Of a stretch of DNA of 64,000 nucleotides, positions 1 to 64,000 are shown in pieces. The translations under genes were made by a program, and so were the position numbers. Location: positions 2,679,476 to 2,743,475 of the forward strand of contig JBJCIZ010000239.1 in the NCBI GenBank assembly GCA_051294375.1, given 5' to 3'. Every line of letters begins with the position of its first letter. The first letter of the stretch is position 1. This stretch comes from Paraspadella gotoi. Lineage: Eukaryota > Animalia > Chaetognatha. A model generated the notes under the pieces. That model did no database searches and had not been told where the DNA came from. It worked only from the letters and a program-made list of their open reading frames with translations.

Positions 1-2970
1 AAGAATCATCACTGTAAATTAACATTCATTTTGAATACTTTTTACAACGCTCCAAGGCGACTACTTTTGACCGGTACTCCTTTGCAAAACAAGCTGCCCG
101 AGTTGTGGGCTCTTCTAAACTTCCTGCTGCCGTCTATTTTCAAATCGGTCAACACCTTTGAACAATGGTTCAATGCACCCTTCGCTCTGACGTGTGAAAA
201 GGTAGAATTAAATGCCGAAGAGTCTATGCTCATCATCCGCCGATTGCACAAGGTTTTACGCCCATTTTTGCTGAGGCGTCTGAAGAAAGAAGTCGAATCT
301 CAGTTGCCGGACAAGATCGAATACGTGATAAAATGCGATATGTCGGCTCTTCAAAAAGTCGTCTATCATCACATGCAGAAACGCGGCATCATGCTCACGA
401 ACGGAAACGAAAAGGGAAAGGGCGGAAAAGGCGGAGCCAAGGCTCTTATGAACACGATCATGCAGCTGCGTAAGTTGTGCAACCATCCGTTCATGTTCCA
501 GCACATCGAAGAATCGTTCGCGGAACACATCGGACAGCCCATCGCCGACGGAGCGCCCATGATATCCGGCCCGGATTTGTTTCGGGCCTCTGGAAAGTTC
601 GAGTTGCTGGACAGGATGCTGCCCAAGCTGAAGCACTTCGGTCATCGCGTCCTCATCTTCTGTCAAATGACGACGCTGATGACCATCATGGAAGATTATC
701 TCCAGTGGCGAGAGTACAAGTACTTGCGTCTCGACGGCGCCACGCGCGGCGACGACCGTGGAACGCTCCTCGAAAAATTCAATCACCCAGAGTCGGAATA
801 TTTCATATTCCTCCTTTCGACGAGGGCGGGCGGGTTGGGGTTGAATCTCCAAACCGCCGACACGGTTGTCATATTCGATTCCGATTGGAATCCTCATCAA
901 GACATGCAGGTTAATTTACTGTTTTATACCTTTTTCAAAATCCCAAAGTTTTTTTTTCTAGTTCATTACTTTGTATAATTTAACGAAATATATCTCGCCA
1001 TCTCAGGCTCAAGACCGCGCCCATCGAATCGGGCAGAAGAACGAAGTTCGAGTCCTGCGACTCTTGACGGTCAACTCCGTCGAGGAAAAGATTCTCGCCG
1101 CTGCCAAACACAAGATGAACATGGACGAGAAGGTCATTCAGGCGGGAATGTTCGACTCTAAATCCACCAATGTCGACCGTCGCAAATATCTGCATTCGAT
1201 TCTGGAAAAGGAGACTGGTAATTACTATATATAATATATATGTAATATATTACTGTATAATCTTAGAGAAGATGCTGATGATGATGGACATTTGACATAC
1301 AATTACATTCAATTCGTAATCAATGACTGTTGTTGAGACGTCTGACACCTTGCGCCGTGAGACGTGCGTTTCGGTTTATTTAACTAATATTTTTAAAATA
1401 TTAAACATTACTTCAACAATCGTGTATTCCTCGCCATCCCCTAGGACTGGAAGAAGAGGAAGAGGACGAAGTTCCCGACGACGAAACGATCAACCAGATG
1501 ATCGCTCGATCCGAACTCGAATTCGAAAAGTATCAGGAGATGGATATCGAGCGGCGACGCGAGGAGGCGCAGAACCCCAACCGGAAACCGCGTCTCATCG
1601 AGCAGTCGGAACTGCCGGGCTGGTTGCTCAAGGCCGACGAAGAGATCGACTCGCTCACTGCCGACGAAGAAGTCAAGGTCGGGGCGTGAAGGGATTTGTA
1701 AAGTTTGGTTCTGATAAATCGTCTAACAAAAGTTTGTGTCCAACATAAGTAATTAATATTTTCCGAATTCTCAGACGATCTTTGGAAAGGGTCATCGGGC
1801 AAGAAAAGAGGTGGACTATTCCGATGGCGTGACGGAGAAGCAGTGGCTGATGGCCATTGAGGACGGAACCCTTGATGATCTCGAGGAAAGCATCCGGGAA
1901 AAGAAGAAGGTATGGTGTATAACAATATTAAACCTTTAGGGCAATAGATTGAAAATTTATCAAAACTTAATCAGAATACGACAATATGCAAATGAAATTG
2001 ACGAACTCGATCTCATTTGAAATAATTCACAAATTAATCTGCTGCAGGTGTGCAACGCGTTTGTTTATTATTTATACATTGAATTTATCTGAAATGAAAT
2101 AAATTTTAATACGTTTGCTATGTATAAATCTATTTGAGTTTATTCTTTTTTAAATAGGAAAAAGCCAAGCGGAGAAGCAAAAAGAAAAAAGACGACGACG
2201 ACGATGACGACGACGACGACGAAGAGGAGAAAACTCCGCCCAAGAAAGGAAAGAAACGCGGACGCCCGGCCGGCGATACCCCGGCCCGCGGCGGACGCGG
2301 TCCCGGAGAAAAATTACCCAAGAACCCGCCCAAGTTGCAGAAGCAGCTGCAGAAGCTGCTCAACGTCGTCCTCAATTACTCGGACGGCACGGACGGCGAC
2401 GAGCGCGTCCTCAGCACGCCCTTCTACACGTTGCCCAAGCGCAAAGAGTACCCCGAATACTACGAAGTCATCAAAAAGCCGATGGACTTTGAGAAGATTC
2501 AGCGGAAACTGAAGAATCACCAGTACCGTTCCGTCGACGACCTCGAGCGCGACGTCTCGCTGCTTTGCAAGAACGCACAAGAGTTCAACGTGGAGAGTTC
2601 GCTCATTTACGAAGATTCCATCGTCCTCTACTCCGTCTTCACCAAAGCGCGCGAACGTATCAAGCAGGCTTCGGAGGCTTCGCGGGCCGGACCTTCCAAT
2701 GAGGGCGCCGCCGGCGGCGAAGACGACGACGACGAACGCGGCGGCAGCGTTCGCGGCGGCGGTGGCAGCGGAAGCAGCGACGACGACGATCACGAGCCGG
2801 TGGCGGTGAAAAAGCCTAAGATGGGGTCTCGTGGCGGAAGAGGGGGCGGCGCGAAGAGGGGTGGCGGACGGGGATCCAGATCAGGGGGACGACCCTCCAA
2901 GGCGCAGATGATTTCTGATGACGACGATTCGGAAGACGACGCCGCGTCCGACGCCAACGCCAGCGATTGA
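1..2970 (+). CDS. SMARCA2/4: SWI/SNF ATPase brahma/BRG1, 3' part (helicase C, SnAC, AT-hook-like, bromodomain); 5' end lies outside the window
   Basis: [52 protein letters not shown], bromodomain [20 protein letters not shown]. Manual exons 1-909, 1007-1217, 1445-1677, 1775-1909, 2158-2970, with GT-AG introns. Confidence 0.96.
1924..2047 (+). repeat. ~125-bp intronic hairpin repeat family B (other copies 16281-16405, 10615-10695 minus; partial 14280-14330, 16673-16716, 47142-47185 minus, 52819-52855)
   Basis: Shared CTTAATCAGAATACGACAATATGCAAATGA(G/A)ATTGA..TC(G/A)ATCTCATT..ATTAATCTGCT. Confidence 0.8.
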
Positions 2971-4079
2971 CGAGAATCGACTTCTGGAAAATTGCGGCCA
3001 TCAGAAATTTGGGATCGGTTTACAATTTGACCGATGGAGGAAACGAGTTAGAAAAAAAAAAAAAAACAAAAAAACAGGAAACAAAAACGCTTTACGATTC
3101 TTTCTCCGTATGCAGATTTGTTTTACCGTATGTAATCTCTTTTTGCCCTTAGTTATTTTTTTTTTTAGTGTTGGTGTCAATTAGATTCGTTTTATTTCTA
3201 TTTGACACTTTTTCTTTTTTGCAAACCTGACTTCAATGAATTTTACGGATGGACTTGAAAAATTAACTGTAAATAAGTTTGATGTTTGTCAATGCATTAA
3301 AAAGCATTAAAAAGCATTTATTAAAATTTACGTAAATTAAGATTTATCATGCATAGATTTTTGCTTTATTTTAAATATAAAAAGTTTTAAAAAAATTTTT
3401 TAAAATTCTTAATTAAATTTTCAAAAAAGATAGATTATTATAGATAATAGTTAAAGTTAATTACAATTTTTATTGGTAACGCGCCGAGGAGTTGATGAGG
3501 TAAATTGGTAGAGGTGCTCTCATGGCACTAACGTATGAGATTGTCTCCCGATCAACACTCGAGTAAAAATTGACAAAACCTTTCTAATATTACTACAATG
3601 TTTTTTTCATTTTAATTATACTAGTGTTGATCTGTGGACATTATATGAATGTTAATAGCAGTTTTACTTTGTTGCTTCTAATTCATATCCTATAGTAAAC
3701 CCATGTGTGCGTTTTTATAATTAAACTGTATTCGTGTATTATAAAACAACTCTCAACACATACACATTAGTTCGAAAAAAAAAACCGTTTCTATTAACTT
3801 TTTACAAATTTCAATGAACAAAAAAAAATCATGGTTTAAATTTTACCTACTTTTAGAATTAAATTTAAAAAAACTCAAAACTATAGTTCCAGGTTATCCA
3901 TTTCCTATAAGAATGATAAGAATGATTCATTCCTTTAATTGTGACCCTAATTTATGAACTTACTTAATCATTTTCCAACCATTTTGATATGCTATTGCAT
4001 GCCATTTTAAATATTAATCTCAGATTTCAACATGTTGCCGAGAAAATGATTCGGTTCTGAGAGAGAACTGACCCGCGCC

Positions 4080-5397
4080 ATGTACGCTTGGTTTAAGCGA
4101 AACCGGCGACGAATCGTCGTCGGCAGCGGATTGGCCGCAGGCGGTTTCCTCCTCTACAAATTCGCCGAGCGAAAACTGGAAGAGTTTCGCGAGTCCGAGG
4201 CGCAAGAGTGTCTCAAGCGAGCGAGGAAGCAGCACCACTTCGATTCCAATCAACGCACGTGCAACATGACCGCTCTCTCTATGGCCTCCACCCTCGGGGA
4301 CGCTCTCAAGGCCAAGGTGGACGCGGAGAAACTGACGGCTATGCTCCACGAAAAGCCGGAGAACAAATTGCAGATTTGGGAAGAGTTGAAAGTCCTCGCT
4401 TTCACTCGCTCAATGTCTGCCGTTTACGGAATTTGTCTGTTGGTCGTCACTTTAAGGGTCCAGCTTAATGTGTTGGGCGGATACATGTACCTCGACGCCA
4501 TCGAAGGCCACAACCATTTGGGTATCGTGCAAAAAGTGCCGGTGGCCACTCAGGAGGTGCAACAACGATACTTGTCCGCCATCGAACATTTGGTTCAAGT
4601 AAGCCGTTGCGAGAAGACAACAACGATGAGGGGAACTGCATTATCTCAACTCCTTAATAACTTAACCTTTGGCTTTTCCTTGACAGAATGGTCTGGACAA
4701 ATTGATAACACGTGTCGACACCGCCGTACGGGAAATCGTAGGTCCTTTAACACTCAAAAAGGAAATGACAGTCAGAGATATTTTGGGACTCATCATGGTC
4801 ATTCGGGATAAGGTAAATCTCGGAAGTTAACTGCATAGTTTTAAAACTACTACTACCAATTACAGTATTATTACGTATTTTTGAACTATATTTCTCAAGG
4901 TGGAATCCGGATCAACGACTGGTCTTGGTCACCCCGTCTCCGCCCCCGCCTTTCAAGCTCTGATCGAATCCGCGCTCAAGCCGGACATTCCATCACAGCA
5001 AGAAGGCGTGGAGCAGATGACGCGCGAGGACATCATCTTGACCAAGATGCACGCGGACACCAAAGACGTGATGGCCACTCCCGACTTTGCTTCGCTGCTC
5101 AACCTCTGCTTGAAGATCGCCTTCATGCGTCTCGGAGAGCAATTGGGCGAACACTTTTCCTCTTCTCCTTCCACGACGAACTCGGCCCCCGCCGTCGCGC
5201 CAGAGAACGGCAAGATTCTTCCCAAGCCCGCGCCGAAAATCCCCTTGGCCAAGATCGTTCCCTGGATCTCTGGCGCGGTCAACTCCGTTTGTGCGAGTCC
5301 CCCGAATCTGTTCATGCAGGAGTTGCTACTGCTTGAGCCATTGAAGCAGTTCTCTTGCAACGTTTACGACGCTTTCAGTCAAGAGGGAAAATTTTAA
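4080..5397 (+). CDS. PEX3: Peroxisomal biogenesis factor 3
   Basis: N-terminal KRNRRRIVVGSG + TM, RKQHHFDSNQRTCNMT, NKLQIWEELK, LRVQLNVLGGYMYLD, IPLAKIVP, FSCNVYDAFS. Exons 4080-4598, 4687-4812, 4900-5397. Confidence 0.93.
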
Positions 5398-6321
5398 ATT
5401 TAATCAAGAAAGAATACATGTACAATTGTACATGCGTGCCGTCCTTTTGAGCCTGAAGCGCTAAAATTATAGTAATTATAGTAGTACGGTATTTAAAAAA
5501 CTCCTAAAAATTTACAGACCTCGCCATTCCAATATTTTTGCTAGATTTTTTCTCTGCTGTATCATTTTAGATTTTCTGGTGTGTATCCTTTTCAACTCAG
5601 ATTTAAAATTGCTTATGAGGGTAGAAAGCGACGGCGTTTAAATACAGGAAACAATAATCAAGATTATTTTGAATAGGGGGAAGAGCGGCAAGGATGCTTA
5701 AAAAACAGTATTTAATGATCATCTATGTAACAGTTACAGATACGTACCTAATTCAAGATTAACTGACAAACATTAAGTCGATCGATGCTGTATCAAAAAT
5801 TATCTTACTAGAATTTATATTAGAAAAGGGGATAAATAACTTTAAAGGGATTTAAATTTAAGATTAATAGCTTCGCGAGAGAAATATAATGGTGGTATAA
5901 TTGCGCTGCCTATTAATTTTGAGCTGCTAATGTTATAGTTGTTTTTTTCTGTTTCTACTTTATATTCATTTCAGTTTTTTACCAATAAAATTTGGCCCCT
6001 TTTTGTATGTATTTAAAACCTATTATTATTTTCGTTTCTTTTTTTTTCAAAGTCCGGATTTCGAATTACGAAATAATAATTACAAATAATTAAAAGAAAA
6101 ACTGTAACCGAAATTCGGTACTAAAACGAAACTATCAACCGAGAAAACATATTGATCAGACTCTGCAATGATTATGCATTCTTCTCTTCCCAAACAACTC
6201 GTTTCAAACGATCAAACTCTCGCCGATCGATCTCGCTTCTTCGGAACCTGAGCAATCGTCGCCGACGTTAAAAGAGTCAAAAGGCTTCGACATCATTTTC
6301 AATTCGAGTAAAAAAACCAAG

Positions 6322-8285
6322 ATGCAGAAGTACGAAAAGCTGGAGAAGATCGGGGAAGGGACCTACGGGACGGTCTTCAAGGCCAAGAACCGCGAAACGC
6401 ACGAGATCGTCGCCCTCAAACGCGTGCGTCTCGACGACGACGACGAGGGCGTCCCCTCCAGCGCCCTCAGGGAGATCTGCCTCCTCAAGGAACTGAAACA
6501 TAAGAATATAGTCAGGTACTTTCCTCCTTATCTTTTATCTCTCTCTCTCTCTCTCACACACATTCTCTCCCCCCCACCAGGCTCTACGACGTCTTGCACA
6601 GCGAGAAGAAACTGACGCTCGTCTTCGAGTTTTGCGACCAAGACTTAAAGAAGTACTTCGACTCGTGCAACGGAGAGATCGACCCGGACACCGTCAAGTC
6701 GTTCATGTTCCAACTCCTACGCGGCCTCGCCTTTTGTCACAGTCACAACGTTCTCCATCGAGATCTCAAGCCGCAGAATCTACTCATCAACAAGAACGGG
6801 GAATTGAAGCTGGCCGACTTCGGGCTCGCCCGAGCCTTCGGCATCCCCGTCCGCTGCTACTCGGCCGAAGTCGTCACGCTGTGGTACCGACCGCCCGACG
6901 TTCTCTTCGGCGCTAAACTCTACTCCACTTCCATAGACATGTGGTCGGCCGGTTGCATTTTCGCCGAACTGGCAAACGCCGGTAAGTCAGTTTTTGGTCG
7001 GCCGGTTTTTCTTTCAGTTTGTTTACTTATTTATTATATTAATATTATTTTTATTTTGGTTGTACCAATTTCATAAAATTCAGCGGCTTGTATTTGATGC
7101 TAGTGCGGAGTACAATAAGCAGATAGAGGGATGATATATTTCACTGGATTCCCCCATTTCTCTTCCCCATTCTCGCTCGAGACACCTTTTCTTCTTCCTC
7201 TTCCGCCTTCTTTCCTCCCTTTCACTCCCTTTCCCTTCCTCTCATCAGAGCGATCCGACAGAAGGGAGCAAGAGAGAGATTTTAGTTCTGTCTTGGTTCT
7301 TACTTCAGCTCGCGAGCTCCCGTCTCAGAGAATAATACTTTTTTTGCCTATTTTTTTGGACTTTTCCTTTGACTTTACTCATAGAAAGATAGAGATGATG
7401 GACCTACCCATCAGTTAGATAAGTATTCCCCGATCTAATACTTAAGTGAGTGGTCTTTTCATACAATTGAAACATTCTTTGAAATATTATACCACTTCAT
7501 TGATAGGGAAGCCAAGTACTCTGGGAGTGAATAAACGAGACTGTGAGAGAGTCTTGATTGAAAGCTTGCAGGGACCTGCTATGTCATTATCTTGTAAGAG
7601 TGATGGAGGCCTTAAACCACCAAAGCCTGTCCAAAGTCAGGGGCAAGATAGCTTATTTATTAAATGAATGGATAATTTCTATATTGGTTGTACCAATTTC
7701 TTTAAAACTATTCTAATTGATATTTGGGGGAAATTTGGTAGAACTTGACGTCGAAATTGTTAATCATTTGTGACGTAATTCAAAAATGAGGCTTTTAACG
7801 AGGTTTTATGTAATCAGTTTTTTGCGACGCAAGTTACGCAACAATATCGAACTGTCGTTCTTTGTTCACCATTTGACGATGACTTAAAATGTTTCCTTTT
7901 CCGACAGGTCGACCCTTATTTCCGGGCAACGACGCCGACGACGAGTTGAAGCGCATCTTCAAACTTCTCGGGACTCCTTGCGAAGACTCTTGGCCGGGAG
8001 TTTCTCAACTTCCGGATTTTAAGCAGTTCCCGCTTTATCCAGCCAACACGCCCCTTTCTCAGGTTTGCCATGTCCAATTGTCCATGGGGAATTAGACCAG
8101 AATTTTGTGTCGTTTCGTCGGCTTTACGATTTTTTTTCCCCCAGGTGGTGCCGAAATTGAACACCCGAGGTCGGGATCTGGTGGCCCGGCTTCTCGTTTG
8201 TAACCCCAGCCTCCGAATGTCGGCCGACGAAGCGTTGCAACACCCTTATTTTAATGATCTCAATCCCGCCATCAAGAGCGGATGA
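6322..8285 (+). CDS. CDK5: Cyclin-dependent kinase 5
   Basis: [47 protein letters not shown]. Exons 6322-6515, 6581-6981, 7908-8062, 8145-8285. Confidence 0.98.
7109..7703 (+). repeat. ~290-bp dispersed repeat family A, copy 1 (CDK5 intron), interrupted by a 299-bp insertion
   Basis: 7419-7700 is a near-identical reverse complement of 11602-11892; the element start AGTACAATAAG is at 7109. Confidence 0.85.
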
Positions 8286-8990
8286 AGCCAATTTGTCTTT
8301 GATTTGCAAATCGACTGAAAGACGAGCCATTTTATTTGTGGTTTTTTTTTCCTCTCATGCTATAACTATGTCTATTACATGAATTTGTTCTCGATGATTT
8401 TTTTTAACCAGACGGACCGAAGTCATTTGGTCTGTCCCGAAATTATAAGAATTCGCTCCGATGAATTTACTGAAGATTAAAGTTTATAATTATATCAGTC
8501 ATTACTAATTTATCTAAACATTAGATACGGCAAGGTGGAAATTTTTCTTTTTCATTGGCATGCCATAATGACTCATATTTTCGATTCTGTTTTCGTTAAA
8601 ATTATATTTATATTCTTCGAAGATTTTGCTACGGTTTTATTATATTATCATTAAAGAGGAATAATTTATAACAAAAAGGTATTGTTGTCCTGCAGAAGCG
8701 TGTAGTTTTATAATTCAAAAAGCTACATTAGGAATTTTTAAACATAACCAGCTACAGTGTCTAGTAACAACTGACTAGCCATTCAGCTTTTACTCTGTAG
8801 AATTAATTAATTAACTTCGCTCTACCTTACTTTTAAAATTTTTTGATATCTTCTTTGTTATTCAATTATTCACTTTCAACATCCCAGAATATAACGATCT
8901 CTCATCCAAGAAATTTAACACTGGGAGGACTAAGTCGATTCAGTGTCTAGATTTTTCGGATCGGCGTCGTTTCCGCTACAGGATTTCGTA

Positions 8991-11900
8991 ATGTCGGTCC
9001 TGGAAGAATTGCAAATATCCGTGAGTTAAAATAATAAAAAATTAATCCACCCCCGCCGGTTTTTTTTCTCAAGAATCTGCTTCGTTCTCTTCGAATCAGG
9101 GCGTCCGTAGCGTGGGTCCCAACGACCCCGTCCGAGTCAGCTTCTTCAAGCCGCTCACGGTGATCGTGGGACAAAATGGGAGCGGGAAGACGACGCTCAT
9201 CGAATCCCTCCGCTACGCCACCACAGGCGACTTTCCGCCCAACGCACGAACCTCCTTCGTTCACGATCCTAAGTTGACCGATACGCCCACCGTTTCGGCG
9301 CAGGTTTGTAATTAAAGGAAGTCTGGCGTTTTTAATCGAGTATTAATTATTTTCTTAATAGGTTCGCCTCCAATTCAACGACGCTACGGGGATTTCTCGA
9401 ACCGCAATTCGCAACTTGCGAGCCACAGCCACTGCCAAGAACGTCTCCATCAAGGTCCTTGACTCTACTATCAAATGGGACGATCGCGGCGACTGCCAGA
9501 CGAACACCTACAAAGACGCCGATTACAAACAGGAGATGGCTGCTTACCTTCATGTGCCGGAAGCAGTTCTCAAATCCGTCATCTTTTGCCACCAGGACGA
9601 GTCCAACTGGCCGCTGGGGTGAGAGAGAGAGAGAGAGAGAGACAGATTTTAATTTCGTGTATATTTTGATGAGGTTGAAAAGTATTTACTTACTAGAACA
9701 CTTCCTTATTCCCCGTCAGGGAAAGCAAATCGGTCAAGGACACTTTCGACAAGATCTTCGGCGCTGAAAGATACACCAAAGCGCTCGACGAGATTCGCCG
9801 CATTCAAAAAGATCTGGGAATCAAACAAAAGGGGCTCGAAGATTCGTTGAAGTTTTTGGACGATAGGAAGCGAACCGCCGATAAGTGGAGGAAGGAATTA
9901 AAAGGTCAGAATTGAGTGAATAAACAAGACTGTGAGAGAGTCTTGATTGAAAGCTTGCGAGGTCCTCAGGTCCTGCTATGTTATTATCTTCTAAGTGTGA
10001 TGGAGGCCTTAAACCACCATAACCTCTCCATAGTCAGAGTCAAAGTCAAGATTGCTTATTGAATGAATGAATGAATAATTTTTATATTGATTGTACCAAT
10101 TTCATAACAATTTTTTTCTTCCCCCACCTCATCCTACCCCCTCTTGAAAAAACAAGAAAAAAAAATATATTTTTTTTCTTTTAGAAAACGAGGAAGAGTT
10201 AGAAAATGTGCTGGGTCGAATCGCGGAGGAGAAGGAAAAGCGGCCTCCGGTTCAGGAAGAAATCAACCGCCTCAACTCTGACAAGGATTGTCTCGCCGAC
10301 ATCGCCCGGCGTGAGGGAATTATTAAGGGCGCGCGGGACACCATCGAGGAGCAAATCGCCGGTAAAAGCGGCCATCTTTCATTTTCTTTTTAAATTTAAT
10401 TTCATAAATTTAATTTCATTCGATCGTCCCGACGTTCACGATATTCTCCCTGCGTTTTTCTTCAGAGGCGGCCCAGACAATGATCAACATTTTGAAGGAT
10501 TTAACGATCGAACAGTTGGAAGAACAAAAGAACGAGTTGTCGGAAAAGTGCGAGGTTCTGAAGGAAGAAAACGCGAAGATTTATCGAGAAATTCAACAGG
10601 TTCGAGAGTTCACTCTGTAGCAGATTGATTTGTTAATAATTTTCCAATGAGATCAAGTGCGTCGATCTCATTTGCATGGTTCTGATTAAGTTTTTAACTC
10701 CAGTTTTTAAAAGTCTTTTTAAAGATTCTCTTATTCCCCCTCTCTCTTCCCTCAGACCACGAAGAGCATAAAGGAGGAAGAGAAGGCGATGCGAAGTCAC
10801 AATCAGGAAGTTGGAAAATTAGAGAAAGAAAAGTCTGATTACGAAGAGTTGCTCAAGGAGAGAAACGAGACTCTCGTCAGCAACGCCCATGACATGGCGA
10901 TCGAAGGTTAATTAATTCTTCACTAGTTATTAACGAAGCTAAAACAAAAACTGCCACGAAACAGTGCACAAAGTACAACCATTCTTTGTCCAATGTTCGC
11001 CGTTATTTGTTCCGTTTCACCCAGGGTTTCTTCAATAGCCTTTTCAAGTTCTTTGTCATTCCGTTCAGGCTTCGACAGTCCCGACTCGATCGACGACGCC
11101 AAGGAGAAAATCTTTATCGACAAAGTCAACGACAAATTACAAAATCTCATCGCCGAGATGCGCGTGAGTTCTCTCTTCTTCTCCTTCGTAATCGGAATCT
11201 CTTTTTCCCCTTCGTTGTCCTTTCTATTATATATTTCTCCCTTAAAGACGGAGACGCAAAAATTCACCGACGACGAGCGCGACATCTCGGCGCGAATCCA
11301 GGAGAATCACGAGGAGATCGTCAAGCGGGAGACGTCGATAAGGATGAAGGGAGAACAGAAGAGAAGGTTGCAAAGGGAACTCGTCGACGTGGAGAAGCAG
11401 CTCGCCAAAGTCGATTCCAACAAAGCGAGGTGCGTTGAGCAGCGAAACCGGGGTCTTCGGTTTTTAATAGATGTCCTTTCGTTGTTGTGGCGCAAGTACT
11501 CCTACGGAAATACTCTCACTTTTCTGTCGTTTGATGTATTTTCATGCTTATTTATTTTATCGAGTCTAGGATTTTTTAAGTTCCTCGTTTGATGTTTATT
11601 ATTATGAAATGGTACAACCAATATAAAAATTATCCATTCATTTAATAAATAAGCTATCTTGCCCCTGACTTTGGACAGGCTTTGGTGGTTTAAAGCCTCC
11701 ATCACTCTTACAAGATAATGACATAGCAGGTCCCTGCAAGCTTTCAATCAAGACTTTCTCACAGTCTCGTTTATTCACTCCCAGAGTTCCTGGCTTCCCT
11801 ATCAATGAAGTGGTATAATATTTCAAAGAATGTTTCAATTGTATGAAAAGACCACTCCCTTAAGTATTAGATCGGGGAATACTTATTGTACTATTGTACT

Positions 11901-14900
11901 ATATTACTGTATTGTATTATTGTACTATATTACTAATACATGAAACGTTTCCGCAGAATGTCGGCCTTGAACGAGGACTTACAAGAGGCGGAGAAGCGGT
12001 TGGAGGAGCATCGAGCGACGTTGAACGTCGAGGAGACGAAGACGAGAATCGGAGAATTGGAGGAGAAGAAAAAGGAACTCAACCAGAAATCAAAGAACTC
12101 GATCTCGAACAGGAGGAGGTAAAAGGGCTCTTGAGTGTGGGGTAGGTTTTCCACTGGGCATATCTTTCAGTAAACCCTTACTGGTTGAAGTCTGGACCGG
12201 CCTCACCTAAAGGGGAGCACCTTAAGAAAGCTTGAAGCATACTTGGACGCCTTTTTTTTTCTCTAAATGATAAACAAAGCAAACAAATAATTGCGGGGAT
12301 TGTTTAAAAAATAAAAAAAAAGGTTCGGCAAACCGAAAAATTTACAAAAAAGGAGACAGTAAATCAAGAACTCAAGCGATTCCGTCCACATGAGAAGGCG
12401 GTTCAATCACGTGGCTTCAGGAAGCGAGCAGTTTTCAAAGCTTGTGCTTAAGGCAGACGAACAGTTTCTAAAAGAATTACTTTGGCGTTTTGCGGAAGTT
12501 TAGGCCTGCATTTGTTGCTTGGAGTTTGAAATTTGGGACTAAATTTATTGCTTGGAGTTAGGAATGAATTCATTAATCTCTTTTGCATTATTTAGTCGTT
12601 TTGAAATTAGTTTTCGATAAATTTACCACTCATAATTTAGCTTATCTGATTGTTACCTTTATGATTTAATGGGGGACATCAGCTTAGCTAAGTCATCTTA
12701 AGATCATCAACATGGCATTCCGTCTTTTCGCAGGTGGCTAAACTGACTCAGCAATTGACGACGCTAGAGCACGTGACCAAAGAGCAAACGACCAAGCAGT
12801 CAAATCTCGAGGATTATTGGACCAAACATGAGCCCGCGCTTAAGACCATCTTCGGCGAAAATTTTCAACGAACGACGGGACTAAAGAAAAAAATCGCCGT
12901 GAGAAACAAAAAAATGTTTTTTAAGTCTAACCTAAATAATTTCTCAATTTTATTGCTTAAACTTTGCTCGACCCAGGATTGGATCAAATCAAAGGACAGA
13001 GAATTGAAAGCCGCCCAGAAAGATCGCAACAAGGTGGACATCAGCATCAGCACTAAGCAGAACCAACTCAGGAGTTACACGGAAGAGAAGAAGAGGAAAG
13101 AGGAGGAGGTGAAGAACAAGGAAGCTCGCATTAAGGAACGATGCGAAGACAAGCCGCTCCACGAGAAACAGTTTGAGATCGAAGATCTCATCGACAGAGG
13201 TCGGGATTTATTATTACTTTTATTAATATCATCGTGATTACTTATTATTTTAAAACGTAATTTATTAGAGCGCAAGAAGCATACGCGATCGAAAGGAATC
13301 AATTTGACGTATAAAGGCTTTATGGAACACGTGCAAAAACCCCCGCACGATTGTCCCGTTTGCAGCGCTGACCTCTCTAGCTCGTGGGAAGAGGTCAAGG
13401 CGAAGCTTCAGCGAGAAATTGAGGAGGTATAGTTGGAAAATATGTGTACACTAACTTTTCTACTTGATAATATAATTTGTTAAAACCTTTTTGTTTGTTT
13501 GCTTGTTTGTGGCTCAGGTTCCCCAACGCATCAACATGCTGGAGGAGAAGATTAAAGGTCTCTTCGCGGAGGAAAGGAAACTCAACGATTTAAAACCCGT
13601 GCAAGACGCCGTGGAGAAGATCAGGCAAGTTCATTCTCGAGGATGGTTTCACAGTTGTTGCTCAATTCGAAATCTTGGGACGAATATATCGAATATATGC
13701 GATTACTATTTTTTTAAATTCAATTTAACTATTTCTTTTTCTTTTTAATGCAGAAACACGGACATTCCCGAGTTGGAGAGGAAGATGGAAGAGACGCAGG
13801 GGGAGATCGAGCGACTGCGAAAGGAAAAGGAAGGAAAGGACGAAAACTGCAAAGCCATGGAGACTCTGGTCGAGAGCGCCAGAACCGTGCAGCAGGTGAC
13901 CACACTGGGTGCTATTATTGCTGGTCTTTTAGCTCCGAGGGAAATTTCACGAGATTCCGTTGCCAGGGCCCTTTCTTAATTAGTAATTGTGTGTCTCTCT
14001 CTCTCACAGGACGCTCAACAAATGGATTCTTTAGATTCTGAATTAAAAGAGTTGAAGCGAAAGTTGGATCGCCTCGATCACAGCGGAAGTTTGGAAGGAA
14101 AGCGAAAGTTGCACGAAGTCCAAGAGGAAAAGGAAGAGAAAGGGAGGGAGAGAGATGCCGTGGACGCGGAGCACTCGGACAAGAACAATCGACTATATCG
14201 CTATCAGGACAATTTGAACAAGTGGGTCGCTATACGTTTGGATAGTACGCTTTAAAGCTACGTAATAAAAAAAACCGCCATATGCAAATGAGATTAAGAT
14301 GCCCGATCTTATTCGAAATAACGCTGCTAGAATACATAGTACATAGTAATAGAAAAAGAAAAATTTTTAGTTGGAATTATTTTTTCGATATCAATTTTTT
14401 CCAGATACACAAACGAGGTGACCCATTTGCGTCAAGAAAGAGTTTCCATCCAAGAGGACATTTCCCGCCAACGCCAGTTGGAGGAACGAAAGTTGGATCT
14501 GGACAGAGAGATCGAGGACGCGGATCGCGCCGTCGACGACCTTCGCCAAGAGATGAGACCCTTTCAGGACAAGACGGCCGAACTCAACGAAGAGAAGAGC
14601 GATAGGGTCAGGGCCAAAGATATTTTATTGCAGGATCTGCGAATCACGCAAGACTCTTACGCCAAAAAGAAAACCGCCATCGGTAACATGACCACGAAGG
14701 TAATTCGTCTGATTTTGATTTTTTTTAAAAAGAATTTCGTTTTTTTTTTTAAATTTCCCCCCTATTTTTCTTACTTCGTCTTCAGTTGAAGGAATACGTG
14801 AGAAAAGGCCGAGCCGGTAAATTGGCCGATGCGTTGGAAACGCGGAACGCTTGCGAAGCTAAAATACAACAACTGAAAAAAGATAAGGAAGAGTTGGAGG

Positions 14901-17754
14901 CCAAGCAGAAGGAAAACGACGAAAGGGTTATGGGTCAGGACACGGAGCGCAGGAATATTATGGTGAGAATATATATATATTAAGGCGTAGTGAAAGTTAC
15001 ATACGAAAATTCTAAAAGTCAATTATGAACAACATACCATCAGTGAACATTAATTTGTAAAAAAAATTAATTTTATGTTTTTTAATTTTCGCAGTAGGCT
15101 ATATTTATATATAGTACTATCCTTATAAAATCGAAAAATTTCAAAATAAGCTTATCTTAATTTTGACTGCAGATTTGAATTCCTCGTCAAAAGTTGATAA
15201 AAGAAAATATAAATAATTGTCAAAAATTATTTCATTAAGTGGGTTAAAAATTAAAAAAACTATATTTAATATATAAAAAGTTAATTTTCAGCTTAAAATA
15301 TAGTTTTTTCTAATTTTTGACCCACTTAATGAAGGAATTTTTCAAAAAGAGTTATATTTCTTTTTATCAACTTTTTATGACGAATCCAAATCTGCAAAAA
15401 AAATCTTAGAAAAAACTGTTTTGAAATTTTAACATTTATTGATTTAGTACTAGTATAAATATGGCCTACTGCGTAAATTGTAAAATTTATTATAAATTTT
15501 TTTATTACATAAATGTTCATTAATATAATATTGTTCGTTCCTCACTTTTAGAATTTTAATTAAAGTTAAATTTAGAAATTTTACTACGCCTTAATATATA
15601 TCTACGTTATAAAAGCTATATATATTTCATCTAAACGAAGCCCCGTTATTAACAAGGATAACATCAAACTTCAAAAAAACCGCAAAGAAATCGAAAAGAA
15701 GAACGAGGAATTGAAAAACTTGAAAGAGGAGACGGCCGGAAGAAATCTGGCCGAGATCGAAGATCAGTTGAACAAAGTGAAGCATCAAATGAGACAACTC
15801 GACTCCAAGATGCGAGAGTAAGACATTTTTTTCATTTTATGAATTTCATTGAGAATTCAACGATTGACGTTTTTTTGTTTGTTTTTTTTTTTTTTTTTTC
15901 ATTGAGAATATGGGATATATGAGATATATATATCTGTATGAGAATGGTTACCCTGGTTTTATATGTCATTGGTTCAGTGGACATTCAATGAGTGACTTAC
16001 TTAATGATTCGGAGGCTACTTGACTGGCTTCTTGGTAAGACTAATGAACTGAGAGTTAGGCTTGCAATATATTCAAGTATAAAAAAGTATAAACCTATGA
16101 AAAGATAGCAATTGCATGTTGCCACCTAACAATTATCTTAATGAGTGCTAAACTAAAAAGTCAGCTGAAATCACAAGAATAATTAAATAGTAAACTAGCA
16201 ATTATGATAATTAAATCATTAATTATTGAGCTATTAATTGAACCACAAATAAACATGATCATCTACTAATGTGAAATATTAATATTAAACCTTTAAGGCA
16301 ATAGAACCAATATCTATCAAAGCTTAATCAGAATACGACAATATGCAAATGAGATTGATGAACTCAATCTCATTCGAGATAATCCACAAATTAATCTGCT
16401 ACAAGAATTTAACCATCGACGTTTTTTTTTTTTTTTTTTTTTTTTTTTTATTAACATCGTGTCTAGATTAGAGATGGATCGCGTCAGTCACGAAAAATCC
16501 ATCTCGATGACGAAGAAAAATCTGGGATCGAAGGAATATCGATCCGTCGACGAGGAATACGGGAGGCAACTCATCAAAGTCGTCACCACGGAGCAGAGCA
16601 AGAAAGATCTCGCCAATTACCATACGGTTGGGAAGGGGGGGGTCTTTTTGCCGTCTCGTCATTGGTCAATGTCAATACGACAATATGCAAATGAGATTGA
16701 TGAACTCGATCTCATTCTTGGTTGTATTCAAAAGTTCCTTCCTTATAGTTTCGATGTTGATGTTGATGTTGATCTCAATCCGTTATGTAGGTTTTAAAAA
16801 CCGCCATGTCCGAGTTCCACAAACTGAAAATGCAAGAAATCAATAAAATAGTTAAGGAATTGTGGCGCACCACCTATCAGGTTTGGATTCCTTTTTTTTT
16901 TTTTACGATAAATATTATACATATTTATTAAATTTAATGGTACTTAACATTTTTTTTTAAAAATATAGGGCAACGACATCGAGTGGATCGAAGTCGTGAC
17001 GGATGTGGAGGAAGACGCTCGGTCCGCCGCGAAGACCGACGACATCGGGAGACAAGCGTACAATTACAGGTCCAGTCCTCGCGCTCTCCCCGTTTTCCCT
17101 CTCGAATCGAAATTAAAACTTCCCCCCCCTTTTAAAACGCAGGGTGGTCATGATGAAAAACGGTCGACCTCTGGACATGCGGGGCCGTTGTTCGGCCGGA
17201 CAAAAGGTCCTGGCTTCCTTGATTATCCGCCTCGCTTTGGCCGAAACCTTTTGTCAAGACTGCGGAGTTTTGGCTCTGGACGAACCAACCACGAATCTCG
17301 ACAGGTCGCGACTTAGAAAAAAAAATTTATGCTGGGTTTTTTATTTTATTTTTTTTTGTTCGCCGAAACACGCTCTTGATACTATTTCTCGCCCCGTCTT
17401 TTAACTAAAAAATAAATTTATAATTCGTAAAAAAAAAATTAAATGATTTTGAAATTTTTTTTTATAAATTGAAGGGAGAATATCGAGAGTCTGGCGAAGG
17501 CTTTGACCGACATCATTCACTCGCGACGCTCGCGGACTTTCCAACTCATCGTCATCACTCACGACGAAGATTTCGTGGAACTTTTGGGTAAGTTGGCCTT
17601 CGTGACCCGACGAATTATTTTTGGTCATTTAATTCCCTCCCTTTGTGTCCCCGTAGGCCGCTCGGAGTTCGTGGAGGAATTTCATTACGTCTCCCGGAAC
17701 AGCCAAGGCCTCTCGTGCGTGGAAACCAGAGACGTTTCTTCCCTCAATAACTAG
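8991..17754 (+). CDS. RAD50: DNA repair protein RAD50 (multi-exon)
   Basis: ATG 8991 ([17 protein letters not shown]), Walker [23 protein letters not shown], long coiled coils, zinc hook CPVC near 13352, signature [10 protein letters not shown], Walker [23 protein letters not shown]; stop at 17754. Confidence 0.95.
9914..10107 (+). repeat. Repeat family A, 5'-truncated diverged copy (RAD50 intron)
   Basis: GAGTGAATAAACAAGACTGTGAGAGAGTCTTGATTGAAAGCTTGC .. TTGTACCAATTTCATAA shared with 7525-7700. Confidence 0.8.
11602..11892 (-). repeat. Repeat family A, full copy (RAD50 intron)
   Basis: Reverse complement of 7419-7700; the same short ORF translation appears in both copies in the ORF track. 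Confidence 0.88.
14984..15590. mobile_element. Foldback MITE with TTAA target duplication (GG..CC termini, Kolobok-like) in a RAD50 intron
   Basis: TTAA|GGCGTAGT ... ACTACGCC|TTAA; imperfect inverted pairing over most of its length (e.g. GCAGTAGGCTATATTTATA / TATAAATATGGCCTACTGC; TTCATTAAGTGGGT / ACCCACTTAATGAA). Confidence 0.8.
16281..16405 (+). repeat. Repeat family B full copy (RAD50 intron)
   Basis: Colinear with 1924-2047; perfect 11-bp stem AATGAGATTGA/TCAATCTCATT. Confidence 0.8.
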
Positions 17755-18331
17755 TACGATCATTCGCTCCGCTTCATTCCCTTATAAGGGGACAACGAAA
17801 CGAAAAACATTTTTCCCATAAACTACGTATTTGATTTTTTTTTTTTAAATACCTACCGATTTGTATTTCTAGTTTAATTGGATTTTTAGTTTACGCCGCA
17901 AATATTCGCGAGGCCATTTTCCTAATACTGCTTCATTTTAATCTAACTGCGGTATTAGTAAACCTTTTATGCGCAAACTTTACATAGTTGTTCACACTTG
18001 TGTAATTCTCGGTCATAAAGGTTACTAGAATCATGTAAAAAGAAAGTGAATGCGGCGCAGCACCGTTCCTTGTTGGATTATCATTCCGTATTTTGTTTTA
18101 TTTTTACTCAATTTCGATTAGTTTTGAATATGTTTTTGAATTACTATACTTCCCATTAAAATGCGCGTTTCAGTAGATATTTTGAAATGAAGTTATTTGT
18201 TATTAAAAATAAAGAAGAACGCACTTTTATTGGATCAATTATGCAATATGCATGGCCATACTTACGTCATTTTTATTTCATATATTCCGTTTTACACGTA
18301 TTACTTTAGACAGTCAACTTTGTTAGTAAAT

Positions 18332-18738
18332 ATGCCTCGGCCGAACAAGAAAAAGTCGTGGAAAAAAGGTTTTCAAACGTCGGAGAAAGACTTGACGAAT
18401 CAAAAAGTTAAAAACCAATACAAGAAGCTGTTACGAAAATCCGAGTTCAAACGAGTCCCTCCCAAATCTACGTCGACGATGAGAGAGACCCAGACACCCC
18501 GCTGAAGTCGAAGGCTCCGTCCCGAGCCCAGAAGCTATTGGCGGAAAAGCGAGAGAAGGAACGCCTCGCCGCCAAAAAGCAGGAGGACGCGGCGGCGAGA
18601 AAGATCGCGTTGGAGGAATATCGAAAGAAGAAGACGAAAGACTTTAAACGCCTCAGTAAAAAGACCACCAAGGGACAACCTCATATGGGCAGTAAAATGG
18701 AAATTCTACTCGGCAAAATTCAGCGGCAGATGCAGTGA
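18332..18738 (+). CDS. CCDC59: CCDC59/TAP26 (Fyv7-like rRNA-processing protein); reading frame interrupted by an apparent frameshift near 18445-18505
   Basis: N-terminal part MPRPNKKKSWK..KVKNQYKKLLRKSE in one frame; C-terminal KRLSKKTTKGQPHMGSKMEILLGKIQ in the -1 frame. Confidence 0.7.
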
Positions 18739-18799
18739 TTTTTCCCCGTTTTTAATTTTTTAGTTTTCTTTTTTTCATAGAAATTTAAATCATAAAATC

Positions 18800-21700
18800 A
18801 TGAAGACGATGGACGGAAAATCCATGTGGTTTTCCCTTTTGATTCTCTTTTGTCTATCGATCTCCGTAAAGCCCGGATCCACGCCCTCCGTTCATTACGA
18901 CGCGTTCCCGGAATACCTCCCTCCTCTCGACAATCGTCACTTCTCCGAGCCGGATACTTCGCCGCCGTCGAAGGAGAGATTCAAAGTTCTTTGGTTCCGC
19001 GACGTTCAATCCTTTCGCGACGCGATCGAGAACAAGCGGCTGACGATGGTCTACTTCAAGCCGGTGGCGCCGATGACGAACCGTCAGCGCAAAGAGGAGC
19101 GAACTTACGAGAAGGAGATCGCCATCGCGGCAGAGTATCTTCATCACGGGTACGAGGTAGTCGCGGCGACGATGCATTGTCGGGATGTCACCGACGCCGA
19201 GTTAAAGGCGAAAGCTTGTCCCCCAAAACTGGAAGAGAACGTCGTCAGGTTTTACTCTTCCGGTCGGGAGCTCGTCGAGTTGGGCGTCGCTGGACTCTAC
19301 GATGAAAACTCCTTAGTCTCCAACGTCCTCACGGTGTGTAAGAGGAAAATGATTAAAAACGTCATTAAATGCCCGTCAAGTTTTTTCTTTCTTTTTGCGC
19401 CGTCCTAGGTGTTGTTAGTTAACGACATTCACATCATAGAAAAACCCAACGAAATTCTAAAACTAGAAAAAAAATACGTGGGAAAGAAAAATATTGGTAA
19501 GTATTAAAAGATATGTTTTCGAACTTTTCCTCGGAAGCTTTACAAAGACCTTTCAAATTGTGAATTCTTTAGTCGTAAGCTACCACGATATCATCGGTTC
19601 CGCGCCTCATCGCGAAATCATGGAAGTGGCCCACCACTCAAAGCGCGAGCACCTCTTCGTGATCACCACCTTCAACGAATCTCTTTCTCTGTTACCTCTC
19701 GGTACGGATCTCACGCGTCTTCCGACGACTGCCGTCTGGGTTCTCTTGTGCAAGGAATCCACCGGTGTTCCTTGCCATGTCGTCAACTTTACCGAGACAG
19801 GATCTCGGATCACCTCGAAAAGACTCGGTCAGTTTCTATACCATTTGGAACTTGAACCGGTCAAGGAATTTCCAGATCCGGATCTTCCTCCGGCGTCGAT
19901 GGAACCGGTGACAATGCGTCGTTCTTTTCCGGAAACTGAGCTTCACGAAATAACCATTTCGTTCGATTCGCGGCCGCAAGATGGCCTGAAGAAACGAGAC
20001 TTTCTTCGAAACGTCGCCAAGGAATTGTCTCTGCGATACCGAGGAGAGGTATTGGATCATTAATGATTCGAATTGAGAATTTTCCGATCGGCTTAATATC
20101 TTAGTTCTCAACTTGCAGATCGGATTTGTTCTTTTCGATCGCGCATTCGAGTCTCCTCCTTCGGACGTTGTGGGCTCTGTCCTTATCATTACCTTTCGCG
20201 CTTTTAGCAAAGAATCCCAAGTAAAAGAAGACCTGCCTTCAACGAAACTCTTGTACACGGACGACGCATTTGCCCTCGAAGGGGATTTGATCTTCATGCT
20301 ATGGGACAGAATCGACGATGAACTTCGGCGAGCACATAAGAACGACGACGACGACGACGACGACGACGAGCTCTTCAAAGAGAAACTCGACGATCCCGTT
20401 CTCGTCAAGTTGCAGGAATACATGGGGAACAAGAGTTGGGAAGAACACGCGCACCGTCACGTCGCGACGCCCAAGAGCCACGGTTTAAAAGAGTTTCGGG
20501 GAATGATCGAGTCTCGATCCAAGTCGCAGCTCGTTTTGTTTTATTTATTCACCGACGGAAATAGCAAACTCGCCCTTCTCGCCTTCGGTAAATCCGCAAA
20601 AATATCCGACCTGAAACCAAAGACGAAAAACTCTTTTCTAAGAATTCATTGCGGCGATTGGCCCGACGTTTGCCTTCACTACGGCGTCGTTCGTTATCCC
20701 GTCGTCAAGATTTTCGATTTCTCCGCCGACGGCGTCTCGCATCGGGATTTTTCTGGGATCGTGGACGTCGACAGTCTCGTTGTGGCGGCGAATTTGCTGA
20801 GTGAGCCTCCGGTGTTGACGGCGAAAGAGGCTGATGGTTTGCGGGGAAACGGCTACGTCCAGAGAGCCTCATTCTTGCACGCAACGGGACGAAGGCTCGA
20901 CGAAATGGGCACCGCCATGTTTAAAGAAGTAGCGAGGAAGCATCGCGGCGAAGCGATATTCGTTATCGACGATGAAGGAGTTTCTGATCGTCGGCAATGT
21001 CCGGACATCGCGTCTGAAGGAAACTTAATAGTTGTGAGGCGCCCATGGGATAATCTTTGGCCGGAAGTCTGCGTCGAACTCAAGGCGACCGGCGAGGATC
21101 TCTGGCCCTGGATATCGGCAGCTGCTCGCCGTTCCGCCTGGCTCGAAATCACTGTCAAAACATTGCCGCAAGTCTTGGAGAAGGATAGACCGCTTCTTGT
21201 CCTTTTCGTTAACGAGATCCAGGAACCTGTTGAGGATTCGACCAAGGGTTTGGCCTGGAAGTTGGCCGGGATATTGGTTAGCGACGGAGAACGTGAGGAA
21301 TCGGACCACCGCCAGATGTTGGATTGGGCCCATTCGGAATTTTCTTCGGCCGTTTCGGTGGGATGGATGAATGTTGCAGCTAATCCTCTTCACAAGGAAG
21401 TGTTCAAGACGTACCACCCCTTGGGCACGGACCAAACTATTCCAAGTTTAACTTTCGTTGATTTCCAAAAAGGTTAGAGCTATGAGAAAAGAAAGTTTAA
21501 CAACTGATTAATCCACAGCTTTTTAAATAAAACGGGGCTTACTGATACTTACTTTGATTTTTATTCAGGGAAAGCCGTCAACATTCCCTTCTCGACGGCT
21601 CTCAACGGCGTGGAGTGGCTGAGGCGACTCGTGGAGAATCCCGATTCCGTCGACGACGCCCTCTTGAAGCCGATCTTCGACCCGGCTAGCGAAGGACCCG

Positions 21701-22269
21701 GCCCCATCGTTCTCTCACGGGTCGTTCATCTGCCTCGAGGTTACGTGGGTCCCGCGAAAAAAAACATCGATTTCAAGCAAAAACTCGCGATGGAAGCGAA
21801 AATGAAAAAGGAGAAAAAACGAAGGCGGGAAAAGGCGGGATTTGATGATGATGATGAAGGGGAAGTCGAGCTAGATACTGACGAGGAAGACTCTCAGGAA
21901 GAAACCCGAGGTCCAAGTGATTTTCGTGGAACGAAGATTACCGGCAATAAGATGGAAGAAAAAACGGAGGTCAACAGGTTCGTTTAAGTACATAAATACG
22001 AAGAGTGAATGACAGACGTGCATGGAATACAACTCGATTCGTTATTTGTCAGATTGGAGGCGGAAAATGATTTGGCGGAGCGAATCAAATTGATCGAGCA
22101 TCAGTGGAAGAAAGATCCTACGCTTCTGTTGAAAATGAAGAAAGAGATCGACTCTGAGGCATCTCGCAAAAGTTTCAGAAAAGTCCTCAAGGAACTGATG
22201 CGAAGAAATCCTGATCGCGTTGTGGAATTAGAAGAACTAATTCACAAACCGATACACAATGAGCTGTGA
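18800..22269 (+). CDS. ER-luminal multi-thioredoxin-fold protein (PDI family, TXNDC16/ERp90-like), no CxxC seen
   Basis: Signal peptide (MWFSLLILFCLSISVK), Trx-like segments (RIHCGDWPDVCLHYGVVRYPVVKIF; EITVKTLPQVL..RPLLVLFV), C-terminal HNEL ER-retention-like signal; about 6 exons. Confidence 0.6.
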
Positions 22270-23021
22270 TATTTTAAGTCGGATTTTTTGTTTTGTTTTT
22301 TTTTTTTTGTTTTGGTTTTTTTTACAAGTGTTACTCAATCTGCTTTTTCAGTATTTCATATAAGGTTTTTATTTACCTTTTTTTTCTTCAGCATGATCTT
22401 TATAAAAAATTGTATTACTGACGCTGCGTTTTCTACACAATACTTAATAAGTAAATAATAATAATAAGTATTACCTATAAGTATTACTTATAGGTAGTTT
22501 GGGGAGAAGAAAGAAATGTAAGATAGGACACTATTATTTAATTATTTAATAAAAGTTATTTATGATATACTTTTGGGTATTATAATCTAATATTCTGATG
22601 AAAAATAAATTTCTTTCATCTTTCTTCTTTCTTTGAAAGCGGTAGTCGCAAATATTTAATCATATATTATTTTATATGTTAAAATACTTGGATGTTAATG
22701 ATCTGATTTTTGTCAATATATTTTGGTGCACAATTTATTAGGTACTGAAAGTACATAGATCTTTTTTGTCGGGATTTTTATTTAATAAACTATATTTTTT
22801 ATTTCACATTTAAGCTGCCCTGTTCAATTTAACTGAAAGTGGTGCAGGACCACGTATTGCAAAATTAGTTTTACCAGTCATTGCGCGCTCTAGATAATCA
22901 CCACCGTTCTGACTAACGTAAATGTACATTTATTTTTAAACATTCAGACGACGAGAATCAGAATGAATCGCTTTTCCTCGTAAAGCGGAGGGCTCGATTA
23001 TTTAGATATAAAGGTATAAAA

Positions 23022-24840
23022 ATGAAGTTACGTTTCTTGAGGACGCTTAAAGAGAGAGACAGGTTCACTTGGTTTCGTGATAATTTGCGCGCAATACATC
23101 TTTGGATCATCGTCGTCGCCATCTTTGTCCAATCTAACCTCGTTTCCTGTCGACGCCGATCTCGAACCTGCGCGGATCTTATATTCGGAGCTGACGAACT
23201 CCGCGCCTCGCCAGAAATGGCCCCCGTCTTCGTCAAGCGAATCAACGTGAAACCGAGAGCTTCTATTTTAAATCCAACCGACGTGTTAAGCATCGAAAAT
23301 ACCGACCTTACTCTGAGTCTCTCGTTGGACAAGAAAAAGTTGAGTTGTTTCCGATGGAACGAAGAGAAAAAAGCCTTCGTTCTTCGCAAGCGACATCAAA
23401 ACAAATCTTGGCGCAAGGCATTTAGAGACAAGGATTTCCGTTGGTACAGAAGAGAATCGCGCCTCGTCTTCGTCCACGGAAACTGGACCGTTCGATCCTC
23501 GTTGATTCCCCTCCTTGCCGACGAGATCAAGATCTGCTGTTACTTCTGCCTCAAGAAAAGTAAGAGGGAATGGTACGCGCAGCGAAGTCGAACAGGGAAG
23601 ATGCATCCCAAATTCGAGGTTCCTTGGCGGCCGGGTGTCCCGAGCCATTGCCGCTCCGAGCAGATCGAGATCGCCAACGCTTCCGGGGAAGACGCCGGAA
23701 ATTACCTTCTCCGTTTCGGCGACTTCGGGATGGAATTTAAAGTGAGCGTGGAAAAACGCGAGCCACGCCCACCGAAAATTCTCGAGTCTTCCCGAGATCT
23801 CGATTGGAAAGTGGGCGAGAAGTCGCGAAAGCTCGAAGTAACCTTCGCAGTCGAAACCGAAAATCCGCTGGTTTACTGGTTGCGCTACAACGTGACGATC
23901 GAGAGACCGGAACCTTCGGACAACGTGTCCCGAGTAGTCGCCGATTTGACGGATATCATTTATACCAATCCTTTCGCCTATCGCAAGGAAAAAGAACTTT
24001 CTTTGCATTCTCTCGTCGAAAAGAACGTTTTCAAAGTGATCAAGGCGAGTCAGTCGAAAAGGATCGATTTGAGTCCGGCCTTTCCGGGACCGGACGTTTT
24101 CGAGTTTCCTCCCAGATTCGTTTACAGCTCTAGCATAAAGTTTCGAAAGATCTCCCGTCATTTCTATGCCTGCTACATCTGTCTCCTCATGGATCGTGCC
24201 AACAAGCTGAGCACCCTCGTCAACTTTTGTCCGCGAGTCGCCTCGCCTCTTCCGCCGCCCGATCCTCCGGAGAATTTATTAAATTCCCAAACGATTGTGG
24301 CTTCCAATCTTTGGCTCAGGGTTTATCTGTGGATCGGCGGCGGAGTCTTCGTATTTTTCTGCTTATTGATCTGCTTCTTAGCCATTTGTTTTAAGAGAGG
24401 GAGAAAGGGAAGCTACCTCAACAGCGGCGTCTCCTCCAATTCAGGGAATCGTCGGAAAGCGATGACCGCGAAATGGATCGAAGCTAAAATTTCCACTTTG
24501 ATAGATGTTAGTTGCCTTAAATTGGGCAAGAATAGGACGATTTTTAAGATCTTTTTTTAAGATTAAAAACGTTTGGTTTATTGTGAAAAAAAAAAGGCTT
24601 CATCGTTTTCCGATCGGATGGCGTTTTTCCTTGCAAGGTTATTCCAACCATCGTCCGTCAAGAAACGATGCTACCGATGACAACGACAACGACGACATTG
24701 ATGATCTGCCGCTGGGATTTTCGGTGAGCCAGTTAAAGCTGTCATCGTCCGACTCCGGGATGGAGCGCTCTGCGGAAAGGCAAGCCCAAGGGCTTAACGT
24801 AAGCGACGACGAGGTCACGCAGCATTTGGCCGTTTTGTAG
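23022..24840 (+). CDS. Single-pass Ig-domain membrane protein, FGFR-like ectodomain without kinase (FGFRL1/nou-darake-like)
   Basis: Hydrophobic N-terminal segment, IANASGEDAGNY, linker VEKREPRPPKIL, ENPLVYWLRYNV, TM (VYLWIGGGVFVFFCLLICFLAICF) then a short tail ending at 24840; last splice junction uncertain. Confidence 0.55.
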
Positions 24841-25331
24841 AAGACGCGAGCGCATATATCTTAGCCTTAATTTTTCTTTTTATCTCTCATCCAAAAGTGC
24901 ATTTGGATTTGGTAGGTTTGGGATGGAGATTCATATTTTTAATACGTCTTGTTTTGTTTTTTGTTTTTTGTTTTTTTTTTTTTGCTTCAAGGCAATTTTA
25001 TTTTTTTATCGTGATTTTTTAAAAAAATTGTTGAAAAACTCATTTTTAGTTTACAATTGATCCTATGAATCTTTTTCTACTCCAGTGACACTTGGCTTGC
25101 TTTTCTATCAAGCAGTGATTTTTACGTTTTTACGTTTTTATACCTTTTTAGATATTCCACTAGTGCCTTTTGATAAAAGTGTTTTTATATTCATTATATT
25201 TCTCGTTATAGAATACACTGTAGTACATCCAGTTATTTTCTCTTAAATTTGATATAATATGACTGATTTAATGTTTAAAACGTTTTATACTAACTTGATA
25301 TTTCACTTTGCCCTTTTGTTTTATAGCCTAA

Positions 25332-26145
<814 letters not shown>

Positions 26146-26327
26146 CGCCATGTCGAACCGATGTCAGACTGCACCAGAACTTTGCACAAATTAGCACAAA
26201 CTCACAAAAGAGCCGAATCATGCAAATTTTCAGTATGATCTCACGTTATTTAATTCGTCTCATTTCTTTTGTTTACCAATCCCCGGTCCGTTCGTCTTTT
26301 TTTTTTTTTTTTTTAAGTCTAGTCAAA

Positions 26328-29300
26328 ATGACGCTCTCGCACACGCTGGACATGAGGAGGGCATTGACAGAGGGCGTGATCTCGAATCTACTGGATGGCG
26401 ATCACGACGGTTCCCCTTTCACTGTCGTGATACTTCGCGTCGACGATAAAGAGTCGAACGAACCTGAGTTTGAAAACGTCACATTAGTCGGCGACTTGAC
26501 TATTTCCGATGGCAAGACGTATGGCTGCGTTAACGTCTCGGAAGAAGTCGGGAAGATGCTGAAACCTTACGGCGGGAAATTGGAACCGTGGAACGTGATC
26601 GACGTTCTCGAATATAGCGCCGAAATGTATCCAGGCACCAAACTCTTCAAGGGTTGTCAACTAGTGACCTTAACCAAGATCAGAAAGACCGTCTTCGACG
26701 AGGACTTCAGGCATTCTATGAAATTGACGCTAAAAACGGACTTTATGGGAGCCTTATCTCAAAAACCATACTTTAACGAGGATTCTCTCCAAAGATTTCC
26801 CGACGAAAATTCGTGCATTTGTCCCCTGGACGAGACTTGCCTCGTGAGAGCCGTATTTGGTCACCTTCGATTCAATTCTGGCCTTTGCTTACACATCATA
26901 AGCGAAGCCATTGATTTAAATCATATTCGAGACAATTTTTTTTTCTACGATATGTCTCGTTCGCACGATCCGATAGATATCGAGTGGACGGAAGAAAAGA
27001 GGGCGCTGATCGCGAAGCTGCTCGTCGACGCGAGGGCCAAGCACGACTCGAATCCTCTCGAACTGAGGCATCACTGGGAGCCGCAATCGTTGAACGCCAA
27101 TTTAACCCTATTGAGAATCCTTTCCCTCCGAGAATGTAACGAGAATGTTTTGGGTCAATTATATCCCGTTATCGAGAAGGAGTTGGACGATTCCGCGAAG
27201 GCGAACATTAGACGGCACGCTTACTATAAGATGGCTCATTATAAAAAGTTTCGAACGGTGGATTTTTTAAAGGCGCTTCGCGTTCCACTCGTGTCTTCTC
27301 CAAAGGACGCCGTTAATTTTTTCGACGACATCCAATTCGACGATTGCCGATTCATAGAAATTGTCGAAGCGGATGGATTCGACCTCAACTCTAACCACGG
27401 CCCCTTTCGCCTGCTACACTCGATGGCGGAGATGCATTTCAGGGAATGCGTGGAGTTTCTGTTGAATCGAGGATTCGACGTCGAGAGTCGGAACGAGAAC
27501 GGGTTGACTCCCTTCATGACCGTCGTCTTGTCCGATTACGTGAATCGATTGAAGCGTTCCGAATATTCGTTCAAGAGATTAGAGTTTCTCCGTTGGCTGA
27601 TTTCGAAAGGAGCGGATCCGTTGGCCGTGACGCCGGACCAGAAGACTTGTTTGCACGTTGCCATCGCCGAACGAAGGGAAAATTCCATCTCCTACCTCAT
27701 GACTCTCGGCTTGGTCGTCGTCCGACGGGCGAAGGGAAAGAAACCCGAATTGGTTGAGATCGAGGAGAAGATGAAGAAGAAGACGCTCAACTCGTTGCTC
27801 AAGGATGAAAGGGTTTTCTATTGGCCCAATCAATGCGAAAGATGCGAACAACGTTGCCAGATCGACTGCTCGCTCTGTATATGGTGCGATAAAAGAGAAA
27901 AATCTAGAGAGAGAAAGAAGGTCTTGCCATTTAAAAAGCGTGACGTTGCGGAAGAGGCCCCGAGAGCGTCCGTCGAATCCGAGGCACAAAATCTTTCGAC
28001 GAATTCCTTGGACACCCCGTGCGTCGACTATCCGCTTCGCTCGCCGCCCGCCCCCATTCTTTGCAAATTCGAATTCTGTTGTGAAAATGACCACGTGATT
28101 TCCAAGAAAGACAAGAATTACTTCGAGGCTTTTTGTAAGGACAAGTGCAGGGTTATTTTTCACCGCAGTTGCTGGAACAAATTCAAGGGAGAGGTGTCGA
28201 CGAAGAACTTCTTGGGCGCCAACTGTATGACCCCTGATTGTCCTTCGCAAATTCATGTCATCCACGTTTTGGATTTGGAGCGAAATCTTAAAGCCCAATA
28301 TTCGATGGAGGAGAGAGAACAAAAGGTCAAGAAGCAGAAACGTCAGAAAGTCGACTCCATTTTCGAAGCGAAGGAAAATCAAAACCAAGAATCGAAACTA
28401 AAGTTCAAAAACCAAACGGAAAGTATTGATCAAAATATTAGAGAAGTTGAGGATCGTACGTCGATGCCGATCGAGAATGAAATGGCCTCACTGCGAATCT
28501 CACCAGCGCCGAAATTGACTCCAGATCTAATTCATCTCGAGGAAGAATATCTCATCAAACTGGAGAAGCCTCACGTCGACGAGGAAAATTTCATGATTAA
28601 GTCTTCGAAAAAGAGAAAAAAGAAAAAGAAAAACGCGAGAGAAAATTTGTTTCAATTTAACCTTTTCGCTGAGAGCGTGAGTGACGGCGCGGGGAACGGA
28701 AATGAGGCAAATGAGAATCTTGACAGCTTGACTCTTGACGCTGGCGGCGAAATCAGCCAATCAGCGCCGGATCCTCTAATCAAAGAGATATCCTACCAAA
28801 CATTGTTCGAACAATTGGCGAATAATGGGAATCGATGTACTTTAGCAACGTTGCAAGATAAGATTCAGGATTGGGATCCGCCACTCCGTCAATCTTTGTT
28901 GACTGAGGGTCTGAAAGAAGCGTTGTTATCCGATTCTCTAGGAAGGTTTTCCTTATGTATTGAGGACGGTGTGGAAATGGTATGTCTCAAGGTAAAAAAT
29001 GAGACGGAAATTGTCGAAGACGAGGCCATCCTTCACGATCAACTTCGAGGCAACGTCCCTTGTGGAGAGCGAACAGAAATTGAAGCCAAAACCCAAGACG
29101 ATGCCTGCCAACGTTGCGCGACGCTGGAAAATCGTTGCAACACGATGGAGAGCAGATGCGTTGAATTAGAGAATCGATGCTCCTCGCTGGAAAGTCGTTA
29201 CTCGGCGTTGGAGGAACGATTCGTAGATCTGCAAACCAGACTGGAGAATTGGCAAGAAGAAGACGGAAGGGATAATTTTAGGGAGCTTTGCTGCTTTTGT

Positions 29301-29429
29301 CAAGAAACGTTGCTGAAAAAGCGCATCACTTCGCTTCGTCTTTGTCGTCATCGTTATCATTCCGAGTGTTTGAAGGACTATAAGGGCCAAGCATGCCCAC
29401 TCTGCCGCGCCCCGATGCAAGAAGATTAA
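26328..29429 (+). CDS. Intronless ~1030-aa putative E3 ligase: RPA1-N-like OB fold + ankyrin repeats + TTC3/DZIP3-like Cys/His domain + coiled coil + C-terminal RING-H2
   Basis: Long ORF (track 26220-29429; likely ATG 26328 after a poly-T/AG). LTEGVISNLL..LTISDG; NENGLTPFM..WLISKGADP..TCLHVAI; CRVIFHRSCW..CMTPDC; CCFCQE..CRHRYHSECL..CPLCR. Confidence 0.8.
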   Translation: MTLSHTLDMRRALTEGVISNLLDGDHDGSPFTVVILRVDDKESNEPEFENVTLVGDLTISDGKTYGCVNVSEEVGKMLKPYGGKLEPWNVIDVLEYSAEMYPGTKLFKGCQLVTLTKIRKTVFDEDFRHSMKLTLKTDFMGALSQKPYFNEDSLQRFPDENSCICPLDETCLVRAVFGHLRFNSGLCLHIISEAIDLNHIRDNFFFYDMSRSHDPIDIEWTEEKRALIAKLLVDARAKHDSNPLELRHHWEPQSLNANLTLLRILSLRECNENVLGQLYPVIEKELDDSAKANIRRHAYYKMAHYKKFRTVDFLKALRVPLVSSPKDAVNFFDDIQFDDCRFIEIVEADGFDLNSNHGPFRLLHSMAEMHFRECVEFLLNRGFDVESRNENGLTPFMTVVLSDYVNRLKRSEYSFKRLEFLRWLISKGADPLAVTPDQKTCLHVAIAERRENSISYLMTLGLVVVRRAKGKKPELVEIEEKMKKKTLNSLLKDERVFYWPNQCERCEQRCQIDCSLCIWCDKREKSRERKKVLPFKKRDVAEEAPRASVESEAQNLSTNSLDTPCVDYPLRSPPAPILCKFEFCCENDHVISKKDKNYFEAFCKDKCRVIFHRSCWNKFKGEVSTKNFLGANCMTPDCPSQIHVIHVLDLERNLKAQYSMEEREQKVKKQKRQKVDSIFEAKENQNQESKLKFKNQTESIDQNIREVEDRTSMPIENEMASLRISPAPKLTPDLIHLEEEYLIKLEKPHVDEENFMIKSSKKRKKKKKNARENLFQFNLFAESVSDGAGNGNEANENLDSLTLDAGGEISQSAPDPLIKEISYQTLFEQLANNGNRCTLATLQDKIQDWDPPLRQSLLTEGLKEALLSDSLGRFSLCIEDGVEMVCLKVKNETEIVEDEAILHDQLRGNVPCGERTEIEAKTQDDACQRCATLENRCNTMESRCVELENRCSSLESRYSALEERFVDLQTRLENWQEEDGRDNFRELCCFCQETLLKKRITSLRLCRHRYHSECLKDYKGQACPLCRAPMQED

Positions 29430-29745
29430 CTCCTCAATTTTATATCTCTGCTAATTTAATCGGTTTACACAGCGTGCCTTAACCAATTTCGAGATTATTT
29501 TAATATATTTTAATATATTGATGTATTTAATTTATTTTCCTTGTTCACTGAATGTTTGTTCGTTTTATTCCACTCGACAATTTTGTTACTATTACAAAAA
29601 TACTGTTTTTTTTTTATAGTTGGAACTTGTTGCATAATTGCACGATAATGTTGTATGTTTTATTTTAGGGCGGAATAGGAATAAATAACTTACACTCTCA
29701 ATTCTCATAATTTATTTTTTGAACTCTAATTAAACTTTGGTCGCG

Positions 29746-31539
29746 ATGGATGAAACGTACGACGCGATTGTTCTCGGCACCGGCCTCAAGGAATGCATCT
29801 TGAGCGGCCTTCTATCCGTCAGCGGGAAAAAGGTTCTCCACATGGATCGCAACAAGTATTACGGAGGCGCCTCCGCCTCCATCACGCCCTTAGACGAACT
29901 CTACAAGCTTTTCGACATGGGCAGCCCCCTCGCCTCCCTCGGCAGAGGTCGCGACTGGAACGTCGATCTCATACCTAAATTTCTAATGGCCAACGGTCAG
30001 TTGGTCAAGCTGCTCATCCACACTGGAGTCACGCGCTATTTGGAGTTCAAAGTGACCGAGGGAAGCTACGTTTACAAAGGTGAGACAATTTTGTGAGTGA
30101 AGTTTTGTGTTGGTCTGTCTGTTATACTATCATCATGATGACATAATCATTTTTATCATGACAAAGACATAATAATCACTAATGAGCCATTTTAAATTAT
30201 ACGCAGCAGATCGTTGGTAGACAAATGATGTATCTACAGACACTTTAAATTCTTGTATTTCAACTATTAATAAAAATAAATGGTTACTGATTGAGGTTAA
30301 TAGTTATTTGATAATAGTTTCCAAAAAAGGGAAAATATATGCAAATGAGGTTTTAAATGAGGCACGTAAGAAAAAAACAAAAGATCAATTCAATCCGTCG
30401 TGCAACTTTTCAGGGGGCAAGCTCTATAAAGTTCCCAGCGACGAAAAGGAGGCGATGGAATCGAACCTGATGGGGATTTTGGAAAAGCGTCGTTTCCACA
30501 AATTTCTCATGTGGGTCCAGAATTACGACGTGGACGACCCGAAGACCCACCAGGGCATCGACGCCTCTGAGGAGAGCATGGGAAAAGTCTACGACGCCTA
30601 CGACTTGGAACCGACGACGCGTGACTTCGTCGGCCACGCCGTCGCGCTCAATCCCGAGGACTCGTATCTCGATCGCCCCGCGCTCGAGACTGTGCGAAGA
30701 ATCAAGCTTTACTACGAGTCGTTGACCCGCTACGGAAAATCTCCTTACATCTACCCGCTCTACGGCCTCGGAGAATTGCCGCAAAGTTTCGCGCGCCTCA
30801 CCGCCATCTACGGCGGCACTTATATGCTGGACAAGCCCTGCGACGAGATTGTCTTCGAAGGCGGAAAGGTCGTCGGGGTCAGATCCCAGGGCGAGTTGGC
30901 CAAGACCAGCCTCGTTGTCTGCGATCCCTCCTACGCCGAGGATCGATGCAGAAGCGTGGGGAAAGTTGTGAGAGCCATCTGCATCATGAATCACCCCATT
31001 CCCGACACGGCTGATGCTAACTCGTGTCAGGTGCGGAACGAGTACGATTTTGTTATCTTGCTCGAAAAAGTTCATGTATTTATTTGTATTAGGCATAAGA
31101 TTTATTGTAATAGGACGGTTGCCATTACCTTTTTTTCATTTTGCACAAATAACGACCCCAGGTCATCATCCCCCAAAATCAAGTGGATCGCAAGCACGAC
31201 ATCTACGTTTGCTGCGTCTCAGACGCTCATTTAGTGGCATCCAAGGGTCACTATTTGGCTCTGGTGGCGACGACCGTGGAGACGAACCAACCGCTGGACG
31301 AGTTGCGTCCGGGGATCGAGATTTTGGGTCCCGTCCTGGAGAAGTTCGTCTCCGTGGAGGATCTGAAGGAACCCCTGGACGAGGGGCTCGATTCCCGGCT
31401 CTTCATCACCTCCACCTACGACGCATCCACGCACTTTGAAACCACCTGCGCCGACGTGCTCGCCATCTACGAGAGAATCGCCGGCGAACCCTTCGATTTT
31501 TCCAAAGTCAGTCGCGCGTGGGACGGAGACGATCAGTGA
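29746..31539 (+). CDS. GDI: Rab GDP dissociation inhibitor
   Basis: [64 protein letters not shown]. Exons 29746-30079, 30414-31030, 31162-31539. Confidence 0.97.
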
Positions 31540-32166
31540 GGGGGGGGAAAAAATGATAAAAGCATCGCAGCATCGCTCTAATTTTTATCTCAATGAAATT
31601 ATGGCGGGAATTTTAAAAAACGGCTTCGTTTGGGAAAATTGTCAACGTCTCATAAAAAATAGGAAGTTTTTTTCCAATATTTTTTATATATCAGTATAAT
31701 ACTATTAATAGATTTGAAACATTTCCTAGGCCAATTTTATTTACGATTGTGTTCGAAAGCGGTTGTCGCTGAGATTATATTTAATTTTTTTTTATCTCGA
31801 CAACTTGGGCATGCCCAGGCTTTGGAGATTTGGTTTACTATTGCTTCTATTGTCGTCACTCATTTCTACTATTGGGGAAAAAAATGTGAAAATTTAGATG
31901 AGTCATTTTTATCGCATCAATGAATGGCTATCATCTTTACATTTTTGCATTCGAAGTAAACCCTTATTCTAACCTATGTGCATTTGTACAATTGTACATG
32001 ACGACTAACGAGGTAGGCCAAAGAGTATAGTATAATGCATCTCCATTTGATATCGAGTGCTGAATCATTATGCTTTTGATTTTTTTTTTTATAAATTTAC
32101 TAAGGTAGTTATGTCGAGATCACTATACTTTAAAGATTTTTAGTTTTGCTTTCAGGCTAATCTTTT

Positions 32167-32403
32167 ATGTAGACTCACGAATGTATTTTTTAACGAGTTG
32201 TTACCATTTTACAATAGCAGAATGTTAAGTTAAAAAACGTTGGAAAACAAACTTTTACCGATTGCTAAATCCTGTTCAGTTTAATTAACTGGCACTATTT
32301 ACACAGACCCGCCTCATCTCGGTTGATATGCCGATTCTGGTCAGTTTTTTAGCCAATTTTATTCTCGTTTAAAGAAAATGTCGCCTTTTTCGTGAGTCTA
32401 TAT
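32167..32403. mobile_element. Possible degenerate MITE
   Basis: Short inverted termini TAGACTCACGAA / TTCGTGAGTCTA; internal CGGTTGATATGCC also at about 57114. Confidence 0.35.
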
Positions 32404-33075
32404 AGTTTTTTTTTGTGAGTCTATATAGTTTATTAATATTAAATATGGTATGTCGGTGATGGTGTTTTTTTATTTTTGTCTAATTAGTATTTTATACGAC
32501 TTTCTGTATTAGCAAAAAGCTTCTAGTCGCCGCTCCAAACCTTTCATCAGAGACCAGCGCAAATTTCTTCCCAGATTTATCTAATTTTTAACTCGACTTG
32601 GATTAATGAAGATTTTAAAATGTTTCAGTTGATGATTGATAAATTGAAAAAAAAATTAAACGAGTTACATTGATTATTAAATTATTAAATCATTAAACAA
32701 ATTATTAAAACTTAATATTTTGCGTTGTGCTCTGCTTACAATTAACAGCAAGAATTCATTCCTTGAATAACTATTATCAATCTATGTGATAAATCAGTTT
32801 TGGCTTCTTTTTGGTTCGCTTCTTCGTCTATTTTACTTTCAGCCATGTCAGTCAAGCTGATAATTATGAATTTTTATATTTTGCATTCTTTTTTTTTTTT
32901 TTATTTGAACCGCGATTATGTTCATTTTACGGACTTTTTTTGACTTCGCTAGCTCAACCATGACTTTTGACTATCGTTTTATTTATTTAATATTTATTTT
33001 TCGCTATTTATTCTGCAGATAAAAATAAACGATAAACTTTATATCTCGAAATCAAGATAAAAACGAATCCGGCTT

Positions 33076-33416
33076 ATGGAGCTCGGACAGGACAAAAATC
33101 TCGGCGCGATCACTTTGGCAGCAATTTCTCTCTTTTTCTCCTATTACTTCTTTTGGGTCCTCGTTTTGCCCTTCGCCGACGATGACAATTTTATACGCGG
33201 CTACTTTCCTCACAGGTTAATTTGTTTTACGCTCGCTTCACGGTCTCACGGGCGTCATTCACTCTCACCCTTTTCACCTCCGACCGCCGCAGGGCCTACG
33301 CGGTGATCATCCCAGCGACCGTCTTCGCCTTCGTCGCTTTAATTTTGCTTTTCACCCTCGGCCGAATCGCGTGGAAGGCCGAGAGCCCGTCCGCTCAAAA
33401 GCAAAAGACTCTTTGA
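33076..33416 (+). CDS. DPM2: Dolichol-phosphate mannosyltransferase regulatory subunit
   Basis: Two-TM small protein FSYYFFWVLVLPF.DDDNFIRGYFPHR/AYAVIIP; 2 exons. Confidence 0.85.
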
Positions 33417-33519
33417 GCTGAAAAAGGAGGAAAGTACGAAATCGTAAAAAAAAAAAGATCCAGAAAAAAAAACAAAGGATTGCGAATTAATCCTCTCCCG
33501 TTCCCGGCAAATATAGACG

Positions 33520-36067
33520 ATGTCTTCCTCCCGGTTGGAGGAAGAGTTTCAAGAGTTGGATCGACTCGCCGCGTGGCCCTTAGTTTTTCAGAAGCTGAGG
33601 AACGACTCTCTGGCCTTCCAAGCCGTCGAGGTCTCCGTCCAAGCAGCCAGGCATCCGCAAAACCGAAGCCTCAACCGGTATCGCGATGTCTCTCCCTACG
33701 ATCACAGCAGAGTTATCCTCCAAGGTTGGCAACGGAAAAAAAAAATGGCGCGGTAACTTTTATGCCATTTTTCGATACTAATGTAATAATCAAATATTAT
33801 TATTAATTATTATTCTTATTATTATCGTTATTATTCGCCACACGTCAAGATAATGCGAGTTCTTTTCTTCTTAACGAGCTGTATTTAATGCACATGCAAC
33901 AAAAAGTGTAAAAGTACTGTTTTAATAATTTTTTTTCAGAGGGGGGGGGGAAATCGTCGCCTCTTTTTTGCCTTTTGTTTCAACGTTTTCACTTTTTTTT
34001 TGTCCAGAGGGCGAAATCGACTACATCAACGCCTCGATCGTCGAGGGATGCGCCCTCGCCACGCCTGCACCATCCCCGTCCCACAGCCAAGAGAAGAAGG
34101 CCCCAGATTTGCAGAGCGCTATGGGCCCCTGTCACTACAGGCGGTACATCCTTACTCAGGGTCCTCTGCCCGCCACGGCCGGCCATTTTTGGCAAATGGT
34201 GTGGGAGCAGAGATCTTTAGCCATCGTCATGCTCAACAAAGGTAAGACGGTGAAAGGGTTTTTTCGAAATTATATCGGAATGATTTGCTTATTTTTGTAG
34301 CTTAATGTGTTCTCGTTAAAAAAATTCCGTAGTGATTGAGAAGGGCGCGATCAAGTGCACTCAATACTGGCCAATCAGCAAGCAGAACGGGGAGCTCGCC
34401 TCTTACCTTTTCGACGACACTGGATTCCGCGTGACGCTGTTGGAGGAAGAGGACGAGCATTACTTCGTTATTCGACGGTCAGAATTTTTTTTTTTTTTTC
34501 AAAACGCGGAGCGTCTTACCAAATCTGTGGTCGGGGTTTTTTGGACCCAAATGTTAAATTGCGACCAATACTTCCCTCTTCCCCTCTTCCAGACTTTTGT
34601 TGGAACACCTCCCCACTGGTTCCCACCGCGAGGTTCTTCATTTCCACTACACCACGTGGCCCGACTTCGGCGTTCCCGAGTCTCCTTCCGCCTTCCTCCA
34701 CTTTCTTCTCGCCGTCCGCGAATCCGGGGCCTTGGAACCGGAAGTGGGTCCTCCCATCGTTCACTGTAGCGCCGGGATCGGCCGGTGGGTTTATTAGGGT
34801 TTTATTAAGAGGGACCTTCGAAGGATCGCTAAGTTTACTTTGACAGACTTTGTCGCTGTGTTTATCGTTGTCCTTTCGAGTTGATAACTTTTTTTTAATA
34901 CGAAAGTACTAGACTCTCGGTTGCTGGATTCTTTTATCATGCAAAAAGCCATTTTCCAACGCCGTCTCATTGTCGCAGATCGGGAACCTTTTGCCTCGTC
35001 GATTCCGCACTTGTAGAGATCGAAAAGAAGAAATCGCTCGACGCCGTCGACGTCCAGAGCCTCTTGATGCACATGCGGACCTTCAGAATGGGTCTCATTC
35101 AAACCTTTGAACAATTGAGGTTAGGCGGAAACTGGGTCTTGATGATTTGTCACGGGTTAATGTCTTTTTATCATTCCCCCCCGGTGTCTCAGGTTTTCCT
35201 ATTTGGCCATCATTCACGGAGGCCACCGAATCTTGACGGGTCGCTTCACCCGGGATGATCTCCTCAAGGACGAAGACGTCGACGACGAAATCGAGGAGGA
35301 GACGTCGGAGGAAGAGGAGGAGGTCATCGACGTCCCGCCCCCTCTGCCCCCGACGAGGGTCGAGAGTCTCTCTCCCGCCTCGGAACGAAAGTTTTTGCAG
35401 CAGCAGGTGAGTTTGTGTGTGTTTTTTTTTTTAATAAAGTACAAATTTAAATTTATGATTCGCTGAAAATTTTTTTTATCGAACCTTCGATCAGTTGGCA
35501 GCAGCCGCGGAAAAACGACGCGAGGAAGATAACGTACCGGGCCCTTTGCCTTTGCCGAAAAAACAAAAGATGGCGTTGGGTAAGTGGCTTGTACACGTTT
35601 CTCTTGTTTCTGTTCGTTTGTGTGACCGCCTCTTTAATTTATAATTGAATGTCACGCCACAGACGTCAACAAAATGGCTCGACCGGGAAGCTCGGATACG
35701 CTCTCCATCGACGAAGGCTTCGTCGACGTACAGACTCCGGTCATGGATTCCGACGCCCAAACGCCGACGGGTATAAACTATAGAACATTGGGCCACCCCT
35801 TTGTCTTTATTGGCGCCCATCGCCACAGTTGTTCCGTTATCTTCGATTTCAAATCTCTTCTCAGTTTCCTTCGGTTCGAAGAGTCAACTCCGGCAGCGAC
35901 AAGCGACGAGTTTGGACGCGAATCCAGCGAAAAAGGAGGCGCGAGTTCCTCCTTCCCATGAAACGAGCGAAACATCGACTTTTGTGAATTCCATTTCTTG
36001 GAAATGGCTGGTTTTGCCGCCGGTTTTGATTCTCGGCTACCTCGTTTACAGATATTGTTCCAACTGA
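33520..36067 (+). CDS. PTPN1: Non-receptor tyrosine phosphatase PTP1B/TC-PTP (PTP61F) family with C-terminal hydrophobic anchor
   Basis: [53 protein letters not shown]; tail [23 protein letters not shown]1 versus PTPN2 cannot be resolved. Confidence 0.92.
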
Positions 36068-37785
36068 ACCTAGTGGTATCTCGTAATAGAGTTTCGAGAC
36101 GGCCAGTGACATACATATATCTCCGCACAGAGTCATTTTTTTTTCTTTAAAAAAACAACCCGGAGAAGCAATTTTCGGTTTTACGCTTTCCAGTGTTTTC
36201 GAGGGATTTGTCGTCTTTGTCATTTATTGTGACATTTAAAACAACTTATAATGTTAGATAATGGATCGGGTTTTTTTGGAATTTTAAAATTTAGTCTTTA
36301 ATGTTGGTTTATTGTATTTTAAATTTTTTGCTCTCAATTTGTTACAAGAAAGAATTCAAACAAGCTATTTTATTGACCGATGGATGCTCTCTCAATGTGA
36401 CATCTTCTTTCGTAGAATTCGTCACGAATAAAAGTATGATCGACATGAATTGAAAAGCGAAATGTGTATACAACCGAGTAAAATTTTGAGATTTAAATAG
36501 GGTATAATTGATTTAACCATAAAAATAAATGGTTTTGCTATATATACGTAAAGTTCATTAAGTGGGGCATAGCAGTCTTTTAAATCGGTCTCCTGTACTT
36601 TGATTAATATTAATTAGCATCTACATATTTGGTAGGAATCTTTTTTTTAATCGCAAAAAACTAGCAATCAAGCTTGATACTTATGTTTACAATTTTTATT
36701 CGTGACTGATTCGCTTTCTATTAAGTTTTTCATATAAATTATGAAAAAGGAAAAATAAAGTAAAACTTTAAGTTAACTATTTACCTCCACGTATTTCTGT
36801 TTTACCGAATAATTTGTTAGTTTGTTATAACACAGTCCTATATTTTTCTATTGAACTTAATAAGGAAATTATTTTATTATTCATATAAGCTAATAATAAT
36901 AAATAAAACCTACGTTTCATGGCTTCTAACGTTTGTTATTTTGATGAATTACGGGTAAGTACGAAAGTGATAGTTACGCCTCAGGAAAATAAACGTTTGT
37001 CCGGCGAATCTTTGTTTCACACATTTCTTCTTTTCCCATCTCTTTCCTCTCAATCACCGACGGGAGCTCAAAAGACCAAAATTCAAATCACAAGAAGTTT
37101 GAAAAATAAGTTAAACAATATCAATGCAATTGTTTTAACATTCATCCGATGTCGCCTGCTCTTCGACTCTAAAAGTTAATTTTTGATTTTTTTTGGAGGA
37201 AAACAGAAACGCGAAGTAAAAACAATGCAAAAAAAGAAAACAGAAGATGGAAAATAAAGTAAAGTTAGCGAGAATTTCAAGTTTGTCGCAGCGATTCGTG
37301 GGCACTACATAGAAACAGTCGGGTTGCCTGTGATGCCCAGCTGGGTGTGGCATCTCACCTGTTGGCGTTAGGGGCTTCTGACCCTCAGTGACGCCATCTA
37401 TTACTAGCGCGGTGTCGCTTGTGCCAACGGATAGGGAAGTCGTTAAGACTGTGGAGTGTGGATGGAACGCGTGGTTAGGATGATGGGTTCTCCCTCTGGG
37501 CCAATGGAATTGGCTGAATGAAGTTAGCTGAGGCACAGCCACAGCACCTTAGTTCGGGAAACGATTTCTGAATCCCAGTTCTTCGGATTCTATGGATGTT
37601 TTCAAATGTAACTTTCCCATAGAATTTGGATGCGATGTTTATTGCAGTATAAGTAACCAACTTGTTGAAGAAGGGGGCCTCTGCTGTAATTGAAAATTTT
37701 TTTTTTTTATCGAAAAAAGATAATACCTCCGAACCTTTTACGACACAAACGAAATTACAATGTTTTCTTTTCGCCAGAAAAAAAA

Positions 37786-39210
37786 ATGAAAGCCTTGCGC
37801 CATTTTTCCGGAAATAGCTCTAACGCTCTCAAGAACCCCAATAATTCTGTCAAAAAAAGTAGAAAAGTTTGTCAAAAAGTTTTGAATTACTTAGATTCCA
37901 AGTACGAATCATTGTACTCTCGGGAGTCGTGGCAAAGCGTCAGAGAACAGATGCTTCTTCCGGAAAAACCCTACTGCGCTTTTATTAACGCTTTTTCGCC
38001 CGAGGCCAGGGAAGCCGAATCGAGGTAGTTGTTTTTGATTCGTGGTCATTTTTTTTCGTTTGTATAGAAACGAAGATCATCAGGCTTCTACAGAAAATAA
38101 AAAAAAAAAAATTTCAAAATTCACGATTCCACAACGATCTTAGGCTCGTCTTCGAATCAAACGCAGAGCCAATGATGTTTTGGCCCCACAACAAACTCCA
38201 CTTTCCTCTTTACGTTCTTCCTCAAGGTACCTTTTTTAGATTAGCAGTTTTGAGTTTGTCGAATTGTAAGAAAAAAAACCCCTTCATAATAGGAAAAAAG
38301 TTTCCTCGTTTGAAACACTCGCCCCTTGAATTGAAGCCTTATTTCGCTCTCAACGCCGCCTCCATTCTTCCCGTCGACATTTTGATGTCCGCCATTTTGA
38401 AATCACCTCCCACCGACGTCTCGGTGCTGGATCTCTGCGCTGCGCCGGGCGGGAAGTCTCTGCTGCTTCTCAATTTCCTACTGCGTTACTCTCAATCCGA
38501 GTCCGAGACGATCGAAGTTGTCGTCGACGCCAATGAGGCGAAGGAGAAGAGGTTCCGTTTGATGTCGTTAATGTTCGAATCTCATTTAAAATTGACCGAA
38601 GCGAAAGAGATTAGAGACGTGAAAGCCGTGGAGGTGGCGCCGAACCTTTGGCTGCGATTGTCCAATAATGACGCGGCTGCCGCCGATTACCGGCCATCTA
38701 CTCGGTATTCCGCCGTCCTCGCCGACGTTCCCTGCTCCGCCGATCGGAGCTGGCTCTTCAACGATCCCTCTTTCTCTTCCATGAACCGGCGTTTAGCCGA
38801 AGCGCCGTTGTTGCCTCAACTTCACCTGCGAATCTTAAATAACGCGTTGCGCTCGGCGACGCCCGGCGGCGTTGTCATCTACTGCACATGCACTTTGGAT
38901 GCGGCGCAGAACCAGGACGTGGTTGCCATGAGCGACGCCCGGGACGATACTCGATTTCAGATTTTAGATTTGAGTCACGTCAAGGAAAATACGGGCGACG
39001 TTTTCGGGTTATTAAAACATTTGATTATTTTGACTAAGTTTGGTCGATTTCCATTAGAAGAACTAGAAGTATGATGTTGACATTGTCATATTAAGGTTCA
39101 TCGAAGATTCCGATTATCAGCGACGGGTCGAATCAAACGGAATTCTTGTCATCCCACAAAAAGGAAAAAGCTGGGGTCCAATGTTTATTAGCGCAATCCG
39201 AAAACTTTGA
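37786..39210 (+). CDS. NSUN3: Mitochondrial tRNA m5C methyltransferase NSUN3-like
   Basis: YFALNAASILPV, DLCAAPGGKS, DVPCSADRSWLF, YCTCTL, last exon GILVIPQKGKSWGPMFIS (closer to NSUN3 than NSUN4 by recall). Confidence 0.8.
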
Positions 39211-39666
39211 CCACATTAAAACTCCCGAGTGACGCTTATCGCTTTTATCCAACCCTTGTTGGATCATGATTGGTCGGTAAGATCTGAACGACTGCAAAAA
39301 GATCAAACAATTTCGCAAAATGGAGTTTTACCCCCAACAAAAAAAAAGTTTGAACCCAAGAAAAAGGAACGACAACAACTAACCGTAAAAAGGTTTAATT
39401 TAAAGCAGCTTTATTCTTGATAAAGACTCCTATTTCCGCTGTATGAAGCCGATAACTAAAATTGAAGTTACAAATATTGCAACGAGATATTACGAATCGT
39501 GGTGGATTAGTCCACAGATCCTCCTTTAACCTCAGTAATGTCACTAATTGTGAGCGTGAATTTGTTTAGTTCTGAATTCGAAAATCTTTCATTGCGTTTT
39601 TGCAAACTTTTTTAGTGCTGATTTACTTCTTTTCAGTTATAAAGGTCACGCGTTTTTGGTCGAACA

Positions 39667-42251
39667 ATGTCTTCTTCCGCCGCGCTGACGATACGAGAAA
39701 AACAGACATCCGCCCTCAAGCGGATGATAAATCTTAATTCGCCCGTTGCCAAATCGACGGTGATGGAGCCAGTTTGGAAAGTCCTCATCTACGACCGCGT
39801 GGGCCAGGACATCATCTCCCCGCTGCTAAAGGTTGGAGAATTGCGCGACTATGGAATTACGCTGCACTTGCTGCTCCTCTCCGACCGCGATCCCATTCCC
39901 GACGTGCCCGCCATCTATTTCGTCATGCCTACGGAAGATAACGTAAAAAGGATCGGGCAGGACGTCTCCAACGGCCTGTACGAGTCGTACTACCTCAACT
40001 TCATCACGCCCGTTTCCCGCAAGTGTTTGGAGGATCTAGCCATGGCCTGTCTCAACTCGAACAGTCACTCGAGCGTGACCAAGTTGTACGATCAATACTT
40101 GAATTTCATTTCTCTCGAGGACGACATGTTCGTGTTGAAGCCGGAAAAACAGGCGGTGACGTACTACTCGCTCAATCGGACGGACGTCAAAGACCACGAA
40201 ATGGAAGATCTGATCGACGGCGTCGTCGACTCTCTCTTCTCCTTTTTCGTCACCATGGGTACCGTTCCCGTCATCCGGTGCCCAAAGGGAAACGCCGCCG
40301 AAATGGTCGCTCAGAAAATTGACAAGAAGCTTTGGGACAATCTGCGCGACAGCCGGAACAGCCTTTTTGCCGCGGAGGGTGGGGCGCAGGCGGCCCACAT
40401 GAGCTTTCAACGGCCACTCCTTGTAATCTTGGATCGGTGCGTCGATCTGGCAACGCCGTTGCATCACACTTGGACCTACCAGGCGCTGGTTCACGACGTG
40501 TTTAGCCTTAAATCTAATCGTGTGGAGATCTTCGAGCCGATCTCTCCTGACTCCCCCGTCGCGGGTCACAGATCCGCCAGAAAATCTAAGACTTACGATC
40601 TGAATCCCACGGACAAGTTTTGGCAAAGCCACAAAGGGAGCCCCTTTCCCTCGCTGGCCGAGGCCGTTCAGGAAGAGTTGGAGTCCTACCGTGCTTCGGA
40701 GGAAGAGGTTAAAAAACTAAAGACGGCCATGGGCGTGGAAGGGGAGGTGGACGACGGCGTCCTCGGCGGGGGACTCAGTCTCGACGACAACACGGCCAAA
40801 ATCACGTCCGCCGTCAGTTCTTTGCCCGAACTTCTCGAGAAGAAGCGCATCATCGATATGCACATGAACATCGCGACCAGCGTGCTGGAGCAGATCAAGC
40901 GTCGCAAGCTCGACATGTACTTCGAATCCGAGGAACAGATCATGGGCAAGCAGGCCTTGGAAAAGACCGTTTTGGACATTCTGCGTGACCACGAGAGTGG
41001 GACGCCCGAGGACAAGATGCGTTTTTTCCTAATTCACTTTCTGTGCGAGGACTTGAGCGACGCGGACGTGGAGTCGTGCCTCGACGCGCTTCGAGAAGCC
41101 GGCTGCGATTTGTCGCCCTACGACTACGTCAAGACTTGGAAGAAGTTCACCAAGGGCTCCTCGATCTCTTCCTCCGCCGGCCAGTACGGACAGTACGGGA
41201 CCAAGTCCGTCGGAATGTTTTCCAAACTCATGTCTCAAGGATCCAGTTTTGTAATGGAGGGCGTCAAGAACCTCGTCGTGAAAAAGCACAACCTTCCCGT
41301 GACGCAGATCGTGGACGCCTTGATGGAGCTCAAATCGGCGCCCGAAGTGGACGACTACAGATACTTCGATCCCAAACTCGTTAGGGCGACCGACAATGCC
41401 GTCGTGCCGAGAAGCCGATCCCCTTTTCAGGTCGTTTAAATTATATAAATAATATTTTAAAAAATATATTTTATAGGTAGAATTATAATGCATTTTTAAA
41501 GCTTCAAATTTAAACTTAAGTTAAGATGCATAATTTTAATAAATAAATTGAGGCCTGGAATAAGTCGCCTCAAAATCATTAAAAAAATGATTTGTACATT
41601 TATGTTTAAGATTTTCACTAGAGAATTGACAAAGTTTTTGTTTGCAACGAATTTTATTTATAGTTGAACAGACATGTTTCGACTTGTTTTACAAGTCAAA
41701 ACGCTGATGAAGACTTGTAAAACAAGTCGAAACATGTCTGTTCAACTATAAATAAAATTCGTTGCAAACAAAAACTTTGTCAATTCTCTAATTAATAGTA
41801 ACAACGAAAAAGAAAGGATTACTTCAATAAGATTTTCACTAAAATAGAGAGAGCGCCGCGACCGGTTGAACGCAGGAATGCGTCTTTGTTTTTGTGAATT
41901 AGGCGCCAAGTGGGCTGAAGAATACTATCAGTGACTTTTTTAGCCCCCTCGTAATTACTCAATATGATACCGGGTCACGTCTTAAGGTGTCATTGGCTTA
42001 AATAGGCAGTGTGAATGCCCGACTACATTTCGTCATAATTATCTCAGCGACGGCGAAATCGATTTTCATTTCAGGAAGCCGTTGTTTTCGTGATCGGCGG
42101 CGGAAACTACATCGAATATCAAAACCTGCAGGACTACGCCAAGTCGAAGGGGGGCGCCAAGAGAATAACTTACGGATGCTCCGACCTCATGAACGCCGCC
42201 GCTTTTTTAGAACAATTGCGGCAGTTGGGAAGGGATATGAAAAAGAGTTGA
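39667..42251 (+). CDS. SCFD1: Sec1-family protein Sly1
   Basis: WKVLIYDRVGQDIISPLL, DLATPLHHTWTYQAL, FVMEGVKNLV; last exon 42075-42251 EAVVFVIGGGNYIEYQNL. Confidence 0.96.
41621..41827 (+). mobile_element. Penelope-like remnant: inverted pLTR-type palindrome in the SCFD1 intron
   Basis: 79-bp inverted arms 41619-41697 / 41712-41790; 14-bp direct repeat TAAGATTTTCACTA at 41607-41620 and 41828-41841; contains a hammerhead core. Confidence 0.7.
41700..41742 (+). ncRNA. Minimal type I hammerhead ribozyme
   Basis: AACG-CUGAUGA-A-GACUUGU(AAA)ACAAGUC-GAAA-CAUGUC-UGUU: core CUGAUGA/GAAA, 7-bp stem II, palindromic ACAUGU stem III, GUC cleavage triplet at 41736-41738, 4-bp stem I. Confidence 0.8.
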
Positions 42252-42764
42252 ACGTAGTCGAAAACGCATTCCTACAAAACTTTTATATACAGGCTATACA
42301 GTTTTGCTATGTTTCCTGATTTTACGAGAACTTTGAAAAATATGTAGCCTTCCATTATGCTAGTCAAAATTTTGTTAACGTTAATCGAATTTCGTAATAA
42401 CCTGGTTAAATGAATGGCTGTTTATTAAGTTAAATTAATGTTTCTAAAAAAATGTTATATATTTTCTCATTCGGGAAAAGAAATGGAAAGAGAAACTTTT
42501 TTGCTACGTAATGAACGTTATAAAATTTCCTTAAAAGAATTCACTGTATCAAATAAGCTATTTCCTGTATTACTAAAATTGCAGGGGTGATTTAAAAACT
42601 TAACTGCATCATAATTTATTCGATATGCTTAAAAAATATTATTTAATTTGTAAAACGTATTTTAAAAAGTCACATTTAATGGCGCTGCCACTTGTCTTCT
42701 TTTTCAGGCGCTGTTGTTAAAGGTAAAACCCTCATCCGATTAATCCGCTTAATCAGACGTCGAG

Positions 42765-44088
42765 ATGAACCTGAGAAGCGTTTGTCTAACCGAAGAAGCC
42801 TTCCAGTCTCTGACCCTGGAGTCGCGTCAACTGCTCGAGTTGGATCGTCAGCGTCTCCGCGGTTCGCGCAACGCTCGCCGCGTAGCGCGCCGCATCGGCG
42901 ACGAGGTGGTCACCGTGCTGGAATCATGTCCTGTCTTTGTGACCCGCGCGGTTTTGCACGGATCCTACACTCGCGCCACCAACTTAAAGAAGCCTGGCCT
43001 CAGCGACCTAGACGTCGTCTGCTTTATCGGAAAAGATCGATACGGAAAGTATTTGTGGAAGATGGATGATTTCCAGAACATTCGCTTCTCGGCCTCTCCG
43101 AAAATCCAAAAATTCGTGGAGACGGAACTCAAGAAGCGTTTCGAATACGCCGAGTTCATTTGCGAATTCAAGGGTCTCTGCCTTCAATTCGAGGTTAAGA
43201 AAGATCAAAGAAGCCGCACTCCTTGGAAGATCGATATCCTGCTCGCCTTCGACATCGCGATGGCGCGCAACAATAACCTGGATTGGAAATCCATTAACAA
43301 AGAATACAAAGAGTCGAAGAGTCGACTGAACCACACCAATTCCTTGGCCGAGTATCGCAACGCCTTCATCGACAAGATTCTGAACCAATCCGCGCCTCTT
43401 CGCATTCTCGTGCGCTTGATCAAGTTTTGGAACAAGGGGATCGTCATGAAGGATCACGATGTGCTCGAGAGCGTCAACAGCTCCACCCTGGAGCTCTTGG
43501 TCCTGCTACTGTGGGATAACTACCATATCCCTAGGACATTCGAGCTAAATCGCGCTTTTGCGACTTGTCTACAGGCTATCGCTAACCCACATAAAATGCC
43601 CTACTTGTACTTTGAGGTAAGCAAGTATCCGGATTCAAAATGATAACTTAAAAACTATCACAATTAAAAATGATAGAAATAAAATTTAAGGAAAAAAAAA
43701 GTCTAAACGGTCTAAACATTTTCATTGTCGTTGTCTTTGCCAAAATGTTTAGTATTGATAGGGAAAGCCTCGTCTCATTTTGAGATTAAAGTTAGTTAGG
43801 GTCTGATAACTTTTTGATTAATAAAATGTTATTGACGGTTAATCGTTATTCTTAATTTTATCACTTTAGTCGAAACCTGGCGACGCGATATCCCGTCCGG
43901 CGCCGCCCACCGATCAAGAATTGACGGCTTTATCCAAGAAGGTGGAACCCAACCGCCTCGTCATCATTGACCCTTTTGCCGTCTTCAACAACTTCGCGCG
44001 CAACAGGGATAAAGGCTGGGCGAGTCTCCAAGAGAGCGCTCAACGCATTGTCAACTCCTTGCGCTCTCGAAGGGTTCATCCTTACTAA
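42765..44088 (+). CDS. 2'-5'-oligoadenylate synthetase-like nucleotidyltransferase (single OAS unit)
   Basis: HGSYTRATNL..SDLDVV, third carboxylate IDILLAFD, LVRLIKFW, SSTLELL; exon 2 (43870-44088) LVIIDPFAVFNNF..GWASLQESA matches the OAS1_C pattern. Exons 42765-43616, 43870-44088. Confidence 0.85.
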
Positions 44089-44718
44089 AAAAAAAACTTT
44101 TTTTCCCCCGGTCATTGCGAAATTTGCGATAAGAATGATTTTTTGCATTTTTCTATTTGAATGTTTCAATTTTTAGCACTCACTATCGTTTTTCTATACA
44201 AATGACCGTGTGTTGAATCTGAGTTAATTATTTTGTTTCAAGTATTACAAATATTTTTATCGATCTATTTTTTATTCCTATTACCAACCAATTAGTAGAA
44301 ACTTATATATTAGTTTTAAGGAATAATGTTTAATTTTTAATTTCTTAATTTTTTTTTTGAAATGTTTACCTCAAATCAATTCAACTTATAATGATTTTTT
44401 TCCATCGTCATTTTCTTGCCAATAACTCCAATATTAATTAATGAATCCGCCACAAGTGCCTTGCCAATTAGATTAGGCTTTTGCTTGAAGTGTTACAATC
44501 ATATCAATTTATTTACCTAAATATTATTTTTCCTTTTGATTATACGTCAACGATATTTTGTATTTCCTAGTTGTTACGTTTTTTTTTCCAAATCGCGTCA
44601 TTTTTTTCTTTACTTTTCATTCGATTTAGATTTAAGGTTATATTAGGAACAAAATTTTTTTACCGAAAATGGTTTTGTGACAAGAATTTCGCACTCTTTG
44701 AAAAAGTTGACTTTTAAA

Positions 44719-45592
44719 ATGTCTCCCCTGCTTCGATTCCTTTCGAAGCTCAATGTATCGACGTTGGAAAACACAGTTAACTCGATTCCCTTCTCCACCT
44801 CATCTCTTGTAATGAAAAAGAAAAAGTGGGTACAAAAGGACCCCATCCCGACCAACTGGAGACGCATCTGGTTGGAAGACACTGAACCATTTTCCGACAA
44901 GGAACCTCGTCCTAATTCCATAGGCACGTGAATTATATAATTATACTGAGTTAACAACCTTGACAATCTTTGACCCCCCCTCTATACTTTGCTTCCCCAA
45001 CAGCGGACTTTGAAAAGCAATTAAACATCGTGGCGACCAACTTGGAAACTCAAGACGATCCCAAACTTCAGTTGAAGTTTATGAAACCCGTCCCTCACTT
45101 GGAGACCCCGAAATTCCCCGGTGAATACGTCGTAGGAGAGTGGCCGCCCAAGGGAAGGGTGTATTGGAAACTCCCGTTTAAAGTAAGATTTGTACTGTCA
45201 ACCAGACCATATTTATTATTTAATAATTCAAAAGATGGCGCGTAGAATTTAAAATCTTTTTTTTCCCCTGCTCATTTCGTTTCTTTCAGGTGGAATTGCA
45301 GCAGGGACGAATCTACAAGTGGTGCTCGTGCGGGACTAGCAAATCCCAACCTTTCTGCGACGGGAGTCATCACGTTCTCGACGGACCCGATTATCAGAGA
45401 CCCACGAAACCTAAATTCCGGCCCAAGAAGTTTACCGTGCCCGAAACCGGGGAATATTGGCTCTGTCAATGCAAACAGACGGACGACCGACCATTTTGCG
45501 ATGGAAATCACAGACTTAGAGAGGAGATCACCCAGTTGGAGCGGCCCATGTTGACGGACGGCCAACGAATACCCGTTAAGATCAAAACGTGA
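44719..45592 (+). CDS. CISD3: CDGSH iron-sulfur protein with two CDGSH motifs (MiNT)
   Basis: WCSCGTSKSQPFCDGSH and LCQCKQTDDRPFCDGNH; presequence-like N-terminus; exons approx. 44719-44923, 45004-45182, 45290-45592. Confidence 0.88.
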
Positions 45593-45766
45593 CCGGACCC
45601 TTTTTTTTTTATTTTGTCGGAATAACTATTTCATAAATAGCTACGTTAATGGTTTTCCTCTCGTTGATTGCCGACTTTTTTTGTCTCATTTTCAATTTCA
45701 TGCCGTTAGACAAGAGCAAATACTTTCGATTGACTCTTCTCCAATTCCATCAAAGAGTCTGCAAAG

Positions 45767-46120
45767 ATGCCGTACATCGTCGGTTGGGAAGATTTCGCGA
45801 GGGCCGCGGAAAAACTTTACCTGGACAACCCGCTCAAGTGTCGTTTTGTCACTAAGTACAGACACTCGGATGGAAAACTCGTTTTGAAGGTCTTTACTCC
45901 CATTTGGAGATGATGAATTTGTTTTTTTTTATTTGGCAACGCGTTAAGATGAAAAAGAATTGATTCTTTACTCGCGCGTTTACGTTTACGTTTACGTTTA
46001 CGGCAGGTGACGGACAATGCGACGTGCCTCATGTATCGAACCGATCAAGCGCAGGACTTGAAAAAAGTGGATAAATTCACGATGTTGTTGTTGCGTCATA
46101 TGGCCTCGAGGGATAGGTAG
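45767..46120 (+). CDS. SRP9: Signal recognition particle 9 kDa protein
   Basis: [65 protein letters not shown]; exons 45767-45889, 46007-46120 (not present as an ORF in the track). Confidence 0.93.
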
Positions 46121-46440
46121 AACTCAAATCGCAATCTCTTTATTTTCGCTCCAATTTCAATCATCAATCCTTTTTTTTTTTCTTTTTTTTCTTTTTTCAA
46201 CAATGAATTTTTTTTTTTACTCGTAAATCATCGCGGACAAAATTATTTCGCTACTTTTTTTTTTCTCAAGATTTCTCGTCTGGCGCGAGTTTGGCGTCAG
46301 AAGTGCTTTAGTTTTGATTACTTTTGTGAATTAATATTGGTACAAGGAGAATTAAAAGAATTAACCGTTGATAAATTATTAATTCTATTCCGTGACTCGT
46401 AGCACCCATCATCTCTTCATCGTGAAAAGTTTTTAGACTT

Positions 46441-46442
<2 letters not shown>

Positions 46443-46486
<44 letters not shown>
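46443..46486. repeat. (CT)n microsatellite
   Basis: About 22 CT units. Confidence 0.95.
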
Positions 46487-46488
<2 letters not shown>

Positions 46489-46697
46489 AATTGTTACCGT
46501 TTACATACTTGTTATCAATATTGATAGTGATTGAATAAATCACCTTGACTTATAATTAGACAAAAAATGAAATGTTAACATTGTCGTTTAGATTATTTTT
46601 AGTGTAATTATATAATTTTTTGCTATAATTTGCTTTACTATTTCAGTTAGACTAGAATCTTACACTAGGGAAGTCTTATGTCTTGACTTTCTTCGCC

Positions 46698-48750
46698 ATG
46701 GAGGCTCTGAGAGCCAACGGCACAGTGATTTCGTTACCCGATAGCATCGTTCTTCAGGTTTAATATTAATATTATAATTATCAATTGCAAGTATTTTTAA
46801 AAGTTACTCGTAGGCTAATGAGGCGAAATTTGTTCAGATATTTTCAAGACTAGACCTGCCGACGTTATGTCGTTGCGCGCTCGTCAGTAAAGCATGGTGT
46901 AATCTGGCTCATGATCCCGTCTTGTGGCGCTACGTAGGTAAATTCGAAGCATTGGCCAAGTTCTTCGGGACCGACCATCCCCTAATTCATTTTCCCCCTA
47001 GATTTACGATGTTATTCGCTGACGGTGGAGGAAGTTCAATCGATCCTGGAGAAACGATGTTCGGACGCCCTCAAGTCGCTCGCCGTCAAAGGGTGAGAGC
47101 TCTTGTAAGGGATAATTAATTAATTATTTAATATGATCTTTAATGAGATTGAATTTCTCAATCTCATTTACATATTGTAGTGTTGAACTTGAATTGATAC
47201 ATTTTAATTTTGGATTTCAATAATGGTTTTTCAGTACTAAATTACTAAATTATTAAATGTATAGTCTTTAGCAATACTCTCGCTGATTATAAATTAAATT
47301 TTCAAGTCTCGTCCTTTTGATTTTTATCGTTTATTTTATTTTATTTTTTTTCAGATTAAATTTGGAACCGTCTTCGATTTCCTCGAAATTCACCTCATTC
47401 CTTTCCTCCTTTGTCAATTTAACTTTTCTCCACTCGAGCTCTTTCAACTTCGCCTTCGTCAAACTCTCCTCGTTTCCTCCGTCGGTGAAAAGACTCGAAC
47501 TCGTCAACTGCATGTTCACATATGACTTTTTCGACCATCTCAAAACGGGTCAGTACGAGGTCAGGTCGAGATAACGACGGGGGGGGGAGGCAAAATGAAA
47601 AAAACTACTAGGGACGGCAATTTTTTAAGTGTTGCGCAGAATTTTTGAATTAATGTGATATCCTGAAATAATTACGTTATTACAGAAATATATAACGTAT
47701 AACGTATCAATAATATATACATATATTTCTTTGTATAATGTATATTACTTGTATATTACTTGCCTACAGCTTTTATCTTTCTGCTTTTATTGTCGCCTGA
47801 TTATACAATATACGATATAAACCAAAGAAGTTCAGAACCTATGTTCCTAGTAACTTGCCAAGTATTAACTAAAAAAAATGTAACCAACCCTCCAGAGAAT
47901 TTATTCCCGAAATTGGAATATTTGGACGTCTCGATGAACGTTGGTCTCGCGGATCATCATGTCGAGTGCATTAGGTCAGTTTTCAATTAGATTGTCAGTA
48001 GTTGATTCTTTTGTTTACTCGACGCAAACTAATAGACCATTTTTATTTATTTAATTTTTTTTTGGCAGCTACGTGAAGACGTTAAAGACTGTGATCATGA
48101 AGCAGAACCGCAACCACGAAGTCACCGACGAGGGCGCCAGGCATTTGGCCAAATTGAAGAACGTTCACAGTCTCGACGTGGCCAACACGGGAATCACCGA
48201 TCAAGGTGTTTTCCTTTTTTGTGACCCTCGATCTCTTTCTAGTATTACGATGCCTTCCCTTTATTCTCCTAGGAGTCGATTATGTGGTGAGCTCGTTGCC
48301 CAAATTGCGACGTCTCAACATTTCGATGCTCCGTCTCTCTAATTTAACGGTCACGGCCATCGGCAATTATTCCAAATGTTTGGAAATTCTTATTTTGAAT
48401 CAAGTGAGGCGTGAAGAGCCGGTGTGAAGTTTGTGAAGGCACCGCCGAGGCTCTACAGGGTCTTCTCCGTTTTAGGTTTTCGGCGTGAGCGACATTATGC
48501 CTCTCGTTGGTCTTCCTTACATTTCTTACATAAACGTGAACAACACTTCCGTTGAACGGGAAAACGTGAGCGACTTTCGTCATCACAACCCTAAGTAAGG
48601 CTAAGGGCGCGGAAATTGTCATCGTCTTCTTACATCCAAAGTCTCCTTGAAATTTTTTTTAGGTGCTTCGTGGACTTTAAGTTCGAAGCCTATTTGAAGT
48701 CGCGGGCCGGTTCCGCCATCACCGTCAGCGACGGCCGATTTTGCATCTGA
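46698..48750 (+). CDS. F-box/leucine-rich repeat protein
   Basis: SLPDSIVLQ/IFSRLDLPTLCRCALVSKAWCNLAHDPVLW F-box; LRRs LEYLDVSMN, VHSLDVANTGITDQG, LRRLNISM; many short exons. Confidence 0.8.
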
Positions 48751-49834
48751 GATTCGTCTCACCAGCCAAAAAATAAAAAAATAAAAATAATCTCCAGATT
48801 CACAGCGATCAATACCAAAAAAAAAATATCCCCCCGAAAAACCCACAAACTAATGCTTTAAATTAAGATAGATTTTCTGCAAGGATATTGCCCAAGGCTA
48901 GGGGGCGGCAGAAATTGAATTTAAAAGATTAGTAAAATGTCTAAAAACATGAAAAATCTTCAGACTTAAATTTCAATAAACTAATATTGTAATATTGCAA
49001 TTTAAATGACTGTGATATTTGTTCTAATTAAAGATACGATTGAAATCAATTTAAGATCAAGAATGGTCTTCCTCATTCGGTTGATAGTGTCATGTACTTT
49101 TTTTTTATAAACGCTTTTTTGTAATTTTTTTTTTTTTACCTTTCTGACGAAGCCGTTAATTTTATATAAAACCAGCTGCTTTTGCCTTTTCCCCCCTTAA
49201 TTTGGTATGACCGGTTATTGGCCTACAAAATGGGAATATTCTATTGAATGAATATCGAGGTAGGTACTAGGTAGACATCAAATCAGAAACCCAGAATGTT
49301 AGCCGTTTGCCGTGTCGTCCGGCGGTCGTAATCTTGTCCAATTAAAATCAATCTAATTCCTCGAAAATTCCATGTTTGAACTAATCGTTGTTATCATTGT
49401 GCCCTTTACTAACTACATATTGTCGCAATACCCTGGAGATGGGGCAGCGGCTGCTTGCTCGTTGTTTCGTTCCCACTCCAGCACGTCTTTTTTTTTCCCC
49501 GCCTCCGTGTCCGAATCGAGATTGAAGAAGTCATATTTGCAATTTAACGCGTCTTTTTTTCTTTTTCTTTTTTTTTCGCAGATCCGTAAACCCGGTTTCT
49601 TTTCTGTTTCATAGCTCGCGCCTTTTTTTTCTTATTTCTCAGACATTCCAAAGGTTATGACTTTCCTCCATTGATTTCGCATTCACCGCGACAAACGACG
49701 ACGACCACGACGACGACCACGACGACTATGGCTCACTCGTGCTTTTCGCCACATTTCATTGTTTTGTATTTCCCCCCCGTTCTGCGTCCATCGCGCTTCC
49801 GTTTCCTCTTCCTTCGCTGCGCTTTCTTTGTATA

Positions 49835-52800
49835 ATGTCCGCCTCTCGGTCGCCCCCTCCCGACGCCGCCTCCAAATCTCGAACAAAAGACGTCGAATCC
49901 GACCTCGACAAAGACGCCGCCCACGCCAACCACAATGGCGGAAGTCGGAGGCAATCGCGGCGAAGGTTTGTACAAGCTCGAATGAGTCCCCTCTACTTTC
50001 AACTACAAATTCAAACGGCCTTTTCGTTCTAAATGTTATTTTAAAATTTGTTTGTCTATGTCTACCTCTCAAAATTTGTTTATAATTTTATTTTATTAAA
50101 AAAAGTTTCCTGCTTTGATTAATGTCATCTGCACTTTGGCCTTTTGTTTTTTGCATTTGTCATTGTCTTAAAATGAACATTTTTATATAAGTCGAAAATC
50201 TTGTATATCACAAAAGGACGCTATATTCAAATTGGGATATGAATTTTGAGATTCGAAAATGCTTTTCAGATCTGCTTCTAGCGGCGCGGAAGGAGGTTCA
50301 CAATCCGGACTCGACTCTCCCACTTTCTTCTTGTTTCGAATTGGAGGTGATCATTTAATTGTTCACGTTAAGGCGGTCGCATAACTAACAAACATATGCT
50401 TGTGTCAAATATTTTTCAGGTCGTCAATCTATCATTCGATCCCCGGAGCCGCAGCGAAAGTCGCGCGCGGCGTCGGCGGGCAGCAGAGCGACATCGTCGC
50501 CGCGCAATCACATCAAGACCCCGTCGGGTCAAGGAACCGGAGAACCGCGTCCTCGTCGTCACAGCACCACCGGGGCCACCATCACCGCCTCCAAGGCAGA
50601 CCCGTTGGAGGATCGCGACGACGACGACGACGATAGCGCGGATCCCTTCGCTACTTTGCCGCCGTTGACTCGTGGGAGGCGCGAAGAAAGCGCCTCTCCC
50701 ACCAACCGGCGCCGGCAACGTCACCACACCCACTCGCGCGAGAGGGACGCCTCTTCCTCCGCGCACGGCGCCCGACAGCGGCGACAGCAGCAGCATCCGG
50801 ATTCCTTGGACATCGAGAAGACGACTTCCCTCGAAGTCACCGGCGCCACGCAGAAGGAGAAGGAAGAGATCTGCGCCAAGATCGCGAGCCTCACCGCCTC
50901 GGGAACCTCCTGCGCCTCCTTCGCCAAAACGGCGTCTTCGCGCGACGAAGGCGGCGAGGATTCCTCGGCCCCGATCACCGCGCAACCGCGTCACCGACAA
51001 CACGAACAACCACCGCAACGCCTCGGCACGAAAAAGCCTCTGATCTCAAACGCGTCGATCGGCAGCTTTCCTAGTCATAAAATAATCCCCAACGGCGTCG
51101 ACGCCGCCGCAAACGATAATAAATATTCCGCTGAAGTATCCACCTCCACGCATTATTCTTCTCATAACCAAAACATTCGGTCTAAGCTCGAACCGGCGCC
51201 CAGAGACGGAGAGAGAGGCGGGACGCGAAACGTGAGAAGGTCAACTGGAGACGACGGCGACGACGACGATTACGACGACGATTACGACGACGAAGTCATT
51301 TCGCCGCCGCCTCCTTACAGTGCCGTCATGACTTCGCAACCGCCGATGCTTCCGTCTCCTCCTCTTCCTTCGCTTCGCTCTGCTCTGCCCGACTCGACGC
51401 TGAGGGCGCCGTCTCCGAATCGAACGACGAGCGCCTCCAGCCCTTTGAATATTCCCAAGTCCGACAAAAGTCCTAACGCCGCCGTAGCCAACGCTTCCAG
51501 TCCGCTCCATCTACCCAAGCCTCAAAGCCCCACCATCACTTTGCTCCAAAAGGTAATGCTTCTTTTCTCTATTTTTCTTCTTTTTTTACAAATTGTTGAC
51601 TGCCTTTGTCATTGTTATTGTTATTGTCATTGTCATCCAGGCCAGAGAGGGGCAATTGCCAAAGGCAGGGGCCAGTTACATCAACTCTGTTACGGACGAA
51701 ACGAGAGGCATCGAAAAGGCCGACACGGAAAATCCTCAGCGTTGCGTTTTGACCACTGGTTCCCGTTCCAACGACACGGTGGGTGATTACGTAGTAGAAT
51801 AATCGAACCGAGAACGATAGTTGATTATTCTTACCCGCGAAACAGGCGAAGAAAGCCAAGCCGATCGTGGTCGCCGACGCGCGTTACTTTAACAACAAAG
51901 AACTTGCGAAAGTAGAACCGAAGAGCATTCGTGAATACGCCCCTGGAGAAGGGAGCATTGCTAAGTCTCAACAGGATCAGGTTTTCAAATTTGTTTTCTT
52001 TTCATTGAGGAAAAAATATAAATATTATTCTATAAAACTTCAGAAACGTCAATTTCTCACCGAGAACGGATTGGAGGAATTGTCCTCGTTCGGCGTCGAA
52101 TCCAAATCGGCGCGAGTTCGGCGCTGGATTGAACTCGAGGGTCGGCGTCAACCCGAAGCCAAGATTCAGAAGCATCCGTCTCGGTCTCCCTCCGGTACCG
52201 ATCCATTTCGCCTTGCTTCATTTTATTTTTCCTATTTTCCCTTTCAGTTCAATATCCCAATTGGTCCCATTGTCTAAAAAATATCCTTTCCCCAGCGGAC
52301 CAACAGCGGGAGTGGTACCGGGACGTTCAAAAAGGCGGCGAGATCCCCATGCTGGGGCTGCGGAAGGTCTCGCCTTCTCCGCCTTCTCCCGTCGCCAATA
52401 ATTCTAAATCGCCCACTCAATTGCTGGTGAGACTTAATTTCCTTTCACTCTAAGGGGTAAGACGTTGAATCACCCCCCCTACCGGGCCTTACACCCTTTT
52501 TCCTTACCCCGTTTCCAGGGCGGTCGCCTCACGCCGACGTCTCCCTCTCGTCCTGATTCCCAAGCCTTGTCTGGTCGAACGGAAAAGAGGAGACAACCGT
52601 TAAATCCTAATTTATTGGAAGTGAGTTTATACCGAAGGTATATTCCTGTTGCGGATGAATATTGTTGTCGTTGAATATTGTGGATCATACGTAATTCTTT
52701 TGTGAATGGTTCGGTATCGATCTGCTGTGTTTTCAAACCTAATACATTGATATCAATAAATTCACAATTTGTAACCTTAATTTGTACTGAATGTAGGTTG

Positions 52801-55800
52801 AGTCAAATTTAAAACCATTATATGCAAATGAGATTAATTAACTTTATTTCATTTGCCGATAAATTGAAAAGGCTCGTCCCTTATATTCTCTCTGTTCTTA
52901 TCAAGAGAAGGAATGGTCGTCTGAGCTTACGAATTCTAGCCAATCGTAACATTTCTTCTCCCCCCCACCTCCGCAGGCCGAACTCACGCTGATCGACGAG
53001 GAACAGAGAAAGCTGAACCGGGAGATGGCCAAGTTTTTGGTCGAGGACGAAAGAAGGAGGAAAAAACTCAAAGAGGAAGAGGATTTGGAGAGACGGAAAC
53101 ACTCTGACTTCCTCACCCCGGACCAGGTAAATAGTGAGCGGGGTAGACGCCTGTGGGGAGGACGTCTTTACGTTCCTTCAATATTTAAGTGACATTAGTG
53201 AAATTTTAATGTTTTTTTTTTGGTTTTTTTTATCCAGAAATCTCCGATACCTCAGAACCGTTTTGACGATTTGGATCAGGCGGGGCGAGTTTTCAGTGAC
53301 GGAGGTTTCGGGAGTCGGGGTTCGTCTCTCGGTAAGCCTGTTGGCACTTTAAACCAAACTTTTTTTTAGATTTGGTTTAGATTAAATTAGTATTAGGCAC
53401 TGATTAATCCTTGACAGGTCGAAGCAGAAACGGAAGCTCTGGTGACCCTGGGAGACGCGCCGTGGCTCTCTTTAACTTTTACACTTCCAACCCAAAAGAG
53501 CTTTCATTTGAAAAGGGCAGCATTCTTTACATTAACAGGTCTGAATTCTTTGGAGATTGTTTTATTACGTCGATGATTATTTTTCTAACGCGTCCTCTTA
53601 ATTCAGACAAGTGGACAATAACTGGTTCGACGGCGAATTCCATGGTAACAGAGGCATTTTCCCTGTTTCTTACGTTGAAGTGGTAAATTCGCCGGAACAG
53701 GTGATTAAAAATTAAGCGGTAATCACGCTTAAAGTAGGTATTTCGTATTTAGTAAGCTTAAACGTCCACAGGCGGTTCGAGTTATACAAGCGCAACGCCT
53801 CCTGTCGGAAGGTCAAGCGAAAACCAAGTTCAATTTCGTGGCTCAGTCTTCGATGGAGATGAGTCTGAGGAAGGGCGAAATCGTCGTCATCATCAGAAGG
53901 GTCGATGCTAACTGGTGAGCAAATTTTTTTTCCGTTGCTGCACCTGCTGCTGCAACTTCTTTCCCACCTCCCCTCATCTTTGTTCTTTACTTTTTAGGTA
54001 CGAAGGGAAGATCGGATCTAGACGAGGGATATTCCCTTGCTCCTACGTCGACGTTTTGGCGGAGCCCGGAAGTCGAGCGCCCCCGATCATCCCCACCACG
54101 ATCGCGGGCCTCGTCATGCCCTCTTCGGTCGCCGCCTCGGTAGGAGGAGGAGGAAGCAGCTCTTGGTCGCGACTGGGCACGCTTACCCCACAACCCACAC
54201 CACCGCCACACCCTACGCGCTACTCGGCGCAATCCTTGTCGTCTAACGACGGGCTCAGGCCTTCCTCGGCAGAATTCGGTGGCGGAAGCGGAGGAGGGGG
54301 TTCCAGTCGCGGGTGAGTGGATGGAATAGTTGGGGAAAAAATTGTTAAACCCTTGAATACCTTTATGACGGAGAGCTACTTTCTATATTCTATAAGGGGT
54401 TCATTTTAGTTTCATTTTCGCATGCCTGAAAAGCCATAATCCTCAGTGGGCGTGTCAGAGGCAATATATATGTTTTTGATGGAGACAATTTCATGAGGAA
54501 GATCATTGAAAGTCTTAATGAATTGTCCACGCTGTACCAAAATCCGCAGAGCTTCTCCCTCGCCCTGCCCTCCCTATGCGGGATCTTCTCGACCCGGGTC
54601 TTCGGGAGCCATCAAGTCTCCTTCCTTTTCCCCGGAGCCGAAATCCAGTCGAGGCGGCGTCGAATCTAGGGACATCGCACTTCGGGTCTTCAAAGCCGCC
54701 TACAATTACAACCCTCAGGCGAGATTTGTTATTTAATAGTCATTGAAGGTTGAGCAGAGTAATTTATGAATCTAATTATTACGGATGCCTGCCGCCGGTT
54801 TCTCTCACCGCATGTTTGGATTTACTAATACTTAAATATGACTTATGACTTAATATGACTAATTCAAAGCCGACTGATTCATGTTTGTCTGTGCAGAAGG
54901 AAGACGAATTATATCTCCGCCAGGGGGACATCGTTTACGTGATTGAGGAATGTGACGACGGTTGGTTTGTGGGTAAGCACTTTTTATCTATTTTTATTAC
55001 AGTTTGTTCTTTATTGAAATTGCGAATTTGAAAACCTTGAAAGCTTAGTTAAAAGTTAATAGCTAAGTTAAAAACAGAAAATGATTGTAAATTACTAGAA
55101 AGAGAAATTCAGGTATTGTGGAAGACCACGACATAGGGTGAAAACAGTTTATTGCGAGGCAATACAATGATATAAAAAGGTGATTAAATAATGATTACAG
55201 AGCGGAGAGATGTTACGAGATGAAAGGTTGAATTGTTGTGTCTCTCGTGGCTACGGCCACGACCGAAGAAACCCGTTGAAGCCCGGGACGACGAGATCAA
55301 TGACCTGAGGTCTGAGGTCATGTGGCCGTTGAGGGAAAAGAGAGAGAGAGTCGAGGTAACTCGGCCTCATCCCCCCTCAAGTCGTGGCTCCGGAAAGAGG
55401 CGCGGCTGACACCACTGTTGCCGTGTCCATGAATTGATAAAGGGTGCTTTGGCACAAAAGAGTCGCTGTTGATGCACAAAGTTTGTCAAGTCCAAATCCA
55501 TGAGCCGAGGAATAACGGGAGGGTGATAGCCACATGCGGTTTTGGCGTCGTCTTGGCGTCTGCCACGCGTTTTTGCCGTCTTCCACGCATTGCTGTTGTA
55601 GCTCTAGTTGTAGCAGAGGCTTGTTCATATTCTGCAGCCTTTTTGTGGACGTGTTGGCCGACAATTTCGAGGTTATTTCCTCAGGAATTTCGTAGTTGGC
55701 GTCAAAGAAAACGCTGTCATCAATATCGCCAGAGTCACTGGGAACAGAGGTGGATGAAGGCGACGATATTAATGATGGAGACCTTGTTTGTTTTGTCGAT

Positions 55801-58012
55801 TTTGTCGTAAGATAAAGGTGAAAAGAAATAGAAAAAGAGTGAAGTAATAAAAGGGGGTAAAGGAACGAAAATTTTGAGAAAATAATTATTAAAATAGTTG
55901 GAAATAACAGAGGTAGAATAAAAAGTAATAAAAAAATATGAAAAGGAGCAAATTTCATATTTGAATTGTTAGAAAAGCGTTAAGGTTTTTTGTTTCATTG
56001 TAGGAATGATGTTTGAGCATTGAAGGAGAATCGGGGGCATTGAAGGAGTTTGATTCTTTAGAGCATCAATAAAAACGTCAGATTCGGTACTGCCAGAATC
56101 ACGAGCAGAGGCTGATGCCACGAGCTTTTTGGATACGCAAATTGACGAAGGTGTCGGCGATAGTTTTGGTAGAGATAAGTTTTTCCTCGGCGTCTTCTTG
56201 CTTTGCTCGTCAACGGCGTCGTAGTAAACGTCGGGAAAAGAAAACGCTGAGGGCGACTCAACCAGTGTTGGAGTTTTTGGCAGAGTGATTTGTCCAGAGA
56301 GGGTTTTGGTAATGTTAGGTGGAGGATTTATATATTCTCCAGAGTAGATTGGTGACCGCGACACCGGAGATAGGGACTTAAATTGGAGGTGTGAAAAAGG
56401 AGTCTTTTTTGGAGGGGACATGGAAACGAGACAGCGAATCGCCCTTGTGAATGCAAGCTGATGGGTGAATCCTCGCTTTCACAAAGAATGTATTTTTTAC
56501 TAAAAGTGGAAGATTCAAACAAGTTCCAATTCATCCATTTTTCTTGTTCACGTTGGGAGGTAGGATACTTAGTTGGGAGGTTGGTTGGCCAATATTGTAA
56601 ACATTTTCAAAGTTTTTTTTTTTTTTTTTAAGGACGGGAAGGTTTTTAGGAGGCTTTTTTTTATAGTGTTTTTCACAGAAGGATTTTTTGGCGTGTTCTC
56701 GTCGGGCTCACCAATGTGGAAGACCACGACATAGGGTGAAAACAGTTTATTGCGAGGCAATACAATGATATAAAAAGGTGATTAAATAATGATTACAGAG
56801 CGGAGAGATGTTACGAGATGAAAGGTTGAATTGGTTGTGTCTCTCGTGGCTACGGCCACGACCGAAGAAACCCGTTGAAGCCCGGGACGACGAGATCAAT
56901 GACCTGAGGTCTGAGGTCATGTGGCCGTTGAGGGAAAAGAGAGAGAGAGTCGAGGTAACTCGGCCTCAGTATGAAAGTAATTTAATTATGCCGTGACTAT
57001 GGTTCAATTAAGTCTTGATCGTTATTTACAATTCTCCTTAGTTCAGCTCTTAAAAATATAATGTTGGTTTTTAGTTTCTTCGCGAATACTCTCTAAGAAA
57101 CTCGCTTTTTGGTCGGTTGATATGCCTGTCTGTCGGTTTATGCTACTTACGTTTTAAATGTTTATAATTCCGTTGAGTTAATTCTATTAAGTTCATATTT
57201 GGTAAGAATGAAAGGTACTATAAAACCTTTAATTTACATATGTATCATACTTGTGCAGGCACAGGATCATTTAAAAAAGCAAATACAGAAGGCTTCATAT
57301 TATAAAATGAGGTACCCCTTTTTTGTGACTAGAACACGGTCCGAGAAAATTACTGGACCAAATTCATTGAAATTTGGTATGAATGATTATTCATTATTCC
57401 ATTTATATCGTCTTTAAGACTGTATAAATCTATTTAGTCTATATGTAAAATTTCATGAAATTCGATCAGGTAGTTTGGTGGGAACAGATTCTGGTCACAA
57501 AAAGGGGTACCTCATTTTATAATATGAAGCCTTCTGTACATGACCAATGCATTGACCATAAATTAAATGCGGTTTTATTCATAAAATATCATATTATTAT
57601 AGTTAATATTTGGCAGACTGATAAGATGTATTTCATGTGATCATAAAATTTAAATGCAGCATGTTTTGTTTAATATTTGGTTTTTTTAGTTAAAATTTTG
57701 CAGAAAAGTGATCGTTTGGACGTTTGTTACAAAAATAAGAATAAATAGTAAAAATATAGAATTTGTAATATATAATTTTAATGAATATTATAAAATCTAA
57801 AACTTAAATAGTGAAACAAGTAATTTTGCAATTTTCACATATATTTTTAGTTATATAGACAGAAGATCACCCGGAAATACACGTGAAAAGAAAGTTACTG
57901 CGGCGCAACACATTGGAATTATCGTTCTTGTTTAATTTTTTTAACAGGTAGCAACGCCAGATCTGGTAGATTTGGAACTTTCCCTGGAAATTTCGTGGAA
58001 CCTCATGCTTAA
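49835..58012 (+). CDS. SORBS: CAP/vinexin/ArgBP2 (SORBS family) adaptor with three C-terminal SH3 domains; start codon uncertain
   Basis: [38 protein letters not shown]3-1 [24 protein letters not shown]3-2 [28 protein letters not shown]3-3 [24 protein letters not shown]/..[12 protein letters not shown]; stop at 58012. Confidence 0.85.
55117..56968 (-). mobile_element. Non-autonomous LTR retrotransposon (gypsy-type signals) in the last SORBS intron
   Basis: LTRs 55117-55369 and 56715-56968 (TG..CA, identical by eye except a 1-nt indel); 4-bp TSD GTAT; minus-strand PBS TGGTGAGCCCGAC next to the 5' LTR and PPT TTGAGGGGGGA next to the 3' LTR; no gag/pol motifs seen. Confidence 0.93.
57286..57536. 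mobile_element. Tc1/mariner-type MITE
   Basis: About 45-bp TIRs CAGAAGGCTTCATATTATAAAATGAGGTACCCCTTTTT.., TA on both flanks. Confidence 0.88.
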
Positions 58013-59814
58013 ACTCCAAAGTTGTTATCGAGATTAGAAAAAAATCACGCTAAATTATTAATCGGCATTAATACTACGCATTCAACCAAACAGTATGATT
58101 TTATAAAGGTCGCATACTCATCTTTACCAGAAAGTGCAATTGTAATATTGCTTTGATTTAGCTTATTTTTACGCTAACCAAAAATCGTCCAAAAATCAAT
58201 GGTTTTTTTGTCTAAAGATCAAAGTGGGACTCGTTTAGAGTACGATAAAATTCAGACTTTCAGAGAGATTTAAAGTCGCACTGTGTTTCTCGTTGAGAGG
58301 TTGGTGTTTTTTATTATTTTTTATTCGCCCCTTCTCTCTCAATTTTTTTTTCTTTTTCTTTTTGTTTTAATTAAAAAATTTCCTAAGAAGTTTAGTTTCT
58401 GAAAATACAAAAAGCGGTGGTCTGGCTTTGTACTTCCCCTTTTTGGGGACATTTTGAAAAATTAATAGAGAAGAAAACATTTTTTTCGTAGTTGTGCTAT
58501 GACCACTGTGCTAGAGACTTTTTCCTGTGGATTAGTCTATGGTCACTTCCACCTCCAAACCTAGCATTTAATATGTGCACTAGCGATGACGGTATCATGA
58601 ATCTATTAAACCTACGTTCAAGATTTTTTTCGACTATTTTATTCAGAACTTAGCCGCTTTATGTATTATTAATTAAGAATAAAATTTTTCACAGTCATGT
58701 CTTGATTGCTGCCTTTTTACGGCTGTTTTTGAAATACTCCAATTATTGTTAACTTGAGATTGAGATAAGATAACGGAGATATGAAAAAAAGTTGTCCACA
58801 GAGTTGCTTACTGCATTGAGGAAAAAGATATAGATAGTATGATTTGATAACGCAGCTCAATTAGCATTATATAATATATATATAAAAAATAAATTATTAA
58901 ACGGAGAAATTATATGGGATTGAGAGCAGGAGTCGCACAATTCAATGTAATATATAAATACAAAAAGTAATAAGAGTTGCACACTGCATTATAATGAAGT
59001 TCAATTTTTTTAATTCTTTTCTCTTGCTCATACATCTCTATCGATCTTAACTTACGTGACAGCTCCATGTCATGTTGGACTTTCTTCAGTATTAAAACTC
59101 CGTTTAGTTCATGAAAATACTAGTATTATGGGTTTTAAATCATTACTATCTAAACAATAAAGCTTTTCTCTATTCTATGGAGTAAGCGAGATATTTTTTT
59201 TCTTCTGAAGTATCATTGAATCTAATTTAATTTACGTTGCCTTTTACCTTGGATAGCATTACATTTGGACATGATTTTTGCAATCTATACGTTATTTAAT
59301 TACCTCAGTTCGTTACTTACGCCTTACCTCACTAAGATTGTCTGTGTTGTTACTAGTTGCTTTTAATCTTTAGTAGATTTTATTTTTCTTTATTATATTA
59401 CAATTCCTTAGCTTTTATTGACCAAATGATTATTACACTTTTATATCACATTTCAAGTTATGCTGAAATATTTTAAAAACCTGATAGATTACACATCGAA
59501 AGGTTACATACAAAAAGGAATTGTTTCTATTATTTTGAAAATATTTATTGCCAGTGTATGATTTTTACATTATTCCTTAATTTTAAAGGACATAATTAAC
59601 TTATACTTGGGTGCACTACTTAAACGGTGAACATGTTTCTTTTTTTAATATTTAACATGTATTTTACAATTGCCTAGTATTCTTTGATAAAGGTGATGTT
59701 TCATTCATACCTAAAAAAATATATGAACGGAACCTAACAAGACCTGAAAATCACTGACGAATTCCTAAAACAAAAAAAAATTGATAAATTGAGTTTGTGA
59801 CTCGTGAAACCATC

Positions 59815-61610
59815 ATGGAGCGAGGTTCTGGACTGTGCTTCGCCGATTGCATGGGTCGAATACCCTACGGATCTCTCATCGCTACATTCATCGTTGGAAC
59901 TGGTCATTATACCGAATTCTAACCGAAAATATTAAATCAACGAATGTCAAAAGTGTAATGATTGAATTTTTTTAGGAGTCTCAGCGGCTTGCATTTGCAT
60001 TTGGATCGGTCTTCCTTACCTTGTGGAGATGATGTCGTCCTTCAACGTCGACATTTCCAGTTTGACCAATGAGTTCCGAAATTACGTCATCATTACTGGC
60101 GTCGTGATGAGCGGAGTGGCCCTCATCGAACTGGTGCTTGGCTTTATGGCCACTGGAAATACTAGGTAAGTAGTCATTGTATAATAGTCATAGTAGTCAT
60201 TGTAAATCTTCAACCGGTTTTCCTTTTTGGCTATGATGCTTGGCTTATAAGCTACAGAAGTTGAAACCCAGAATCTTCCGATGGTACAACCTCCTCTATA
60301 CGCTTTGTCTGTTCCTTCCTAATTGCGTCTCGAGCTCTGTTTCATTGGGTCACCAATTAAGATAAACATTTTTGATTAATTTTTACGTTTATCGCGTTAA
60401 CAATACATATAATTTTTTAAACACTCATTGCGAAATGAATTATTTTCGCATTTAAATTTCTTCAGATTTAACAAATGAATTTTTTGTATCATTATTTCCC
60501 TTGTTTATTACTATATTTTTTGTTATCGAGGCAATCCTGATTACAATCTTTTTTCCAATGATAGCAATTCAAAGAAATGTAAATTCTAAGAAATGTAGTC
60601 ATCTGTCATATATCTCACTGTAATTATGAATACCGACGTACCTTCAAAAACCAGAAAGAGTTCCGGAACAGTTTTTAAGCGGAATCAGCATAATGTGAGA
60701 CAATCCAATCCAACAGGATTGATTTATGATACTATCTATTAGGAAACTAGGGCAGTAAGTAACCTAACCATGTATTGCATAGATGCTCCCTCTGTTTTCA
60801 GAAGACAACACTAACTTCGAAATCCCAATAATAGATTTAAATAATTAAAAAAAGATGATAAAAAATAATTGAAAAAGAAAAAAAAAATTAAATCATAAAT
60901 AATAAATAGTTTAAAATCTAAAAAAAAACTTAAGAAACAATTTTCATACAGACAGAGACAGAAACGAAAAACCCCCGACAGAGATTCGCATAATGATTCG
61001 CTTGTCCCTCTTCCAATCAGACGTCGAGTTTACACCGGTTTCAAGTCTCGCCTTCTCGGTCGTCTGGGTACGGCCCTTTTCATCCTCATCACCTACGCGC
61101 TGACGCTGCTCTGGTGCGTCCTCTGCTGCTTTCTCGTCGTCATCGCCTTCTTCTTCGTCATCTCTCAAACGCACTGCGGGCGCTACGGCGACGGGGAGCA
61201 TTGGGACAAACGCGACTGCTTCAACATCACCGTCATTCTCGACGGGTTCCCGCTTCATTTGCCGACTTTGGAGGGAAAAGTAAGTTCCACGCTGACTCGC
61301 TGAGGGTAAGGCTGAGATTTACTCACCCGATTTGCAGGAGGATCTCAACTCCCGCGTCTGTGGGCAAGAATTTCAAAAGTACTGCAACCAGTCGCAGGAC
61401 GGATCCGTTTACATCTACGCCGCCACCGCCGGCGTCTGCCTCATCGTTCTCGGTCTCGTCCATTATCTCATGTGCCTCACCGCCAACTACGCCATGATCA
61501 AGGATGGGGCCAAACTTAGAGAGTTCGAGGACGTCCGTTTCGCCGAGGAGGTGGAACTGAGAAATATAATGGAGGGGAGCGACGCCAGATCTCCGAGCTA
61601 TTATCACTGA
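59815..61610 (+). CDS. M6: Myelin proteolipid family protein M6 (GPM6/PLP-like)
   Basis: DCMGRIPYGSLIAT, GFMATGNTR/RRVYTGFKSRL.GR, four TM segments, GLVHYLMCLTANYAMIKD. Confidence 0.88.
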
Positions 61611-62464
61611 TTCCACTCTGGGGAGTGGGGGGGGGGAAATTAGGGCCAAGTTTCAAAAAAGTGTGTCGACAAAAGCCTTTTGAGGCGCTTTTTAGGATCC
61701 CGTCCTCTTAGTCACAGTTGGTGTCTCAAACTCTTTTTTTTTACAATCGGTTTTACATTGCCAAAAGTGCAATTTATTTTCTTTATAGTTTCTTTCCTCT
61801 GATTAAACGGCCAATTAAAGCTTATATAATATATATATACAGTATACACTATGATCTTTCGGAAAATTGTGCTCTTAAATTTTTTTCATTGTACAACATT
61901 AACTTATTTTACTATGTCGAAACATTCCAAAAGTCCCATATTGTTTTTGATGGGTATATTTGTTTAGCTGTGGAGTTTGGACGCGTAACTTTAAGTGCTC
62001 TTACATTTGATTTCTTTCAATATCTTTTAAAAAATGTTCTTTTTATACTTTTCATAATCAATCATTTGTTAAAATTATGAATTGGTGTGTGGCTTAAAAA
62101 TTAATTTTTAGTATGTACAAATTATATATACACTTTTTGTAAAAAATAGCTTCAAAAGTCTCTGTATATTTTCATAGGTGATGCACTTTGTCTTTTACCA
62201 TTGCTTTAAACAATGTATGTTAAAAACAAAACTTGACTTCACATTCCATTTTATAATAGTATTCTCGAGCGCGAGATAGTCAAGGGAGGACCAAGATCTA
62301 GTCGCAAGATCTCTAAGTCTACGGGAATGTACTTTTTTCTTTTATCATAATATAATATGATATTACAATTATTATTGATAATATTTCCCTCGTATCACAA
62401 TTGGAATAAATCAGCTTAAATTAATTTGTATTTTTCATATTAATGATAATATATATAAATTATA

Positions 62465-63385
62465 ATGCCGAAAATAAAGACGCACGCGGATTCCCCGCCA
62501 GCGGCGGCGGAGTCTCCCCCTCTTCCGGAATGTTTCCCGGAAATGCTTTCGGCTCCGGATTTGCGCGCGGCGTTGCTCCGATTCGGCGCTTCCGTCGATC
62601 CCGGCGCGACGCACGAAGAGCTCCTTCGGCTTCACTACGAAATTCTCAACCCGAAACCTCAGCGGACAAAAACGCGGTCAAACAGAAGGGGACAGAAAAT
62701 TCAACTCCGTCAAATTCGATCGGAGAAAAGAAAACGAAAATTGGAGACGGAAAAAGACTCTTTTTCGAAATCGAACAAATTCTCGCGAGCAGAATCCGTC
62801 AACAACTCCGTCAACGCCCCTAACATTGCGGGTCCATTCGGTGACCGACTCGAACCTCCGCCGGGTCTCCGCGGAAACTCGGTCAAGTCGGTCCAGTCTT
62901 TCTCCCTCGACTCTTTGGCCCACATTAAGATCAACGAGGGTCCTTCGAAAAAGCCCAAGGTTTTCGAAAGAATAACCGAGAGCTCCTCCTCGGTATCTTC
63001 GTCAGACTCTAAGACTCCTTCCCACCCAATTACCTCACCCGCGGTCGAGTGTAAATTTTGGGACATGTTCGGTTCAATTACCAACGGAATTCCCACGCTC
63101 CTTTGCGACAATCACAACAAAGTTGAGGCTCGAAAGTCATCCTCTCCGGAGAGACTTCGCTTAGCACCGAAAAGAGTTCTCAAACTAAATAGAAAAACAG
63201 TGCTTCCTTCGTCGGACTCGCCCGTCGTCGCCGCCAACGCCGCCAAAGTTTCCGTCGTATCGACGAAACGGTCCTTACACCGTGACGTGGACAGAGCTAT
63301 CTCCTCGGATTCTGGGTCGGACATGGACACCTCCGAGCCAGGGCCTCGAGAAACGAGGAAGATTACCAAAATTACTTGGCCGTAG
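62465..63385 (+). CDS. Ashwin (C2orf49-like, tRNA ligase complex subunit), intronless
   Basis: PEMLS..LL..HEELLRLHYEILNPKPQR N-terminal block and C-terminal KITKITWP. Confidence 0.75.
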   Translation: MPKIKTHADSPPAAAESPPLPECFPEMLSAPDLRAALLRFGASVDPGATHEELLRLHYEILNPKPQRTKTRSNRRGQKIQLRQIRSEKRKRKLETEKDSFSKSNKFSRAESVNNSVNAPNIAGPFGDRLEPPPGLRGNSVKSVQSFSLDSLAHIKINEGPSKKPKVFERITESSSSVSSSDSKTPSHPITSPAVECKFWDMFGSITNGIPTLLCDNHNKVEARKSSSPERLRLAPKRVLKLNRKTVLPSSDSPVVAANAAKVSVVSTKRSLHRDVDRAISSDSGSDMDTSEPGPRETRKITKITWP

Positions 63386-64000
63386 CGATTTAGAAACGTC
63401 GCGTTAATTCTCGCGACGTCTCGTTCCCGGGTTATACAGATCCAGCCCAAAGCACGTCTCTTTTTCTTTACCTTCCTTCCGATTGGAACCGTGATGGCAA
63501 AGTCGAGACTAAAAGTTAATGCCCAGATTTGGTCGAGAGCGATTGGGACCGAGAACCTTAGAAAAAAAAAAGAGAAATTGTCACGTGAAGAACTTTATTA
63601 TACGAGGAAAATCGGAGTTGAGTTTTTGATTATTTTTCTTCTTGAATTCAGAGTAATTTTTGGCTGATCTCATCGGCCTTGATCATCGGCTGTTGAAAAA
63701 AAAAAAAGTTTTATTTTGTTTACGAGATCAAAAATGCGACCAAATAAAGATTCTTTCACCGAGTTGACATCATTGACATTTGTTTTGTTTTCTTACTCGC
63801 TTTACTAACACGCGTTATCTCATCTCATACAGAGTACAAACGTTCCTCCAAACGGTTAACCGTGTTTTTGACAATGTTATTCCCGAAATGTGATTTCTCT
63901 TAAACAATTCCCGCCATCGGAGGGAGATATCCCGAATTCGAGGGATCGGAATGTCTCCGGAAATCGCGATGGTCCTCTCCAAGTTCCGTCGATGGGTTCA

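Follow-up and report, generated by a model that had tools for sequence, protein, structure and literature searches.

A run of at least 21 unrelated genes on one strand of the chaetognath Paraspadella gotoi, with trans-splicing at one of them

Genes and features of the window

The window, i.e. the whole stretch of 64,000 nucleotides of P. gotoi DNA analysed here, carries 21 gene models between positions 1 and 63385, all of them (21/21) on the plus strand at about 3.0 kb per gene (Table 1). The run comprises at least 21 genes, since both of its ends lie at or past the window edges. A profile search places at least one exon above the Pfam curated cut-off in 19 of the 21 models, the main search of the plus strand covering 135 of 225 open reading frames of at least 60 aa, chosen by eye. 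The two models without Pfam support, i.e. the Ig-superfamily and the Ashwin-like protein, are based on Atlas leads; the former, whose spliced form may end at 24840, gave neither a Pfam nor a PDB match, with Atlas scores of 0.92-0.93 and a recognition below the tool's mark of 2300, and the latter gave no Pfam match, nine of its ten best Atlas matches coming from one family. The genes are intron-rich with a median intron of 92 nt, except for the intronless TTC3-like gene, for which no full-length relative was found at E<=1e-10. Rfam and tRNA searches of the window both returned no match, and hence neither a gene for a leader RNA nor any other RNA that these searches cover.

Table 1. Features of the window; names given as presumed are our assumption
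Feature	Positions	Strand	Evidence
SMARCA4/Brahma, 3' part (start left of window)	1..2970	+	SNF2, Helicase_C, SnAC, Bromodomain
PEX3	4080..5397	+	Peroxin-3, E 1.5e-27
Kinase, presumed CDK5-like	6322..8285	+	Pkinase; ATG without acceptor within 100 nt
RAD50	8991..17754	+	AAA_23, zinc hook, SbcC Walker B; last intron = X1 joint
rRNA-processing protein, presumed CCDC59/TAP26-like	18332..18738	+	PF08524, E 5e-14; predicted acceptor 18310
TXNDC16-like	18800..22269	+	TXNDC16_N 27.2 bits (cut-off 27); five X1 joints; predicted acceptor 18781
Predicted Ig-superfamily single-pass membrane protein	23022..24560	+	Atlas Ig lead; X1 contig 22775-24445, joint 24442-24636
DPCD trans-splice acceptor	25327	+	First base after AG; leader-like end GCTTGTTTAAA joined; best-scoring acceptor there
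DPCD	25374..26145	+	PF14913 on three exons; two X1 joints
Intronless ankyrin, TTC3/DZIP3 domain and RING protein	26328..29429	+	Pfam; X1 contig 26327-29615
Rab GDI	29746..31539	+	PF00996; X1 contig extends to 32879
DPM2	33076..33416	+	PF07297; predicted acceptor 33019, score 12.8
Phosphatase, presumed PTPN1/2-like	33520..36067	+	Y_phosphatase; at least six X1 joints; contig end 36981
RNA methyltransferase, presumed NSUN3/4-like	37786..39210	+	PF01189
SCFD1/Sly1	39667..42251	+	Sec1, E 7e-110; 60-64% identity to named homologues
2'-5' oligoadenylate synthetase-like	42765..44088	+	OAS1_C, NTP_transf_2
CDGSH iron-sulfur protein, presumed CISD3-like	44719..45592	+	zf-CDGSH x2
SRP9	45767..46120	+	PF05486, 24.6 bits (cut-off 21)
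F-box/LRR protein	46698..48750	+	F-box-like, E 5e-13
Protein with three SH3 domains, presumed SORBS/vinexin-like	49835..58012	+	SH3 matches
LTR-like mobile insert in last SORBS-like intron	55117..56968	-	Two 253/254-nt TG..CA repeats, 4-bp flanking duplication
M6/proteolipid protein	59815..61610	+	Myelin_PLP; ATG without acceptor within 100 nt
Predicted Ashwin (tRNA-ligase complex subunit)	62465..63385	+	Atlas lead 0.92; coding-model score 85

In a tree, SCFD1 lies on a long stem together with six sequences, apart from named deuterostomes, arthropods and lophotrochozoans and with no named chaetognath protein included; when the SCFD1 alignment was used to scan metagenomes, 80 loci were obtained, none of them close (best full-length match 63%).

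The neighbouring genes are not homologous. Comparing all 21 models with one another by BLASTP gave no match between different models at E<=1e-3, by which a tandem array of paralogues is rejected; for this comparison the spliced models were used unfiltered, including false micro-exons in long introns which were filtered out for all work on gaps and acceptors. Like a trypanosomatid-type unit, the window has tens of genes that share a strand and are unrelated to each other, here at least 21 without paralogues.

On the minus strand, a Pfam search of all 180 open reading frames of at least 60 aa gave four weak matches (E 0.003-0.01) and none at the cut-off, minus-strand genes made solely of exons shorter than 60 codons being able to escape detection in the larger gaps and introns. 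A cross-validated coding model retains 87 segments on the plus and 10 on the minus strand. Six of the latter overlap plus-strand exons and two fall within the LTR-like insert. Of the remaining two, a weak one precedes the SORBS-like gene, and the other is found at the edge of the window (63910-63999), beyond the 21-gene run and with an ambiguous strand call. The insert shows primer-site-like and purine-tract-like motifs on the minus strand, and its two open reading frames have no Pfam match; it is a mobile element rather than a host gene and the sole clearly minus-oriented element in the window. The earlier note had described 21 functionally unrelated genes that are not tandem duplicates, all on the plus strand and with no credible host gene on the other, and our searches bear out this description.

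Chance expectation and a second chaetognath locus

For 21 genes of independent orientation the probability of sharing a strand is 2 x 0.5^21, i.e. 9.5e-7, the value of about 1e-6 calculated earlier being correct. Applying the published P. gotoi operon rate raises it to between 6e-6 and 1.1e-5 for one window, and as the window was chosen as an outlier, any single-window probability overstates the case. Over a genome of 22,072 genes, 0.06-0.11 runs of 21 genes are expected at this rate, showing that the known operon frequency in chaetognaths does not explain the run. This expectation, together with the selection of the window for its one-way feature, leaves some room for a chance outlier, i.e. 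ordinary short operons in random orientation that were found by scanning many windows; we regard this as very improbable in view of a second chaetognath locus.

This locus is BAC 35A21 of Spadella cephaloptera (158 kb), in which 14 of 14 named host rows, corresponding to 13 host genes, are on the plus strand, while the four minus rows carry a transposon label or group with such rows (PMC2481426). The one-way pattern extends over about 120 kb, and the 2008 paper already remarked that further genes of the BAC are co-oriented and could be operonic (PMC2481426). Its table contains SwissProt-matched predictions only and the BAC was selected for carrying an operon (PMC2481426); under the same operon-rate null its one-strand set has a probability of about 1e-3. 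If treated as unselected, the Spadella BAC by itself places the lower 95% bound of the mean run length at 4.5, and both loci together place it at 11. Gene orientation in animals is reported to be near random with about two genes per same-strand run, operon-bearing animals included. The mean same-strand run is about 30 genes in trypanosomatids compared to about 2 in 525 metazoan genomes (10.64898/2026.07.29.740908), and the run of at least 21 genes comes close to the former.

Spliced contigs, intergenic gaps and predicted acceptors

Contigs of run X1, which are presumed to be RNA, are unstranded and may include DNA, were placed on positions 17500-37499, i.e. on the genes from RAD50 to the PTPN1/2-like phosphatase and on none of genes 1-3 or 13-21; for the right half of the block no X1 contig was returned. 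Two further runs, X2 and X3, contained almost none of the sequence words searched for. Fourteen of the 15 listed joints are GT..AG on the plus strand and none is CT..AC. Trans-splicing is observed at one gene, DPCD, where one contig, one among the six of 27 loose ends that are listed, carries an 11-nt leader-like end joined at 25327. The last 10 letters of this end are identical to the end of F. enflata SL3.1/3.2 and nine to the end of SL2 (PMC2481426, Table 3), and the 11-mer is absent from the window. From the sequence alone, this match marks the host as a likely chaetognath. The 11 genomic nucleotides preceding 25327 are partly similar to the 11-mer, so that it could, less probably, derive from an indel allele.

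Between the stop codon and the next ATG, the gaps have a median of 604 bp and a maximum of 1802 bp. Four of 20 measure at most 250 bp, i.e. 61 bp (CCDC59/TAP26-like to TXNDC16-like), 103 bp (DPM2 to PTPN1/2-like), 174 bp and 182 bp, leaving little space for a promoter, and 16 exceed this value. The contigs narrow several of the larger gaps. The spliced contig of RAD50 (ending near 18290), that of the TTC3-like gene and the spliced one of GDI end about 19, 53 and about 139 nt short of the next predicted acceptor, suggesting that the gaps at these three junctions above 250 bp overstate the free space. Between the end of the PTPN contig and the acceptor of NSUN, 796 nt remain. A distance below 250 bp between neighbours is measured at 4 of 20 junctions from stop to ATG and at three more from contig end to acceptor, not at the fourth junction so measured and not throughout the block. 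Such short distances fit polycistronic processing, and long 3' UTRs account for the contig ends equally well.

Within the 100 nt upstream of the ATG, the highest acceptor score has a median of 6.8; this median is 4.4 for 119 other gap windows of the plus strand (p=0.018) and 2.9 for the minus strand (p=0.002). A candidate acceptor scoring above 4 lies within 100 nt of the ATG in 15 of 20 genes and is lacking in five, among them the SORBS-like gene, whose strong acceptors lie farther away, at 49582 and 49643. Of the gene starts, 11/20 score at least as high as the lower quartile of intron acceptors, compared to 33/119 controls, and T runs outnumber A runs in the gaps by 54 to 24.

These gap lengths speak for most genes having their own promoters and being trans-spliced singly, true operons being restricted to the four close pairs and co-orientation resulting from another cause such as the break-up of old operons or the avoidance of antisense read-through. 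The highly mixed gene functions point in the same direction, as does the finding that most trans-spliced genes of P. gotoi are outside called operons (10,197 trans-spliced compared to 3,565 operon genes; PMC12460157). However, contigs approach the next acceptor to within 19-139 nt at three of the wide junctions, and individual promoters do not directly explain why all 20 junctions join genes of the same strand, which makes this explanation improbable in our judgement.

Transcription of the run and comparison with known systems

We lean towards a model according to which the 21 unrelated same-strand genes are transcribed as a small number of multi-gene units in succession, from which spliced-leader addition releases the single mRNAs. 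RNA polymerase II would continue past the 3' end of each gene, a T-rich acceptor ahead of the next ATG would receive the capped leader and set the new 5' end, and the same acceptor would also set, nearby, the 3' end of the upstream mRNA. A few internal promoters may persist, most likely ahead of neural and signalling genes, i.e. CDK5, the SORBS-like gene and M6. As read-through yields useful mRNA if the next gene is co-oriented and antisense RNA if it is inverted, selection would favour the assembly and retention of long one-way blocks.

The earlier note had proposed either very long polycistronic units or chains of co-oriented operons, resolved by trans-splicing. Trans-splicing at DPCD and the short distances from contig end to acceptor support the common part of this proposal, and of its two alternatives the chains have the better support, because only 4 of 20 gaps measure at most 250 bp and five genes have no near acceptor. 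A single trypanosome-like unit of at least 63 kb, whose sole promoter would lie at a strand switch beyond the window and whose mRNAs, including the neural ones, would all be trans-spliced, would agree with 63 kb free of minus-strand host genes, with X1 cover in each of the 30 bins of 17500-37499 (a gap spanned by a contig does not demonstrate a single transcript), with the lack of AATAAA on the plus strand in 10 of 20 gaps (a raw count) and with the extended Spadella pattern. We consider it unlikely, as CDK5, M6 and the Ashwin-like gene lack a nearby acceptor and are preceded by gaps of 0.85-1.8 kb, and as in P. gotoi about half of the genes are trans-spliced, operons hold nine genes at most, and conserved distal regulatory regions are reported (PMC12460157). 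These data are also at odds with universal trans-splicing and promoter loss of the trypanosomatid type.

Leader-resolved operons were described in both S. cephaloptera (PMC2481426) and P. gotoi (PMC12460157), and the run shares with them the leader 3' end, unrelated housekeeping genes arranged head to tail and a short distance from mRNA end to acceptor, which is 3 nt in the chaetognath operon RPS14-PCNA (PMC2481426). Called operons have gaps below 250 bp, comprise 18% of genes with a mean of about 2.4 and a maximum of nine genes, and are poor in neural and signalling genes (PMC12460157), whereas the run has at least 21 genes, mostly wider gaps, and neural, signalling and immune genes among its members. 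With 21 and 13 host genes sharing a strand, the two loci suggest that operon calls based on distance underestimate the size of transcription units in the phylum; in the main text of the P. gotoi paper the words strand, orientation, direction and intergenic do not occur (PMC12460157).

With the directional clusters of trypanosomatids the run has in common a long one-strand set of unrelated genes and leader addition, and it differs by its intron-rich genes. Long one-way clusters were so far regarded as a speciality of protists. It is possible, if doubtful, that chaetognath chromosomes resemble those of trypanosomes in consisting of one-way blocks, each with tens of intron-containing genes that are read as very long polycistronic units from promoters located mainly at the ends of the block; chaetognaths would then be animals in which gene control has independently moved largely from transcription start to RNA processing. 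If long one-way runs prove to be a trait of the phylum, chaetognaths would offer an animal model for the effects of trans-splicing on termination, on the use of promoters and on the layout of the genome, and for the cell-specificity of neural genes within one-way blocks.

The operons of C. elegans, Macrostomum, Ciona and Oikopleura are likewise leader-resolved, co-oriented and of mixed function. Their reported maxima are eight genes in C. elegans, nine in Macrostomum and six to seven in Ciona, and the transcription units of C. elegans are reported to be randomly oriented; the P. gotoi run is far longer than the one-way gene runs reported for animals in the literature we found.

Gene content and common orientation of the block

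All 21 gene models of the block, from a truncated SMARCA4 gene (from position 1) through an Ashwin-like ORF with its stop at 63385, lie on the + strand and consist of GC-rich exons separated by short, AT-rich introns. At least one exon exceeds the curated Pfam cut-off in 19 of the 21 models; the Ig-like and Ashwin-like genes take their identity from Atlas leads, i.e. family suggestions below Pfam-type evidence, the Ig-like gene being additionally covered by contigs of the public sequencing run X1. CDK5, PTPN1/2, NSUN3/4, CISD3, CCDC59 and SORBS are subfamily names which we recognise and take to apply, the searches supporting domain families only. On the minus strand, none of the 180 ORFs of at least 60 aa reached the Pfam cut-off, four giving weak matches (E 0.003-0.01). 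Trained on one window half and scored on the other, a coding model retained 87 plus and 10 minus segments over the whole window, the latter comprising six over plus exons, two in a mobile insert, one weak and one at the right edge. Comparison of all 21 proteins revealed no alike pair. The earlier note's description of 21 same-strand genes that are not duplicates is thereby borne out.

Under random orientation, the probability of 21 genes sharing one strand is 9.5e-7, a recomputed value confirming the chance figure given before. When operon counts for P. gotoi from the literature are taken into account, the same-strand neighbour probability rises only to 0.55-0.57, resulting in 6e-6 to 1.1e-5 per window and an expectation of 0.06-0.11 such runs per genome; a selected outlier is therefore unlikely, judged from the window alone, and we regard chance as a very improbable explanation.

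SCFD1 shows 60-64% identity to named animals and 79% to Logan/JGI/ENA proteins. A midpoint-rooted tree of 34 rows, with 27 others selected out of 128 proteins, places it with six Logan/JGI/ENA proteins in a 100/100 clade on a long stem; the deuterostomes, arthropods and lophotrochozoans named in the tree fall outside this clade, and no named chaetognath or rotifer is included. Taken with the match of the DPCD leader-like end to chaetognath leaders (below), this makes a chaetognath the likely host.

At the right edge, a GC-rich, coding-like stretch (63910-64000) is favoured in a minus frame by the coding model (score 17), a plus frame with an ATG start also opening at 63951. The stretch could be a 22nd gene or mark where the run ends.

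Junctions between genes and a leader-like end at DPCD

X1 was classed as RNA by guess; 75% of the words sampled from 38000-47000 are present in it, and its contigs were aligned to 17500-37499. Among 15 of the 22 splice joints, those listed, 14 are GT..AG on +, one is non-canonical (24442-24636) and none is CT..AC. Stop-to-ATG gaps, with ATGs chosen by eye, measure 61-1802 bp (median 604; at most 250 bp in 4/20). Contig ends, partly calculated from table offsets and known for the 8 of 83 pieces listed, indicate less free space than these gaps suggest at the RAD50-CCDC59, TTC3-like-GDI and GDI-DPM2 junctions: the spliced RAD50 contig terminates near 18290, 19 nt upstream of the CCDC59 acceptor, the TTC3-like contig leaves 53 nt to the acceptor of GDI, and the GDI piece extends to 32879 with the DPM2 acceptor 139 nt on. 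As a counter-case, the PTPN contig ends 796 nt before the NSUN acceptor.

The acceptor score in the 100 nt upstream of ATGs is 6.8, compared to 4.4 in other + gap windows (p=0.018) and 2.9 on the minus strand (p=0.002). The lower quartile of intron acceptors is attained by 11 of 20 genes versus 33 of 119 other gap windows, a modest excess; among the 20 genes scanned, CDK5, PTPN, SORBS-like, M6 and Ashwin-like have no close acceptor before the ATG. Acceptors near ATGs may instead end ordinary 5' UTR introns. On the + strand of the gaps, T runs exceed A runs (54 vs 24; T>A in 17/20 gaps), and AATAAA is missing from 10 of 20. The contig ends, acceptors and T-richness fit polycistronic processing, short of proof, because contigs reveal neither where transcripts start and end nor their strand, nor whether one transcript is involved.

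Among the loose ends listed (6 of 27, with 8 more excluded at repeats), GCTTGTTTAAA joins at 25327, right after AG and 47 nt upstream of the DPCD ATG, a site also selected by an acceptor matrix built on 73 introns. In Table 3 of PMC2481426, the last 10 letters of GCTTGTTTAAA match the end of the F. enflata spliced leaders SL3.1/3.2 and its last 9 that of SL2; the GCTTGTTTAAA 11-mer is absent from the window. The genomic letters preceding 25327 are partially similar to it; an indel allele in place of a leader would require several changes and is an improbable source of the end.

Organisation of the block and a second chaetognath locus

Trans-splicing and operons are already described for chaetognaths in excerpts of PMC2481426, PMC2566580 and PMC12460157, the last reporting nearly half of the genes as trans-spliced, 18% in operons and nine genes in the longest operon. 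Elsewhere, the largest operons hold eight genes in C. elegans and nine in Macrostomum (PMC8629364, in part) and six to seven in Ciona (a section of PMC7986045); a passage of PMC11067885 provides an operon definition. According to the part of a 2026 preprint available (10.64898/2026.07.29.740908), same-strand runs comprise ~2 genes in animals (525 Ensembl genomes) and ~30 in trypanosomatids.

We consider it somewhat probable, and the likeliest reading, that a few polycistronic units, resolved by leader addition, follow one another along the block and that some promoters lie inside it. The earlier polycistronic, trans-splicing reading is thus supported in part and gains the leader-like end at the DPCD acceptor, a chain of units being placed above one transcription unit of at least 63 kb, which we judge unlikely; mostly single-gene units with maintained co-orientation are about equally unlikely. 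Read-through into a co-oriented neighbour would be productive and into an inverted one harmful, which could provide a selective argument. Chaetognath chromosomal rearrangement is accelerated (PMC12460157, in part), and the mere carry-over of an ancestral arrangement of genes would therefore be a less likely cause of co-orientation. The block would work like a leader-resolved operon array, its scale being nearer to protist directional clusters; the likeness to the trypanosomatid type is one of scale, membership of that type being putative, and a trypanosome-like organisation of chaetognath chromosomes is a tentative proposal.

For the S. cephaloptera BAC 35A21 (158 kb), Table S5 of PMC2481426 contains 24 rows. 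After exclusion of nine rows (transposon-labelled, recombinase, or unlabelled beside those) and one without strand, 14/14 remaining named host rows are +, spread over ~120 kb (13 genes if both chondroitin-synthase rows are one gene), the four minus rows all being among those excluded. This pattern has P ~1e-3 under the operon null, for a BAC selected for an operon and a table of SwissProt-matching predictions with skipping gene numbers. GDI is followed by RPS14 and PCNA on the BAC versus DPM2 in the window; the loci therefore share orientation, not gene order, and the two GDI genes may be paralogues.

Co-oriented genes on this BAC are mentioned in one sentence of PMC2481426, published in 2008. 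Gene orientation is not mentioned in the whole text of the F. enflata genome preprint or in the examined portions of the S. cephaloptera atlas preprint, and our literature search, covering subscription papers and P. gotoi supplementary tables poorly, found no report of long directional clusters in chaetognaths or other animals.

Inserted elements and local irregularities

Repeats, inserts and an unusual gene in the window
Feature	Position	Strand	Characteristics
LTR-like insert	55117-56968	minus	last SORBS-like intron; repeats of 253 and 254 nt differing by one extra base; 4-bp flanking duplication; ~1.35 kb interior, two ORFs
Intronless 1033-aa protein, ankyrin + TTC3/DZIP3 + RING	26328-29429	+	domain composition
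~280-nt repeat	7419-7698, 11607-11886, 9914-10115	both orientations	CDK5 and RAD50 introns; two copies 98%
MITE-like intronic elements	15006-15557, 41614-41795, 57284-57538		long terminal inverted repeats
Short intronic repeat family (D5, pairs I5, I8)	1919-2046, 16276-16403, 16659-16717, 14256-14314, 52796-52854, 47112-47192		common ~15-nt conserved core

The LTR-like insert, antisense to the block, resembles a non-autonomous retroelement of recent origin, its two ORFs having no Pfam match. For the ankyrin protein, a comparison with similarly long proteins at E<=1e-10 gave no full-length relative; the gene may be restricted to the lineage or be a retrocopy. A 2'-5' oligoadenylate synthetase-like gene, of an antiviral family, lies amid housekeeping genes (42765-44088).

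The non-canonical X1 joint skips 193 nt, with GG..AG at one cut, and would swap the C-terminus of the Ig-like protein for a coding-like stretch ending at 24840; it could reflect allelic variation, a mistake in the reference or a donor of unusual type. In CCDC59 (18332-18738), X1 carries an inserted base near 18459, at the point where the frame opened by the first ATG breaks in the genomic sequence; the window may contain a one-base error or allele there rather than the modelled short intron. The NSUN-like gene may have an 823-nt 5' intron between two strong splice sites, a donor at 36955 and an acceptor at 37778, the upstream piece (36919-36955) containing a short out-of-frame ATG reading and overlapping the PTPN contig end.
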